Notes under the pieces: generated by a model
Told to the model about the DNA's origin: nothing
What the model saw: the letters and a program-made list of their open reading frames with translations, nothing else
The model's database searches: none
DNA from: Monocercomonoides exilis PA203
Taxonomy: Eukaryota; Protista; Preaxostyla
DNA: 64,000 bases
Reading direction: 5' to 3'
Assembly (NCBI GenBank): GCA_001643675.2
Contig: LSRY02000007.1
Location: 62,001-126,000, forward strand
Program-made: the position numbers and the translations under genes
Part shown: piece after piece, positions 1-64,000 of the stretch
How the letters are laid out: the number at the start of each line of letters is the position of its first letter
How positions within the stretch are numbered: position 1 is the first letter of the stretch

Positions 1-53
1 AATGAAGTCAAAAAATATAACTTATAATAATCATCAAAAAATGAATGAAATTT

Positions 54-3000
54 TTATCTATTAAGACTTGACAAATGCTGCAGGTTTTTCAAAGTTTCTT
101 GATTTTGTGATATATGTTCGATAAGTTGCCTTTTCATTGTCTGAGAAAGAGTGCTTGAGTAATCCGTATCTACTTCACTCTTCTTGAATATTGAATCAAT
201 AGCATTTATTAACTCGCCTATATTTTGTTCTGTAGATTTTGCATTTTCCCCTGTTTTGCTTGGATTATTGTCATGTGACTGAATATTTCCACTTAACTTC
301 CTTTTTTGTTTGTTGTTTGAAGTTTCTTCCACAGAAGATCTCTTTTTGACTTGTTTATGCATTTCTTTCTTTCTGTTTTTTGAAGCAGTCAAGTTGCTAC
401 GTGTATAATCTTCAGAATGCTGTTCACTTTCCTCAGGAAAATTCTTTTGATCATTCCTCTCGTCTCTTAGCTGATTTTTAGGTTGTCTTTCCAAAGCATC
501 CTCTTCAAAGTATTTCTGAGCAACTTTCTCTTTCTCTTTCTCCTTCTCCTTCTCTTTCTCTTTGTTCCTTTTCAATTCCTCAAATTGCTTCAACAAATCA
601 GAAAGTCTGTCCAAAATTTCACTTTCTTTTTGCTCTTTTTCGGATGCAGAATCAATTTGAGTCTCTTCATTTTCGAATTCATCAGCCTTCTCTTCATCAA
701 ACGAATGCATTTTTCTTTTATTCGTCTTTGTTGGTCTTCCTTCTTCAGAATGTGCTGTATTCCTTTTTGTTGATTCTTGCGTGTTGGATTTTTCTTTCTT
801 TGGAGTTGAAAGCTTCGAACTTTTTGCTTTTTTATTATCTTCTTCTTTTTCCTCTTCTTCTTCATTTTCCTTTTTCTTGTCCGTTTTTTCTGAATTTTCC
901 TTGTGCATTTCTTCCTCTTTCTTTTTTTCCTCTCTTTCGTTTCGATGTAGCTGCCCCAGCAATGCTTGTGTGATTGTGTCAATAAGATCGTCTTCGTCCT
1001 TCAGCCATTCAATCAGCGCATCACTTTCAGACACCTCATCTTCTGCACCAGCAATCACATCATTCTCTTCGTTTTGCGTTTGCTTTCTATCCTTTTGAGA
1101 TGAAATTTGTTCTTCTTCTTCTCGTATTTCTTCTTCTTCCTCTTCCTCTTCCTCTTCCTCTTCTTCTTCTTCTTCCTCCTCCTCCTCCTCATCTTCTTCT
1201 TCTTCGTCGTCGTCGTCGTCATTCTCATATTCACCATTTTCTTTGTCAATCCCATCCTTTTCATTATTCTTTTGTTCTCTTCGAAATTCATCAGTTCCTT
1301 TTCCATCTGCCATTCTGCCAGCAAAAGGAGAGTTCACAGCATTCAGACTGGATGGCGTGTGGAGAGTGAAGCTGCGTTGTAATGTTGTTGGTGTGGAAGA
1401 GAAAGACGAAAGTGGCAGAGGAGGAGGAGGAGGAAGGAAAGTGTTGGTAGAAGGAGAGTTGATTGGAGATTTGAGTTCTGATTGGGCAGATGGAAGAGCA
1501 GAATGGACATGTGAATAAGAGCCAAAGGGAGAGAAAGAGGCAGATGCGAAAGGAGAAGAAGAAAAGCTATTCGAATGAGGAGAAGATTGAAATGAAGCAT
1601 TGGAAGAAGATAGCTTGGCAGGCAAAGGGGCAGGAGGAAGAACAGGAAGTGAATGAAGAGAAGATGCTGTGAGAGTCGAAAAAGCAGACGGAAGAGACGA
1701 ACGAGGAGGAGAAGGAGTGGCAAAAGAACCTTTGAATTGAGAGGCCGATGGAGGCGAAAGAAGAGAATATGGCGAGGGGGGTGTGAATGAAGAGGATTCC
1801 AATGAAGGATTGAAAAATGATGAATGAGTACTTGAATTCAGAGGAGGAGGTGGTGGAGGAGGAGGCAGGTTGTGAGGTTGAGAGCGAGAAGTGCTTTCTT
1901 TCTGGTCATTGGAAGGAACACAGCAGTCTGAAACAGACTCATTTTTCGTGCTCTCTTTTGTGATGTTGACATTTTCACTCTTTTGAGAAATTACTGATGT
2001 TTCTTCTTTTGTTGAAGCGTCCTCTCTTTCTCTTTCTGCTTTTTCTTTGCCTTCAGCACGATCATCTTCTTCTGCCTGTTCTTTTCTTTTGAGCTGGCTT
2101 TCCTTATCTTTCGATTCACGCAGTTGTTTTTTTGATTCTTCTTCTTCTTCTTCTTCTTCTTCTTTCATTTTATCATTTCTCTCTTTTTCTAGTACAGTCA
2201 TTTCGTTTTCATTCTTCTCTTTCTCTTTCTCTTTTGCCTTCTTTTCATCCTCTGAACATTTATTTATTTTTTGTGTCTCAAAAGTTCCTTCTTTTTTCTG
2301 TTTGTTTGTTTCTTCTTTGTCTCTGGGCTTCTGGATAACAAACACTTCTTCTTCTTCTTCTTCTTCCGTTTCTTCTTCTATCTGCCAATGCTTTAATGAA
2401 CTATTTTCTTCCCTTTCTGGTTTAATTTCTTCATCTTCTTCGTCGTCTTTTGTTTCTTTGCATTTCTCTTCTCTTTTTTGTTCTTCACTTTGCTCGTATG
2501 TTTGTCCATTCTTCAGTTTTTCTGTACAAAAACTGTTTTCTTCCAGTTTGTTTTTTGTTTTCCCTTTCTCCACAAAGCAGTTATGACTTCTTTCCTTCTC
2601 TTCATTTGTTGATTTGAAATCAGGTTGATGTTTCGATGTTGCATCTTCAACATTCCTCTGCTTCGTGTTCATTCGGCTGCTTCCATCAAAATGGCTCTCT
2701 TCAACAGAAGAGACAAATTCACACAAATTCGTTTGGCTCAGCGATTGCGAAGGAAGAAATGAACTTTCAAAAGCCAAAGTAATTTCTGAAGAGCTCGAAC
2801 TCGACGAAGAAGAAGAATTGCTCTGTGAAAAAGAAGATGAAGAATATGAAGAAGACGAATCAGAGGATGTGACAGAAGAAGGTGTCAAAACAGGAACATG
2901 AGAGGAACTGTGATAAGAAATGACTTCTTCGATGCGAGGAGATTGGAGTGGAGATGGTGCAACAATGGGCTCTTGCTTCGATTCGCGCTTTGGGTGTCTT

Positions 3001-3941
3001 TTAGGCGAGATTTTGCGGTCTGTTTTCTTTGAAGAATTTTCTAAAAGTGAAATGATTGAGGCAAGAGATTGTTGAGGCTGCTGAACTGGATACTGATGTG
3101 AATAAGAAACAGGCAATGGAACTGCAACAAGAACTAACTTTTGCTTCTTTTCGTTTTCTGATTCTTCTTCAGAATGCTGTTGCGAACGGCTGCTGTGATG
3201 AGGCTGATAGCTTTTATGCTTTCTAGTGTTTAAGCGTTCACTGAAAGCATTTTTTTCTTTTTTGTGCGAGGAGGAATGCTCATCTTGAAAAGTATCTTTT
3301 GGCCTTTTTGAAAGCAGACTCTTTTTATGATCAATTCCTCTGCTTGTAAGCGATGAAATAGCTTCGATGTTAAGCTTAAGCTTAGGGGTCGGTAAATTAA
3401 GAAGATTTTCTGATTGCTTTTCCTTGGATAATGTTGACATTTGAGTATCCTTGTCTGTAGAGTCTGATGGCAAACTTATTTTTTTATTTTTCGAAATATC
3501 TCGTATTTGAGATGAAACCTGAATCATTTTTGACTCTTTTTGTTTGTCGGATTCAAAGGAATTTGCGTTCTCTCGACTTTTCAAATCTTGTTGTACTTCA
3601 TGCTCATTATTTGAACGCAAAGATTGACTAGAAGTCATCCGTCTTGATCTAGAAGAATATATTGAATGGGAAGGAGAATAAAAATATCCTGTAGAATGAA
3701 AACTTCTTACACTTTGAGGAGTGAATAATAAATGAGAAGAACGTTCGCTTGTCGGTGCTTTTTCAAATTGTTTTATCGTCTGGATATTTTGTTCTTTTAT
3801 TTCATTTTCTGTCCTTCCTGATTGACTTCTTTCAAATTTTGGAGTCTCTAAAACAGATTGATTATTTGCAACATTATCAGCTAAATCTGGTTGGTCTTTT
3901 TTCTTGAAGGCCAATTCAGTTTCTTCCAATTGAACACTCAT
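54..3941 (-). CDS. Large low-complexity protein of unknown function (1295 aa; Ser-rich, acidic/Lys-rich coiled-coil-like and polyproline segments)
   Basis: Uninterrupted 3.9-kb ATG-initiated ORF in AT-rich DNA; no recognisable globular domain. Confidence 0.75.
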   Translation of the reverse strand: MSVQLEETELAFKKKDQPDLADNVANNQSVLETPKFERSQSGRTENEIKEQNIQTIKQFEKAPTSERSSHLLFTPQSVRSFHSTGYFYSPSHSIYSSRSRRMTSSQSLRSNNEHEVQQDLKSRENANSFESDKQKESKMIQVSSQIRDISKNKKISLPSDSTDKDTQMSTLSKEKQSENLLNLPTPKLKLNIEAISSLTSRGIDHKKSLLSKRPKDTFQDEHSSSHKKEKNAFSERLNTRKHKSYQPHHSSRSQQHSEEESENEKKQKLVLVAVPLPVSYSHQYPVQQPQQSLASIISLLENSSKKTDRKISPKRHPKRESKQEPIVAPSPLQSPRIEEVISYHSSSHVPVLTPSSVTSSDSSSSYSSSSFSQSNSSSSSSSSSSEITLAFESSFLPSQSLSQTNLCEFVSSVEESHFDGSSRMNTKQRNVEDATSKHQPDFKSTNEEKERSHNCFVEKGKTKNKLEENSFCTEKLKNGQTYEQSEEQKREEKCKETKDDEEDEEIKPEREENSSLKHWQIEEETEEEEEEEVFVIQKPRDKEETNKQKKEGTFETQKINKCSEDEKKAKEKEKEKNENEMTVLEKERNDKMKEEEEEEEEESKKQLRESKDKESQLKRKEQAEEDDRAEGKEKAEREREDASTKEETSVISQKSENVNITKESTKNESVSDCCVPSNDQKESTSRSQPHNLPPPPPPPPLNSSTHSSFFNPSLESSSFTPPSPYSLLSPPSASQFKGSFATPSPPRSSLPSAFSTLTASSLHSLPVLPPAPLPAKLSSSNASFQSSPHSNSFSSSPFASASFSPFGSYSHVHSALPSAQSELKSPINSPSTNTFLPPPPPLPLSSFSSTPTTLQRSFTLHTPSSLNAVNSPFAGRMADGKGTDEFRREQKNNEKDGIDKENGEYENDDDDDEEEEDEEEEEEEEEEEEEEEEEEEEEIREEEEQISSQKDRKQTQNEENDVIAGAEDEVSESDALIEWLKDEDDLIDTITQALLGQLHRNEREEKKKEEEMHKENSEKTDKKKENEEEEEKEEDNKKAKSSKLSTPKKEKSNTQESTKRNTAHSEEGRPTKTNKRKMHSFDEEKADEFENEETQIDSASEKEQKESEILDRLSDLLKQFEELKRNKEKEKEKEKEKEKVAQKYFEEDALERQPKNQLRDERNDQKNFPEESEQHSEDYTRSNLTASKNRKKEMHKQVKKRSSVEETSNNKQKRKLSGNIQSHDNNPSKTGENAKSTEQNIGELINAIDSIFKKSEVDTDYSSTLSQTMKRQLIEHISQNQETLKNLQHLSSLNR

Positions 3942-4096
3942 AAATAATAAAAATTTTTAATAAATTACAAGAGAACAGTCGCTCGGAGAATACAACAATA
4001 TTTTCTTTTGCAAAAAAGTTATTTCAGAAAATTGTTTGATTTATTATGGTTATTTTGTGGATCACTATTTACCAGCATTTTATTTTTAAATTTTTG

Positions 4097-6180
4097 ATGG
4101 AAGGGAGAATGAGTGGATTTCAGCAGCATGCTCAGAGTCCTCCAAATCATCCCACCGACAAGAATGGTATTTTTTGAATAATCCATCTTTTAAATTTGAA
4201 AACTTGCTTCAAACAATCTTTTATGCAGGACATATCCTTATTTATCCAGGCCAAAATTTAACAAGCAGATATAAAGTCCTAAAAATACTTGGAGAAGGAA
4301 CTTTTGGAAAGGTTCTTGACTGCTTTGATAGGAAAACAAGGCAACGCGTTGCAATTAAAGTTGTTCGCGCAGTCTCTCGATATCGAGATTCTGCAAAAAT
4401 TGAAATTGAAATTCTCGAACGTTTGGCAAGGCATAATGAACGAGCTGGAAAGTTTGATATTTTGCAGCTTGTACGAATAAGCTTTTTAAATTTTAAATTT
4501 TGTTGAAAAAATGCACAGTTTATTTGTTCAGTTGATTGATTCATTTGATCTTGGAGGTCATATGTGTATCGTCACTGAAGAATATGGATGGTCACTTTAT
4601 GATGTCCTTAAAAAGAATAATTATCGTGGATTTACAATGGCGCAAGTGCGAGAGATCACAGAACAACTTTTAAGAGCTTTATCATATTTGCATGACACAT
4701 TGCATTTGATCCACACGGATCTAAAGCCTGAAAACATTCTGTTCCGCGATAGAACATTTCTTCCGCGAGATCCCAATGATGTACATTTTCATTTTTCCTC
4801 CTGTTTATCTTTGTTTCTTCTTATGTTAAATTCCTGTTTCAGCCAAATGCGATGTTTGTTCCCACTTCGTTCGCGATCAAAGTGATTGACTTTGGAAGCG
4901 CAACGTATGTCCATAAACACCATTCGTCAATCATATGCACAAGGCACTATCGCCCGCTTGAAGTGATTTTAGGTTTGCTATCGAAGCTAATTTGATTTTT
5001 AATAATACACAAGTATTGCTTTATATTTTTTATTCATTATTATTTTTATTTTCTATTGCTTCAGGTCTTCCGTGGACGTTTTCTGCAGATATGTGGAGTG
5101 TTGGGTGCATTGTGGCCGAGCTCATCACAGGGGACACGCTGTTTCAGACACATTGCAACAGAGAGCATCTGGCATTGATACAAAGAATTGTGGGGAACAT
5201 CCCGCTGGACATTGTGGAGATGACAAAAGGGTTTGATTTGCAGCCAGAAAAGACAGAACACTAAGAAAATGAACGAAACACAAATCTTATTAATATTATT
5301 ATTAAACTTTATCTATTAATTAATTTATTTTTTTTATCGAAAAAAATATATATTTGAAATTTGACGTATACTTGAATATCAATATTGAATATTTAGACTT
5401 CAGTCAGAAAGGTTTTTCCGCATGCCAACGCAGCCAATAAGCAACGCTGTACAACTTTCTTCTCTTCCTCCTTTGCTTCATTCAAACATTCCACTTCCTT
5501 TTCCTCACTCTTCTTCTTCTTCTTCTTATTTCACTTCCAACAACACTTCACTTTTAAGTCAATTCAGCAAACAAATTGAAAATCATTGCATTTCCTCTCA
5601 GGAGCCATTCCATTCTGATCTCTTTCCCTTTCCAACATTCGAATCATGGGGATGCATTCTCCAATCACGTGAAATGAGGCATTCGATGCTGATGCCTTCT
5701 TCAACTTCTTCTTCTTCTTCTTCCTTTTCATCCAGAAAATCTCCTCATTCTCCACACTCATCCCGTTCCCCTCATTCGCGATCTCATTCGTTCTCATATC
5801 CTTCCTCTTCATCTTCCTCTTCATCCGTCTCTTCTTCCTCCTCTTCCTCCTCTTCCTCCTCTTCTTCTTCTTCTTCAAAGCCTTCCAGTGCATCGTCTGA
5901 GCCGAGCACGAAACTCTCTCTCAACACCCTTCTTTCTCACAGCGCCCTCAACTTCCTCGCCTTCCCGACTGACTCAACATCACATCATTCACTTCGCCAT
6001 GTTGTCAACACACCCACCCTCTTCAGCGTGTTCTGCCCTTCACTTCACCACCCAGCAGACATCCTCCTCACACGACACGCCTTCCAAAGGAAGGAAACAC
6101 CCAGCGACAGCTCAGCTCATTCCACTCCAAGGAATTCTTTCTCTCCTCCAGCTGTCAATCAAATCCCTTCTTCTTCGTAC

Positions 6181-6211
<31 letters not shown>

Positions 6212-9200
6212 CTGGATCAATTGATCATTCTCACACAAACATCAACACAAACACAGATATCTTCCCTTCTTCTTCTGTCTCTTCATCTTCATCTTCATCA
6301 ACATCTTCTTCTCTTATCCGAAAGCATCTTTTCCGCACTGACTCCTTCCTTTCTGACTCCTCCCAGCTTCCATCTGCTCCTCTTCTGTTCCATTTCCTCA
6401 GCGGCTTCTTTGTTCTGCACGAAGAGCGCCGTCTGTCTGCCCACGACGCCCTCAAACACAGCTGGCTGAAAGAAGAAGGCGTCAAAGAGGCGTCTTTGTG
6501 GGATGCCAAAAGAGACGCAAGAGAGGCACTTCGGCGGCGGAGAGAGGAGCAGGAGAGGAGAGAGCGCATTGCAGACGAGAGGAACAGGCGGAAGGAGCGG
6601 AAGGTGCAGCGCCTGCGGAACCAGCTGACAGAATGCTCGGCAGGCAATGCAGCAGGCGATGGAGACATCGAAGAAAGGAGACATCGCATCGAGCGCAAAC
6701 TCAGCCGCATCATGAGACAGCCAAATGCTGCATTTTCACGCCGAAGATGGCACAGACACAGAAAATACAGAAGAAGAGAAGAGAAGCAGAAGGAATACGA
6801 CTCAAGAACAACCGCTTCGAGAACGCAATCTCGCTCGTTTAGCTCATCCAGCACAGGCTCTTATTCGGGAAGGAGCTATTCTTCGGATGCTTCGTCGTAT
6901 TCACACAGATCGAAGGGTTCAAATGCACACTCTCGTTCTTCGTCTTTATCATCATCTTCATCTTCTCTTTCGTATTCATCTTCATCTTCTTCATCTTCTT
7001 CCTCATCAATATCATCTTCCTCTGTATCTTCCTCTGCTTCTTCCTTCTCCTCCTCTTCTCGCTCCACTTACTCTGCCAGTTCGCGTTCCTCGTATTCTCA
7101 CACGCCGTCCGTCACTCGTGTGTGGCACAGACACACCCGCCACTCGCGCCGTCTCCACACACAAAGAGAGAGGCACACACACACACACAGAACAGCCAGC
7201 AGACCGCACTCTCCACACAACAACAGATCCCATTCTGCACAGAAGTCCTATCTTCACAGAAGAAGCGGAGAAAACAGCTCAAAATCGCATTTGCTGCAGC
7301 AAAGGAATGCTGAGTCGTATGCCCACGAAAGTTCATCACGTACATACGGCTCTCATTCACCCACTCCTTCCTTTGCAACAAGCTCGTTTTCGCGTTCGTG
7401 GAGGCGCTCAGGCGACTCAGAATATGACACTTATCACCGTCGTCATCATAATCATCGCAATCGCCATCAACACTGCAGACGTCATGGTAATCATCGGCAT
7501 CACCATCAAAATGAACACAGCAGCCATTCACACAGCCACAACATCCAGCAACAACAGATGCACAATGCTTCATATGGCGGAAGTAAAACAGCAACACATT
7601 ATCATTCAGTCAACTGTCATCGCTATTCATTAAGCACTCATTCGAAGCACAACACACATCATGAGACGCAACGCTGCAGATCAAATGGCTCGCATCATTC
7701 TTCTGCCCATCGCCATTTCCATTCGAAAAACGAATATTCAAATGGATATATGCTCAATGATGCACATTCACGCCATTATTCTAGTACTCGCAACAGATCA
7801 ATGGTAAGGAGCAGAGGAAGAGGCAAAAGTGAAAGTCAAGAACGAGAAAGAGGAAGAGGAAGAGGAAGAGAAATAAGAAGGAGAAGAAGATGGGATGGAA
7901 CACGTGACTTCTACCGTCGTCGGCGTAATGTTGCACCACCTCCTCGTCCTTCTTCGTTTTCTCATCAGCACTCTCCCACACGCTCATACACACGCCACAG
8001 GGCATCCTCACACCATCGGCTGCACACTCACACACACAACAACCACTCGAGAACACACTCTCATTCGCATCATCATTCGACCTCGCAGTCTTCGTTCTCT
8101 TTCCACCACAAATCGTCTCATCGGCACCAGTCAGCATGCTCTCATTCAACCACACGAACACACACTTCTACAGACAACAGAAAGAGAGAAAGAGAACACA
8201 CTCATTCTCGTTCTCGTTCATATTCTCGTTCTCTTTCGCATTCTCATTCGCATTCGCGCACACATCATTCGCAGCATCACCAGCACCACAGGCAGGGTTC
8301 AACACACAGCAGTGCACATTCACTTCACTCTGTGGGAGACTACCATCACAAGCACACTTTACATTCTGCGCATCACCACAACCAGACAACCTCTTATTCA
8401 TCGCACAGACATTCGCTTTCTCCAAACAGCGCTGCCATTCTGCCATCGGCTGTCTCGTGTCCGCTCCCAAACACTTTCTCCTTCCAACAGCCGCATTGTT
8501 CCTACCAATCTCTGCCTCCCAATATGCAAGCAATGCTCCCAACATCTGCGTCTGACCCTACTTTTTTGTCTGCAACAGCTGCTGCGTTTCCGCATGTTCC
8601 TCAGTCTTCGTATCAGACAGAAAATACTTGCCAGATTTCTACCCCTCAAACGCAGCTGACCCCTCCTCCTGGTTATTCTGAATGGAACACTCATTCATCT
8701 CTTTTGTATCAAAGCCAGTCACAGCTCTCTTCCATTCCTTCTGCTCCAAATGAATCAGCTCTTCCTTCTTCTTCCTCTTCTATTTCTTCTTCCTCCTCAC
8801 CTTCTTCTCCATTCACTTTCTCTTCTGCTCCAACATGTGCTGTTTCTCAGTATGTCCGCTTTGCTTCTCATCCGAGTTCGTCCCAGCTGCCATGTGCAGA
8901 CTCCCATTCATTCGCTGCCTCTTCTCGTTCGCAGATGCTGCTGGCTTCTTCTTCCAATTCACTCGGAGAAGCATTGCCAGAAATGGCTCTTCCTCTTCAT
9001 TCAGCACATCAGGCACAAGCACACAGTCAGCTTCCACTTGTGTCTGAAGACGAAAAACTGCTGTTTTCGGAGAGTTCTCCTGTGAAACAAGCGAGAAGAG
9101 CAATTGCTATTGAGTACTCACGAATCATAAATGAAAGAGAAAGAAATATGGACGAAAGAGAAAGAGAGAATGACATTCAGATGCATTCAAATCTGTTGAA

Positions 9201-9231
9201 CGCAAAACGAAAGAGATTAAATGATGAATAA
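4097..9231 (+). CDS. CLK/LAMMER-family dual-specificity kinase, multi-exon, with Ser-rich inserts and a long C-terminal Arg/Ser/His-rich tail
   Basis: Spliced motifs: [72 protein letters not shown]-like [11 protein letters not shown] and subdomain [14 protein letters not shown] (~6430-6470). Approximate exons 4097-4166, 4229-4470, 4542-4780, 4843-4972, 5065-5229, ~5397-9231, with GT..AG introns. Confidence 0.88.
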
Positions 9232-9947
9232 TTATTGCGTGTGAATTATTTAAATATGAAATTTTAGCTTTTGTTGCGAAATGTTTGTTTTGATCTGTTA
9301 AACATTCTATTATCGGTTGTTTTTTGATTTTGTGATGTATTCACTTCAAGTTAATTTTATGTATTTATTTCCAAGAATGTCCAAATAATTCGAGCATTTA
9401 AGATTGAAAAAAATTTTTAGTAAATACACTTGGTGGATAATCTGGTAATTTTCTGAAAAACTGGAGCTCCAAGAATAATTCATATTCGGAAATTTTATTT
9501 CAATTTCGGAAAAAAAAAATATTTTCTTTTTTTCCTAGATGTTGGATTTCAGGTAACTTCAAGTTGCAATTCAATTGGAAACAGACACTTGTTCAAGAAT
9601 ATTCATAGAAATTATAAAACAAATTCAGTCTGCCCGAAAATATAGTTAATCTGTCAAAAACAAAATTTGATCGTTTCAAATTTTCTGTTTATCAATACAA
9701 CACAAAATTCCCGTTTTTTGTTTGACATTTTGTAAAAAACAAATTTTTGTATTTTTTTATTGATGATAGAAAAAGAAAATTGAATAGAAATTTCATAAAC
9801 AACATCCAACCTTCACGAACACTCAACAAAATCTATTTTTCATCCATTCATTCATGAAGAAGAATATCAACTTCAACAAACATAAAAAATAATTGGTTCA
9901 TTTATATAAAGAAGAAAAAGTGAGAAATGAAAGAAAAATTAAAAATT

Positions 9948-10962
9948 GGGTCAAAATAGTGTTTTCTTTTTAATGAGACTTTTTTCTTTATTGACACATT
10001 TTAGTTTTTGCATGCCAGTCATTGAATAAAGCTAGATGGACCTCAACACTTGGACGATGGTGTTTAAAAAACAAATACATTAAATTACTGGTTTGTTTTT
10101 TAAATTTTGTTTATTTTTCGTAGAAATACAGCAATTTTTTATTTAATTTGAAGTGACTTTTTTCAGCCGAAGAAGCATTTCACAAAAATTTGAAATCCAT
10201 TTTTATAAACTACTAGCATTATCCTTTTTATATTCAAAATCCTAAGCTTTACAACTTGTTTTTTCATCATTTTTTCACATTTCATTTTTTTATCAACATG
10301 CGAACATAAATTTGAAAAATTCTTTGTTATTAAAATAATGTGTTAAAAATAAAAATATGATATGAAAAATACACACTCTTATTAAGAAGTGTGAAAAAGG
10401 TTCAACATTAAAATTTTCTATTTGCATCAAACACATCAAAATAGAACAAGTTTGATCTCAGATCACTAAATGTTGTGACCATTCACCTGTTTGATGCAAA
10501 TAGAAAATTTTAATGTTGAACCTTTTTCACACTTCTTAATAAGAGTGTGTATTTTTCATATCATATTTTTATTTTTAACACATTATTTTAATAACAAAGA
10601 ATTTTTCAAATTTATGTTCGCATGTTGATAAAAAAATGAAATGTGAAAAAATGATGAAAAAACAAGTTGTAAAGCTTAGGATTTTGAATATAAAAAGGAT
10701 AATGCTAGTAGTTTATAAAAATGGATTTCAAATTTTTGTGAAATGCTTCTTCGGCTGAAAAAAGTCACTTCAAATTAAATAAAAAATTGCTGTATTTCTA
10801 CGAAAAATAAACAAAATTTAAAAAACAAACCAGTAATTTAATGTATTTGTTTTTTAAACACCATCGTCCAAGTGTTGAGGTCCATCTAGCTTTATTCAAT
10901 GACTGGCATGCAAAAACTAAAATGTGTCAATAAAGAAAAAAGTCTCATTAAAAAGTTGATCC
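9948..10962. mobile_element. Giant palindromic (foldback/MITE-like) element, copy E1
   Basis: Arms 9966-10433 and 10488-10955 are reverse complements (468 bp, no indel, no mismatch seen in the segments compared) around a 54-bp core. Right end GTTGATCC|TA; left end GGGTCAA is followed by an 11-bp insertion (9955-9965). Homologous to E2 and E3. Confidence 0.85.
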
Positions 10963-11951
10963 TATTTCACTTCAGTCATTTTCAATGAAAAATAATGTTT
11001 TGTGGACGGACTTTTCATGATAAATAAGAAACAAAATGTTTTTCTTTTTTTAAATTGCATATGAAATAACAAATTTTCATGTTGAAATGTGGTTGATTAT
11101 TTCTGAAATTATAACTATTTTTGGAGTGTTTATTATTTAAGGTCTTTATTTTTTCGAATGATTTTTTTCACTCAAATGTCAAAAACATCACATTGTTTCA
11201 AAAACAAATGATTTTGATGAATTCATAAAATACTATTAAAAACTTGAATAATTTCTATTTTATATTCATTCTTTGATATTCAATTCAATTCTTGTACCCG
11301 AATTTTTTTAGAAAAAATATGATTTCAAAAACAATCACCCACATCAATGTCACCTGTTAATTAATGAGAGAATAAGAATTATTTTTTATAATCAAAAAAT
11401 TTTTTAATTAAAATGTGAAAGAAATTATGTTTTTTTGATTCGTGCATAAAAGGTTTGAAAGCTTGTATTATCACATAAATAAGTAATTTCTTTCATTTCC
11501 TGATAAACAACCAATAGAAGAAATGAAATTTTCAAATTGCACTTAACTTTTTTGAATAATCAACAATTTGCAAAATAAGAAGAAAAAGCGTGATCTGATT
11601 TAAAATGAAAATGCATATTCAAGTCTCAAGAAAAAAGTTATTTTTAACACAAACAAAAACCTTGAAATTTAATAATTTCATTCTTCTTTTTCCGAATGTG
11701 AAATATACTTTTTCTAATTTAAATCATTTTTGGAACATGATCTGGAATGAAATTGAAAATGCATACTAATGGTGATAATTTTTTGTTGTCATCAGAAAAA
11801 TGAATGAAAGAATAATATTTTAATAAAAAATGTGAAAAAACCTTCTTGCATTTTTTTCAAATATAAACAAAATAATAAATATATTTTTCAAAATAAAAAA
11901 ACTTCTTTGTTTCTCCTTTTCTTTTTTCAACCCTTAACATTTAATTTTTAT

Positions 11952-14900
11952 ATGAACAGAACTTCACCTTTCATCGAAAGTATAATATATGGTGAGTTTG
12001 ATTTAAGAGAAGGACGAAGCATACGCTTTACATATCCCGAAGGATATGTTAGCCAAGATAAGTTTTCAATATTAATTTATTTTGATATTTATTTTTTTAA
12101 AAAATGTAAATTCACATGCTTTGGGGATTTAACAGACAATTACTTGTTGCCGAGCAAATGTTTCCTGACGGAGTATGCATTTACTTATATAGTATATATT
12201 TTAGTTTTTGCGATATCCAACTGTTTATCTTTTTAGGGTACTTTTTGCAAATAATAGTTTTTTTCAAATTGACTTTTCTCAGCTCAAGATAGAGCTTCTG
12301 ATTCCACTTTTTTTATTCTTAGACATACGAAATCAACAACAAAAAGGTATGTTAAAGAAGATAATATTGAAGGTTCTTGGGATGTTGTTGTTGATGAGAT
12401 ACCAATGGATGATGATGACTCTTCTTCAGATGATATGCCTTCAGATGACGTTGATTCAGTCATTTTGCCAGCATCTGTTTATCTCTATTCATTGGAGAAA
12501 AATATATGGTATTTGCTTGGAAAACCCGATCAAATTGGTGATTTTGCCAATGCCCCAATTGGATTTCATAATGTAGCCATGACTGAAGACATAATTGTAA
12601 CGCAAAAGACTATTATTGATGGAGAACAACCAGCAACACTTTCTTTTCCTATTCATCCAAATATCAATTGTACACAACTTTCTGATAAGTTAATTTGCGT
12701 TTATACGGACACTGATCAAGCGGTCTCATTTTTATTTGAAACAGATGAGCAGGTCAAACAATTCGTTGCACACATCGAAGAGGCAACTGCAGATGTCATG
12801 AACAAAACTGTGAAAATTCAACAAAAGAAGCTTTTGAAGAAGGCAGAAAAGGAAAAGAAGAGAAGAGAAAAACAAGAAGAAGAGCAAAAGAGGAACAATT
12901 CAAATAATGACGGGGATAAAGAAAGCGAATGCAAAAACATAGGCGATGATGGAACAAGTGAAGAATCTGGTTCTGCGAGCGCAAACGATTGCGGGGGAGC
13001 AAAAGGGGAGCAAAGCGCAGACAGTTCAGGCGATGCAGAGGAGCCTCTCTTTTGCATCTCGTCGGTGCGGCGGATGCTCGACCAGAATGCAGAGCGAGGT
13101 GCAGTCGTGCGGGCGCTGGCGTTTGTGTCGCGGTCGTGCCGAGTGGACTGCCTGCAGTCAGTGCTAACAGATACCCTCACCCAGTTCTTCGCCCACTTCA
13201 CCCCAAAACTGGTGGAGCGCATCTTCCACGAAATAAACGACGCTTTCGAACGCCGCTCAAAAGAGGACGAACGATTTTATCATTCGCTCTACTTTTCGAT
13301 GTGCCCTGAGCTGGATGTGATGAGAGGTGAAGAGCTGACAGAAGATGGATCAGCCTCATCGTCTTCTTCTGCATCTTCCTTGTCCACCTCAGATGATGCT
13401 CCAACCTCTTCTTCTTCTACTGCTGCTTCCACTTCCATTTCTTCTCTCTCCTTCTACTCGCCTTCTTCGATCTACTGCCGCAGGATAACAAGTCCTGATG
13501 AATCAAATTTGTTCAATGAGACATCGCTGCTTCAGATTGACATCGTTCATCCCGATTACCATGCTCCTCCACCTGCTCCTACTGCCAAGCGTCCAGTAAC
13601 ACTCAAAACATCCCCCTTTGTCTCATCCACTTATGGCTCTCCAGTTCCTTCTCCTTCTTCTTCCCCAGTCTCCTCTGCACCTTCTTCTCCCCCCTCTTCT
13701 TCTACTTCTTCATCCTCCTCTTCTTCATCCTCCTCCTCTTCGCAAGGCACTCTCCATCCTCGTCCTCCTTATCGGCCACCTCCACCAAAACCAAAATCGA
13801 AGCCTCCGTTTCCACCTTCACGCCCGCCACTGACGCCTTCTTCTTCAACTTCTTCTCTTTCCCAGTCTGCTCCTTCTGAGCATTCTGCACCTGCTTCTTC
13901 TCCTTCTTCTCCAACTGTATCTGATGCACCCTCTGCATCTACAACTTCTCCATCAGTGCAATCTTCATCATCTACCCCTTCTTCTTCCTCATCCTCCCCC
14001 TCTTCTTCTTCTTCTTCAACTTCTCCTCCCTCATCATCACATCCTTCTTCTTCCACACTCTCTCACTTCCTCATTCCCTCTCCCATCCGAAAGCAGGTGC
14101 GCTTTCCCCTCTCTCTTCACCCAGGTGAATTCTTCTCCTTGTCTCTCCAGCAGCTCTGCCGGCAATACTCCACGTCGCTCATGGCTATCTTCAATGCTGT
14201 GCTGATGGGGCAGCGTGTGCTCGTCTTCGGCTCGTCGCAGGGCGCAGACACGAAGCACATCACAAACACCGTCCTGTCCATTGCCCAGATGTTCATCCCC
14301 ACATTCAGCACAGCCTCCTTCTTGGCTCTTCGCATCTTCCCTTACGCCAACATGAATGATCTGTCCTTTCTGAATGTGCCTGGCTTTGTGGCTGGTGTGA
14401 ACAACTCGAAGATTGTGCAGATGCCTGACACGTGGGACCTCCTGGTGAATGTAGAGAAGAAGAGCGTCGAGTGGAAGAGTTCGGGACTGGCTTCGATGAT
14501 TGTGCCTATTCAGAACAATCCATCATCATCATCATCATCATCTTCTGCTGCTTCTTCCAATCCTGTCTCTCCACCACCTGGGCAACCTGCTTCTGAGATA
14601 ACAGTGACTGAAACGACTCAGAAAAAGCATCCGAAGAAAAGCAAAGAAAGCAGCCAGCAGCTTTCCCTGTCGCTGTCAGAGATGGAAGATACACTTGTTG
14701 CCTTCCCGCTGGGCGGAGGAGGAGCAGCCAACAGCAAAAAGACACCGAATTGGGAGCAGGCCGATCTGACGTTTATGACAGGGGTGCTGCAAGGGATGGA
14801 AGAGGGGAAGGACGAGCTGTGGGTGCGGGCGCAGTTCAGAGAGTATTCGACGAAGTTGGCGCTGATGGCATTTGCAGCATATCCATTTGTGGACGATGTG

Positions 14901-15693
14901 ACGAAGTTTGCGCAGACAGCACCAAACAGACTGAGGCTGGCGATGTTCCGAAGGACACAGACGGCTGAGATGTTCTGGCAGGAGCTGCAGGAAAAGAGGA
15001 GGAATGCTGCCATCAAAGAATGCGATCCAGAGAGAGACGTGGCGTTGCTGAGGGTGTGCCGATTGTTGATAAGAAGTGCTTTTTCATATGTAAATATTTC
15101 GATGATTTATTTATTTATTTATTTTCTCTTTTGTTTGTGTTCTTTTCCTTTTGCTCTTTGACTGTTTTGCTTCAGAACAATCCGCATCTTTCCATTCCGC
15201 AAACACATCAGTTGCTGAAAGAACTGTGCGAATCTGTGAACACACCAAGGCAAATAAAAGAGGTGTCATTTTCTTTCTTTCCCTCTCTTTTCTTTCATAA
15301 CAAAGAATGATTTCATTGTGTATTTATTTATCTATTGCTGCCTTTTTATTTAGCTGTTGATGCTTCTTCCTTATCGACATGGCGGGTTGAATATGATTGG
15401 CGCATATCTTCTGCACAACAGTTCAGAAGTTCGCCGTTTGGCTTCTGAGCTGCTGAAGAAGCTGCAATCGACAAAGGTCTGTTTTAATGCTTTTTTTAAC
15501 ATTTCATTTATTTTTATATTTGTTCATATTTATTATGTAATCTTTTGTGTATTTTCTTCACATTTCATTGCAAATGAATTGCAATGTGTTCTGTTTGAAC
15601 ATCTTCCATTTTGCGAATTGGATTTGATGTTAATAGCTGGGAAAAGAAGCATCAAACGGAATTAACTTTTATTTGGCGATTCAAATGACATAA
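11952..15693 (+). CDS. Afi1/MesA-like (Afi1 + SPA, DENN-related) polarity/trafficking protein, multi-exon
   Basis: N-terminal IIYGEFDLREGRSIRFTYP and LVAEQMFPDG resemble the Afi1 domain. LMAIFNAVLMGQRVLVFG...RIFPYANMNDLSFLNVPGFVAGVNN...WDLLVN matches the SPA/DENN core. Pro/Ser-rich insert at ~13350-14070; last exon ...INFYLAIQMT* ends at 15693. Confidence 0.75.
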
Positions 15694-16350
15694 TTTCAAT
15701 CACACTATTGTTTCATATTTATTTTATGTTATTCATCCATTCATTTAATTTGTATCGAGGCATTGATGACTTTGAAATTATGTATCTTTTCATTCGATTG
15801 CTCCCGCTGTTCGTAGAACGTGTAACATGCACTTTCTTATTTAGTGCATCAAACATATACTTATTTTCAACACACTTTTTATTCATTTTACGTTGTCCTT
15901 CTTTTCATATGCATTTATTTTTTCTGAATCTGACATTCGAATTTCAATGTCTGTGCAGCTTTCTGCTCTTTTTATTTTGTTAGCGAATAAATATGTTGTT
16001 TATTAACGAGTTCAGAGCAAGAATATTGTTAGATTTCAGATTCGAGATAAGTTTTTTTTTTTTTTTTTTTTTATTTATGAAAATGAAAATCATGTACACT
16101 GAATTTTGTGCGTACATAATCAATTTTAACTTAAAAGTTGGTTCGCAAAAGAAGGTTGTTGGAATGTCTCTTGTTGTTTCAAATGAAGAAGATGAAATGA
16201 AAGAAATTTTGCAATGAAAATCTAAAAATCAAACACATAACATTCAGATGAATTGATCACATTGAAGTATTCTTTCAGTGTATTTCAATTGGCATTAAGT
16301 TTCACATGTATTTGGTCTCCTATTAACTCTCATACAATGCAATGCATCAA

Positions 16351-18862
16351 TCAGGTGCGTGCAGACATCACCTTCTTCTCACCTGGTGCTGTTTTCTTCC
16401 ACACACAACATTCGCCTTCGCGTGTCGCTGCCAGAATCAGATCTCCCTCGTAATTGAACTCACTTTTGATGAATTCGCAATCAGAGTCTGTGCGAAGTAC
16501 TTGCAGACAGCGTAGTGTGCGGAAAGCAGAGGAAGAGAAATCTGATGCAGAACAAGACGAAGACTTTGACGTGGTTTTGCTGCTGCTTGCTTTGTGTGTG
16601 TGCTCGTCGCTGTTTATGCTTCCGTTGACATCCCACAACCTGCACTCGCCGTCAGCAGAGGACGAGAGAAGCAGCGTGCCTTGAGGATTGAATGAGAGCT
16701 GGGTGATTGAATCAGAATGAGGGAAAGAGGAAAGCACCGACTGCGGAGAAGAGGGAGAAGAGAGTGAAGTGAATGTCGAAAGAGAAGTGGAAGAGGCGAA
16801 CGGAACCAAAGAAACACGAGATTCGTCCTCATTCAGAGTAGACGGATCAATATCAGCAATTACGATTCGATATACAAAAATTTCTCCATCTGAAGAATTG
16901 CGGAAATGAGGAAAAGAAGAAAAAGAAAAATTTTCGCAAAATAAAAATACTTATTTTGAAGAGAAAACAACAATAATAAAAAAAGCATGCTGTCTAATCC
17001 GATTGCTGCAAGAGACGAAGATGGCGAGAGTGCTGAACATACAGCATTTGATGGTAGACTTAGAAATTACAGTAAATATTAATAAATAGCCATTAAGATT
17101 TAGAATGTGCCATTTCAAGAATTAAGAAGAATGATTGGAAATAAGTTGAGTGGAAGAATATATTGAAAAGTGTGAAAAAACATTAAACTTGTTTCAAATT
17201 TTTTCTATTAAAAATATGAAAATCTTTTCTTCTTCCTTTTTAATAACTTTTCTTCACAAGAATAAAACGCTCTCGTTTTCTCAAAAAATGTTTTGTAGTT
17301 TGCAGAAAGCTCTTGCAAAAGCATCAAATCATTCATTCTGGTTTGGAATTCATACCTTACGTTAGCGATATTTTTCCCTGTTTCTGTTTCAAACAGCGAA
17401 AATGTTCCGTTAAAAGTCGAAACGGATATCATCTCTCCTGTGAATGTGAAGTTGGCAGATGCTATTTCAGACAGTGAAGCACTTGGTAAAGCTGATGAAA
17501 CCGAAGCGAGCTTTGTTTTTCCTTCTTCTTGTTCTGATTTGGCACTCGAAACAAGCCGATGTACATTTTGAAGAGGGTTCATTGTGTGAAGTGAGCTGAG
17601 CAGAATTGCAAAATAGTGATAATTGATAAATTATGAATGAAGTGCACTTTAATCTTCATAAATAAAAATCAAAGTTTAAATGAACAAATATATTTCATTT
17701 CAAAAGATTGGCATTCTTTAATTTCGACTTGCACACTCACACATCATTTTGCACTTTTCATGATACAATTTTCAAAAATTGTGATATAAATCTATATAAT
17801 TCCCCGCAAAACATACCTTCCGACTGAATAATCCCATAATCGTACTGTTCCATCAAATGAAGCAGAAATGAGCAGATCATTCAATGGATGAAATGACAAT
17901 GCAACAATAGATGCAGTGTGCCCCTAAATGTAAAGATTCAATAAAAATGTTAGATTTAATGAATGTGTTTGAATAAAAAAGAACTTTTCACAATAAAAAT
18001 GTTCATCCAATGCAAACCAATAGATACGACACCATTTTCCCTTCATTTATATCCCAAACAATGCAATCACCGTTTAATCCTCCAGAAGCTGCAATATTTG
18101 CCTTTCTTTGAGATGAAGCTAAAGTCAACACTTCAGACATTTGTTTGTCTTCATCATTGGAGCAAAGCGTATGCAAATGCGCACCATTTTGAGCATCCCA
18201 TACCCTTACAGTTCTGTCAAAAGATCCTGTCAATATTTTATCACTTATTACGCATTAATGAAAGATGAAAAGAATAATTTCTACAGATACCTGAATGGAT
18301 TGTTAAAAATAGATATAAATACGACATTTGTATGCCCAGAAAGTTGAAAAAGCTGCGACCCTGTTTCTGTATTCCAAATTTTTGATGTACGATCATGGCT
18401 AGAAGTTATTACTCTGGAATATTTAATATTATCAAAAAATTTGAAAGCAAATAATACAAATACCTTGTTCCAGTTTTGTTAAAAAATGCATTTGTCAAAG
18501 GAAATGAGTGAGGTTTGAATTTTAGGCTCAAGTTATATCTTGAAAATATGAGACCTTCATTTTGTCTGGAAATAAGTTCTGCAAATAATACATTGTAAGA
18601 TTTTGGAAAAAAGATAATTTAAAAAAATACTATTTATCATTTTTAGTATTTGTGGACGTTTTGAAGATGATAGAACATCGACTTCACGGATTATTGAATC
18701 AGCAATAAGATCAGGATTTGAAGTTGAATTTAAATCTAATAAATCAATTGTTTGAGTTTTGACATCTCCTCTTTCATTTGCATATTCCAATATTATCCCA
18801 GGAGGAAAATATCGAAGAAGAAAACGCTTAAGGCCAGGCTTTATTGATGATTTTGTATTCAT
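16351..18862 (-). CDS. DAW1: Dynein assembly factor with WD repeats (DAW1/WDR69/ODA16), multi-exon
   Basis: N-terminus LKRFLLRYFPPGIILEY...KTQTIDLLDL is the ODA16/DAW1 signature. It is followed by WD40 exons (TSSHDRTSKIWN, TGSFDRTVRVWD, SASFDGTVRLWD, SSSADGECRLWD). Confidence 0.88.
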
Positions 18863-19064
18863 TATAAATTAAAAATGGGCAAAGAAAAATTGTTATGGAA
18901 TATGTCAAAATCTTCCTACAGTGCATGCTTGTTTAGTATTGAACTTCACAATGCAATTTTTACCAATATATGTATCTCAATTCAATTATAACCAAAAAAA
19001 TTAACTTGTTATTTGCAATCTTAATTCTTGAAAAAATATTTTCATGAAAATGTAATCTGTACAG

Positions 19065-22000
19065 AAAACTAAATGGGGATATCAACAGAAATTCTATTGG
19101 GAAAATCCAGATATATGTCATGAACAGGTTGTTGAATTGGATGGACCATTTTCAGCTATCACAGCATCAGGAACACTTGTTTATCGTATTTGTGTAATTG
19201 GAGATCAGAATGCTGGAAAATCAACATTTTTTCATGCTTTTACAAAGGGAAATGATCCTGGACATCTTGAGTTGACTTCATTATTTCCGTTTATGAGTGC
19301 TTCGTTTTTGAATCTTCGATTTCTTCTAAAAGAAGAAAGCAGTTATATGGATGGCATGGATTTTTGTTTTGTCTAAAGGACTTTTTATTAAAATTTTTTA
19401 TTCAATTTTATCTTTTCAATTTTATCAACAAGATTAGAACCTCCATTTATTGATACTGATTATGGACGTGCTGTTCTTCTTTTTACACTTGATGATTGGC
19501 TGTTTTTTTTGGAGGACAATAATATTCCTTTTCCTGATTGTGAGCCACTTTTAAGGGAAGGAGTTCGATATGTGGCTTTTGAGATGATTGAAGTTGGAGG
19601 TGATCATTTGGACTCTCTAATGGCTCCGAAAATTGAAGAAAAATTGAATATTTCAAAATTGGAAGGGAGCACGAAAGAAAGTGAAAGGGATGGCAGTCCG
19701 TCTGATGTTCTGTCACTGTCATCGACCATGCTGAAAGAAACGCAAGCAACGTTATATTTTATAAATAGCTCAACATTATTTAGTGACTTATCAACATCTA
19801 CTTTTTCAGAAGCGGGATTGAAACGGTTTTTGGAAAGGCTGCAGTTTATTTCATCTCTTCATGTGCATTCTTCGGATTCCACAAAAAGCTTTCCTTCTTT
19901 TGGTGGACCCAAAGAAAGTGATAAGAAGCCTGAGAAACACAAAATGGCATTTCTTTTGTGCAAATGCAAAGAAAATGCCACTATTGATACTGCTAAACTC
20001 AACAAAGCTTCTGAATTCTTTTATCACACAATGCTTCATATGCAACCATCTTTGGAAGAATCGTCTGAATCAACGTCGCATTTTCCTTTGCATTTTGATG
20101 AGCCACTTTGCTTAACGGAATTTTTATTCCGTCTTGTGAATAACTTCGTTGAGATTAGCAATTTATTCATTACAGTTGATAAAATTGTGGTTGCGGAGCA
20201 TTTTAATGTAGTTGGGTACACTCGCATTGATGAAGGATGCGAATCAAAGAAAGAAGAAGATTTCAAAGAAAAAGAAAATACAGAAAGAGATGAGCAAGAG
20301 ACAGGACTTGGAATGAGCCCGTTTTGCGAAAAGCGACCGCGAATGGTGAATGCTTCTTCAATAACACCAATTGATCCAATGCAAACTTCTTATTGTCTTC
20401 ATTCCATAATTCGGCAGTTTCCAGTATTGACGCTTAATCCAAGCGGAATGGTGAAGACTATTGTTATGTGCTGTCGAGGTGAATGGACGAAGAACACGAA
20501 TTCATTATTCTACACGATTGATCATCTGTTGCAATGCTGCTATGACAGAAGAATATCTGATGATGGCAGGAAGATTAAATATGATAACCATACGACTGTC
20601 GATGAAGCTGAAAACGAGAGAAAGCAAGATGAATCAAAATTAACTACAGATTTAAAGGATGAGAAAGAAAGCTCTGAAGAAATTCAACTTATTGACAATG
20701 GATGGATTACAAGTGACCAATTTTTGGATTATTTAAGTTTGATACTTTTTTATTTACAACGTGATGTTTCTTTGTATAATATGCACGAAATATTTGATCA
20801 TCATTTCATGTAATATCTTTTTTTTCTTCTATATTATTATCGTTATTTTTTTTCCTTTCAGTTTCCATTGAAGATGACAGCAGCAGAGATTCAGCTGAAA
20901 AGTTAAACGAAAAAGAATGTGAATCAAAGAATAGTACAACCTCTCCTCAGACTTCACCATCTGCTTATAAATCGTATGTTTTGCCTCCAAATCAGTCAGA
21001 CTCGATTTATGTTGTGTCTCGCACAGTAATAAATATGCAGCAGTCGCCTGAAAGAGATGCATCGCTTCAAAAAGACCACAAAAAACAAGAAAAATCAGAG
21101 CATCATTTTCTCGAGTTGCCAGCCCCACTTCTATTTCAGCAGTGCTATCAGGCTTCGTTCCACCTGTCATCAATCAGATACGCAATGGTGCCTTCTGATG
21201 TGAAGAAGATATTCAGTAGCGACAAAATGGATCATTTTGGAGAAAAAGATTTCAATGATAAAGAAATAAGTGATGTTCATTCTCTTTCTTCTGCGCTTCA
21301 AAATGACACACAACGAATGGGCGTTGTTTATTTGCGAATTCAGCAAACATCTTCGACTTCCTCTTTATCAACAGCCAACACTTCAACTTTGGCTCCTTCA
21401 AGTTTATTTATCAATTCTGAATCGAAAGAACTGCATTCATCACAAAATGTTTATCTCTTACGACTTCTTCCTTTGAATGCGCATTCTCTTTTCCGTTTGC
21501 CAAAGGATCTTGAAGCTTTCAATTTTATCACGAGATTTACACAGGTTAAACTTTTCTAAGTTGTCTAAATTGTTACAGTTCATTTTTACTTTTCTATGAA
21601 AATATCTTATACATCTTTGGTTAATGGCTTGCGTGTTATTCTTTTATTGATATCTTTTAGCTCAAAATTCCATCGTCGATGTGGGCAAACAAGAAATGGG
21701 CAAATCAAATCGAATGCACAAACTTTAACTCATTAAAAAAGAAGTTAATTGAATCAGTGAAAATGGAGTGGAATGATATTGCCATTAATGAAATTTCTCT
21801 GAACGACTCCAAGAATTTTATGCTGAAATGGGCGAGTTTTATTGAAAAGGTTTGATATTTTATTTTTAGGTGAAATGATAAGTTTATTTTTTTCTTTCTG
21901 TTACAGATTTTGGATGCATATCATATTCTGCAATTTATCCATCTTCCACAAAGCTTATCGAGCCATACCAACATTGAGCTGTCTCCGATTAGCAAATCAA

Positions 22001-22104
22001 AGTTTGATTGTTTGCGGAAGGAGGGGTTTATAATTCCAACATCAGCAATTGTCTCTCCTTCAAAAAATGATTTTGTTCTAAATTTAACATCACCACTTGA
22101 TTGA
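19065..22104 (+). CDS. Divergent P-loop (small-GTPase-like) domain protein with long uncharacterised C-terminus, multi-exon; true 5' end uncertain (probably a short exon at ~18875-18960)
   Basis: RICVIGDQNAGKST (G1-like, ~19185-19227), FEMIEVGG (G3-like, ~19578-19601) and a TLYFINSS strand. Consecutive same-strand ORFs 19137-22104 are separated by AT-rich GT..AG introns. Confidence 0.55.
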
Positions 22105-22929
22105 TATAGCAATTCAGAAATGATTTTTTCTTTTTCATTTGTATTCCTTTATTTTTCAAAATTAAAATTTGATTAATGCTCAAACAAATTTCAAAATTGT
22201 GCTTTTGCATTCGAAATAATAAAAATTTTCAACATTTTGTTTTCAACAATTAATCCATCAAATTTTCTATGAACTTTCTCATAATTTGAAACCAAGATTC
22301 ATTCATAATTGTCATTTGAAATGAAGAAAGATGAATCGTTTCGACAAAATTAGTTTCGTTTAACTCCTTTTTCAAAACCGAAAAAAGAACACTTTGGGAG
22401 GAAAAAAGGATAGAAAGAGAGAAAGGGTGTGTGTGCGTAAGTTTGAATGAATGCGTGCGACAGAGATTGATAGATTGACAGGTGCATTCTGTTAAACAAA
22501 TGCTTTCCATAGAGTGATTATCATTTGAAGAATTCAAACAAAATTAAAGATTTAAATTATTCTTCTTTTCAAAAACATGAATAGTACCAATTGATGAAAA
22601 TTAATTTTCAGAACATTTAGATATTTATATATGTGAATATAATTTTTTGTTGAGCATATAATAAAAATTTGTTGCATGTTGAGAATTTGAGGCAAAATTT
22701 TGAAAAATTGAGTATAACTTCACAATTAAAAATAAGTCAAAATAAACCAAAAAACATATAAAAATAGATAAAAATGTCAATATTAATACGAACAAAGTGC
22801 TTAATCCGTGCTTATTTAAAAGCAAATTCGTCATTCTTTTTTTAACAATATTATCAATTTTCGTAAAAAACACAACAGAGTCACGGCTCAAATTATTATA
22901 AATGCATTCCTTGTTCATTCAAATGCTTC

Positions 22930-23600
22930 AGACAACTAAAATCACCATGCTAGATTTTTATGAAATTGATTATTCGCTCTGTCGATGCGAGAAACCTAAT
23001 CAAAAGCAATTCTTATAAATCTTCAATCTACATAGCTTGAAGTAAAAAATGAAATGTCATAAGTTAATACCACAACTATTTAGATGCTATACAGCTTTAG
23101 TGAGAATTCAGAATCGATAAAGTTGAGGGACCATCAAAAAAAGGTTGATCATCATTCTTTTCGGAAAAAAATTCCTTCTCTTTGTCATCCTCACAAACAT
23201 TTCCGCAAACAATCTTGTTTTCAGTCTTTTCCAAGCTTCTCTGTAGTTCTAATAATAAATTTGTTGTTTTTCCTCCTTCCTATAAGCCATATAAATCACT
23301 TTAAAAAAGTAAAAAAAAAGTATAAACTTCTTTTAATATTTCTGAAAATTCTTGAAGTGAAGATTTCGCACAATCCGATTGAAATGGTTTTATTTTATCT
23401 AAGTTGTTGATATTTTTTAGAAAATACATCGAACCAAGAGAAACACAAAAAATATCATAAAGTCTTTTATCAAAATTTGAACAAAACCGTTGCATGATTC
23501 TTCGTCTAAACGTGCTATTCCTGGAATTAGATAGGTCAAATCGAATTGAGGCAACAAATGCGACACTTGTTCTTTTTCACCTTCCATTTTAATCTGTAAA
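22930..23600 (-). CDS. Hypothetical protein, multi-exon (possibly the 3' part of the 23682-24380 gene); 3' end uncertain
   Basis: Coding-like exons IKMEGEKEQVSHLLPQF..., LDKIKPFQSDCAKSSLQEF..., EGGKTTNLLLELQRSL... separated by AT-rich introns. Confidence 0.4.
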
Positions 23601-23681
23601 TGGACAAAGAAAAACAAAATATGGGCATGACACTGTTTATCATTTAACTTGCTTCATTTCATCTATAGAATGCGCATTATT

Positions 23682-24380
23682 TCATTTCATATCTTTTCCC
23701 TCCAAAAGTGCATCCATTTTCAAAATTGCTTCTAGAATTTCTGACTTAAATAAACCTGTAGAGTTTGCTGATCCATCTAAATCCTTAAGAACGCTTTTCT
23801 CTCCAATTTCATTTGATTTTTCAAAATCTTGCAACAGTAGCACACTTTCGTCAAGCGATTCTTTCCATTCATTCTCAATTTTTGACCATTGCGTTTCAAA
23901 ACTCTCATCTTCGTTCACTTTTCGATGCGAATTTAACGGTTCCATTCCATCTTCATCGACAGAATTTCTCTCATCATGAATGACATTCCTTTTAGGTTCA
24001 TCTTTGTCTGATTTCTGCAATGATACTATTTCTTTTTCTTTAGTTTTTTCCAAAATATTATCTGATTTTGCTTCCAAAGAAATTCCAGCAGCCGAAGCGC
24101 GATCATCGAAATCAACATCATTATTTCCCGCATTTTCTTTTGTAGATTCTAATTCTTTTGGAGAAATATGGTGCATGGGTTGTTGAGTCTGTATTGGCGC
24201 CAAAGATGTGGATTGTGTTGGTTGAGTTGAAATAGATCGTCCAGAAGCAGGACTGCCCAAATTTAATGAAATTCTACCGCGTTTTGGTCTCGATGAGAGT
24301 CTCAGCTCTTTTATTTTTGAAGAAGGATTTAGTTTTACGACACTTTTTGCTTTTGCACCTCTACCTTTTCCTTGTGGCAT
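23682..24380 (-). CDS. Hypothetical protein (basic N-terminus MPQGKGRG..., acidic/coiled-coil C-terminus)
   Basis: Open frame from the ATG at 24380 to the TGA at 23682. Confidence 0.6.
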   Translation of the reverse strand: MPQGKGRGAKAKSVVKLNPSSKIKELRLSSRPKRGRISLNLGSPASGRSISTQPTQSTSLAPIQTQQPMHHISPKELESTKENAGNNDVDFDDRASAAGISLEAKSDNILEKTKEKEIVSLQKSDKDEPKRNVIHDERNSVDEDGMEPLNSHRKVNEDESFETQWSKIENEWKESLDESVLLLQDFEKSNEIGEKSVLKDLDGSANSTGLFKSEILEAILKMDALLEGKDMK

Positions 24381-25138
24381 TCTATTCTTTTTAAATTTCC
24401 AAATAAACAAAACGCAAAACAAAATAATTGAGTTTAAATAATTAAAATGAAATAGTTAACAACTTTGCAAATAAAATATTAAGTGATATAAACAAATATG
24501 GATATGATCGAAAATTTCAATCAAAGGTATCCACTTTTCACATTTGCATGATGGAAAATTATAAAATTACTTTAAAAGCTTTACAGATACGAAACGATAA
24601 CTGTGATTAAATAAACTTATTGCAAAAATCATTTTTGATTTATGAAAATAGTCTGACAGTTCTCATTTTTTCATCTTTGAGAAAACTGAAAACTTCAACT
24701 TACCGATCATTGTCATTGTCTTGTGTTTAAAAAAACATATCCAAACAAAAAATTGAACTTCGTTCATATCATCACACAAGTCTTGATGGTTACAAAAAAG
24801 GAAAAAAAAAGAAAAATAAATATTAAAAAATGAAAATACGAAATGTATTTCTTTTTAGAACAACAAAATCCCAGATTTATTGAGGCTTAATAACAATATA
24901 ATAGTATGATGAAATCAGCATTGCGTTTGAGCAAAAGCAAAAACACATACAAAAAAAAGGCAGAATTAGATTGCAAACAACATAATATGAGGAGAAGTTG
25001 AATCAGAACATAAAATTTGAAATTGTAATCACAACAATTAATGAGAAAGAAAGAATGAGATAAAGAAGAAAACACCAGAAAATATTCACGTGCCCGTACA
25101 TTGTCCCCAACTAAGTACAGGCGTTTTCATCAATCTGA

Positions 25139-26809
25139 TCACTTCTTCTGCCTTTTCTTTGTGAGCTCTCCCAGTGCGAGAGGAGCGCCTTTGTAGCCAG
25201 GATGTGCTTTCCTCCACTCCTGCTCTGCCTTCTCTGCAGCTGCCAGGCATATCTTCTCGTCGTCTGCTGCTGTGTCTGAATGTACTTTGCAGTACGTTGG
25301 CGGCTTTTCGAAGTGGTCATAAGGATTTCCATCGGGACATGCCTTTTGGCAGAGATAGCAGTAGTTCTGCCCGCACTTGCACGGAATACGGTTGCATCCT
25401 GATTCCTTCACACCCGGCGTCCCACACTTCGGGCAGACGCGTATGTATGCTTTGTCGATGGCAAGCTCCACGTAGTGGATCAGGTTCTCTTCCAGGTCTC
25501 CTCTCTTCTTGTTGCTCTCCGCCTGAAGCGGGCAGGGTGTACCCAGCGGATGCGCCTCCTTCCAGCAAATCGTGCAACTCTCCTTGCCGCATTCCTTTCG
25601 CCGACACTTGAAAACAAGCGGAATTTCCTTGCGCTTCTTCAAAGCAGCCTCAGGATTCAGCACCAACTCTTGTTCGTCGATCTCTTCCAGCTTTTCTGTC
25701 AGGTACTCCGCATAAATGCAAAAAGGGCAGTTCAAAGTTGGAATCTTTGACAGTCTCATGTTCTGAAACATCGACAACTCGCTCCATCGCTGGTAAAGCT
25801 CTCCATCTCCAATGGCACGCTTTATGACCGCCTCAGGGTATTCGTAATTACAATCTGGTTCCGCAATGCAGGTGATCTGAGGAGCAGAATTTTTGACTGC
25901 TGCCTGAACGGAATCTCTAAGGCAGTCCACACAAACTTCATGTCCATTCTCGCATACTATCTGCTCGCTTGCGACCTTATCATCTGTATAGCAGATGGGG
26001 CAATCCCATAAATAGCTATGCCCAATGCCCATGACAATATCCAACTTCTCATGCTTCCTGTCCATTAATTTTTTTCGTTCCACTGCCATTTTTGCTTCAT
26101 TCTCCAAAACGAATAGCATTTCTTGATCAAATTCAGGAGAATTATCTGTAATCTCTGTGGGACGCATTGGCATGGGCAAATATGTTTGTCTTATACACTC
26201 TAATGTTAATTGATATCCCCCTTCTGGAGTCCCGCTGAGAGTTCGTGATCGTGAACTTGAGGAAGAAGAAGAAGACGACGCTGGTGGAGGGCTATCTGCG
26301 AGCGACGCTTTCAGCGCCCTTTCAAGTTCCGGATCTTTTGCATTCTTTTGTTCCTTTTTAGCTTCTTCAATTTGCCTATCAAGTTCATCAAGAAAATATT
26401 CGGTCTGTAAATCATAAAGGCGCTTCCAGGAAGGATATAAATGATACTTTGATTCCTCCAAAGCTTTTATTAATATCATCATGTGAAATGAAGGAAATGT
26501 ATTTTTCAGATATGTGATTGTCAACTTTTTCATTTCTGGTGTAACTGGTGTTGTTATATCGGTATAATCAGGCTTTTTCAACGAATTTGGATCTATTTCA
26601 GGTTCTTTTGCTCTCGGATATTCATCTCCTAAAGAAGTTATTTTGTCTATTGTATTTTCCATGTAATTTTCTCCTCCAATAAACTGATTTAATGTTTTTT
26701 CTGCAAATTCTGGATCAATCTGAGGAAACATTATCACAAGTTGACCAAGACATTCTTCGATAATACGTTTTATTGGCTTCTCATCTTTTTTATTTGTTTT
26801 TTCCGCCAT
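25139..26809 (-). CDS. RBR (RING1-IBR-RING2) E3 ubiquitin ligase, RNF216/TRIAD3-like
   Basis: RING1 CPIC...CENGHEVCVDC...CIAEPDC; IBR CPFC...CRRKECGKESCTICWKEAH...C; RING2 CPKCG...KESGCNRIPCKCGQNYCYLC with the catalytic GCN Cys; trailing YDHF motif. Confidence 0.9.
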   Translation of the reverse strand: MAEKTNKKDEKPIKRIIEECLGQLVIMFPQIDPEFAEKTLNQFIGGENYMENTIDKITSLGDEYPRAKEPEIDPNSLKKPDYTDITTPVTPEMKKLTITYLKNTFPSFHMMILIKALEESKYHLYPSWKRLYDLQTEYFLDELDRQIEEAKKEQKNAKDPELERALKASLADSPPPASSSSSSSSSRSRTLSGTPEGGYQLTLECIRQTYLPMPMRPTEITDNSPEFDQEMLFVLENEAKMAVERKKLMDRKHEKLDIVMGIGHSYLWDCPICYTDDKVASEQIVCENGHEVCVDCLRDSVQAAVKNSAPQITCIAEPDCNYEYPEAVIKRAIGDGELYQRWSELSMFQNMRLSKIPTLNCPFCIYAEYLTEKLEEIDEQELVLNPEAALKKRKEIPLVFKCRRKECGKESCTICWKEAHPLGTPCPLQAESNKKRGDLEENLIHYVELAIDKAYIRVCPKCGTPGVKESGCNRIPCKCGQNYCYLCQKACPDGNPYDHFEKPPTYCKVHSDTAADDEKICLAAAEKAEQEWRKAHPGYKGAPLALGELTKKRQKK

Positions 26810-27197
26810 TCGTTTAAACAAAAAACTCAAAAAATAATTGCACGATCAATCATGATCTAACCACAAAAAAATAAGATTAATCTATGAGATTTTTGATTTT
26901 TAAAAAATATTTAAATTATGTTATCATAAACAAAAAATACTTTTCTCTCTCAAGAAAATAAAGTTACCTTATGAGATTTCATTTTATACGATGAGTTCTT
27001 GATTTATAAAGTCCTTTTGATTGAAGAGCAGGAAAAGGACTGGGAGCTTTGGCTTTTGGAGGGGTTTTCTTAAAATATGAAGAAGTTCTCTGAGGATTTG
27101 TTGAAGATAGATGCATTTGGTTTATCCGTTTCGGATGTGAAGAACTTTTAAAAAAATATTGTCAAAAAAGAGTGTTGTTAAGAAAAAATAAAAATTA

Positions 27198-28163
27198 TTA
27201 AGCTAAGCTTTTGACAAACAATTGGCTCATTAATACTTCGCAGTTCTCATCTTCGTCATCATCAATAATTTCAAAATCTTCAAAATCTTTTTCATTCTCA
27301 TTATCATTGATGGTAAGCTGGGAACGTGAACCTATCAATGGTTTGCACTGCTTTTGACAATTGTCCGCTTCAAGTAAAGATGAAAAGCAAGCAGGTAAAT
27401 CAACATTTGTTGTATTTGCGCTTTCCAAAGTTGACAGCGATGTGTTCTTCTTTAAAAACATATCGTTTTTAGCTTTGTTAGCACTATCTTTATCTTGCTG
27501 TAAAGAGCAATTCAATCCTCCCAGATCTTGTGACAAAAGAGCTCGATTTCCAAAGCTTCCTCTCCAAAAAAATGAATTTGATTGAGAGTCATCTAATGGG
27601 CAACATTCTTCAAATTCACTTCCCCATGGGTAATTTTGATAACTATTCCGCATGTTATACAACGTATTTGGAGGAGGACAAAAAGGAAAACAGCTTTGAG
27701 TGCTTTGAAAATGTGCTGGAGCAATTGGAGGTGAAAAAAAAGGTGCTGAAGGATGAGGAGGTGGTATAAAAGGTTGCCCAAAATTAGACTGAAGAAATGG
27801 ATCAATGCTAAAAGGATGCGGCGAAATACAACAAGGAGGTTGTGCTGCATTGCAAGAACTTACACATGGAGGAGATCCAATGCATGGATAAAGAGTTGCT
27901 TCAGGTGGATGCACGTATGGACTGTTTGATGAAGTGGAAAAAGTTGTTGTGACAACTTTTGTAGCGGGTTTGAGCGTGCAAGGGTTACGATTTGTAAACA
28001 TGAAAGTATTTTGCACAATGCATTCTTGAAGGCAAATAACATCTCCACCGCATTTATTTTGGCAAAATGCAAACAATTCCGGATCACCTTGAAATGTAAA
28101 TGTTGTAGTTGGTTGTGTTAATACGGAAAGACAAAATATAATCGATAAAACAGAATTCAGCAT
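27198..28163 (-). CDS. Putative secreted/surface Cys- and Pro-rich protein (a further 3' exon may extend to ~26980)
   Basis: Hydrophobic signal-like N-terminus MLNSVLSIIFCLSVLTQ; spaced cysteines (FCQNKCGGDVICLQEC); Pro-rich middle. Confidence 0.55.
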   Translation of the reverse strand: MLNSVLSIIFCLSVLTQPTTTFTFQGDPELFAFCQNKCGGDVICLQECIVQNTFMFTNRNPCTLKPATKVVTTTFSTSSNSPYVHPPEATLYPCIGSPPCVSSCNAAQPPCCISPHPFSIDPFLQSNFGQPFIPPPHPSAPFFSPPIAPAHFQSTQSCFPFCPPPNTLYNMRNSYQNYPWGSEFEECCPLDDSQSNSFFWRGSFGNRALLSQDLGGLNCSLQQDKDSANKAKNDMFLKKNTSLSTLESANTTNVDLPACFSSLLEADNCQKQCKPLIGSRSQLTINDNENEKDFEDFEIIDDDEDENCEVLMSQLFVKSLA

Positions 28164-28376
28164 AAAAAAAGAGCATGTAAAAACTGCGAATGTTTTACAG
28201 TAATATCTCAAGAATAAAAAGCGTTGCTTCTTTGTGAAACCGAGTAAACAAATGAATGATACATTATTGTGTTTTAAAATTATAAGTTATATTGTTACCA
28301 TATGAGGAAAGCAAGATAAAGAAACTTCTATATAATTAATCATGGGCTTAAATGTTAAATAGATCAAAAAACAATT

Positions 28377-30505
28377 ATGTTGGAGCAAGATGATTGGAAG
28401 TGTACTGTTTGATTTTTTTTTTTTCAAACATTATTTGCATATATGTTAAATTCGCTTTTTTAATTCTAAAGGTTTGCGATGCTTTTAATCATGCTCGACG
28501 CTTGTCATGTAACAAATGTGGAAGTATTCCGTGGAAACAAGAAACTTTAGAGGCACTCACAACTTTGAGAGAGAGATCAAAATCTCCATCTAATTGGCCT
28601 CATAGGGCTATTGGTCGTTTACCAGCATCTTTGCCTCCACTTTCTGTAGAAAAGCTGAAAAACTGTTCTTCATTTCCTTCTCATAGAGAACAAGCAACAA
28701 GTAGAAATGAATCATATCCCACATCATACACATTTTATACGACACGAGAGCGTTCTTCATCATTCGAGCATCCATTACCAAAGCTTCAAAAAGTTGATCT
28801 TTCTGCTTTTTCTGAAAGATTGCAGGATATTAAAAAGAAACAAACCTTTCAAGGCAAAAACCTTGAGCAGCAAAACGATAAACAAAAAGATCAACAATTT
28901 GAAGAAGGATTTGGGGATATTGCTAAGACGAAGTTTCCTCAAAAAAGTGAAAAAACTATTTTTTCAATGAGCGAAAATGAAGGAAAATCACCAAGAGCAG
29001 TTGGCTCATATCGCTGTGGAACCATTCGATCTCCAAATCAATTTTTCGCTCATAAGCGGTTTGGTGATCTTTCGTGCCATTCAGAAAAAAACGTAAACTT
29101 TAATGATGAATCACAAATGCAATCTCTTGTTTTATATTTAAAAAAGCAAGAAAATGCCAGAGAAGAGAGTGAATCACCCCAACAGATAAAATGTCACAAT
29201 GAAAATTTGTCCAGCAACGAAGAAGCGGATCAATTTTCACCGCGCACCGAATCTTCGCCTCAACCGTCTTTTTCAAGTGGAGTTTCTAATTCTTCGAGTC
29301 CACTCCGTCACAACACAACACAACCACAGCAAAGCAGCAATGAGCCAGCTGTGCTGACTGAAAGAAAATCGAGGCAAGGAAGAAGAGTCCGCTTAGGGGG
29401 GGGCTTTGGAAGGGAGAAGATTTGGGATTTGGACGAAATAGGTGCAACGCGAAGAGAAAGCAGAAAATCCAAAGAGAATACAGGAGAAAGAGCAAAATCA
29501 GAGAACAAGACAAATACAGCATTGGGCGATACCTCTGCTGCTTTTTCTAAAACATCCCAATCTCATTCAGCCTCTGCCACACACAGCATTGCTAAGACAA
29601 AAGGACGTGTTGCTTCTTCTTCTAATTCTAATTCTTCTTCTCAATCAGATTCTCCTCCTCTTTCGCCTTCTCCACCACCTCCGTCTCTTCGCTCGCTGCC
29701 TTCAATTGCTATTCGCTCAGTGCCTTCTTCTTCTTCTTCTTCTTCTTGTGATATGACTTCTTCTCCCTCACTTTCTCCTCCAACTGTTTCTTTGCCAAAA
29801 GTGTCGAGTCATTCGCCTGCAAAAGAAACGAAACTTATTTCTGATGATTCTTCTGCATTTCAATTTCCATTTCTCACTTCATCCACTTCATCATCATCAT
29901 CTTCTTCTTCTTCTTCCTCTTCTTCTTCTTCCTCCTCTTCTTCTTCCTCCTCTTCCTCTTCTTCTTCCTCTTGTGATAAATCAACCACAAATGATATTTT
30001 GTCTGCTTTTTCCGGCAGCTCTCCAAACATCATCGTCAAACCGTATTTTGAACCAATCTCTCCAAAAAGCGAAAATCGAATAGAATTAAGTGAGCACAAT
30101 AAAACGCCAGAAAGAGAACCGAAAGACAGAAAAGAAGAAAGAAATAGAAACATTCACAATTTGAATGGGAACGAAAGAGCTGACAGGGAAAATCATGTAA
30201 ATTCTCCTCCTTCTCAGTCGCACTCCTTTTCTTTACTTGCACACCCACCTCATACATCATCTTCTCCTATTGCTCCTTCTCTTTCTTCTTCTTCTTCTTC
30301 TTCTTTCTATTCACCTGCTTCTGTACGAAAGGTTAGCACAATTTTGGATCAAGTGCAATCGCCATCATCTTCATACAGCCCATCACCTGTTTCGCTTTCT
30401 CCTCATGCTCCGATGCTTGCTCAGTCTTCTCTTTCTCGTTCATTTTCTCCTTCTGCTTTTTCAAAAATGGTTCCATTTCACACAAGTCCAAGTACTAAAA
30501 AGTGA
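28377..30505 (+). CDS. RanBP2-type zinc finger protein with long Ser-rich disordered tail (exons 28377-28406, 28472-30505)
   Basis: Removing the GT..AG intron 28407-28471 gives MLEQDDWKCT|VCDAFNHARRLSCNKCG, the W-x-C-x2-C-x3-N-x6-C-x2-C RanBP2 ZnF consensus. Confidence 0.75.
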
Positions 30506-30763
30506 GATGTTTCAATACTTGGAAAAAAGTATTGTTTGTGTAATTATTTGAATCCTTAAAGTTTTTACTGTCTGTTTTATGCTGTTTTTGTTATTTCTTA
30601 TTGTAATGTATGTAATTTTCATGTTCCTTGTTTCATTAAGCTTTATGTGTCATCATAATAACTTCAAAAATAAAAAATTATTATGGCCCAAATTTTTGAT
30701 CATTCTTCGATCTTTACATACTTAGATATATCGATATATCGTTGAGCTTTAAAATCTATCACC

Positions 30764-31486
30764 ATGTCAACTGAAATATCGCTGGACATAGAAGAAATGG
30801 AAAAAATAATTCCTCAAGCGACTAGACCTAATGTTAAACGTTTACTTGAGGGTGTTCTGCGAGATCTTAAGATTCAAAAGGATTCTCTTCCAGAACCTGC
30901 TCCAGTAACGCAACCAGAACGCATTACAAAGTCATATGTTGAAGCATCTAGTTGTGGTTGGGATCAAGAAGGACCGAATATTTTGTTGTTCTGGGAATTG
31001 CCAGAAGTTGGAACTGTTCCAAAAGATAAAATTAATGTGACATGGAATCCTGAGTCAATGATTTGCACAGTTGAAGGACTCAAAGGAAAGAATCATCGTC
31101 TTTCAATAGGACCATTCTTCAGAGAAATCAATACAACTGCTTCAACATATAAAGTTGGACGAAATAGAATAACTTTCACAGTTCAGAAAGAAGTAAAAGG
31201 AAATAGATGGGATGACCTCAAGAGGAAAGAAGACAAATTTAAGCCAAAGAAGAACAAGCCAACAGATAATAGCGATCCCGGAGCTGGTTTGATGGATCTT
31301 ATGAGAAATTTGTATGAAGAAGGAGATGATGAAATGAAGCGTACAATTGCAAAAGCATGGACAGAAAGCAGAGAACAGCAAGCTCGTGGTGGAATGCCAG
31401 GAATGGGAGGGATGGGAGGAATGGGAGGAATGGGTGGTATGGGTGGTATGGGTGGTATGGGAGGCATGGGAGATATGGACTTCTAA
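30764..31486 (+). CDS. CACYBP: Calcyclin-binding protein / Siah-interacting protein (CS + SGS domains) with GGM-repeat tail
   Basis: N-terminal helical hairpin (ATRPNVKRLL), CS domain (GWDQ...VEGLKGKNHRL...WDDL) and SGS motif GLMDLMRNLYEEGDDEMKRTIAKAWTES; intronless. Confidence 0.88.
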   Translation: MSTEISLDIEEMEKIIPQATRPNVKRLLEGVLRDLKIQKDSLPEPAPVTQPERITKSYVEASSCGWDQEGPNILLFWELPEVGTVPKDKINVTWNPESMICTVEGLKGKNHRLSIGPFFREINTTASTYKVGRNRITFTVQKEVKGNRWDDLKRKEDKFKPKKNKPTDNSDPGAGLMDLMRNLYEEGDDEMKRTIAKAWTESREQQARGGMPGMGGMGGMGGMGGMGGMGGMGGMGDMDF

Positions 31487-32593
31487 ATTGCCTTTCATAC
31501 TTCTCATTTTTTTCACTTCTGTTATGAAATTTCAAACATTCGACATTTTAACTTTTGAATCAGTTTTTTCTTTTATGATTGAAAATTGTCACAATTATAC
31601 AAATTATTTTAGTAATAATCTTCTAAATTAACTACATATGTGTAACTTTCATTTTTAGACTTTCAAAAATTGTTAAAAAAAAAAAAAAAGAGCAATTTAT
31701 CTACGCAACTTCATGTTTCAATCTTTTTTATTAAAAAATTAGTTTTTTCAATGATAGAGAGAATAATAATCACACAAAAATTAATAAAGCAAAACATAAT
31801 AATAAACAACTCATTAAAATATTCAAATCATAATAACTGTTTGTCGCGCTGATTGTGTATATTTTGAAAATTTGGATATACCGACATCAAACTGATTGCA
31901 CAAGCAACACGATAATTTGCTCTCAGAGATATAACTAGTCCAAAAGATCCACAGAAAAAAAAGACTCAACCACAACGAACCATTTGACGCAGTTCGTCGT
32001 GTATATCTTAAATTTCAGAATCATTTGCGGCTTGTTCTCTTGACTGTTCACAACTTTTCATTTTCATTGCATACCATAACAAATCAATTTTCATTCAATA
32101 ATTGCAGCTTCTGTTTCAAAATTTTTCATATATTCAATGTCAAAAACAAAAATAAATATCTCAACAAAATTTCATCCTCTTGTAATAAGCATAAACATCT
32201 TCCCTCAAATTTTGTAATCATTTCAACAAATTTTCATCAGAATACTTTTCAAAATCATTCTTTTCTTTGAACACGCTTCTTCTTTAAAGTTCATATTCAA
32301 ATAATAAGTGAAATTTTTCATTTTGAAGCTCAACATCATTTAAATGATTTTTTGCTTTCGCTTTCCATTCATAATTTATTAACATCTTCAATAATGTATT
32401 GTGAAATTATTTCCTGAAAAAAATATATTTAAAAATCAATAAAAAATTGATAATTAATCATCAAAAATTAAATCTCAATTCCAAAAAAATTAGCATGTTC
32501 AAGAAAATCTCAGACGGGTAAACGTGTCAACATTATGATTTCTGACAAATCAATCAAGCTAAACGTTACCAGTATCATCATTTTAAAAAATGC

Positions 32594-32620
32594 TCTCTCT
32601 CTCTCTCTATCTATCTATCT
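32594..32620. repeat. (CT)n-(CTAT)n microsatellite
   Basis: ctctctctctctctctatctatctatct seen directly. Confidence 0.8.
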
Positions 32621-33105
32621 CAAAAGAACATTAATCGAGAACATACTGTGATTGAATGATATTAAATCAAAAAAATACTTTTCCTCGCAAAAGATAATAT
32701 ATATCCTATTGAAAAAATAATTATATTAAAAAAACAAAAATGAGATTTCATTAGTAAAAAGATATCTAGTTCATAAAATCGAAATTTCTCAATCAACAAG
32801 TATCAGAAAAGGTGAAATTGTTTTTCTCTTCATGGATATCAGATACCATAGAGATAATCAGTTTCATTCATCATTATATTACTATTTCTCGTTTAAAACA
32901 AATTTTCAACTTTTATCATACGTATTGCTCAATTAAATAGTGTTCTCTTTTGTCTTTAGCAAAACTGATCAATCGCTTCGCACAAAATATTCAACGAAAA
33001 TCAACTTTCATTCTCACGTTTATAGATCTTAACCATTTTTAGATATAAATTTCCATAATTTGCAATAGGTTTTATTGCCATAACATTTTTTTGAGAAATA
33101 AATTA

Positions 33106-34143
33106 ATGTCTGGCTCTGCTGTGGTCGACATAATTGATCCAAATTTGAAGGATGCTACTTTCAGACAAATTGTCACATTTGCAGAAAAGGCAAAGGAACT
33201 GGACATCTTGTCAAATCGGTACAAAGATTATTTGAAGCATGATTCCAGTTTGTTGAATTGTTTTATTTGTATTTCTTTGGAATTTCTTCTTTCAAAACAG
33301 AAAAATCACAAGAAGTGTTGGAATTGACAAGGGCTTTACTTCAAAAACAAGAACTTGATACTGTTCCTTTGAATCCTGTATTTTTTTTTAATTTATGAAA
33401 TTGATTTTTATTTTGACGTTTTCTAAGATAATAAAAGAAATGGATACAATCGCAAGAGATTGCTTAAATGATTACATTAATCAAACGACATCGTTTACCT
33501 TGTGGTTTATGCTTGACAAGCCAGAAATATCAGATACAGATCAATTTGACGCTCAAGTTATTGTATGATAAACAAATTGTTCATATTGATTTTTTTCATT
33601 CCATCATATAATTGTTATTGATGCGACTGATTTTCGTTTTGTAAAGGAAACGGTTCTTGGCTTATTGATCCAGTATAAAACATTTGCAGTGGAAATGCTT
33701 GAACATTTTGAATTGTATCATAACACAAGAGGAAAATTATTTGTAAAAGTGTGTTTGATGAAGCCTCTTTTTATGCATTAAAATTATTGGCTTGAAAATG
33801 AATTTCAATTTATTCTGAAAAATGAAATCAATTTCAAAAGTATTTTATCTATCCTGGGGTTGAAGACATCGCAGATGCAATTGTCGAAACAGATGCAAAG
33901 CAACTGGCAGAAGCTGCACAAATTTTAATAGATTTAAAGTGTGTTCTGTTTCTTTATGATATTTTTATTATTTAAAAATTAATATCTTTATTTCGATAAC
34001 ATTTCATTCTCTCAATCAAATTGGAATTTTTCGTATCCAAATGGTTCATCAGGGACTATTATATTCATATACATGATCAAATTGTTAAAAATATTGAAAA
34101 AATGACAAAATCTCCAAAGAAACAGAAACATGGAAGATCTTGA
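33106..34143 (+). CDS. Proteasome activator PA28/REG (11S) family subunit, six short exons (largely missed by the ORF track)
   Basis: Spliced WFMLDKPEISDTDQFDAQVI|ETV...YHNTRGKLFVK|YFIYPGVEDIADAIVETDAKQ...|YIHIHDQIVKNIEKMTKSP aligns with the PA28 C-terminal helices (YY..RAK...KYPHVEDY...DEKE...LHD.I.KN.EKI..P). Confidence 0.75.
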
Positions 34144-34381
34144 AAAAGTCAAAATTTTTTTCAAAATTGATGAAATTTATGATTTGCTCTTTATTTCTAA
34201 GCTATTAAAGTTCATTTCATCTCTCAATCACTTCAACGCATTGACTTTCCGTTTTTATAAACATTATTATAATATTTTTGTAAATATGAATTGAATGATT
34301 TCATTTTAATTTGTATTTTAAAAATATTGTTATGTGAATCGATCAAATTGTCAACCGATCAAGCCCTTTTACAGTCGCGTC

Positions 34382-35287
34382 ATGTTTAAAGAAGGTTATT
34401 GCAACTTTTCAATTTGAATGACTTATTTATTATTTACTATTTTTGTGGCTGTATGTATTTATTTTGTGTTTAAATCTTAAAATGAAAAAAATATTAGTTG
34501 TGTTCTTGTCAATATTTTGTCCCTGCAATGCATGCCAGTCGAGATGATTTTCCACCGAGAAAATCTTTTTCATCACATCACACCCAACAACAAATGCCAC
34601 AACAAATTCCACAACAGATGCCACAGCAAATGCCTCAAGTTCAGAAACAAATTGATCCTTCTGTTTGAAAAAATTCAATTTTTTTTTATTATCTTTTTGT
34701 TATTCGATTCTGTCAATGATAGAGTTACATGCCATCACCTACTTCCATGACATTTTTACCACCTCAAGATGAATATAGTATTTTGGATTATGATTCACCT
34801 TCTACTTATATTGATGATAGAGCCAGAAACTACCCTCCTCAGCAACCCCAACAGCAAATGCAGCATCAACCTCAACAGCAACAGCAACAAAAACAATTTC
34901 ATCCCATTCGACCATTGCCTCCTCATGTTATTGAACATATGAAAGAAGATGAAGAGATTTCAAAGATCAGAAAAAGTGCTGTTACAAATCGTGGAAATTT
35001 CATTGCAAGAAAAGCAGTTCCAAATTTTGATCCTCATTCTGCATTTCCAGCGGTGTGCTTCACTGTCTCATATTTATTCTCATCTCAAATTTCTTTATCA
35101 TTATTATTCCTTTATGTAGCATCCAACTCCTCTATTCTCTTCTCCACCTCCTACAGAGGTGATGGTTTGGAGCGATGAGCCATTTCTACCTCTTTGCAAT
35201 CAAGACACTTCATGTAGACGATACTATACAGTTTGTGATTGTTCCATGCGAGATCAATATCCCTGGTTGTGTTGGGATGTTCAGTGA
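34382..35287 (+). CDS. Hypothetical Gln/Pro-rich protein, multi-exon; boundaries uncertain
   Basis: Exons encode QQQMPQQIPQQMPQQMPQ and YPPQQPQQQMQHQPQQQQQQ; a Cys-containing last exon ends ...WLCWDVQ*. Confidence 0.45.
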
Positions 35288-35780
35288 GAAAGGAATAATA
35301 TAGGCTTTGGCTTAAATGATAAAAGAATGGAAGTTATATTACTTTTTTTAACGATAGGTGGTATTTTTTTCTTTTATTATTGTTATTCGATGTATTCTTC
35401 GTTCATTTCAAATTGATGTGTGATCATGACAGTGATAATTTTAATAAATAAATAAGGCTGGGGTTGTTGCATCACGTTAGTATTATTCTTGATTTTTCAA
35501 TTTCACTTTTTTTTTTCCAATAAAATACGCACGAACAAGAAATCAAAACGATAGCATAAACAAATGAAGTGGACTTAAGAAGCAATTGAACCAACAAATT
35601 AAAATGAACATTCAAAAATTTTTATTCAAATTCAAAGATAAATTAATTAATTTTATCTTCAATTTTTGTCTTCACTTTCTTTTCAATTTAAATACATTTG
35701 CAAAAGAGAGAAAAGCGGATTAAACAACTGTTACAAATAAATATTACTAGTCATAATGAGTATTTCCAAAAAATATAAAT

Positions 35781-37429
35781 CTATTCCTGTGCTTTGCTGG
35801 CGTCTTCTTTCTTTTCTTCTTCTATTGTTTCATTTTTTTCTTCTTTCTTTTCTTCTTCGGTTTTGTTTTCATTCTTTTCTTCATCTTTCGTTTGTTCGTC
35901 TTCTTTAGCCTTTTCTTCTTCTTTCTCTTCTTCTTTGTGTTGTTCACTTTCCTTTGGTTTCTTTTGTTCCATCTCTGCTAAAATAGCATCTACCACAAGT
36001 TGGCACATCGAAGGGAGCTCATTTGCCAGAGGAGTTTCGAAGCAGAATCGCACAGGCTGCTCCGCTGTTGGCCCAGGAACACTGTCAACAACAATTTGAA
36101 AAGAACACACATGATATGGAAAAAATGGTGCGTGACGGTTAAAATTAATTGATTAAAAAAAGATTGTAATTAAAAGATTAAGGAAAGGGAAATAGAAAGA
36201 AAACAAGAGAAATGAAAGGGGAAAAAAAATATAAAAGAGTTTCAATCGCAAAAGAAAAGGACAGAAACAATGAAAAATATGTTATGACTTTCGAATCAAA
36301 ACGACTTTAAAATTGAGGCGTTTTGGTTACGCTGTTTAAAGTAAGATTCCAAACCTGTAAGCAAATGTAGATGTAGGTGCGTGGAGTGCCCATCCAATTA
36401 TCTCTCGAAATGAATTCACTCTGATTTGCATATTCTGCCAATTCTTCCCTTTCTTCATATCTAAAGGCTTGTAGTATGTATAAATTCCATTTTTGTTTAT
36501 TGCAATAATTCCTGGCCTCCTTTTTGGTTCCCCGCCATCAATTGGTATAACCTCTACGCCTTCATAAAATACACTCCCAAATACATCTGGGACCATTTCC
36601 TTCAGCATATTCAAATATCTAACTTTTCCTTCAAACTCACTTGCTATTGATGATGATCCAAGACGTATGTATGCTTCGAGTAACTGCTTCTCCCATTGAG
36701 CAGGCTTCTTTCTTTCAATGATGCCAGTTGGAATAAAACGATTGACCAATCCAGCGGATCTTAAAAATCAAAACACATTTTTAAAACAAGTTGAAAGATA
36801 TGTAAAAATCAAGTTATTTTTTGTTATATTGTTGGCTAAATCCAATTTTCACAATTGATTCAAACGTTAAAAAGCCAGATTTATGCTTAGAAGCAGACGG
36901 CTGCCCAAAAGTTACCCGTAAGTCAACAGCTGCAAGCTCTAGAAAATCGTGTTCATCTAAAACATAATATCCTCGAAGTACTTCTTCCCTCATCTAATAA
37001 ATATAAAATGAATAAATATCAAAGCTTTTCAAAATAATAATAATAATAACTGCAAACTTGTATAAAAGTCATATGAACAGCAACAGCATCTGTCATATTA
37101 GTTTCAAGAAAATGCCTCCTCTTGTAAACAAGTGTATTTGGGGGTGTGACTCGTGGAACAAGGTTTTCAGGAAGCAAAAAACGATCTGTGTTCGTTAAAT
37201 GTAAATTTTTTGAATATATAAGCGGTTTTCATTAATAATAAATATGTGATGTTTTTTGCATACCGTATGTCACTCCTCCATCCGAAAATGATTCAAAAGA
37301 TGCAAAAGCTTCTGTATCAACTGTAAGTTGTATTTTGGAAGCGATTTTCTGATTAAGTTCACTAACAGTTGTGTCATCGCCAATGACAAATTTTTTGGTG
37401 CTTTTATCCTCAAATACAACCTCGATCAT
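35781..37429 (-). CDS. Stand-alone FERM-domain protein with acidic/Lys-rich tail, multi-exon
   Basis: F1 ubiquitin-like MIEVVFEDKSTKKFVIGDDTTVSEL; F2 LVYKRRHF...EVLRGYY...FLELAA...RYLNMLKEMVPDVFGSVFY; F3 PH-like IIAINKNGIY...IIGW...FCFETP...ILAEM. Confidence 0.78.
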
Positions 37430-37607
37430 TATTGACTTATTTCATTAAGGGTTTTCACTAATAGATAAGTAGAAAAAAACATGATATCAATCAAACGAAA
37501 AGCACAAATAAGAATTTTTCTTTTTCGTTTCATGCATTGTTTGTGAGATTTCTATTTAAATAAGTGTCGTCACAGAAGAAAATTTTAAATTGAATCAAAA
37601 TTATATA

Positions 37608-38614
37608 GGGTCAGCTTTTTAATGGGACTTTTTCCTTTATTGGCACTTTTTTTATTTTCGATCAAAAAAGCTGAGAAGTGAAAAGTGGCTTTCATCATTT
37701 GGATAACCGATTTTAACAAAGTTTATTCAATTTATTTCCGGTTTGTTTTTTAATTTTTGTTTATTATTTAACGAGATATTACGTTTTTTTGATAAATTTG
37801 AATTGGCTTTTCCTACTCAACCAAGCATTTCCAGAAAATGAAAAATACTGTTTTCAAAAGCACTAACTTTTATCTAACTGTTGTTTAATTCTTTTTTTTG
37901 ACAAACATTTTTTTCGTGTTATTTTTGCATTTCATTTTTTTAACAACATGCTAACATAAAACTGATTGTTTCTTTGTAAATATAATGAAATGATAAAAAT
38001 AAAAATGTGATATGAAAAACAAATACCCTAATAATGAAGTTTTATAAAAATAGAACATAGTTTTTTTCTTTTAGTCAAGAACAGCCAAATGGCTCCAACA
38101 ATATTTGATCTTCGATCAAACTTTTGTGACATTGTTAAGTTCTGGACATATAGAAAAAAACTATGTTCTATTTTTATAAAACTTCATTATTAGGGTATTT
38201 GTTTTTCATATCACATTTTTATTTTTATCATTTCATTATATTTACAAAGAAACAATCAGTTTTATGTTAGCATGTTGTTAAAAAAATGAAATGCAAAAAT
38301 AACACGAAAAAAATGTTTGTCAAAAAAAAGAATTAAACAACAGTTAGATAAAAGTTAGTGCTTTTGAAAACAGTATTTTTCATTTTCTGGAAATGCTTGG
38401 TTGAGTAGGAAAAGCCAATTCAAATTTATCAAAAAAACGTAATATCTCGTTAAATAATAAACAAAAATTAAAAAACAAACCGGAAATAAATTGAATAAAC
38501 TTTGTTAAAATCGGTTATCCAAATGATGAAAGCCACTTTTCACTTCTCAGCTTTTTTGATCGAAAATAAAAAAAGTGCCAATAAAGGAAAAAGTCCCATA
38601 AAAAAAGTTGACCC
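37608..38614. mobile_element. Giant palindromic (foldback/MITE-like) element, copy E2
   Basis: TA|GGGTCAGC...GTTGACCC|TA. Arms 37622-38069 and 38152-38599 are reverse complements (448 bp) around an 82-bp core containing TTTGATC-TTC-GATCAAA. Confidence 0.88.
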
Positions 38615-38740
38615 TATTTAAAAGGAAATGCATCATTTTTTAACTATTCAAGAACAAAGTGTGCTCACGAAATAAAAATCAAGAGTATTTGAACAGCAAA
38701 ACATAAGTTATTAATGCCACTAATCAAATAAAATTTTCAT

Positions 38741-38822
38741 TTCGAAATCGAATTATTTATTTTCGATTTTGTATAATTATTTCCGAAATCGAATTATTTT
38801 TTTTGAAATAGAATTATTTTTG
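38741..38822 (+). repeat. Degenerate ~20-bp tandem repeat (about 4 units, consensus ~TTCCGAAATCGAATTATTTT)
   Basis: ttcgaaatcgaattatttat / tttcgattttgtataattat / ttccgaaatcgaattatttt / ttttgaaatagaattatttt. Confidence 0.6.
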
Positions 38823-39138
38823 GTGTTAATGATTCAAAAACAATTATGAGGAATAAAACTGATTGATTAATTCGATAACTATTAAAAGCTAAATGTTGAA
38901 AAGAAAAACGGAAAGCATTCAAAAGTTTTGAATAAAATGAAAACAGTCTCAGAAAACCCAGAAAAACTGAAAGGCAACCAAAGCTTGGAAAACATTCTAT
39001 TCTGAGAAAGGAATAAGTGGGAATATGTTATTTTCAAATAAAGGAAAACGAAATATTTCAGAAATTATGATTTTGACTTTGTTTTCTTTTGAGAAAAAAA
39101 AATTTTTTTTGGATGATTTTCACGTAATTTTTTGAGTC

Positions 39139-39139
<1 letters not shown>

Positions 39140-39172
<33 letters not shown>
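39140..39172 (+). repeat. Poly(A) tract, 33 nt
   Basis: Seen directly. Confidence 0.9.
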
Positions 39173-39174
<2 letters not shown>

Positions 39175-39298
39175 ACTCATCCCTTTTAAACCTCAATAAT
39201 ATTATGCATTTGAAAAAATAGAATTCTTTATGATCTATTTACGCAGCGATAATCAAATAAACACAAAAAACCCCTTCCAGTTGCAAAACTCAACAACC

Positions 39299-39535
39299 TT
39301 ACCAATAATAATATGAAATTCCAGAACAATTGACAATGCTTATAACATATGGCTTCTTTTCATCAGTCAGAACAAAATCATTAACAACAGAGGATATGAT
39401 TTCAACACCTGTAAAAAACCACAACAGATCCTACGTGCAACCATAAAGTTTGCTCTCTGTAACTTCTCCCTCATCAAATATGGATTCAAAACCAACCTCA
39501 ACTTTTCCTTTACCCTCTCCCAGCCACTCACTTTC
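39299..39535 (-). pseudogene. Decayed coding fragment between E2 and E3
   Basis: Minus frame SEWLGEGKGKVEVGFESIFDEGEVTESKLYGCT*DLLWFFTGVEIISSVVNDFVLTDEKKPYVISIVNCSGISYYYW* has coding-like composition and one in-frame TAG. Confidence 0.35.
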
Positions 39536-39748
39536 TTAGTGCATCATACAAAAATCACAGGCAATTATGAACTTTTTGAACATCAATAAAATTAATTCAA
39601 TTTTTCTATCCGTATTCCCTTTTATGATTGAACGATAAACTTCTTTTCTCAAGCGTTTTCTCTTCTGGCTTTATAACTTTCATTCAACTTGAAAGTTTAG
39701 AATTTCTTCATTCATGTTTGCACTTTCAATCCAAGATGACACACTGTA

Positions 39749-40738
39749 GGGTCAACTTTTTTATGGGACTTTTTCTTTATTGGCACTTTTTTTGTTTTTG
39801 ACTGCCAACTTTCAACAAACGTTGATTGGCTTTCAGTATTTCAAAAAACCTTTTTTACAAGTTTAACACAATTTATTTACAGTTTGTTTTTTAATTTTTG
39901 TTTATTATTTCACGAGATATTACGTTTTTTTGAAAAATTTGCATTGAAAAAGCATTTCCAGAAAATGAAAAATACTGTTTTCAAAAGCACTAACTTTTGT
40001 CTAACAACTTTTAAATTCTTTTTTTTCATAAACACTTTTTTCTTGTTTTTTTCACATTTCATTTTTAACAACATTCTAACATAAAACCGATTATTTCTTT
40101 GTTCATATAATGAAATGAAAAAAATAAAAATTTGATATGAAAAGCAAATAGTCTAATAATAAAGTATTGGAAAAATGAAACATTAATTTTTTCTATTTGT
40201 CAAGAACTTAACTTTTTTACAAAAACTTGATCATCGATTATTTTAAGAAAGCGCCATTTGTCCGTTTTTGTTAAATAGAAAAAATTAATGTTTCATTTTT
40301 CCAATACTTTATTATTAGACTATTTGCTTTTCATATCAAATTTTTATTTTTTTCATTTCATTATATGAACAAAGAAATAATCGGTTTTATGTTAGAATGT
40401 TGTTAAAAAAATGAAATGTGAAAAAAACAAGAAAAAAGTGTTTATGAAAAAAAAGAATTTAAAAGTTGTTAGACAAAAGTTAGTGCTTTTGAAAACAGTA
40501 TTTTTCATTTTCTGGAAATGCTTGGTTGAGTGGGAAAAGCCAATGCAAATTTTTCAAAAAAACGTAATATCTCGTGAAATAATAAACAAAAATTAAAAAA
40601 CAAACTGTAAATAAATTGTGTTAAACTTGTAAAAAAGGTTTTTTGAAATACTGAAAGCCAATCAACGTTTGTTGAAAGTTGGCAGTCAAAAACAAAAAAA
40701 GTGCCAATAAAGAAAAAGTCCCATAAAAAAGTTGACCC
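39749..40738. mobile_element. Giant palindromic (foldback/MITE-like) element, copy E3
   Basis: TA|GGGTCAACTTTTTTATGGGAC...GTCCCATAAAAAAGTTGACCC|TA. Arms 39749-40198 and 40273-40738; the left arm has a 17-to-3 bp replacement near 39947 and a 2-bp homopolymer difference; 74-bp core. Confidence 0.88.
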
Positions 40739-40799
40739 TAATTTCCAATTATCAACTTATCAAAATTTCAGAGTGCATGTTTCAGTGTTCTCTCAATCA

Positions 40800-42270
40800 G
40801 AAGGGAGTTTGACATTTATATTTCGTATGAACCAACAAATTGTTTATTTCAACGTAATTTTTTTTGATCAATATGACAGAACACCTTCTTTGAACAACTT
40901 CTAAAAGCGCTCATCTTCGTCTGACCAGCGCACAAAAGAATTATTAAAATAGGAGATTATTTCCCTTCCAAGCTTCAGAGATAATACAATGAAAGATCAA
41001 CAATACTTAAAAAAAGAATGTGAATCACATATTTTGTTATCTTGCTATCTGAAAATTCAGTATATGCATTTCAGATAATAAAGAAGGAAAGAGTTCATTC
41101 AAAAATTCTTCGTGAAGGGAACAGAAAGTTCAAAGTATTAACCTTGTGGCTAAAAGATCTCTCTATCTTCGCGTCGGATAGATGGATAAATTCCTGTTAA
41201 GTTGACATTTGCCCAATGATTGTTGCGAATATATTTTTTGGAAATGGATCATTTGTGGCTGATGAAGATGAAGTTAGAAATTTGTAAATAATGAATAACA
41301 ATGAATCAAACAAAGCGTTGAGATTTCAAAATATCAAATGACAGTGCACGAAATGTTTCTTTTGATAACATAGTTTATAATAGAAAAACGAATGGTTACG
41401 AGTTATTCGAAAATCTTTCCTTTCATCCTCATAAGCAATCTTGTCACCAAAATTACTCGCATGCAATTGAAGAATCTGTGAAATGTCCATTGAATATCAA
41501 TCCATCATCTACGAAGTCTCAGAATGAGAATCCAATTGATTATTCATTCATATAAAATAGAAACTGATATGTAGAATGAATTCATTTTATTCATATTGCA
41601 TCCTTGCAGTTAGGACAAAGAGAAAAACAGTTCATTTTTTTCCTGCCTGCTTGATACTCATGAAGGAGCTTTCGCCATATTCCTCTTCAAATCTCTTTTT
41701 ATCGTAAAGCAAACGACTTGAAGCATACAAAAATGATCCAATAAATTGATCAAAAATTTGCGTGCATCTGTTGTTGATTAAATAATCTTGAAACGTTGAG
41801 TGTTTGCTATCGGATCCTTATTTTGAAAGCAATCTTTCAGTTATCTATTTCAAATGGCCATAACAGTTTTTGCACCAGATTTCAAAAATTTGTTTTCTGC
41901 TATTTGATTTATTTTCATATTTATTCATCAATGAATTTGCTGATCAATTCAATTAAATTTTCTAATTTTCAAATTCATTCATATTCAACATTCCCATGAG
42001 TCATCAAGAATGAAATTTATGAGTATGCAAATCATAAACAATTCATATTCTTTAAATATCCGATAACAAACTCTTCCAACTTTCCTTCAGAATTGAAGCT
42101 TCTAAATGTAACAAAGACTAACTCTTCCAGAATAGGATATACCAGTTTCCCCTTCTTGTAAATGGAATTACATTATCTTCTTTGAAACATATCCAATTTC
42201 AAAAATTTGTAAACAACTTCATAAATGATGAGTTCTCAGAAAACCGTTTTCCACAAATTCAAACAATACT
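40800..42270 (-). pseudogene. Heavily decayed coding relic of unknown origin
   Basis: Scattered stop-interrupted minus-strand peptides such as IYKKGKLVYPILEELVFVTFRSFNSEGKLEEF, QFIGSFLYASSRLLYDKKRFEEEYGE and MDISQILQLHASNFGDKIAYEDERKDF. Confidence 0.3.
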
Positions 42271-42493
42271 GTTGGTTTGATCGAAAAGAAACATAAAACA
42301 AACATTTCGAGACTTTTACAGCTTGACATATACTATAAAACACTTCCTTTTAAATTTATTATCGTTAGACAAAAGATCTGGTGCTTATTTTTTTTTTTCA
42401 ATTTGCAAAACAATAAAGATTGTTTGTGTTTATTGTTTCTTTCATTAAACTTAAAACTTTACCCAGCATGTTTAACATTTTTTTGCAATAACA

Positions 42494-43928
42494 ATGGAAA
42501 TCAGCGAAAACGGAAAACAAAGGGCAGAATATTCGAAGATATACATTGCAGAAAAATTTTCGAGCTTGGGTATTTCAACTGTTGATTCAACTTGTGATAT
42601 TTTGGTATTTTTCAATAATTTTTTATAGAATTGTTTGATGAATTGAAAGGTTGTACCATTTTGAAGCAAAAAATGAAAATAGAGGAAATGAATAGTCAAA
42701 TGGAAAAAACGGATAAAAAAGATTTTCAATCCATTTTTACAAAGCCACTGTTTGATAAAATGGATAAAATGATAGAAGAAAAACGATTATCTTGGAAAAT
42801 GCAATTTTGTTTTTGAAATGCATGGGATATTGGAAAGTGTTGATAAATATTTTCTTCAACAATTTTTGCTCTTGCTCGTTGAATAAAAGAATTCAAGAGA
42901 TGATAATAATTGAAAATAAGAAGAAAGAAGGAATAAATGAAACTCTTCTAGCTGCCATGTGTGAAATCTATCTGACACTTAACAAAAAATTTCGTCTGAA
43001 TTGCTTTCTGTGTGTGTTCCTTTCCTTCTGAAAATTGCATCGAACAAAGAGGAAAAAGAAGAAATTAGAAAAGAAGTGGAAACGGCTCTAATGGCACTGA
43101 GTTGCATTCGTGAATATTTTGTATGCGTATTTCTGTTTCCTTTTTGATATTATTGTTTTTCCTCTAATATTTTGCAAGAGAATACTTAAAAAGCTGTATT
43201 TGGAAGAAATATCAGAAATAATCCAACAACATCAAGAACATCACAATCTTACTCGAATTGCATATGAATCAGCTTGGAAGTTTTTGATAAAGAGATTATT
43301 CACATACAGAAAGTTAGAAGACATAATAGTGAAAGATCTGCATTTTTTCAGAGAGACATCAAGAGAATTGGATGATCTGAGGGGGTGCGTTGATTGGAAG
43401 AAGAAAGAAGAAGAAAGTGGAAGAGAAAAATCAAAAGAAGAGACAAATTTATGGGGATGGTTAATTTATGTGGAAAATTTCTTTGTTTCGTTCAGAAAGA
43501 GGAACGGAGAAATTGTTGGACTTGTCAACAGTGTTACAGATGTTTTTCGAGAAGCAAAAGAAAATTACGGTAAAATTAGCTGCATGTGTGTCGAAACTTT
43601 TAAATTTGCATCGCAAAACAGAGCTGTTGAAATTGATGATTTGTTGAAAGGAGGAGCAGTTGATATGATTTTTGAGGAAATTCAGCGAGCAACATCGAAA
43701 GTCGAAGTTATAGGCGATTGTTTGAAATTTTTTTTGGAGATTTCAGAAAAATTGAAAGGAAAGATGGAAAAAGAAAGGGAAGAAATGAAAAGGAAAATGT
43801 TTGATAAGATGGAAGAAGAAGGATATGATGATACCATTACGAGTTTCCACAAAGCATTACAGTTTATTCGTAGAAATTGTTACAATACATTATCTTTAAG
43901 ATTGGAAGATTATTTTGTGAGCATTTGA
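42494..43928 (+). pseudogene. Member of an expanded lineage-specific alpha-helical gene family, carrying two apparent -1 frameshifts (pseudogene or homopolymer errors)
   Basis: The chain LFDELK...KIEEMN...LFDKMDKMIEEKRLS/LENAILFLK...LLAAMCEIYLTL/...LLKIASNKEEKEEIRKEVETALMALSCI...LDDLLKGGAVD-like...MEEEGYDDTITSF needs frame changes at ~42792 and ~42992, both in short T runs. Confidence 0.6.
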
Positions 43929-45521
43929 ACCGGAAATAATTTTTTTTCATTCCATTTCTTACTCTTTTTGCGAAATCCGATGATGAACGAATTTGTCCAC
44001 GCTTTCCATCACTTCATATTTAATAACTGATAGCTTAGGAAAAAAGAAAACGAAGATCAAAAAAAATTTCCCACGATAAAATCTTTATTGAAAACTATTT
44101 TAACTTCATAAATGATTTCATTCATATGAAAATTGCGAAGAATAATATCTGCTCTATTTTCTGTGAAAAATGCTATGATTCTTCTTTTAACAAACATGAG
44201 CCTGGGAACATTAATAACATTGAATGGTTATACGTACAATGCAAATTGCGATGTCCCGTATTGACAATCAAAATGTACATGTAATGTGGAATAATAAAAC
44301 AGTATTAAATGAAAAATACTTTAATTGAAAAAAAAGGAAAAAAAAGAGTTTCATCATGATTCTGAACAAATGATTAAACGAAACAACAAAACAAAATAAG
44401 CATTTCAAACAAACGATTAAAGAATCAATTGAAATGGTTTGAATGAGATTCCTACAAGAAAGCTAACAAGCAAATTGTTAATAGAAAGATTTATTCAATT
44501 TTAATGCATCACACTTTGTGTAAAAATAGATTTCTTGACTATTCGCTAACCAAAAAAAAGTTGACGAAACGAATTGAGAAACACATTCACACAGAAGAAA
44601 TAATACAAAGAAAGAAAGAAATACGCTTTCAACATATGGATTGCGCTTAAAACAAGAAGGAAACGAATCAGATAGATTCAGATGGCCGTTATATAGTGCA
44701 AAGGTTGAGCATTGTAACAGCATTGCATTTATATGCAACTGAGCTCAATCATATCGAGACAATTCAAGTCATATGCTGTTAAATTGAAAATGGTTAATCT
44801 TTTTTGACAATAAATGATAAATTATTGCAAAAGAGATAGACAGATAGAAAAAGGTCCAATAAATGCAAGCATAGAAATCAATAACATCTATCTAAATCGA
44901 TTTCCAATAAAAATAAGATTTAAAAAATTCCTCAATTCAATCGCCTGACGAAGAACAAAAATAATTGAAAGAAGAAAGCAAACTGAGCCTAACAATAAAG
45001 TAGGTCATGTAGAAATATCACAATTATTACATAAATAAAATTGGCTGACAACAATAAAATGTAAAGGAAAAAAAAAAGAATGAAAAATAAATAGACATAT
45101 CTAATAAAACATAGCCAAAAAATATATTCAAAAATATATCATCAATAACAATTGCAGAGAGAAAGAGAAAAACAAAGAATTTCAGAAGATTTTGCATAAT
45201 TAAGACAAAGTGAAGAATGAACTCTTCGACTGATTGAAAAAATAAAATTGGAAGCATCTTCAGCTTCTTTTCCTTCACAAAAAAAATAAATTGTCAAGGT
45301 TATAAATGACTATCCAAAACACTTCCGAATTATTCGAATCTCAAAATGCAACAAGCTGATCGGAAATAAATAGCATTCTTTCAGTTTGACATATCATCAA
45401 AGGATCAACAGTATTATCTTGACTTCATTTTCAATTTCGACCAATTTCATTATATCTGTGCAAATATATTCCATCTCAACAGTAACCCTTCTTTATATCC
45501 CCTCTAACATCAACTCCACAC

Positions 45522-48500
45522 TCATCCCTTCAACTTGTCAAGATACTTTTGAGCGAGCTCTCCAATCGTCTTGTTCGGGTTCTTCACCAACGCCTCCACC
45601 ACGCCAAACACAGTTGCCTCTCTCAGCAGCTTCTTTGTGTCTTCCCCACTCAAACAGACAATGTTGTACAACGACCTCAAGGAAAGCTCAACCACACTGG
45701 GAGACGACGAGTTCAGGTGCCTGCAGAGCGTCTCATGGAAATTGTCCTTCAGCAAATGAAAGTGATTTTCTGTTGAGTTAAAAAAAAACAAAGACAGAAT
45801 AACAAAAAATAAATTGAAAAAAAATATTGTTGGTTTCATTTAAGAAATTTATAAATTTATCTCCTTTTGACAATTTAAAAAGAAAACTAAAAAAGAAAAA
45901 AGAATAAACATTTCGAAACAACTTTACGCAATTTCATATCATTGCATTCAAAACACTCATTCATAAATGCAAATACACAAACCTTGACACTGTGATATCT
46001 TTTCAATAGAGAACAAAGCGCCTGCAATTTCGCTATCAGGATTCTGTTTCTGTTGCTGAACAATCATTTTCCCTCCTCCGCCTCCAATTTTTTGTTTTCC
46101 AGCAGCCAACGAAGAAGACGTCTGCTCTGCTGAATTTCCACTCGCAGCTGACTTTGCCCCAACAGCAGAGGCAGAAAGACCAGAAACAGAAGAAGAAGAA
46201 GAAGAAGAAGAAGAAGAAGAAGAAGAAGAGCTCTTTGAGGCAGCCTCTTGTCTTGTCACACACTGCTTGAGGAAGGCGATGATGGGCATGAGAGAGTCAG
46301 GGATTGGATTGGCTTTGTACAGAACAGCTATTGTCTGGGCAGAGAGTTTTGTTGTTTTGTCTGAGGATGCCTTGAGGAAGAGATCGAAGACGAACTGTGG
46401 GAGATGGGAAGACTCAGCTGAAGAGAGGAAGGGATGAGGAAGGAATGAAGCGTTGGTGGAAGAAGAAGAAGAAGAAGAAGATGATGATGATGATGCAGAT
46501 GATGATGAAGGCCCTTCCTTCTCACCATCAGCTTTGCTCTCGTTTTCTTGCTCTTTTTGCTCCTCCAGCATCGACCCAGCCATCACAATGTTGGATATCA
46601 TCATTATCCCATTCTCTGTGTTTATCCTTTCATTTTCTTCAACATACCTCATTTCTTCACCAAACCTCTTCTTCTCCTTCTGCCACTGCCTTTCTTCTCT
46701 TTCCTTCTTCAGCTTCTTCTCCCTCTCCACATCCAAATCAATCAGTGCATTTCTCACTTTGTTGTTTGCCTCTTCTCTTTCTCTCTCTTTCTCCCTTTCC
46801 TTCTCATCTCTTTCTCTTTCTCTTTCTCTCTCCTTTCTGGTTTCCTTCTCCTTCATCACAGATTTCACCATCACCTTCAGCACTTCCACAAAACCTGCTT
46901 CAAACAGACTCTTCTTCTGCTGCGGAGTCAGAACAGACAAAGACCGGAGGAGAGAAAGAGAAAGAGAAGATGGAATGGGAAGAAGAGAAGAGAAAGAAGA
47001 AGAGGAAGAAAGAGGAGGAGCAAATGAACGAGATAGAGAGAGCAATGCAGAAGAGAGGGAATAAAAGAGGGGAAGCAGCTGAGATCGAATATGAGCCTCT
47101 TGTTTGACTGATTTTGCATATTGGATGAGTGTTGTTATCAGATGGCACAAAATATCCACTTCTTCAAAAGAAAGAGAAGAAGAGGAAGAAGATGCTGATG
47201 TAGATGAAGATGAATAAGCAGACAGAAGAGGCTGAAAAGAAGTAAACACAAATTCCTCTTCTGAAGAGTCATTCCTATTTGTTTCTCTTATCTCAAAGCA
47301 TTTGCTAAGCAGGCAATTTACTCTCAACAGCATCTTCTGTGAAAGAAGAGAAGATGCAACAGAAGGAATGGGGAGGGTGCTGATAAGATGGATGTTGCTG
47401 AACACATCACACGATGGAACAACACTCTCTTTGCTTTCAGCACCTTCAGAGGATAAACTGAAATAGAAGAAATTTATTTGATTCATAAAAGATTCATAAA
47501 ATAAATCAATCAAATTAATTAGATGAAAAAGTCAATCATAAAAAATAAACAGAAAAGCTAAGAAATAAAAACAAATATTTTAATTAACAATTTGACATGT
47601 TAACATCATCCATTCCTCTCTCAAACATCTTTCCCCTCAACAAAAAAGACAAACACACACCTGAATGATTCAACCATCTCCCCAATGCTCATCCCACACA
47701 GTTCTCTCAATGTTCCCTCAGACATCAGCATCTCCCTCAGAAACGCTGCTGTTTTGAACTTCCTTTCATTCGCTATTTCAGACAGCAGCTGCTCTGAAGA
47801 CGAAACAACAGAAGAAAAACTGATTATTTTCTCTGAAGGCGAAGGAGAAGAAGGAGAAGACGAGGCCGGAGAAATAGCAGGGACGGAGAAATAGCTTGTG
47901 GTGAGTATGTTGTGGAGGACGATGTCTTTGACTGTCCGAATGACAGCAGAGTTGACATTTTTGAGAGGGATTCCTCTGCAGAGAGAGGAGAGGAAGACAA
48001 ACAAGGCACAGTTTGTGCAGAGATCAGGGCATGCAATGGAAGAAGACATTGGAGTGATTGAAGAAGAGGAAGAGGAAGAGGAAGATGATGATAGTGATGA
48101 TCCACCATTGAAATATTCCAAGCACATTCTGTCAGCTTCATGCAAGCTGAGGTTGTTCAGCCACATTCGACAGACTTCAACCACACTCTCAATCGAGTCG
48201 TGTTCTTCTCTTTCTTTCCTTTCTCTCTCTTCATCAACACCATCATCATTATCATCATTCAGAGAAGAGGAAATATCTTCATTTGCTCTCTCAATGCGCA
48301 TCTTGTTTGATTCTGCTTGTTTTGGTGTGATTGCGTAGGATGGCTGACTTGAAGACGAGGAAGAAGAGGAAGAGGAAGAGGAAGAGGAAGGTAAAGAAGA
48401 AGTTGGGGTTGAGCATTTAATCTTCATGTTGTATGCAGACAGAGCAACATAATACATCACAGAAGAAGCCAAATCCATCATGCAAACAACTCCATCATCA

Positions 48501-51500
48501 TCTTCTTCATTGTCATCCTCAACAAAACAGTTATCTCTTATAACTTCATCTTCTTCTTCACTTCTTTCTTTTTCTCTTTCCTTTTCTCTTCCTCTTTCCT
48601 TCGCCTTCTTCCTCCTCTCCTCCAACTTATCCCCAATCACACACAATATCTCTTTGATAACAAAACCAGAAAAGAGTTTTAAAGAAGCCGAACTGAAACG
48701 CGAAAGAGAAAAAGAAAAAGCAGAATTTGAAGAAGAAGAAGAAGAAGAAGAAGAAGAAGGTGGAAAAGGCTGTTTTGGAAGGCCGATCAGTTTGTGGTGG
48801 AGAGAGAACACTCTCAGCAGAACAGTCAGTGCTCTCAATTTGATTCCATTGGCAACCAAATAAGAGGGAGAAAAAGAAGAAGAAGAAGAAGAAGAAGAAG
48901 AAAGAGAAGAATTAATTCCCTGTTTCTTCGTGTTAGCATAAGCCAGTATAACAGCAGAAGGTATTTTCTGAGAAAGAGCGCATTTGAGGAGAGGGAGGAG
49001 GGACAAGACGATGTCTTCTTCGATGGCGTAGACTGAGCTGAAGGGGTGTTCTAAGAGGAGGAGAAGGAGAGAAAAGATGGAGTGGACACGCTCAATGGAA
49101 GAGGCAGAGGAGAGGGTGTAGACAGAGGAGGAAGGGAGGAGAGAGAAGGGGGAGATTGGAAGGAGAGAGGAAAGAGAGGAAGAAGAAAGAGAGGAAGAAG
49201 AAGAAGAAAGAGAGGAAGAAGAAGAATTATTGTCTGCTTTTGGATACATCTGAGCAAAGTCGTTGGATGAGACATAAGAAGCAGCCAACAGACGAGAAAG
49301 AGCAGAGAAAAGATGAGAAGAAATATATTCCCTCTTTTTGGTGTCGTTTGGAGAGGAAATGTTTGGCGGGGCAGAAGAAGCAATGGAATTAGTGATTGTC
49401 TTCAATGAAGCAGATATCATGTCATTCTCTGTGTATGGATTGCTCACACTAAAAGAAAAAACATTTGAAAAAAAGATTTAAAAAAAAAATATAATTATGT
49501 TGTTCAAATAAAAAGGAAAAAAATTCGAATTTTAAACAAAAAGATTTTCAGATAAATAAAATGAATATTTATTTGAGCAGAAAAACACAAAAATTCACAA
49601 AATTCCCTCTCAAAAAGCACATACAGCAATGTCCTAACCACATCCTCCACAGCCTTCCCAGCCTTTCCTGTTCTCTTCTTCTTCCTCTGCTCTTCTTCTC
49701 CTTCTGTTCCTGATGCATCTGCTGCTGCTGATGATGATAATGTTGATGATGTTGATGATAATGATTGAGTATTCTGCCCTGTCTTCTTATTCCCTTTGTA
49801 CCCTCCTCCAAACATATTCATCAATTGCGCTGATTTTGACACCCCATTCACCCCTTTCGAAGGAGAACTGCCTGTTTTTGAGGCATTCTTCGGTTTCTGT
49901 GTGAGCTTTGTGGCTTTGTTGAATGAAGATTCTTTTCCTCCTTTTGTTTTTTGAATGTCATCATCATCGTCGTCGTCATCGTCAAATCCCAAGTCAACAT
50001 CCAACTTCTCTTTCTCTTTCCTTTCTCCTTCTTCCTCACTCTCTTCATCCTCTTCATTTTCATCTTCATCCTCCTCCTCCTCATTATCATCATCCTCCTC
50101 TTCTTCCCCTCTCCTCTTTCCCTTTCCCTTTCCTTTTCCCTTCCCCTTCTTCCTCTTCTGCTGTTCTCCTTTCCTCTTCCCCATCGAAAACGGAAGAGGA
50201 GCCAGTTTCTGAGGCAGAATAGACAGACGCGGCTGAAGAGGAGACGATTGGCTGGCGGCAGAAGGGGAATATTTGGGCATTAGCGACGGGGCAGTTGCGG
50301 ATTTCTGCGGAGAAATGGCATAAGGCGAGGAGAGGGAAGAGGAGGAAAGGGGAGAAGAAGAAGAAGAAGAGGAGGAAGAAGAAGAAGCAGATGAATTAGA
50401 ACCAAAAGCTCTGTCAGTTTGAGCACGTGTCTGATACACCTGTGCCAGTTTCTGTTTCTCTCTCTCGTTTAAGAGCATTGACTGAGATCTTTCCTTCTTG
50501 CTGTAACCAGACGAGGCAATCAGAGCAGCAGCAGAGGAAGAAGAAGAAGTGGTTGGGGTGAGTGAATGAGAGTGGAGATGAAGTGGAGAAGAAGAAGATG
50601 AGGAGGAGGAGGAAGAAGAGGTGGATGCATTTAAAGGAATGGATATGGATGGAATGTTGTGTGAGAGAGGAGGCAAAGAGAAAGAGAGAGAAGAAGAAGA
50701 GGAAGAGGCAGAGGAAGAAGAAGAAGTCGAAGTTGATTCGAGAGGAGGAAGAGAACGTTGCAATTCTTTCATCCGCATCTTCTTCGTGATGCCAAATATC
50801 ATCTTCTTCATATTCGACCCTTCTGCCAGCTCAGCCACAGTTGGACGCTCTTTGAAATTCTAAAAATGTTAAAAAAGAAAAAAATAAATAAAATTGAATA
50901 AAATATGATTATTGGACATTCAGTAAATAAATAAATAATATTTTCAAATATCAGTTAATAATGGAATTATAACAAGAATAACATTAAATTTTTTTCCGAT
51001 TTTTCTTTCTTTGTTTTCTTTCTTTTTCGATTCGTCTTGCATCATTATTCATCACAAAACATGTTCTTTCATTAATAATTTCCTCATACAATTTTCAGCA
51101 TTTTCCTGATGAGCTTCTTGAGAACGTGGTCGAAATGGTGAGGGAAGTGCAGATGATTCGAGTCCATCTCCTTCGGCAGCTCCACATCCCCTCTGATAGC
51201 AAAGGTCGTCACAGATGGAACCAGATCCACAGAAAAAGGCGCAAACGGCACCTTTCCAGTGGCCATCTCATACATAATCACACCCAATGAAAACACATCT
51301 CCTGCTGGTAAGCGTCTATAAAAAGATCGAAATGGGTGAAATAAAAATCACCATATTTCAAATAACAATACTGAACAAACAATCCATCCTTCAAGAGCTC
51401 AGGGGCAATATAACGGCTTGCGTGGATTCAAAAATTAACGTTGTTCATACGTTGTTTGCATAAATTGTATTTAAAATCAAATTGATAATATTTAGAATAT

Positions 51501-52230
51501 TCGAAAAATAAAAAACATTTGCGTACTGAAGAGATGTGTCAGAATAGTTTATTGATTTTGTGGAATCTAGACATTGCATAATGCAATAATCACCTATAAG
51601 AAAACAATAATACGTTCAAAAGTATAAATTTAATAAGTATAAAGTTAAATGATTTAACCAAGTCTGCAAGCTCCATCTTTTCCGAAAAAAATATTTTCTG
51701 GCTTCAGATTACCATGAAATTTTCCAGCGTTGTGCAACTCTCCGAGTCCAATTAAAAAATGTGCAAAAAATACCCAAATTTCCTTAAATGTGAACGTTAT
51801 TCTTTTTAAAGAGCGTGCTAAATCAAAAGAACTAACTTTTTCAGTAAAGCCATTCTTATGCGCATTTAACTGTGTCCTAAAGCTTCCGCGATCATAATAT
51901 TCCATCAGCAAATAACAAAAATCGTCTCGCAGAAATGTTGCGTGTTGTTTTACCAAAAATGGCGTGTTATAGTTGTTTAATTCAGAAATTGCTACAGGAA
52001 GTTCATTTGTCATTGAAAGACTTCTAAGTGGTATTTTTTTCCAGCAGTAAGTCTTATCTGTAACAGCATAGTTCACTTGAAACACTTCGCCCGAGGTTCC
52101 AGCACCCAATTGCTTTCCAATTAAGACTAAAGTCAAAATTGTAAAAGTCGAAAATTTCGAATAAAATAAATTGCTTATTTCATAAAACTTATAACAAACA
52201 AAAATCAAAGTTAAAATCTGTGGCTGTCAT
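45522..52230 (-). CDS. Large (~2000 aa) protein: N-terminal probable pseudokinase domain, low-complexity linker and helical (ARM/HEAT-like) C-terminus; multi-exon
   Basis: LGAGTSGEVFQV, YCWKKI, FHGNLKPENIFF, RLG|DYC, DVFSLGVIMYEMATGKVPF, NFKERPTVAEL. ORFs 49504-50838, 47621-49447, 45957-47513 and a last exon to 45522 are joined by AT-rich GT..AG introns. Confidence 0.7.
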
Positions 52231-52662
52231 AACTGTAAACCCGAATGAAACAAAAGAAGGGCAAAAAAACAACTATTTCCATCCCATTTATTCTATCATG
52301 ATGATCTAATTATTTTCAATTTGCGTATAACCACCGAATATCGTATAAGATAGATTTTATAAACAAAATTAAAAAATATCACTTTTCAATGCAACAACGA
52401 ATAACCGGTAAAAATCAAAAAACAATACTCTGAAAAGTTCAATTGTCCATAACTTACTTCGTAAAGCTAACTAATTTCCAAAGTAAATCACAGTTTAAAA
52501 TGCTTCAGTTATAACGAAACAAACAAAAGAGATAAAAAAAATGAGTTTAAACAATTTGAAATGAAACAGTGTAAATTACAAATTATAAATGATTTATAAA
52601 TCCATTTTAATAAAAGATCATAAGAATATTATGAAAATATATTTACGAAGAGAGCATTGACA

Positions 52663-54704
52663 TTATGATTGCTTTTGCCAAGCATGATAACTCAGATGCT
52701 GAAACGATGAGAGGAGAGAAGGTACTGAATTGTATGCAGACACAGGCGGGAGGATAAATGGAGGATTGGAAGAAGGAGAAGATGACGAAGATGCAGCGGG
52801 TGGGGAAGACTTTATAAATTGTGAAGAAAAAGTAGAAGAAGAAGAAGATGATGATGATAAAGCTGGCTTTGAAGAGCCAACCAGCTCACCGAATGCAGGA
52901 GGCTTTGCAAACTGTCCCCAGGCAGGGGCAGAAGAAGTCGAGTATTTGATGCCATCAGAAGAGATGACAGTGGAGGAAGAGGAGGAAAAGGCGAAAGAGG
53001 CTGATGAGGAACTTGAAGAAAATGGATTTGTATTTGAAGGAAATGACTTGGATGCTCCAAAAGGATTAGAAGAAGAGCCGAAAGAGACAGTCGAAGCAAA
53101 AGGAGATGACATTCCAGTACTCAAATTAGAACATTTGTTATCTTCATTAGCTTCTTCATCTTCATCGTCCTCATTATCATTATCATCATCATCGCAATTG
53201 TCAGTTGACTGCTCCATTTCTTGTGGACTCTCTGCAGAATAGTCATTGCCGCCTTCTTCTTCTTCATCTTCTTCTTCATCTTCTTCATCTCCCATTTTGC
53301 GTGCTGATCTTGTTTGCCCAATTTTGTGTTTGACAGCTGCTTTTCTCTTTTTACAGCTTTTACTCGAAATTACTTTAGATTTGCTTGTTGATGGAGAAGA
53401 AGAGGAAGAAGAGGAAGAAGAAGACGAAGTGAATGAAGATGGCAACTCTCGTTCAATCTCTCTGAAATGTTGAATTCTTGCACCAGTTCGCGAATATTTG
53501 CCAGTCACCTTCAAAGAAAGATTTATGATAGGCAAGAGTTTTGAATCATTTTTTTAATAAAAAATAAAATAAAATAAAATAAATGGAAAAATATTTTTAT
53601 AAAAGGTAATGCAATTCCCAAAGATTATTTAAACATACTCCAACTCTAACTGAATCAGGAAGTCCATAAAATGCGTTTTGTTGAACTGTTCCATTAACTG
53701 TAAAAAACAACTAATTATAAGATTATAGTAGAATTCACATAAAGAAATAGTAAAACATAAATATTAAAAAAATGATAAAAACAGTTGAAAGTTTAAATTT
53801 CAAAATGGTTCATGAAATAAATTAAGCAATGATAACTTACACAAGCTATTTTCTAATTTGATTTATTCTATTTTCAATTTACTCTTCCAATATCGCTTAA
53901 AAAAGTTGTACTCAAATTGAACATACAAATCGATAATCCATATCTACTATGCAGCCAACTACATCATCAGAAGTAAACGAAAAATTTCCTGGTATCGTTT
54001 TTGAATGATAAGTATTTCCCCTATTAAATTATCGATTTAACAGATGTCGAAAACAAAATGGATATAAATAAATCGAAAAAACTCGAATTTATAAAGACAT
54101 ATAACAAACGATTGCGTATAATCAATCGAATCTTAATATATTTAAATATGTTAATAGTTAAATTAAATCTTGATAATCATAAAAAGCAAAATACATACCA
54201 TAATTAGTGCCAAGATTATAAAGGCTTCCATATTTACGAATAGAAGCGTTTGATACTCCGACGCCTGCGCGAAATAATTCGACATTAAAATTATTACAAT
54301 TATTTTTTTAAAAACTTTCAAACTTGTATCAAAAGTTGCATCAGCTGAAACAAAAAGAAAGTCGCTAGATTAAACAACACAAAATGAAAAGAATATAAGA
54401 TGCAAGTATATATCATATTCAATACCATTTCCAAAGACCCTAAATAATACACACGTTGAAAAATAAAATTATTCGTTGGAACAATAATTAACAATGATAC
54501 CTTTGTTAAAACTTTGTTAACAAATGCAACTGACACTGTTGGATTTGTCCAAACGCATTCCCTTCCGTTACATTTGGCACTTGTCGGACTAAGTGAAACA
54601 AAAGATATTTCCTCTGCCAAATGAATCATAAAGAAAGCAATTATAAATTTATTAAATTTAGATATATAACCATCATCGTCTTCAGCTACATATTTCCGCG
54701 GCAT
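52663..54704 (-). CDS. SPRY/B30.2-like beta-domain protein with acidic and Ser/Phe-rich low-complexity tail, multi-exon
   Basis: Exons NPTVSVAFVNKVLTK, VYYLGSLEM, GNFSFTSDDVVGCIVDMD and VNGTVQQNAFYGLPDSVRVG show the SPRY-type pattern. Confidence 0.55.
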
Positions 54705-54922
54705 GAAATTAATCACCGGTATCGAAATAGTGCCTGAAGATCTTTATTTATTGATCGAAATACCCCAAAATTTGTCAATAAGATCAAAGGTGTTGTGATT
54801 GTTAGACTTATAAAATTCGATAATTTTGAAATGATTTGCACATAAAATTATTGTTCACACAATAAAAGTTTCTTGAGACTATTAAAATTTCAACATGCTT
54901 GAAAATTTCACAAATACCTTCT

Positions 54923-55592
54923 TTAATCAGATGCTTGTCTTTTTGAGGCAGTGATATCAATCGGCTCATCTGAAGATTCTCCCGACTTTTTAGTTTCGCT
55001 TTCTGAAGCTTCCTTATCTTTTTTGGAATCTGTTGTTTCTGAAGTTGCAGTTTTCTTTGGTCTTCCTCTGCCTCTCTTTGAAGGTGAAGTTGGTGTTTTT
55101 GTCTTTGGTTTTGGTGTTTCGGATGCACCTGATGAAGTTGAATTTTTTGGAGGTCTGCCTCTCCCTCTCTTTGGAGTATTTGGGGTGGATTCAGAATCAG
55201 CTTTTTTTTCATCCTTCTCTTTATCTTTTTTTATTTCCTCAACAGTTTTTGTGTCATCATTCTTCTCTTCATTTTTGTCAGTTTCTTTTTCAGCTGTTTT
55301 TGCCTTTGGGGGCCTTCCACGCTTTTTTGGTGCAATATTATTATCTGCTGCAGGTTTTTCTGATTGCTTGTCTTTGGTATCTTTTTCTTTCTTTGGAGAT
55401 GTTTCATCGACTTCAATTGTTGCTTTAGCGTGTTAATGATAATATATAAGCGCCAGGATCACAATAAAAAAATTTAAATATTTTTGCGTTTTGTAAAGAT
55501 GTAAAAAGTTCTTAATCCGAAAAATAACAAAAACTACAGATACTAATTTCTTCTTTCTTGTCTTGCTTTTCTTGTTTTGTTTGATCAGACAT
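54923..55592 (-). CDS. HMGA-like small chromatin protein with three AT-hooks (not in the ORF track in this frame)
   Basis: Minus frame contains PKKRGRPPK, PKRGRGRPPK and SKRGRGRPKK in a K/E/S/T/P-rich disordered chain ending ...KRQASD*; first exon MSDQTKQEKQDKKEE from 55592. Confidence 0.75.
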
Positions 55593-55926
55593 TTTAATGA
55601 TTTTGCAAAAAAATGTTTTAAAACAATGTGATCGAACCCACATATATGTTTTCATTTAATTGTAAAATGGGCTACTTATGATTGGATCAACAAAAAGTGC
55701 ATTTTAACAAATAGATTTTGCCTTAAAATTTATATCTGACCTTGTGTATGCTTTTCATATTTTTATTATATGAAATATTATTATATTTTTCTGAAAATAT
55801 GTGATATTTGAATGTTTTTGGAAATTATTAAAAAGGATTTATTATTTATTAATATTTGAAATAATCAAAACAGCATTAAGCTATTCGTACTGCCTTTGTG
55901 CTACCTTACTTATTTATAAAAACCAA

Positions 55927-58900
55927 ATGGTATTATTATTTTCATATGAAATAAAAAATATTTTTTATTGATTTTATATTAAGTTCAAACCAACAAGCTC
56001 ACGTTATTTTTCAAATGCATTAAAAGAGTTATTATCATGTTTTCCTCAAATTGCTAATGTGAAAATTAAGCCATCGTTCGTTATATTCTCTTTTTTCAAA
56101 ATCCTATTTATCTATTCCATTCATTGCAAGGCCATGCTCTCGATATTTCTTAATAAAGAAAACAGGCCATGGAAAATATGGCGAAGTGTTTGAAGGAATT
56201 GATTCAATAAGTGGGCAAATTTGTGCTATCAAAGTTCTTCGTCCAATTGTTAAAGATAAACTCTTACGCGAACTTCGTGTTCTCAAAATATTAGATGGTG
56301 GGCCAAACATTGTAAAGATGTACGATATAACGCGAGATCCTGATTCCAGTCAACTTTCTTTAGTATTTGAGTTTGTTGATTCTCCTGGATTTAAATATCT
56401 TTACCCCATCCTAAAGGAGTATGAAATAAGATATTATATGTATCAAGTGTTGAAGGCGCTGAATTTTGCACATTCAAGGGGCATTATGCATCGAGACATC
56501 AAACCACAGAATATTATGATAAATCCAAGAACTCATGTTTGCTTTATTCTTTCAATACAACAGAAACTGCTTTTCATTGTAATATTTATCTAAATATTTA
56601 TAATCAACTTTTTCATAACAACTCATCATTTCCCCCTCTATTTCTTTTTGAATCCAGCAACTTCGATTGATTGATTGGGGTTTGGCTGAATTTTATTCTC
56701 CTCCACCAGGTTATTCACACATTGATTCAAATGAAAAAAGAGGTTGTGAAGAAGAAGAAAGAGAAGAAAATTCATTGAAACAAAATGATTACTCCGGAAA
56801 CGTCATTCAAGAGAACGATACAAAAAAGCACCAGCAATACAACCAGGAGTATTTATCGAGTCATGCAATACAGAATTCTTCGATCCAATCATCAAAGGCA
56901 TCTCTCATTCATTCTTCATTACAACAGCAGCAGCAAAACTGTTTAACAACGCCAATTCCATCTTCAACAGCACAACATTCATCATCTTCATCTTCATCAT
57001 CATCATCATCTTCTTCTTCTTCTTCTTCTTCTTCACCATCTCCTTTTCCTCTTCCTCCATTCAACACCCATGTTTGCTCTCTTCACTACAAACCACCAGA
57101 GATTCTGCTGGGAGATGGGTATTATGACTACTCACTCGACATCTGGAGCTTCGGATGCCTCGTTTTGGCCTTCTTCCTCAGAAGATTTCCTGCTTTCAAC
57201 GGAATCAGCGACAAAGACCAGCTGAATGTCATTGCGAGTGTGGTGGGCACGAAGAGGATTGCGGAGATGCTGCGAAGGAGGGGAAACGAGGAGGAGGCAA
57301 AAAGATGGATGAAGATGGAGGAGAAGAAGGAGAGGGGGTGGATGGAGATGTGGCTGGAGAAGAGGAGAGAGAAAGAGGTGCGAAGAGAAAAGATGGCCAT
57401 GAAAGAGGCAGAATACAAAGCAAAGAGGAAGGCTCCTTCAAAGAAGAGAAAAGGGAAGAAAAAGGAGGAAGAAGAAGGAGAAGAAGGAAAAGCAGTTGAA
57501 AGGGAAGAAACAAAAGATAATAAATTGGAAGAATACAAAAAGCAACAGAGAGGTAAAATGGGGAAATGCAAAAAGGAAAATGAAAAAGGAAACATTAACT
57601 CCAGTTTGTCTTATTCTGTTTCTTCGATTGAGCGCAAAGAAGTTAAAGTGAGAAATGAGAATATTTGCCTCAAAAACACACAAACACAACAGCAATCAGA
57701 TCAAACAGCGCTTTCTGGAAAACCAAACACAAATGATTCGAATTCTGCTGATGAATCTCCTCCTTCTTCGTTGGCAAGTGTGCCTTCTCCACAAACATCA
57801 GTACAAACATCCACAGAAGCAGATCAATCTATTCCTCTTCCTCTGACACACACAAACATTTCATGTGATGCCTCTCCATCCAAACAAATCCCCACATCCA
57901 ATTCATCTTCACCACACGTCCCATCCCTCTCCTCTTCCTCCTCCTCCTCCTCCTCCTCCTCCTCCACTTCATTCCCGTTGTATCTCAGTCCTTCTCCTGT
58001 CCTCTTCTCCCTCCTCTCCTCTTGCCTCTCTCCGCTTCCTGAAGAGCGCCCGTCTGCAAAGGAGCTGATGCAGCATCCGTTTTTTGCAGACATCCACGCA
58101 ATGGACAAGGAAGGGGTATCTTCAGGGAGAGTGCTGAAGAGAAGAAAGGTCAGAGTGAAAAGGAAAGTGAAGGTGCACAGAAAGAAAAACAAAGAGACAG
58201 AAGAAGAGAAGGTTATGAAAGAAAAGGAAGACAATGTAATTTTTAATGAAAAGAAGAACAGTGGAACGAAAGAGATGAATGGAGAAGAAGAAGAAGAAGA
58301 AGCATTGGAAATGGCGCAAAACGAGATTGACGAAAAAGACATCACAAACGACTTGTCATTGATGACTTATGACATTTCAACTGCATTTCAAAGTGACAGA
58401 GACAATGCTCCTTGCTTCAATCCTTTGGAAGCTCAAAACGAAGCAAAGAACAAAAGTGTGTGTGATTCTCTTTCGCCTTCTGTTTCGAATGAATTGTCAT
58501 ATGCATCAGCCTCAGCTTCAACACCAGCTGCATTTCAAATGTTAAATTCATCATCGTTTTCTTCTTCTTCTCCTTCTCCTTCTCCTTCTCCTCATCCTTC
58601 TTCTTCAATCGTTTCAGACTCTTCTTTTGCTTCATCTCAAAGAAAGTGTCTGAATCCTTCTGATGAAGAAGCAAAAGAGAAGGAATTATTCGAATTAGCA
58701 AAAGAAATTCTTTTGAGGAAGAAAGAAAGGGAAAAGGAGAAGTCTTGTCAAAATGTGAATGCTTTTAAAGGAACAATCAAAAGAGGAAGAAACAAACAAA
58801 AAGGGCTGTATGACAGTGATGATGAAGAAAGCGATGAAGAAGACGAAGAAGAAGAAACAAGCGAGACAGAAGAAGAATCAGATGACTATGAAATGTTTGC

Positions 58901-60062
58901 ATCGCTTCACACACGCAGACTCTTGTTGAAGAAGAGGCAGCACAACAAAGCAGACAAAAAGAAGTCAAAAACACCTTTTTCTAGGGGGAAATCAAAAAAG
59001 CAGGCAGAAAAAGCAGAAAGAGATGGGAAAAGGAATGTGAGTGGAAAGCAAGTGAATAAAAATGAGTGTGTTTCGTCGAAGCCATGTGAAGAATTTGAAG
59101 ACTACGTGGAAGTGATGAAGATGCCAACAGAGGGAAGAAAAATGACAGGAAAAGAAATCGAGAAAAAAGAGAAGGAAACCTTTGTCAAAGGGGAAAATGT
59201 GCACACGCAAAATGAAAATGCTTTAAGTTTTAAAAGGAAACAGGAAGAGAACAGAAAAGAAATAAAAACATCTGTTCAAAGAAAGAATGCGAATGATCCG
59301 TGTCCTCCTCCTTCGCGCAGAGCTTCCTTTGACAAAGTCTATTTCAATAGACAATCTGACCATTCTGCCGCTAAAGAAAAAGACAGTTCTGTTGATAAAT
59401 TGTTGTGTGTGTCAAGTCATTTGCCATTGCCTTCAGATGAAAATAACAAAGTAGATGATAAACTGACTGTGCTGTCTAATTCATCAGAAAGTTGTATGTT
59501 GAATGTCTTGAATGAAAATGTGAGTAAAATCACATGGAATGAAGGTGATGCGAAAGAAACTCAACAGAAGCGTGCAAAAGAGCAGAAAGGTGATAAAGAT
59601 GAGGAAAGTCAATTGTCAGATGGAAAAGAAGGCAACAACAAGGAAGAGCATGAGAGCGATGCTGAGGGTGATGTTGAGAGTGTGTTTGTGAGTGAATGGA
59701 CAACAGAAAGTGAAGACGATTCGAGCAGCTTTGATTACATCGACTGTGTTGAGCGGGGCATCATCCAGCCACTTGAATACAGGATGATCGGTGAAGAAGT
59801 CGAATTGTGGGCTAAAAGAGGTATATCATATGGACTCTCTTCAAATGAGGTGCTGATGAAGGAAGCAGATGTCAACGCTGCGATGAGAAGTGGAAAGAAA
59901 GGCAGGAAAGACATAAGAGAAGATATTGACAGAGACAAGCTGAGTGGGAAAGAGAGAAGGGAGGAGGAGACATTGAAGGAAGACACTGTTAGAAATGCAA
60001 CATTACTTGAAATTGTGCTGAATGACTGGAAGTGCGAAGAAAATGAAGAGGAAAAGGAATGA
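55927..60062 (+). CDS. Divergent casein kinase 2 alpha-like kinase with large inserts and long charged C-terminal tail, multi-exon
   Basis: [56 protein letters not shown] (CK2-specific DWG), YDYSLDIWSFGC, DQLNVIASVVGT, ERPSAKELMQHPFF. The 5' micro-exon (ATG 55927) is tentative. Confidence 0.85.
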
Positions 60063-60721
60063 ACCGGTGTTCAAAAAAAATGTGGAAATCAGAAAAAATA
60101 TCAGAAGAGGGAAAAGAAAAAGAAAAAAAAGGAGGGGAAACTTCAAGTGCGTTGTTTATAACAAAGTCGAAGATGAAAATATACAAGTGACTAAACAGGA
60201 AGGGAAATGATTCTTAATCCCAGATTTTGATACAAAAATAGAACTTATTTGTCCCTTAATGAAAAGATGGAGTGGTTGCAGTTGTTGCTTGACGATGTTA
60301 TAATTAATAATAAAGCATTCCGAATGAATAACAAGTGAAGTATTTTTTGTGGGAAATTTATGTTTTAAAACGTTTTTCTTGTTTTATTACGTTATTTGTT
60401 GATAATTTTTTTTTGACGTTTTCCTTACAATCGAGTTCTTTTTTGTTGAGAACAATACGATGATGAAAGACTTCTTTTGACATTTAAACACTTAATGATG
60501 AAGCTAAGTTTTGCATTTTCGTTGTTATTTACAAGCAAATAGGATATATTAATAGAATAGTAATTTTTTTTTCTTTTAATTGTTTTTTGTCTTAACAAAA
60601 ACGACAATTGTTAATGAGTTTTCATTAATGTGTGCATTACTGAAAATGTCACGTTAAAGCATTGTCTCTATTACTCAATGTGATATTTTTCTTGATCCAT
60701 TTAGAGTCTTATCACAATAAT

Positions 60722-61720
60722 ATGATCAAACCATTAGTATTTCGAATGGTTAATGTTTTAATTTCTTGCGCATTCTTAGCCATTTTTTCGTTATTTGTAT
60801 TTAAAGCAATGCGCTTTCTTACATCAAAAGTGTTACACGGTCAAAAAGATGGGGTAATAGAACACACGGAAACTTTTAGCAAAATACCATCTACTATTAT
60901 GTTTGTTTTATCTTCAACAGCAGCAAAACAAAATTTTTCTGATCAATTAAGCTTGATCACGCAAATAGTTATATCGTGCTATTCATATGGAGTTAAACAA
61001 TTATTTTTTTATGATATTCAAGGAGAATTTTATAAACATAGAGAAGAAATAAAAAATCAAATTGAAAATTTGAAAAATGAACATCATCGTTCACCAATTT
61101 ATGTTTCATGTTTGTCAGTGCGAGATACACTTGTTAGAAATGCAAAATCTTCTAGGATTTCATGTAGCCAGTTTTTAGAGTCAACTATCAACGCAATGAC
61201 GCCAACAATTTCAGAATCTGTTAATGTGCTTTCTCCTGGAATACCTACTGAAAACACTAACAAAATGGAAATTGATAAGTCAAATGTATCATTCGCTTCT
61301 TCAAATTCTCTCACAATGAGTTTTCCTCAAAAAGAAAACATTACATCAACTTTTGTAAACTCAGAAAGTCTTTCCGCATGCGACGGTATTCAGCCGCAAT
61401 GCAATTTACCTTGTTCTTCTGGGGAAGATTGTCGACAAAGTTGTATTGCTCTTTATCAGCCTGCTCAGTATCCAATGGCATCTGTTAATGTTATTTGCGT
61501 AATGGATGATAATTTTATACTTGGTGGATCTGTTGGAGAATTTATGAAGGCAAGTGAAATTTATTGGTGGCCCAGGAATGCGTCAATTCATAAAGAATAC
61601 TCAAAGCAATGTGGAATTATTGGTGTGAATGCTGTTTACAAAAATGATAATTTTATTCAAGAGGGAATAAAGGAAGTTATGGTTATGTATTCAAAATGTG
61701 AGCAGCGTGTCGGTAAGTAG
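60722..61720 (+). CDS. NUS1: Dehydrodolichyl diphosphate synthase complex subunit NUS1/NgBR-like
   Basis: N-terminal transmembrane segment; ITQIVISCYSYGVKQLFFYDIQG resembles the NUS1 'C...GI..ISVYD..G' segment; C-terminal YSKCEQRVGK* carries the conserved RxG motif. Confidence 0.75.
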   Translation: MIKPLVFRMVNVLISCAFLAIFSLFVFKAMRFLTSKVLHGQKDGVIEHTETFSKIPSTIMFVLSSTAAKQNFSDQLSLITQIVISCYSYGVKQLFFYDIQGEFYKHREEIKNQIENLKNEHHRSPIYVSCLSVRDTLVRNAKSSRISCSQFLESTINAMTPTISESVNVLSPGIPTENTNKMEIDKSNVSFASSNSLTMSFPQKENITSTFVNSESLSACDGIQPQCNLPCSSGEDCRQSCIALYQPAQYPMASVNVICVMDDNFILGGSVGEFMKASEIYWWPRNASIHKEYSKQCGIIGVNAVYKNDNFIQEGIKEVMVMYSKCEQRVGK

Positions 61721-62316
61721 TTGTGACATTTGCGTTGTTATTTTAATAGTTGGAGTTATTTTTTGTTGAAAACAGTTCTTTCACTCATTTTTATTCAAAT
61801 TTCAAATTATAAAAAAAAGAAACTTTATAAAAGCAATAGATTACTTCATTCTTTTGTTGTTATCTCGTGAAGGTCTTTCATTTTCCAAATTCTGCGTAAA
61901 TATTGTATCATAATTATTATTGTGTCTAATCATTCAACAATTAAAGACATTTCTTGAGAAAATAACTGCATAACTTTGTAATTATATTCAAAGAATTATT
62001 TTATGCACAGAAAAAGAAAGAAAAAGAGAAAAACATAAAGAAAAAATGAAGGAAAATATTCTATTTTAATTTAACATGAATATTCTTTCGAAATTAAACT
62101 AGTATTCCAATTAATTAACACTCACTTCAATAAGAAAAATATTTCTTTGAGATTTTAAACAATTTTTTACTCAAAAATATACGAAGTGAAAAATGATTTT
62201 TAAAAACAAAAATGACAAAATTTCATATTTTAATAAGTCACACATCTTGTCTGATGACGCGTTAAAAAGCAAAGTGCTGATTGAGTTATTTTTGTGACAA
62301 GCAATTGCCAAGAGCT

Positions 62317-63813
62317 TCATGAACTCAACTCACTTGTGCTTGAGCTCAACCTGTCTGTGGCTTCACCTTCTTCATTTTTATAATCTGCAGAAAGGCTGTC
62401 ATTTGAAGATGAAAGAGCATTGTCGTGGGATGCCGACAAATCTTGCTCTCCGCCATTCTCAGAACTTTCCTCTCCCCCATTGTCCTCCGCAACCACAACA
62501 GGCGGGGGCTTCCTGCAAGAGTATAAAAAGTGTGACTGCCTATTTTTAATAGCAGATTCCGCAGCCACCCACGGAGCTGAAATTGATTGCTGATCTTTTT
62601 CTGGCTGGGAAACGCCTTCGGATGATGAAAGAGTTGATGTTTCTGAAGTGGTTGGTGTTGGATCAAGAGACGAAGAGGTCAATGAAGATGTTGCTGGGTT
62701 TGCCTGAGATGGATCGGATGACTCCTGTTCCTGAGCAATCTGAGGAGGCCCGCTTAAGGCAGGACGGGGAAGCGTGGAAACCGACAGCGTCCATGTACTA
62801 AGTGTGTTTCATTGCAAATGTTTTTAAAAGCAAAAATGGATAGAAGTAAAATACGAAAGTCAATGTTATCAAATAAATAAAAATAAAAATATAAATATAA
62901 ATAAAAATTTAAATGAAAAAATTTTTAGCAATACAAAAATTTTTGTTTGAGTTAATTTTAATAATGTGTACAGTAAAATCATTGAATTTTTGTTGTCAAT
63001 AAAAAGATGAAAAGAAAATAAATTTTAATTTTTCATACAATTCCTCAATTTGATAAAAATGTGAATGAATTTCTGGTTCTCGAAAAGAAACTGAAATAAA
63101 TGTTCCATTCATTTTTAAAATTCTGAGAAATATATAAATATAAAATTGTGATTCAAAATGCCAAAGTTATAAAAAATAATTCAGAAGTAACATATACACC
63201 TGTGAACTTCAGACAAAAATTTCATTGCTCTTGATTTATCTAATTGTCCGCATATCAAACAATCTAGTGTTCCTTTTTCGATAACAGCATCATATGATTC
63301 ACTGTCAATTGTTGTCATGTCCGTTGCATCCATCACCTGAACTATAACAGAAATATTCAATATTGATTTATAAATCTAAAAGCAAACAAGATATTCCAGA
63401 GGTCTGCGCATGGCGCCTCTGCATCATCTCTATACACGGTTGTGACCAATCGATGCAATCAATTGATTCATATCCAGCTTCAATCATATCATCAGGAAGT
63501 ACTAAAAGATTGAAAAAATATATTTAAACATATTGAAATTCAAATTGATACAAATTTTAATTGAAAAAATAACAAAATGAAGCAAACATGAAGTTCCACA
63601 TCCAACGTATAGCACCCTTGCGTCTTGAGGGATAAGTTCCTTTATTATTTGCCCAATAGTATCGAATGATTGATAAAATTCAAATGCCCTCTTGTCCGTT
63701 GAATACCGTTCATTCCTTTGATTGACAAATAATAACAATTAATGAGTCCAAGTAAAAAACGAAATTTTTTGTATAATTACATACCAGAAATCCAAACGAC
63801 CAAATCGAGACAT
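62317..63813 (-). CDS. Class I SAM-dependent methyltransferase, EEF1AKMT4/METTL13 N-terminal-like, multi-exon; 3' part uncertain
   Basis: FGRLDFW|NERY...FEFYQSF, RVLYVGCGTS (motif I), IDCIDWS, VMDATDM, YDAVIEKGTLDCLICG, FLSEVHR. Confidence 0.78.
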
Positions 63814-64000
63814 GTCTATTTCGAATTTTGGGCATTAATAAACTGAAAGTTCGTTTTCAGCTTAATAAAATAAGTAGTTACTTCAAAAACACATTTTATT
63901 GTTTCCATCATCGAAATAAAATTCTCATAAACGAATACAATTTGGAGTATTGTGAAAGGTTTTTTTATTTTGAAGTTTTAGCATTAATCTCCAAATTTTT

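Follow-up and report, generated by a model that had tools for sequence, protein, structure and literature searches.

A high-copy family of 1-kb fold-back elements in Monocercomonoides exilis whose arms are probably kept alike by arm-to-arm copying

Three mutually homologous palindromes, E1, E2, and E3, are the only copies of their kind within the 64-kb window (the whole stretch of M. exilis DNA that was analyzed), and they probably represent a high-copy family of ~1-kb non-coding fold-back DNA transposons that are moved in trans and whose arms are kept alike by repeated arm-to-arm copying, likely via recombinational repair or snap-back. The two arms do not evolve independently: one arm repeatedly templates the other along each lineage. 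How the long inverted ends of transposons stay symmetric while their subfamilies drift is still argued, mostly on indirect phylogenetic evidence (e.g., for Mutator; PMC10401008), and the signal in this family is unusually clean: copies diverge by up to 34%, arms within a copy show no substitutions, and a whole module is replaced on both arms. Tens to hundreds of members are present in a protist assembly that is both small and chromosome-scale, and a complete census of them could reveal how far copying tracts reach, how large the edge effect is, how indels fare relative to substitutions, and whether copying depends on transposition. In the published M. exilis assembly, 35% of the sequence is assigned to 'unclassified' repeats (PMC8767320), part of which this family probably supplies.

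Architecture, tips, and copy number

Based on an inverted-repeat search and an exact complement check of the left arm of each copy against its right arm, three homologous, non-coding palindromic elements are present (Table 1), as an earlier note on this DNA had proposed. The search placed the arms of E1 at 9954-10433/10488-10967 and those of E2 at 37616-38082/38139-38605, and recovered the arms of E3 as three in-register blocks. In every copy, a loop of 54-82 bp (the wider figure includes degenerate inner arm edges) separates two arms of 450-470 bp each. The loop is asymmetric and homologous in E1, E2, and E3, and it is inverted in E2 relative to the other two. When folded as single-stranded DNA, E3 reached -506 kcal/mol, compared to -109 ± 6 kcal/mol for shuffled sequences. 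The GC content of the elements is 0.24-0.25, no ORF of at least 110 aa overlaps E1, E2, or E3, and there was no Pfam match. The general anatomy of the family is as follows: TA is followed by the tip, GGGTCA(A/G)C, and by a conserved terminal region of ~50 bp in which the motif GG(G/C)ACTTTTT occurs twice; at the center, between the arms, is a conserved asymmetric loop of 55-70 bp around TGATC-N3-GATCA.

Table 1 Positions of the three fold-back elements, their arms, and their loops in the window
Feature	Positions	Strand	Basis
E1, fold-back element, diverged subfamily	9948..10962	.	inverted-repeat search, complement check
E1 left arm	9966..10433	.	exact reverse complement of 10488-10955, 468 bp, 0 mismatches
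E1 loop, 54 bp, asymmetric; dyad TGATC-N3-GATCA at 10453-10465	10434..10487	+	
E1 right arm	10488..10955	.	complement check
E2, fold-back element; TA at 37606-37607 and 38615-38616	37608..38614	.	
E2 left arm	37622..38069	.	exact reverse complement of 38152-38599, 448 bp
E2 loop and degenerate inner arm edges; dyad TGATC-N3-GATCA at 38106-38118	38070..38151	-	
E2 right arm	38152..38599	.	complement check
E3, fold-back element; TA at 39747-39748 and 40739-40740; both tips identical	39749..40738	.	
E3 left arm	39747..40198	.	0 substitutions vs right arm, 2 indels
E3 loop and degenerate inner arm edges; dyad TGATC-N3-GATTA at 40228-40240	40199..40272	+	
E3 right arm	40273..40740	.	complement check

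The ends read GGGTCA...TGACCC and, in agreement with the earlier description, are flanked by TA, which was found at five of the six element ends (the left flank of E1 is TT) and could be part of the repeat. The left tip of E1 is damaged by 11 extra bases after GGGTCAA, and its right tip is GGATCAAC. Conservation between copies is highest in the first ~40 bp of the element (identity 0.87-1.0), as in any TIR element, and the suggestion that the tips are the worst-preserved part, the opposite of a TIR transposon, is not upheld. No direct repeat beyond TA was found at E1, E2, or E3, and the search for a clean empty site returned a single candidate joint (39682 to 40751) that lies off the ends of E3. 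There was no transposase domain among the 18 large ORFs of the window, nor any further match to the tips within it. Tip conservation, TA flanks, and the absent ORF or Pfam match fit a non-autonomous TIR element. A TA duplication, mobility, and the ages of the copies are inferred, and the elements would be moved in trans by a DDE transposase of Tc1/mariner-pogo type that targets TA and is encoded outside the window.

Contig depth over the elements is 20-170x that of the unique flanks, and 3456 contigs at least 90% alike were obtained from one run; the family is therefore high-copy. The existence of many near-identical copies of each variant had been named beforehand as grounds for rejecting arm copying; read depth, which shows a high-copy family, goes part of the way toward this, but arm copying along the lineages is still required. 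RNA contigs leave the element interiors uncovered, so that the proposed role as a source of long-hairpin RNA was not borne out.

Arm identity within copies and divergence between them

In the assembly, the arms of E1 match over 468 bp with no mismatch and no gap, and those of E2 match perfectly over 448 bp. In E3, the arms are perfect over 39747-39946, 39950-40059, and 40062-40198 (~447 bp in total), and are interrupted by a complex indel (3 bp on the left arm, 39947-39949, vs 17 bp on the right, 40524-40540) and by a 2-bp homopolymer difference at 40060/61. Thus, arms within a copy are free of interior substitutions, as first described, whereas a perfect match does not extend to E3 with its two indels. 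Because E3 keeps these indels, either correction is not instantaneous or larger heterologies are not removed. Taking 1306 arm columns together, arm divergence is bounded above at ~0.23%, no more than ~1.4% of the distance between E2 and E3. Arm-to-arm substitutions are confined to the edges of the homology, namely the outer 17-20 bp in E1 and E2, where they had been placed before, and also the inner ~15 bp beside the loop in E2 and E3. The two tips of E2 are not the same at 37614, 37615, and 37621 (variants confirmed by flank-anchored short-read contigs), and the inner 13 bp of the arms contain four mismatches. The left-tip variant of E2, TTTTTAATG, is the state found on both arms of E1, which suggests a variant of the family that escaped conversion rather than decay.

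When interior arm columns are compared between copies, E2 and E3 have an identity of 0.83-0.84 to each other, and E1 has 0.66-0.67 to either of them, close to the by-eye figures given previously (80-85% and 65-70%). The copies are thus 16-34% apart (0.18-0.45 substitutions per site); E2 and E3 form one subfamily and E1 another. Substitution columns are mirrored on both arms in all three comparisons, again as the earlier note had it: 69 mirrored vs 3 unmirrored for E2/E3, 149 vs 1 for E1/E2, and 140 vs 2 for E1/E3. In addition, a ~70-bp module located 60-130 bp from the tip is nearly unalignable between copies (E2-E3 identity of only 0.54-0.65), yet within each copy the two arms carry the same version of it.

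Since virtually every change between copies sits on both arms, one arm must repeatedly have been used as the template for the other, and because the replaced module is mirrored as a whole, copying is required rather than compensatory point changes. The asymmetric loop is homologous in all three elements, showing that the palindrome predates the divergence of the copies; given an ancestral palindrome, the arms evolve in concert by copying.

Route and place of copying

We suggest that, after a break or stalled fork in one arm, the nearest homologous template would lie 55 bp away, in the other arm. As far as can be inferred, the most likely route is ordinary recombinational repair between these neighboring inverted repeats; alternatively, a strand may snap back into a hairpin, with mismatches then being repaired. 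Copying tracts would rarely reach the ends of the homology, so that the arms could diverge in their outer ~17-20 bp and their inner ~15 bp, and this would explain why all arm-to-arm substitutions are located there. The elements do not exceed nearby non-coding DNA in GC content, hence there is no signature of GC-biased conversion.

With regard to where copying takes place, we judge that resident copies are favored over transposition or gap repair, and we lean, with modest confidence, toward copying at resident copies. E2 and E3 carry family-rare letters at several sites, on both arms in the assembly (e.g., 37681 and 38484, at which a different letter accounts for 91-98% of the depth), which points to copying at the level of the single copy. 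Contigs with the rare letters of E2 have a summed depth of 1.1-1.3x single-copy, compared to the ~2x expected for a variant on both arms; this could reflect allelic differences or uneven contig placement. The earlier proposal that one arm is continually copied onto the other is supported with respect to copying, by the mirrored differences and the module, whereas 'continually', in place, goes beyond what the window shows.

Copying that occurs only during transposition or gap repair is a possibility of clearly lower standing. Under the corresponding scenario, which we regard as conceivable but rather unlikely, the copies are young insertions derived from symmetric subfamily masters, symmetry is renewed only at birth, and resident copies decay normally; the route of renewal, held with the same reserve, would be transposition or post-excision gap repair (e.g., template switching or snap-back of the new strand), and such events have been proposed for Mutator (PMC10401008). 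In line with renewal at birth, the family has a high copy number and seems prolific, E2 and E3 have intact tips (those of E3 being identical to each other), and two unrepaired indels already separate the E3 arms. However, E1 should no longer move because its left tip is damaged and its right tip altered, yet its arms are perfect over 468 bp; moreover, renewal at birth sits poorly with the family-rare letters on both arms of E2 and E3 and with the lack of arm substitutions in three of three copies.

At the opposite extreme, correction could be built in and continuous in place, with the loop dyad TGATC-N3-GATCA nucleating a hairpin or cruciform at each replication, repair erasing stem mismatches, and copies never aging. 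We consider this doubtful; if true, the family would preserve itself and would also be one of the chief forces shaping the genome of this protist.

The evidence for identical arms comes from a single ONT assembly, and the short-read de Bruijn contigs are fragmented inside the elements. The assembly was produced with Canu, followed by Nanopolish and ten rounds of Pilon (PMC8767320), so that true arms differing by a few per cent could in principle have been made identical by consensus or by Pilon with multi-mapping reads, the edges being spared by unique anchoring. Such an artefact would leave the same edge pattern as the one observed, and the depth of contigs with E2 rare letters is nearer 1x than 2x single-copy. 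Nevertheless, we regard an artefact as improbable: ONT reads (N50 8.9 kb) span the 1-kb element and thus give a separate consensus for each arm, polishing with multi-mapping reads from tens of copies would pull toward the family majority whereas E2 and E3 have retained family-rare letters on each of their arms, the inter-arm indels of E3 outlasted polishing, and flank-anchored short-read contigs confirm the tip variants of E2. Even a few hidden differences would leave the arms far below the 16-34% divergence between copies.

Independent births, in which each palindrome is a recent fold-back duplication of a different one-armed parent, are very improbable, given that arm length, both tips, and the asymmetric loop with its central dyad are common to all three elements and that random fold-back would not stop exactly at the transposon tip, on both sides, three times. 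Least probable of all is selection on a functional hairpin RNA or DNA cruciform through singly selected paired changes: the structure is extremely stable and its central dyad is conserved, but selection could not keep ~1300 neutral-looking, AT-rich positions perfect, there are no mismatches in 450 bp (G-T type included), the 70-bp module was replaced wholesale on both arms, and the element interiors are without RNA contigs.

Comparison with known systems

E1-E3 have the structure of the fold-back class, with long arms, a short middle, no coding capacity, and many dispersed copies. As in the fold-back transposons FB, Galileo, and Tetris of Drosophila and Tc4 of Caenorhabditis elegans, each element is mostly one inverted repeat around a short unique middle, and the copies are non-coding, dispersed, and divided into several subfamilies. 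Tc4 has arms of ~770 bp and a loop of ~57 bp. To our knowledge, the E1-E3 family has no coding relative. Unlike FB, Galileo, and Tetris, the arms of E1-E3 are without internal tandem repeats. The flanks are TA instead of 7-10 bp duplications, and the host is an oxymonad protist. Subfamilies and structural variation have been described in fold-back transposons (PMC3573991, PMC4079207). Tc4 inserts into CTNAG and duplicates TNA (PMC11071193); the flanks of E2 (tata/GGG...CCC/tatt) and E3 (tgta/GGG...CCC/taat) do not fit C-TNA...TNA-G, and membership in Tc4 was rejected. Mutator and classical Foldback were rejected as well, because a duplication of 8-10 bp is expected for them and E1-E3 show no direct repeat beyond TA.

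Palindromic, Stowaway-like Tc1/mariner MITEs (PMC3814204) resemble E1-E3 in their TA flanks, lack of coding sequence, high copy number, hairpin consensus, and presumed mobilization in trans. These MITEs are usually 80-500 bp long, and single copies normally have arm mismatches that accumulate with age, whereas E1-E3 are 1 kb in size with perfect arms.

The closest parallels to the copying process lie elsewhere. In maize Mutator, the left end of an element is closer to its own right end than ends from different subfamilies are to each other, one element has identical ends over 1,100 bases, and the regeneration of TIR 'homomorphs' is attributed to periodic end-to-end copying, for example when a break at one end is repaired from the other (PMC10401008). 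Mutator ends are ~200 bp long and belong to larger elements that are partly coding and have 9-bp duplications, whereas the copied part makes up ~93% of the non-coding E1-E3 elements and the spacer is 55 bp. Sex-chromosome palindromes likewise have arms >99% identical around a short spacer while their orthologs or paralogs diverge, and they show concerted evolution by intrachromosomal conversion (PMC8600007, PMC8981503, bioRxiv 10.1101/800185). They are 10 kb to Mb in size, gene-bearing, immobile, and subject to GC-biased conversion, in contrast to the 1-kb, high-copy, AT-rich E1-E3 with no GC excess. The hallmark of arm-to-arm conversion, arm identity far above the identity between palindromes with changes on both arms, is found in E1-E3. 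Regeneration of identical ends from one end has been described for Mutator (PMC10401008), and conversion between arms for large palindromes (PMC8600007), so the label of an undescribed system is not warranted; the process in E1-E3 is of a known kind, and these elements illustrate it very cleanly.

Structure of the palindromic elements

An earlier note on this DNA, made from the sequence alone, had described three palindromic elements of ~1 kb (E1, E2, and E3, each comprising a left arm, a loop, and a right arm), and all three were confirmed with the same boundaries. The arms are exactly complementary over 468 bp in E1 (9966-10433 and 10488-10955) and over 448 bp in E2 (37622-38069 and 38152-38599). 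The arm pair of E3 has 0 substitutions and two indels: a complex one, in which 3 bp of the left arm (39947-39949) face 17 bp of the right arm (40524-40540), and a 2-bp run-length difference at 40060/61. Loop lengths range from 54-82 bp, and E3 folded as single-stranded DNA reached -506 kcal/mol, whereas shuffled sequences gave -109 +/- 6. No further copies were found in the window by BLAST of the elements, or of the window against itself, and E1-E3 contain no ORF of at least 110 aa. The idea that they are known RNA genes was rejected, since scanning the window for Rfam families and for tRNAs returned neither.

Palindromic elements in the window and the basis of their identification
Element	Position	Feature	Evidence
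E1	9948-10962	palindromic element	inverted-repeat search and base-by-base complement check
E2	37608-38614	palindromic element	inverted-repeat search and base-by-base complement check
E3	39749-40738	palindromic element	inverted-repeat search and base-by-base complement check

Genome setting

The published ONT assembly of this species comprises 101 contigs (82.3 Mb, 37% GC) with a large kinase family and 46% repeats, unclassified repeats making up 35% of the genome; MITEs, inverted repeats, and palindromes are unmentioned there (PMC8767320). Among the papers searched, none paired Monocercomonoides exilis with transposable elements. Kinase ORFs are present in the window (Pfam); they, the GC content of the window, and its short introns are in keeping with that assembly. 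One of the proteins flanking the elements has a DENN/SPA domain. The exact products of the flanking ORFs 5422-9228 and 12405-15158 are absent from sequence records. Two ORFs, 54-3941 (minus strand, 1295 aa) and 5422-9231 (plus strand, 1269 aa), are intron-free with no Pfam match; the latter has a serine-rich, low-complexity start, and its stop codon lies 717 bp upstream of E1. A spliced gene occupies 36500-37396 on the minus strand, with introns of 106 nt (36760-36865) and 78 nt (37186-37263) missing from the RNA contigs, both reading CT..AC on the plus strand (i.e., GT..AG on the minus strand). E2 starts ~210 bp past the last RNA-covered base, on the upstream side of this gene. To the right of E2, 38624-38977 is genome-repeated DNA (depth 1200-3000, compared to 33) that contains three tandem GAAATCGAATTATTT-like units at ~38745-38825, and a run of ~34 A follows at 39140-39173, with reads apparently cut at 39128-39184.

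Concerted evolution of the arms

In an alignment of all six arms, the arms pair by element. Interior arm identity is 0.83-0.84 between E2 and E3 and 0.66-0.67 between E1 and either of them (Jukes-Cantor distances of 0.18 and 0.45, respectively). The loops are asymmetric and homologous after reversing E2, and share in 3/3 the centre ...AA(G/A)(T/C)TTGATC-N3-GAT(C/T)A... with GCCATT to one side. Because a homologous asymmetric loop exists in all three copies, the two arms and the loop were already present in their common ancestor; three separate fold-back births from one-armed parents are unlikely.

Differences that arose after this ancestor are almost all mirrored, i.e., the copies differ yet both arms within each copy match. 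There are 69 such columns between E2 and E3, 149 between E1 and E2, and 140 between E1 and E3, whereas an arm mismatch within either element occurs in 3, 1, and 2 columns, respectively, which adjoin the indel of E3 or sit at the loop edge. Pooling the arm columns (n=1306) gave 0 substitutions, which limits arm divergence to < ~0.23%, or no more than ~1.4% of the distance between E2 and E3. Divergence between copies is patchy along the arm: identity is 0.87-1.0 over the outermost ~40 bp, only 0.54-0.65 between E2 and E3 in a module that lies 60-130 bp from the tip, and again 0.93-0.97 over the 120 bp inward of it. This near-unalignable module is the same on both arms within each copy, therefore it was copied from arm to arm as a stretch, not rebuilt by single compensating substitutions. 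Given a correct assembly, it is nearly certain that one arm is copied onto the other by some route, and the mirrored divergence of 16-34% stands even if polishing concealed a few arm differences.

Every arm-to-arm substitution is located at the edges of homology: those at the outer edge (17-20 bp) occur in E1 and E2, those at the inner edge (~15 bp) in E2 and E3. Conversion tracts, or mismatch repair of a snapped-back stem, would leave such a pattern; polishing with ambiguous reads would leave the same one.

Copy number and contig evidence

Family depth was estimated from public assembled contigs aligned to 36500-41800; these contigs break inside the repeats. In sequencing run X1, depth was 670-5600 on the elements compared to 33 in the unique flanks (ratios in run X2 were similar), and 3456 contigs were at least 90% alike: 741 at >=99%, 1377 at 95-99%, and 1338 at 90-95%. 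The high depth indicates a family of tens to hundreds of copies. The alternative raised in the earlier note, that many near-identical genomic copies of each variant would mean young insertions of distinct ordinary MITE subfamilies, is thus borne out in part, as to the high copy number, but arm copying along the E1, E2, and E3 lineages is still required.

Some bases of E2 and E3 are rare in the family by depth (a different base accounts for 91% of the depth at 37681 and for 98% at 38484), and these rare letters occur on both arms in the assembly. Their mirroring points to copying within single copies. Contigs carrying the rare letters of E2 have a summed depth of 37-42 (1.1-1.3x single-copy), compared to the ~2x expected of letters present on both arms. 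This is the sole figure at odds with such mirroring, and allelic differences could explain it, since the flanks show two allele-like versions. Alternative letters at mirrored positions are uninformative because a contig fits both arms. Depth is 654 at 37807 and 2339 at its mirror position 38414, showing that contigs spread unevenly and are unusable for counting arms.

The long-hairpin RNA proposed in the earlier note found no support, as RNA contigs leave the element interiors uncovered (contigs show presence, not absence). One RNA contig (run X5, record 28, 0 differences) covers 40705-40965, from the last 36 bp of E3 to 225 bp into the right flank, and represents a transcript starting, ending, or reading through there. 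Another (X5, record 27, 287 nt) contains a 48-nt element terminal region (matching 39752-39799 with 4 differences) with unrelated sequence on both sides, therefore it derives from a solo tip transcribed elsewhere in the genome.

Termini, classification, and mobility

The tips had been described as the worst-preserved part of the elements; between copies they are the best-preserved, as expected of transposase-binding ends. The left-tip variant of E2, C-TTTTTAATG, is the state of E1 on both arms, and the right tip of E2 is identical to the tips of E3, indicating two family variants and not random decay; both E2 tips were confirmed by flank-anchored short-read contigs. In E1, the left tip (9948-9966; flank TT) reads GGGTCAA, 11 extra bases, then C-TTTTTAATG, and the right tip reads GGATCAAC. 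The extra bases may be filler after failed excision or transposon-end break repair, and E1 looks disabled, though its arms are perfect.

The termini are GGGTCA(A/G)C...G(T/C)TGACCC with TA on either side, and the element ends show no target duplication of 3, 4, 8, or 9 bp and nothing longer than TA. By their sequence, the termini fit a TA-targeting superfamily (Tc1/mariner-pogo) as a candidate assignment. The Tc4 target, CTNAG/TNA (PMC11071193), does not match the flanks of E2 and E3, and the 8-10 bp duplications of Mutator and classical Foldback elements have no counterpart at any of the three elements; a Merlin-type target site was rejected because no 3-, 4-, 8-, or 9-bp duplication exists. 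The window encodes no transposase (Pfam on 18 large ORFs) and no autonomous partner, the tip pattern with 3 mismatches allowed finding only E1-E3. The same pattern had 0 matches in public metagenomes, and 8 metagenome loci found via a conserved inner motif were dismissed as chance, the match being confined to the 24-27 bp seed.

One DNA contig connects 39682 to 40751, spanning the E3 site. Its break points do not coincide with the ends of E3, as it also lacks 64 bp to the left of the element and 10 bp past the right-hand TA, and thus no clean empty site was found; the sequences following the two break points are similar to each other. DNA contigs fall into two versions of similar depth at 39415-39568 (0 vs 8 differences) and at 40781-40975 (0 vs 12-13 differences and 6-7 gaps). 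Together with the joint, these could represent a second allele or recent paralogue of the E3 surroundings, possibly lacking E3.

Mechanism and comparison with known systems

The copying would proceed by repair of one arm of an element from the other, either recombinational or templated by a hairpin. On balance, it seems to act at resident copies, and copying in place is favoured because E1 pairs disabled tips with perfect arms and because the rare letters are mirrored. That copying is limited to transposition or gap repair is less likely. No signature of GC-biased conversion, i.e., no GC excess, was found in the elements, and together with the surviving indels of E3 this argues that correction is not immediate and has no bias towards GC.

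In maize Mutator, each subfamily member has left and right ends that resemble each other more closely than ends do across subfamilies, which was explained by one end being periodically copied onto the other, e.g., when a break is repaired from the opposite end (PMC10401008). Large sex-chromosome palindromes keep >99% arm identity by arm-to-arm conversion. The renewal of arm symmetry in E1-E3 is the same kind of process, and the three elements show very cleanly, in a family of fold-back transposons, arms that evolve in concert, which is new for this organism and known in kind.
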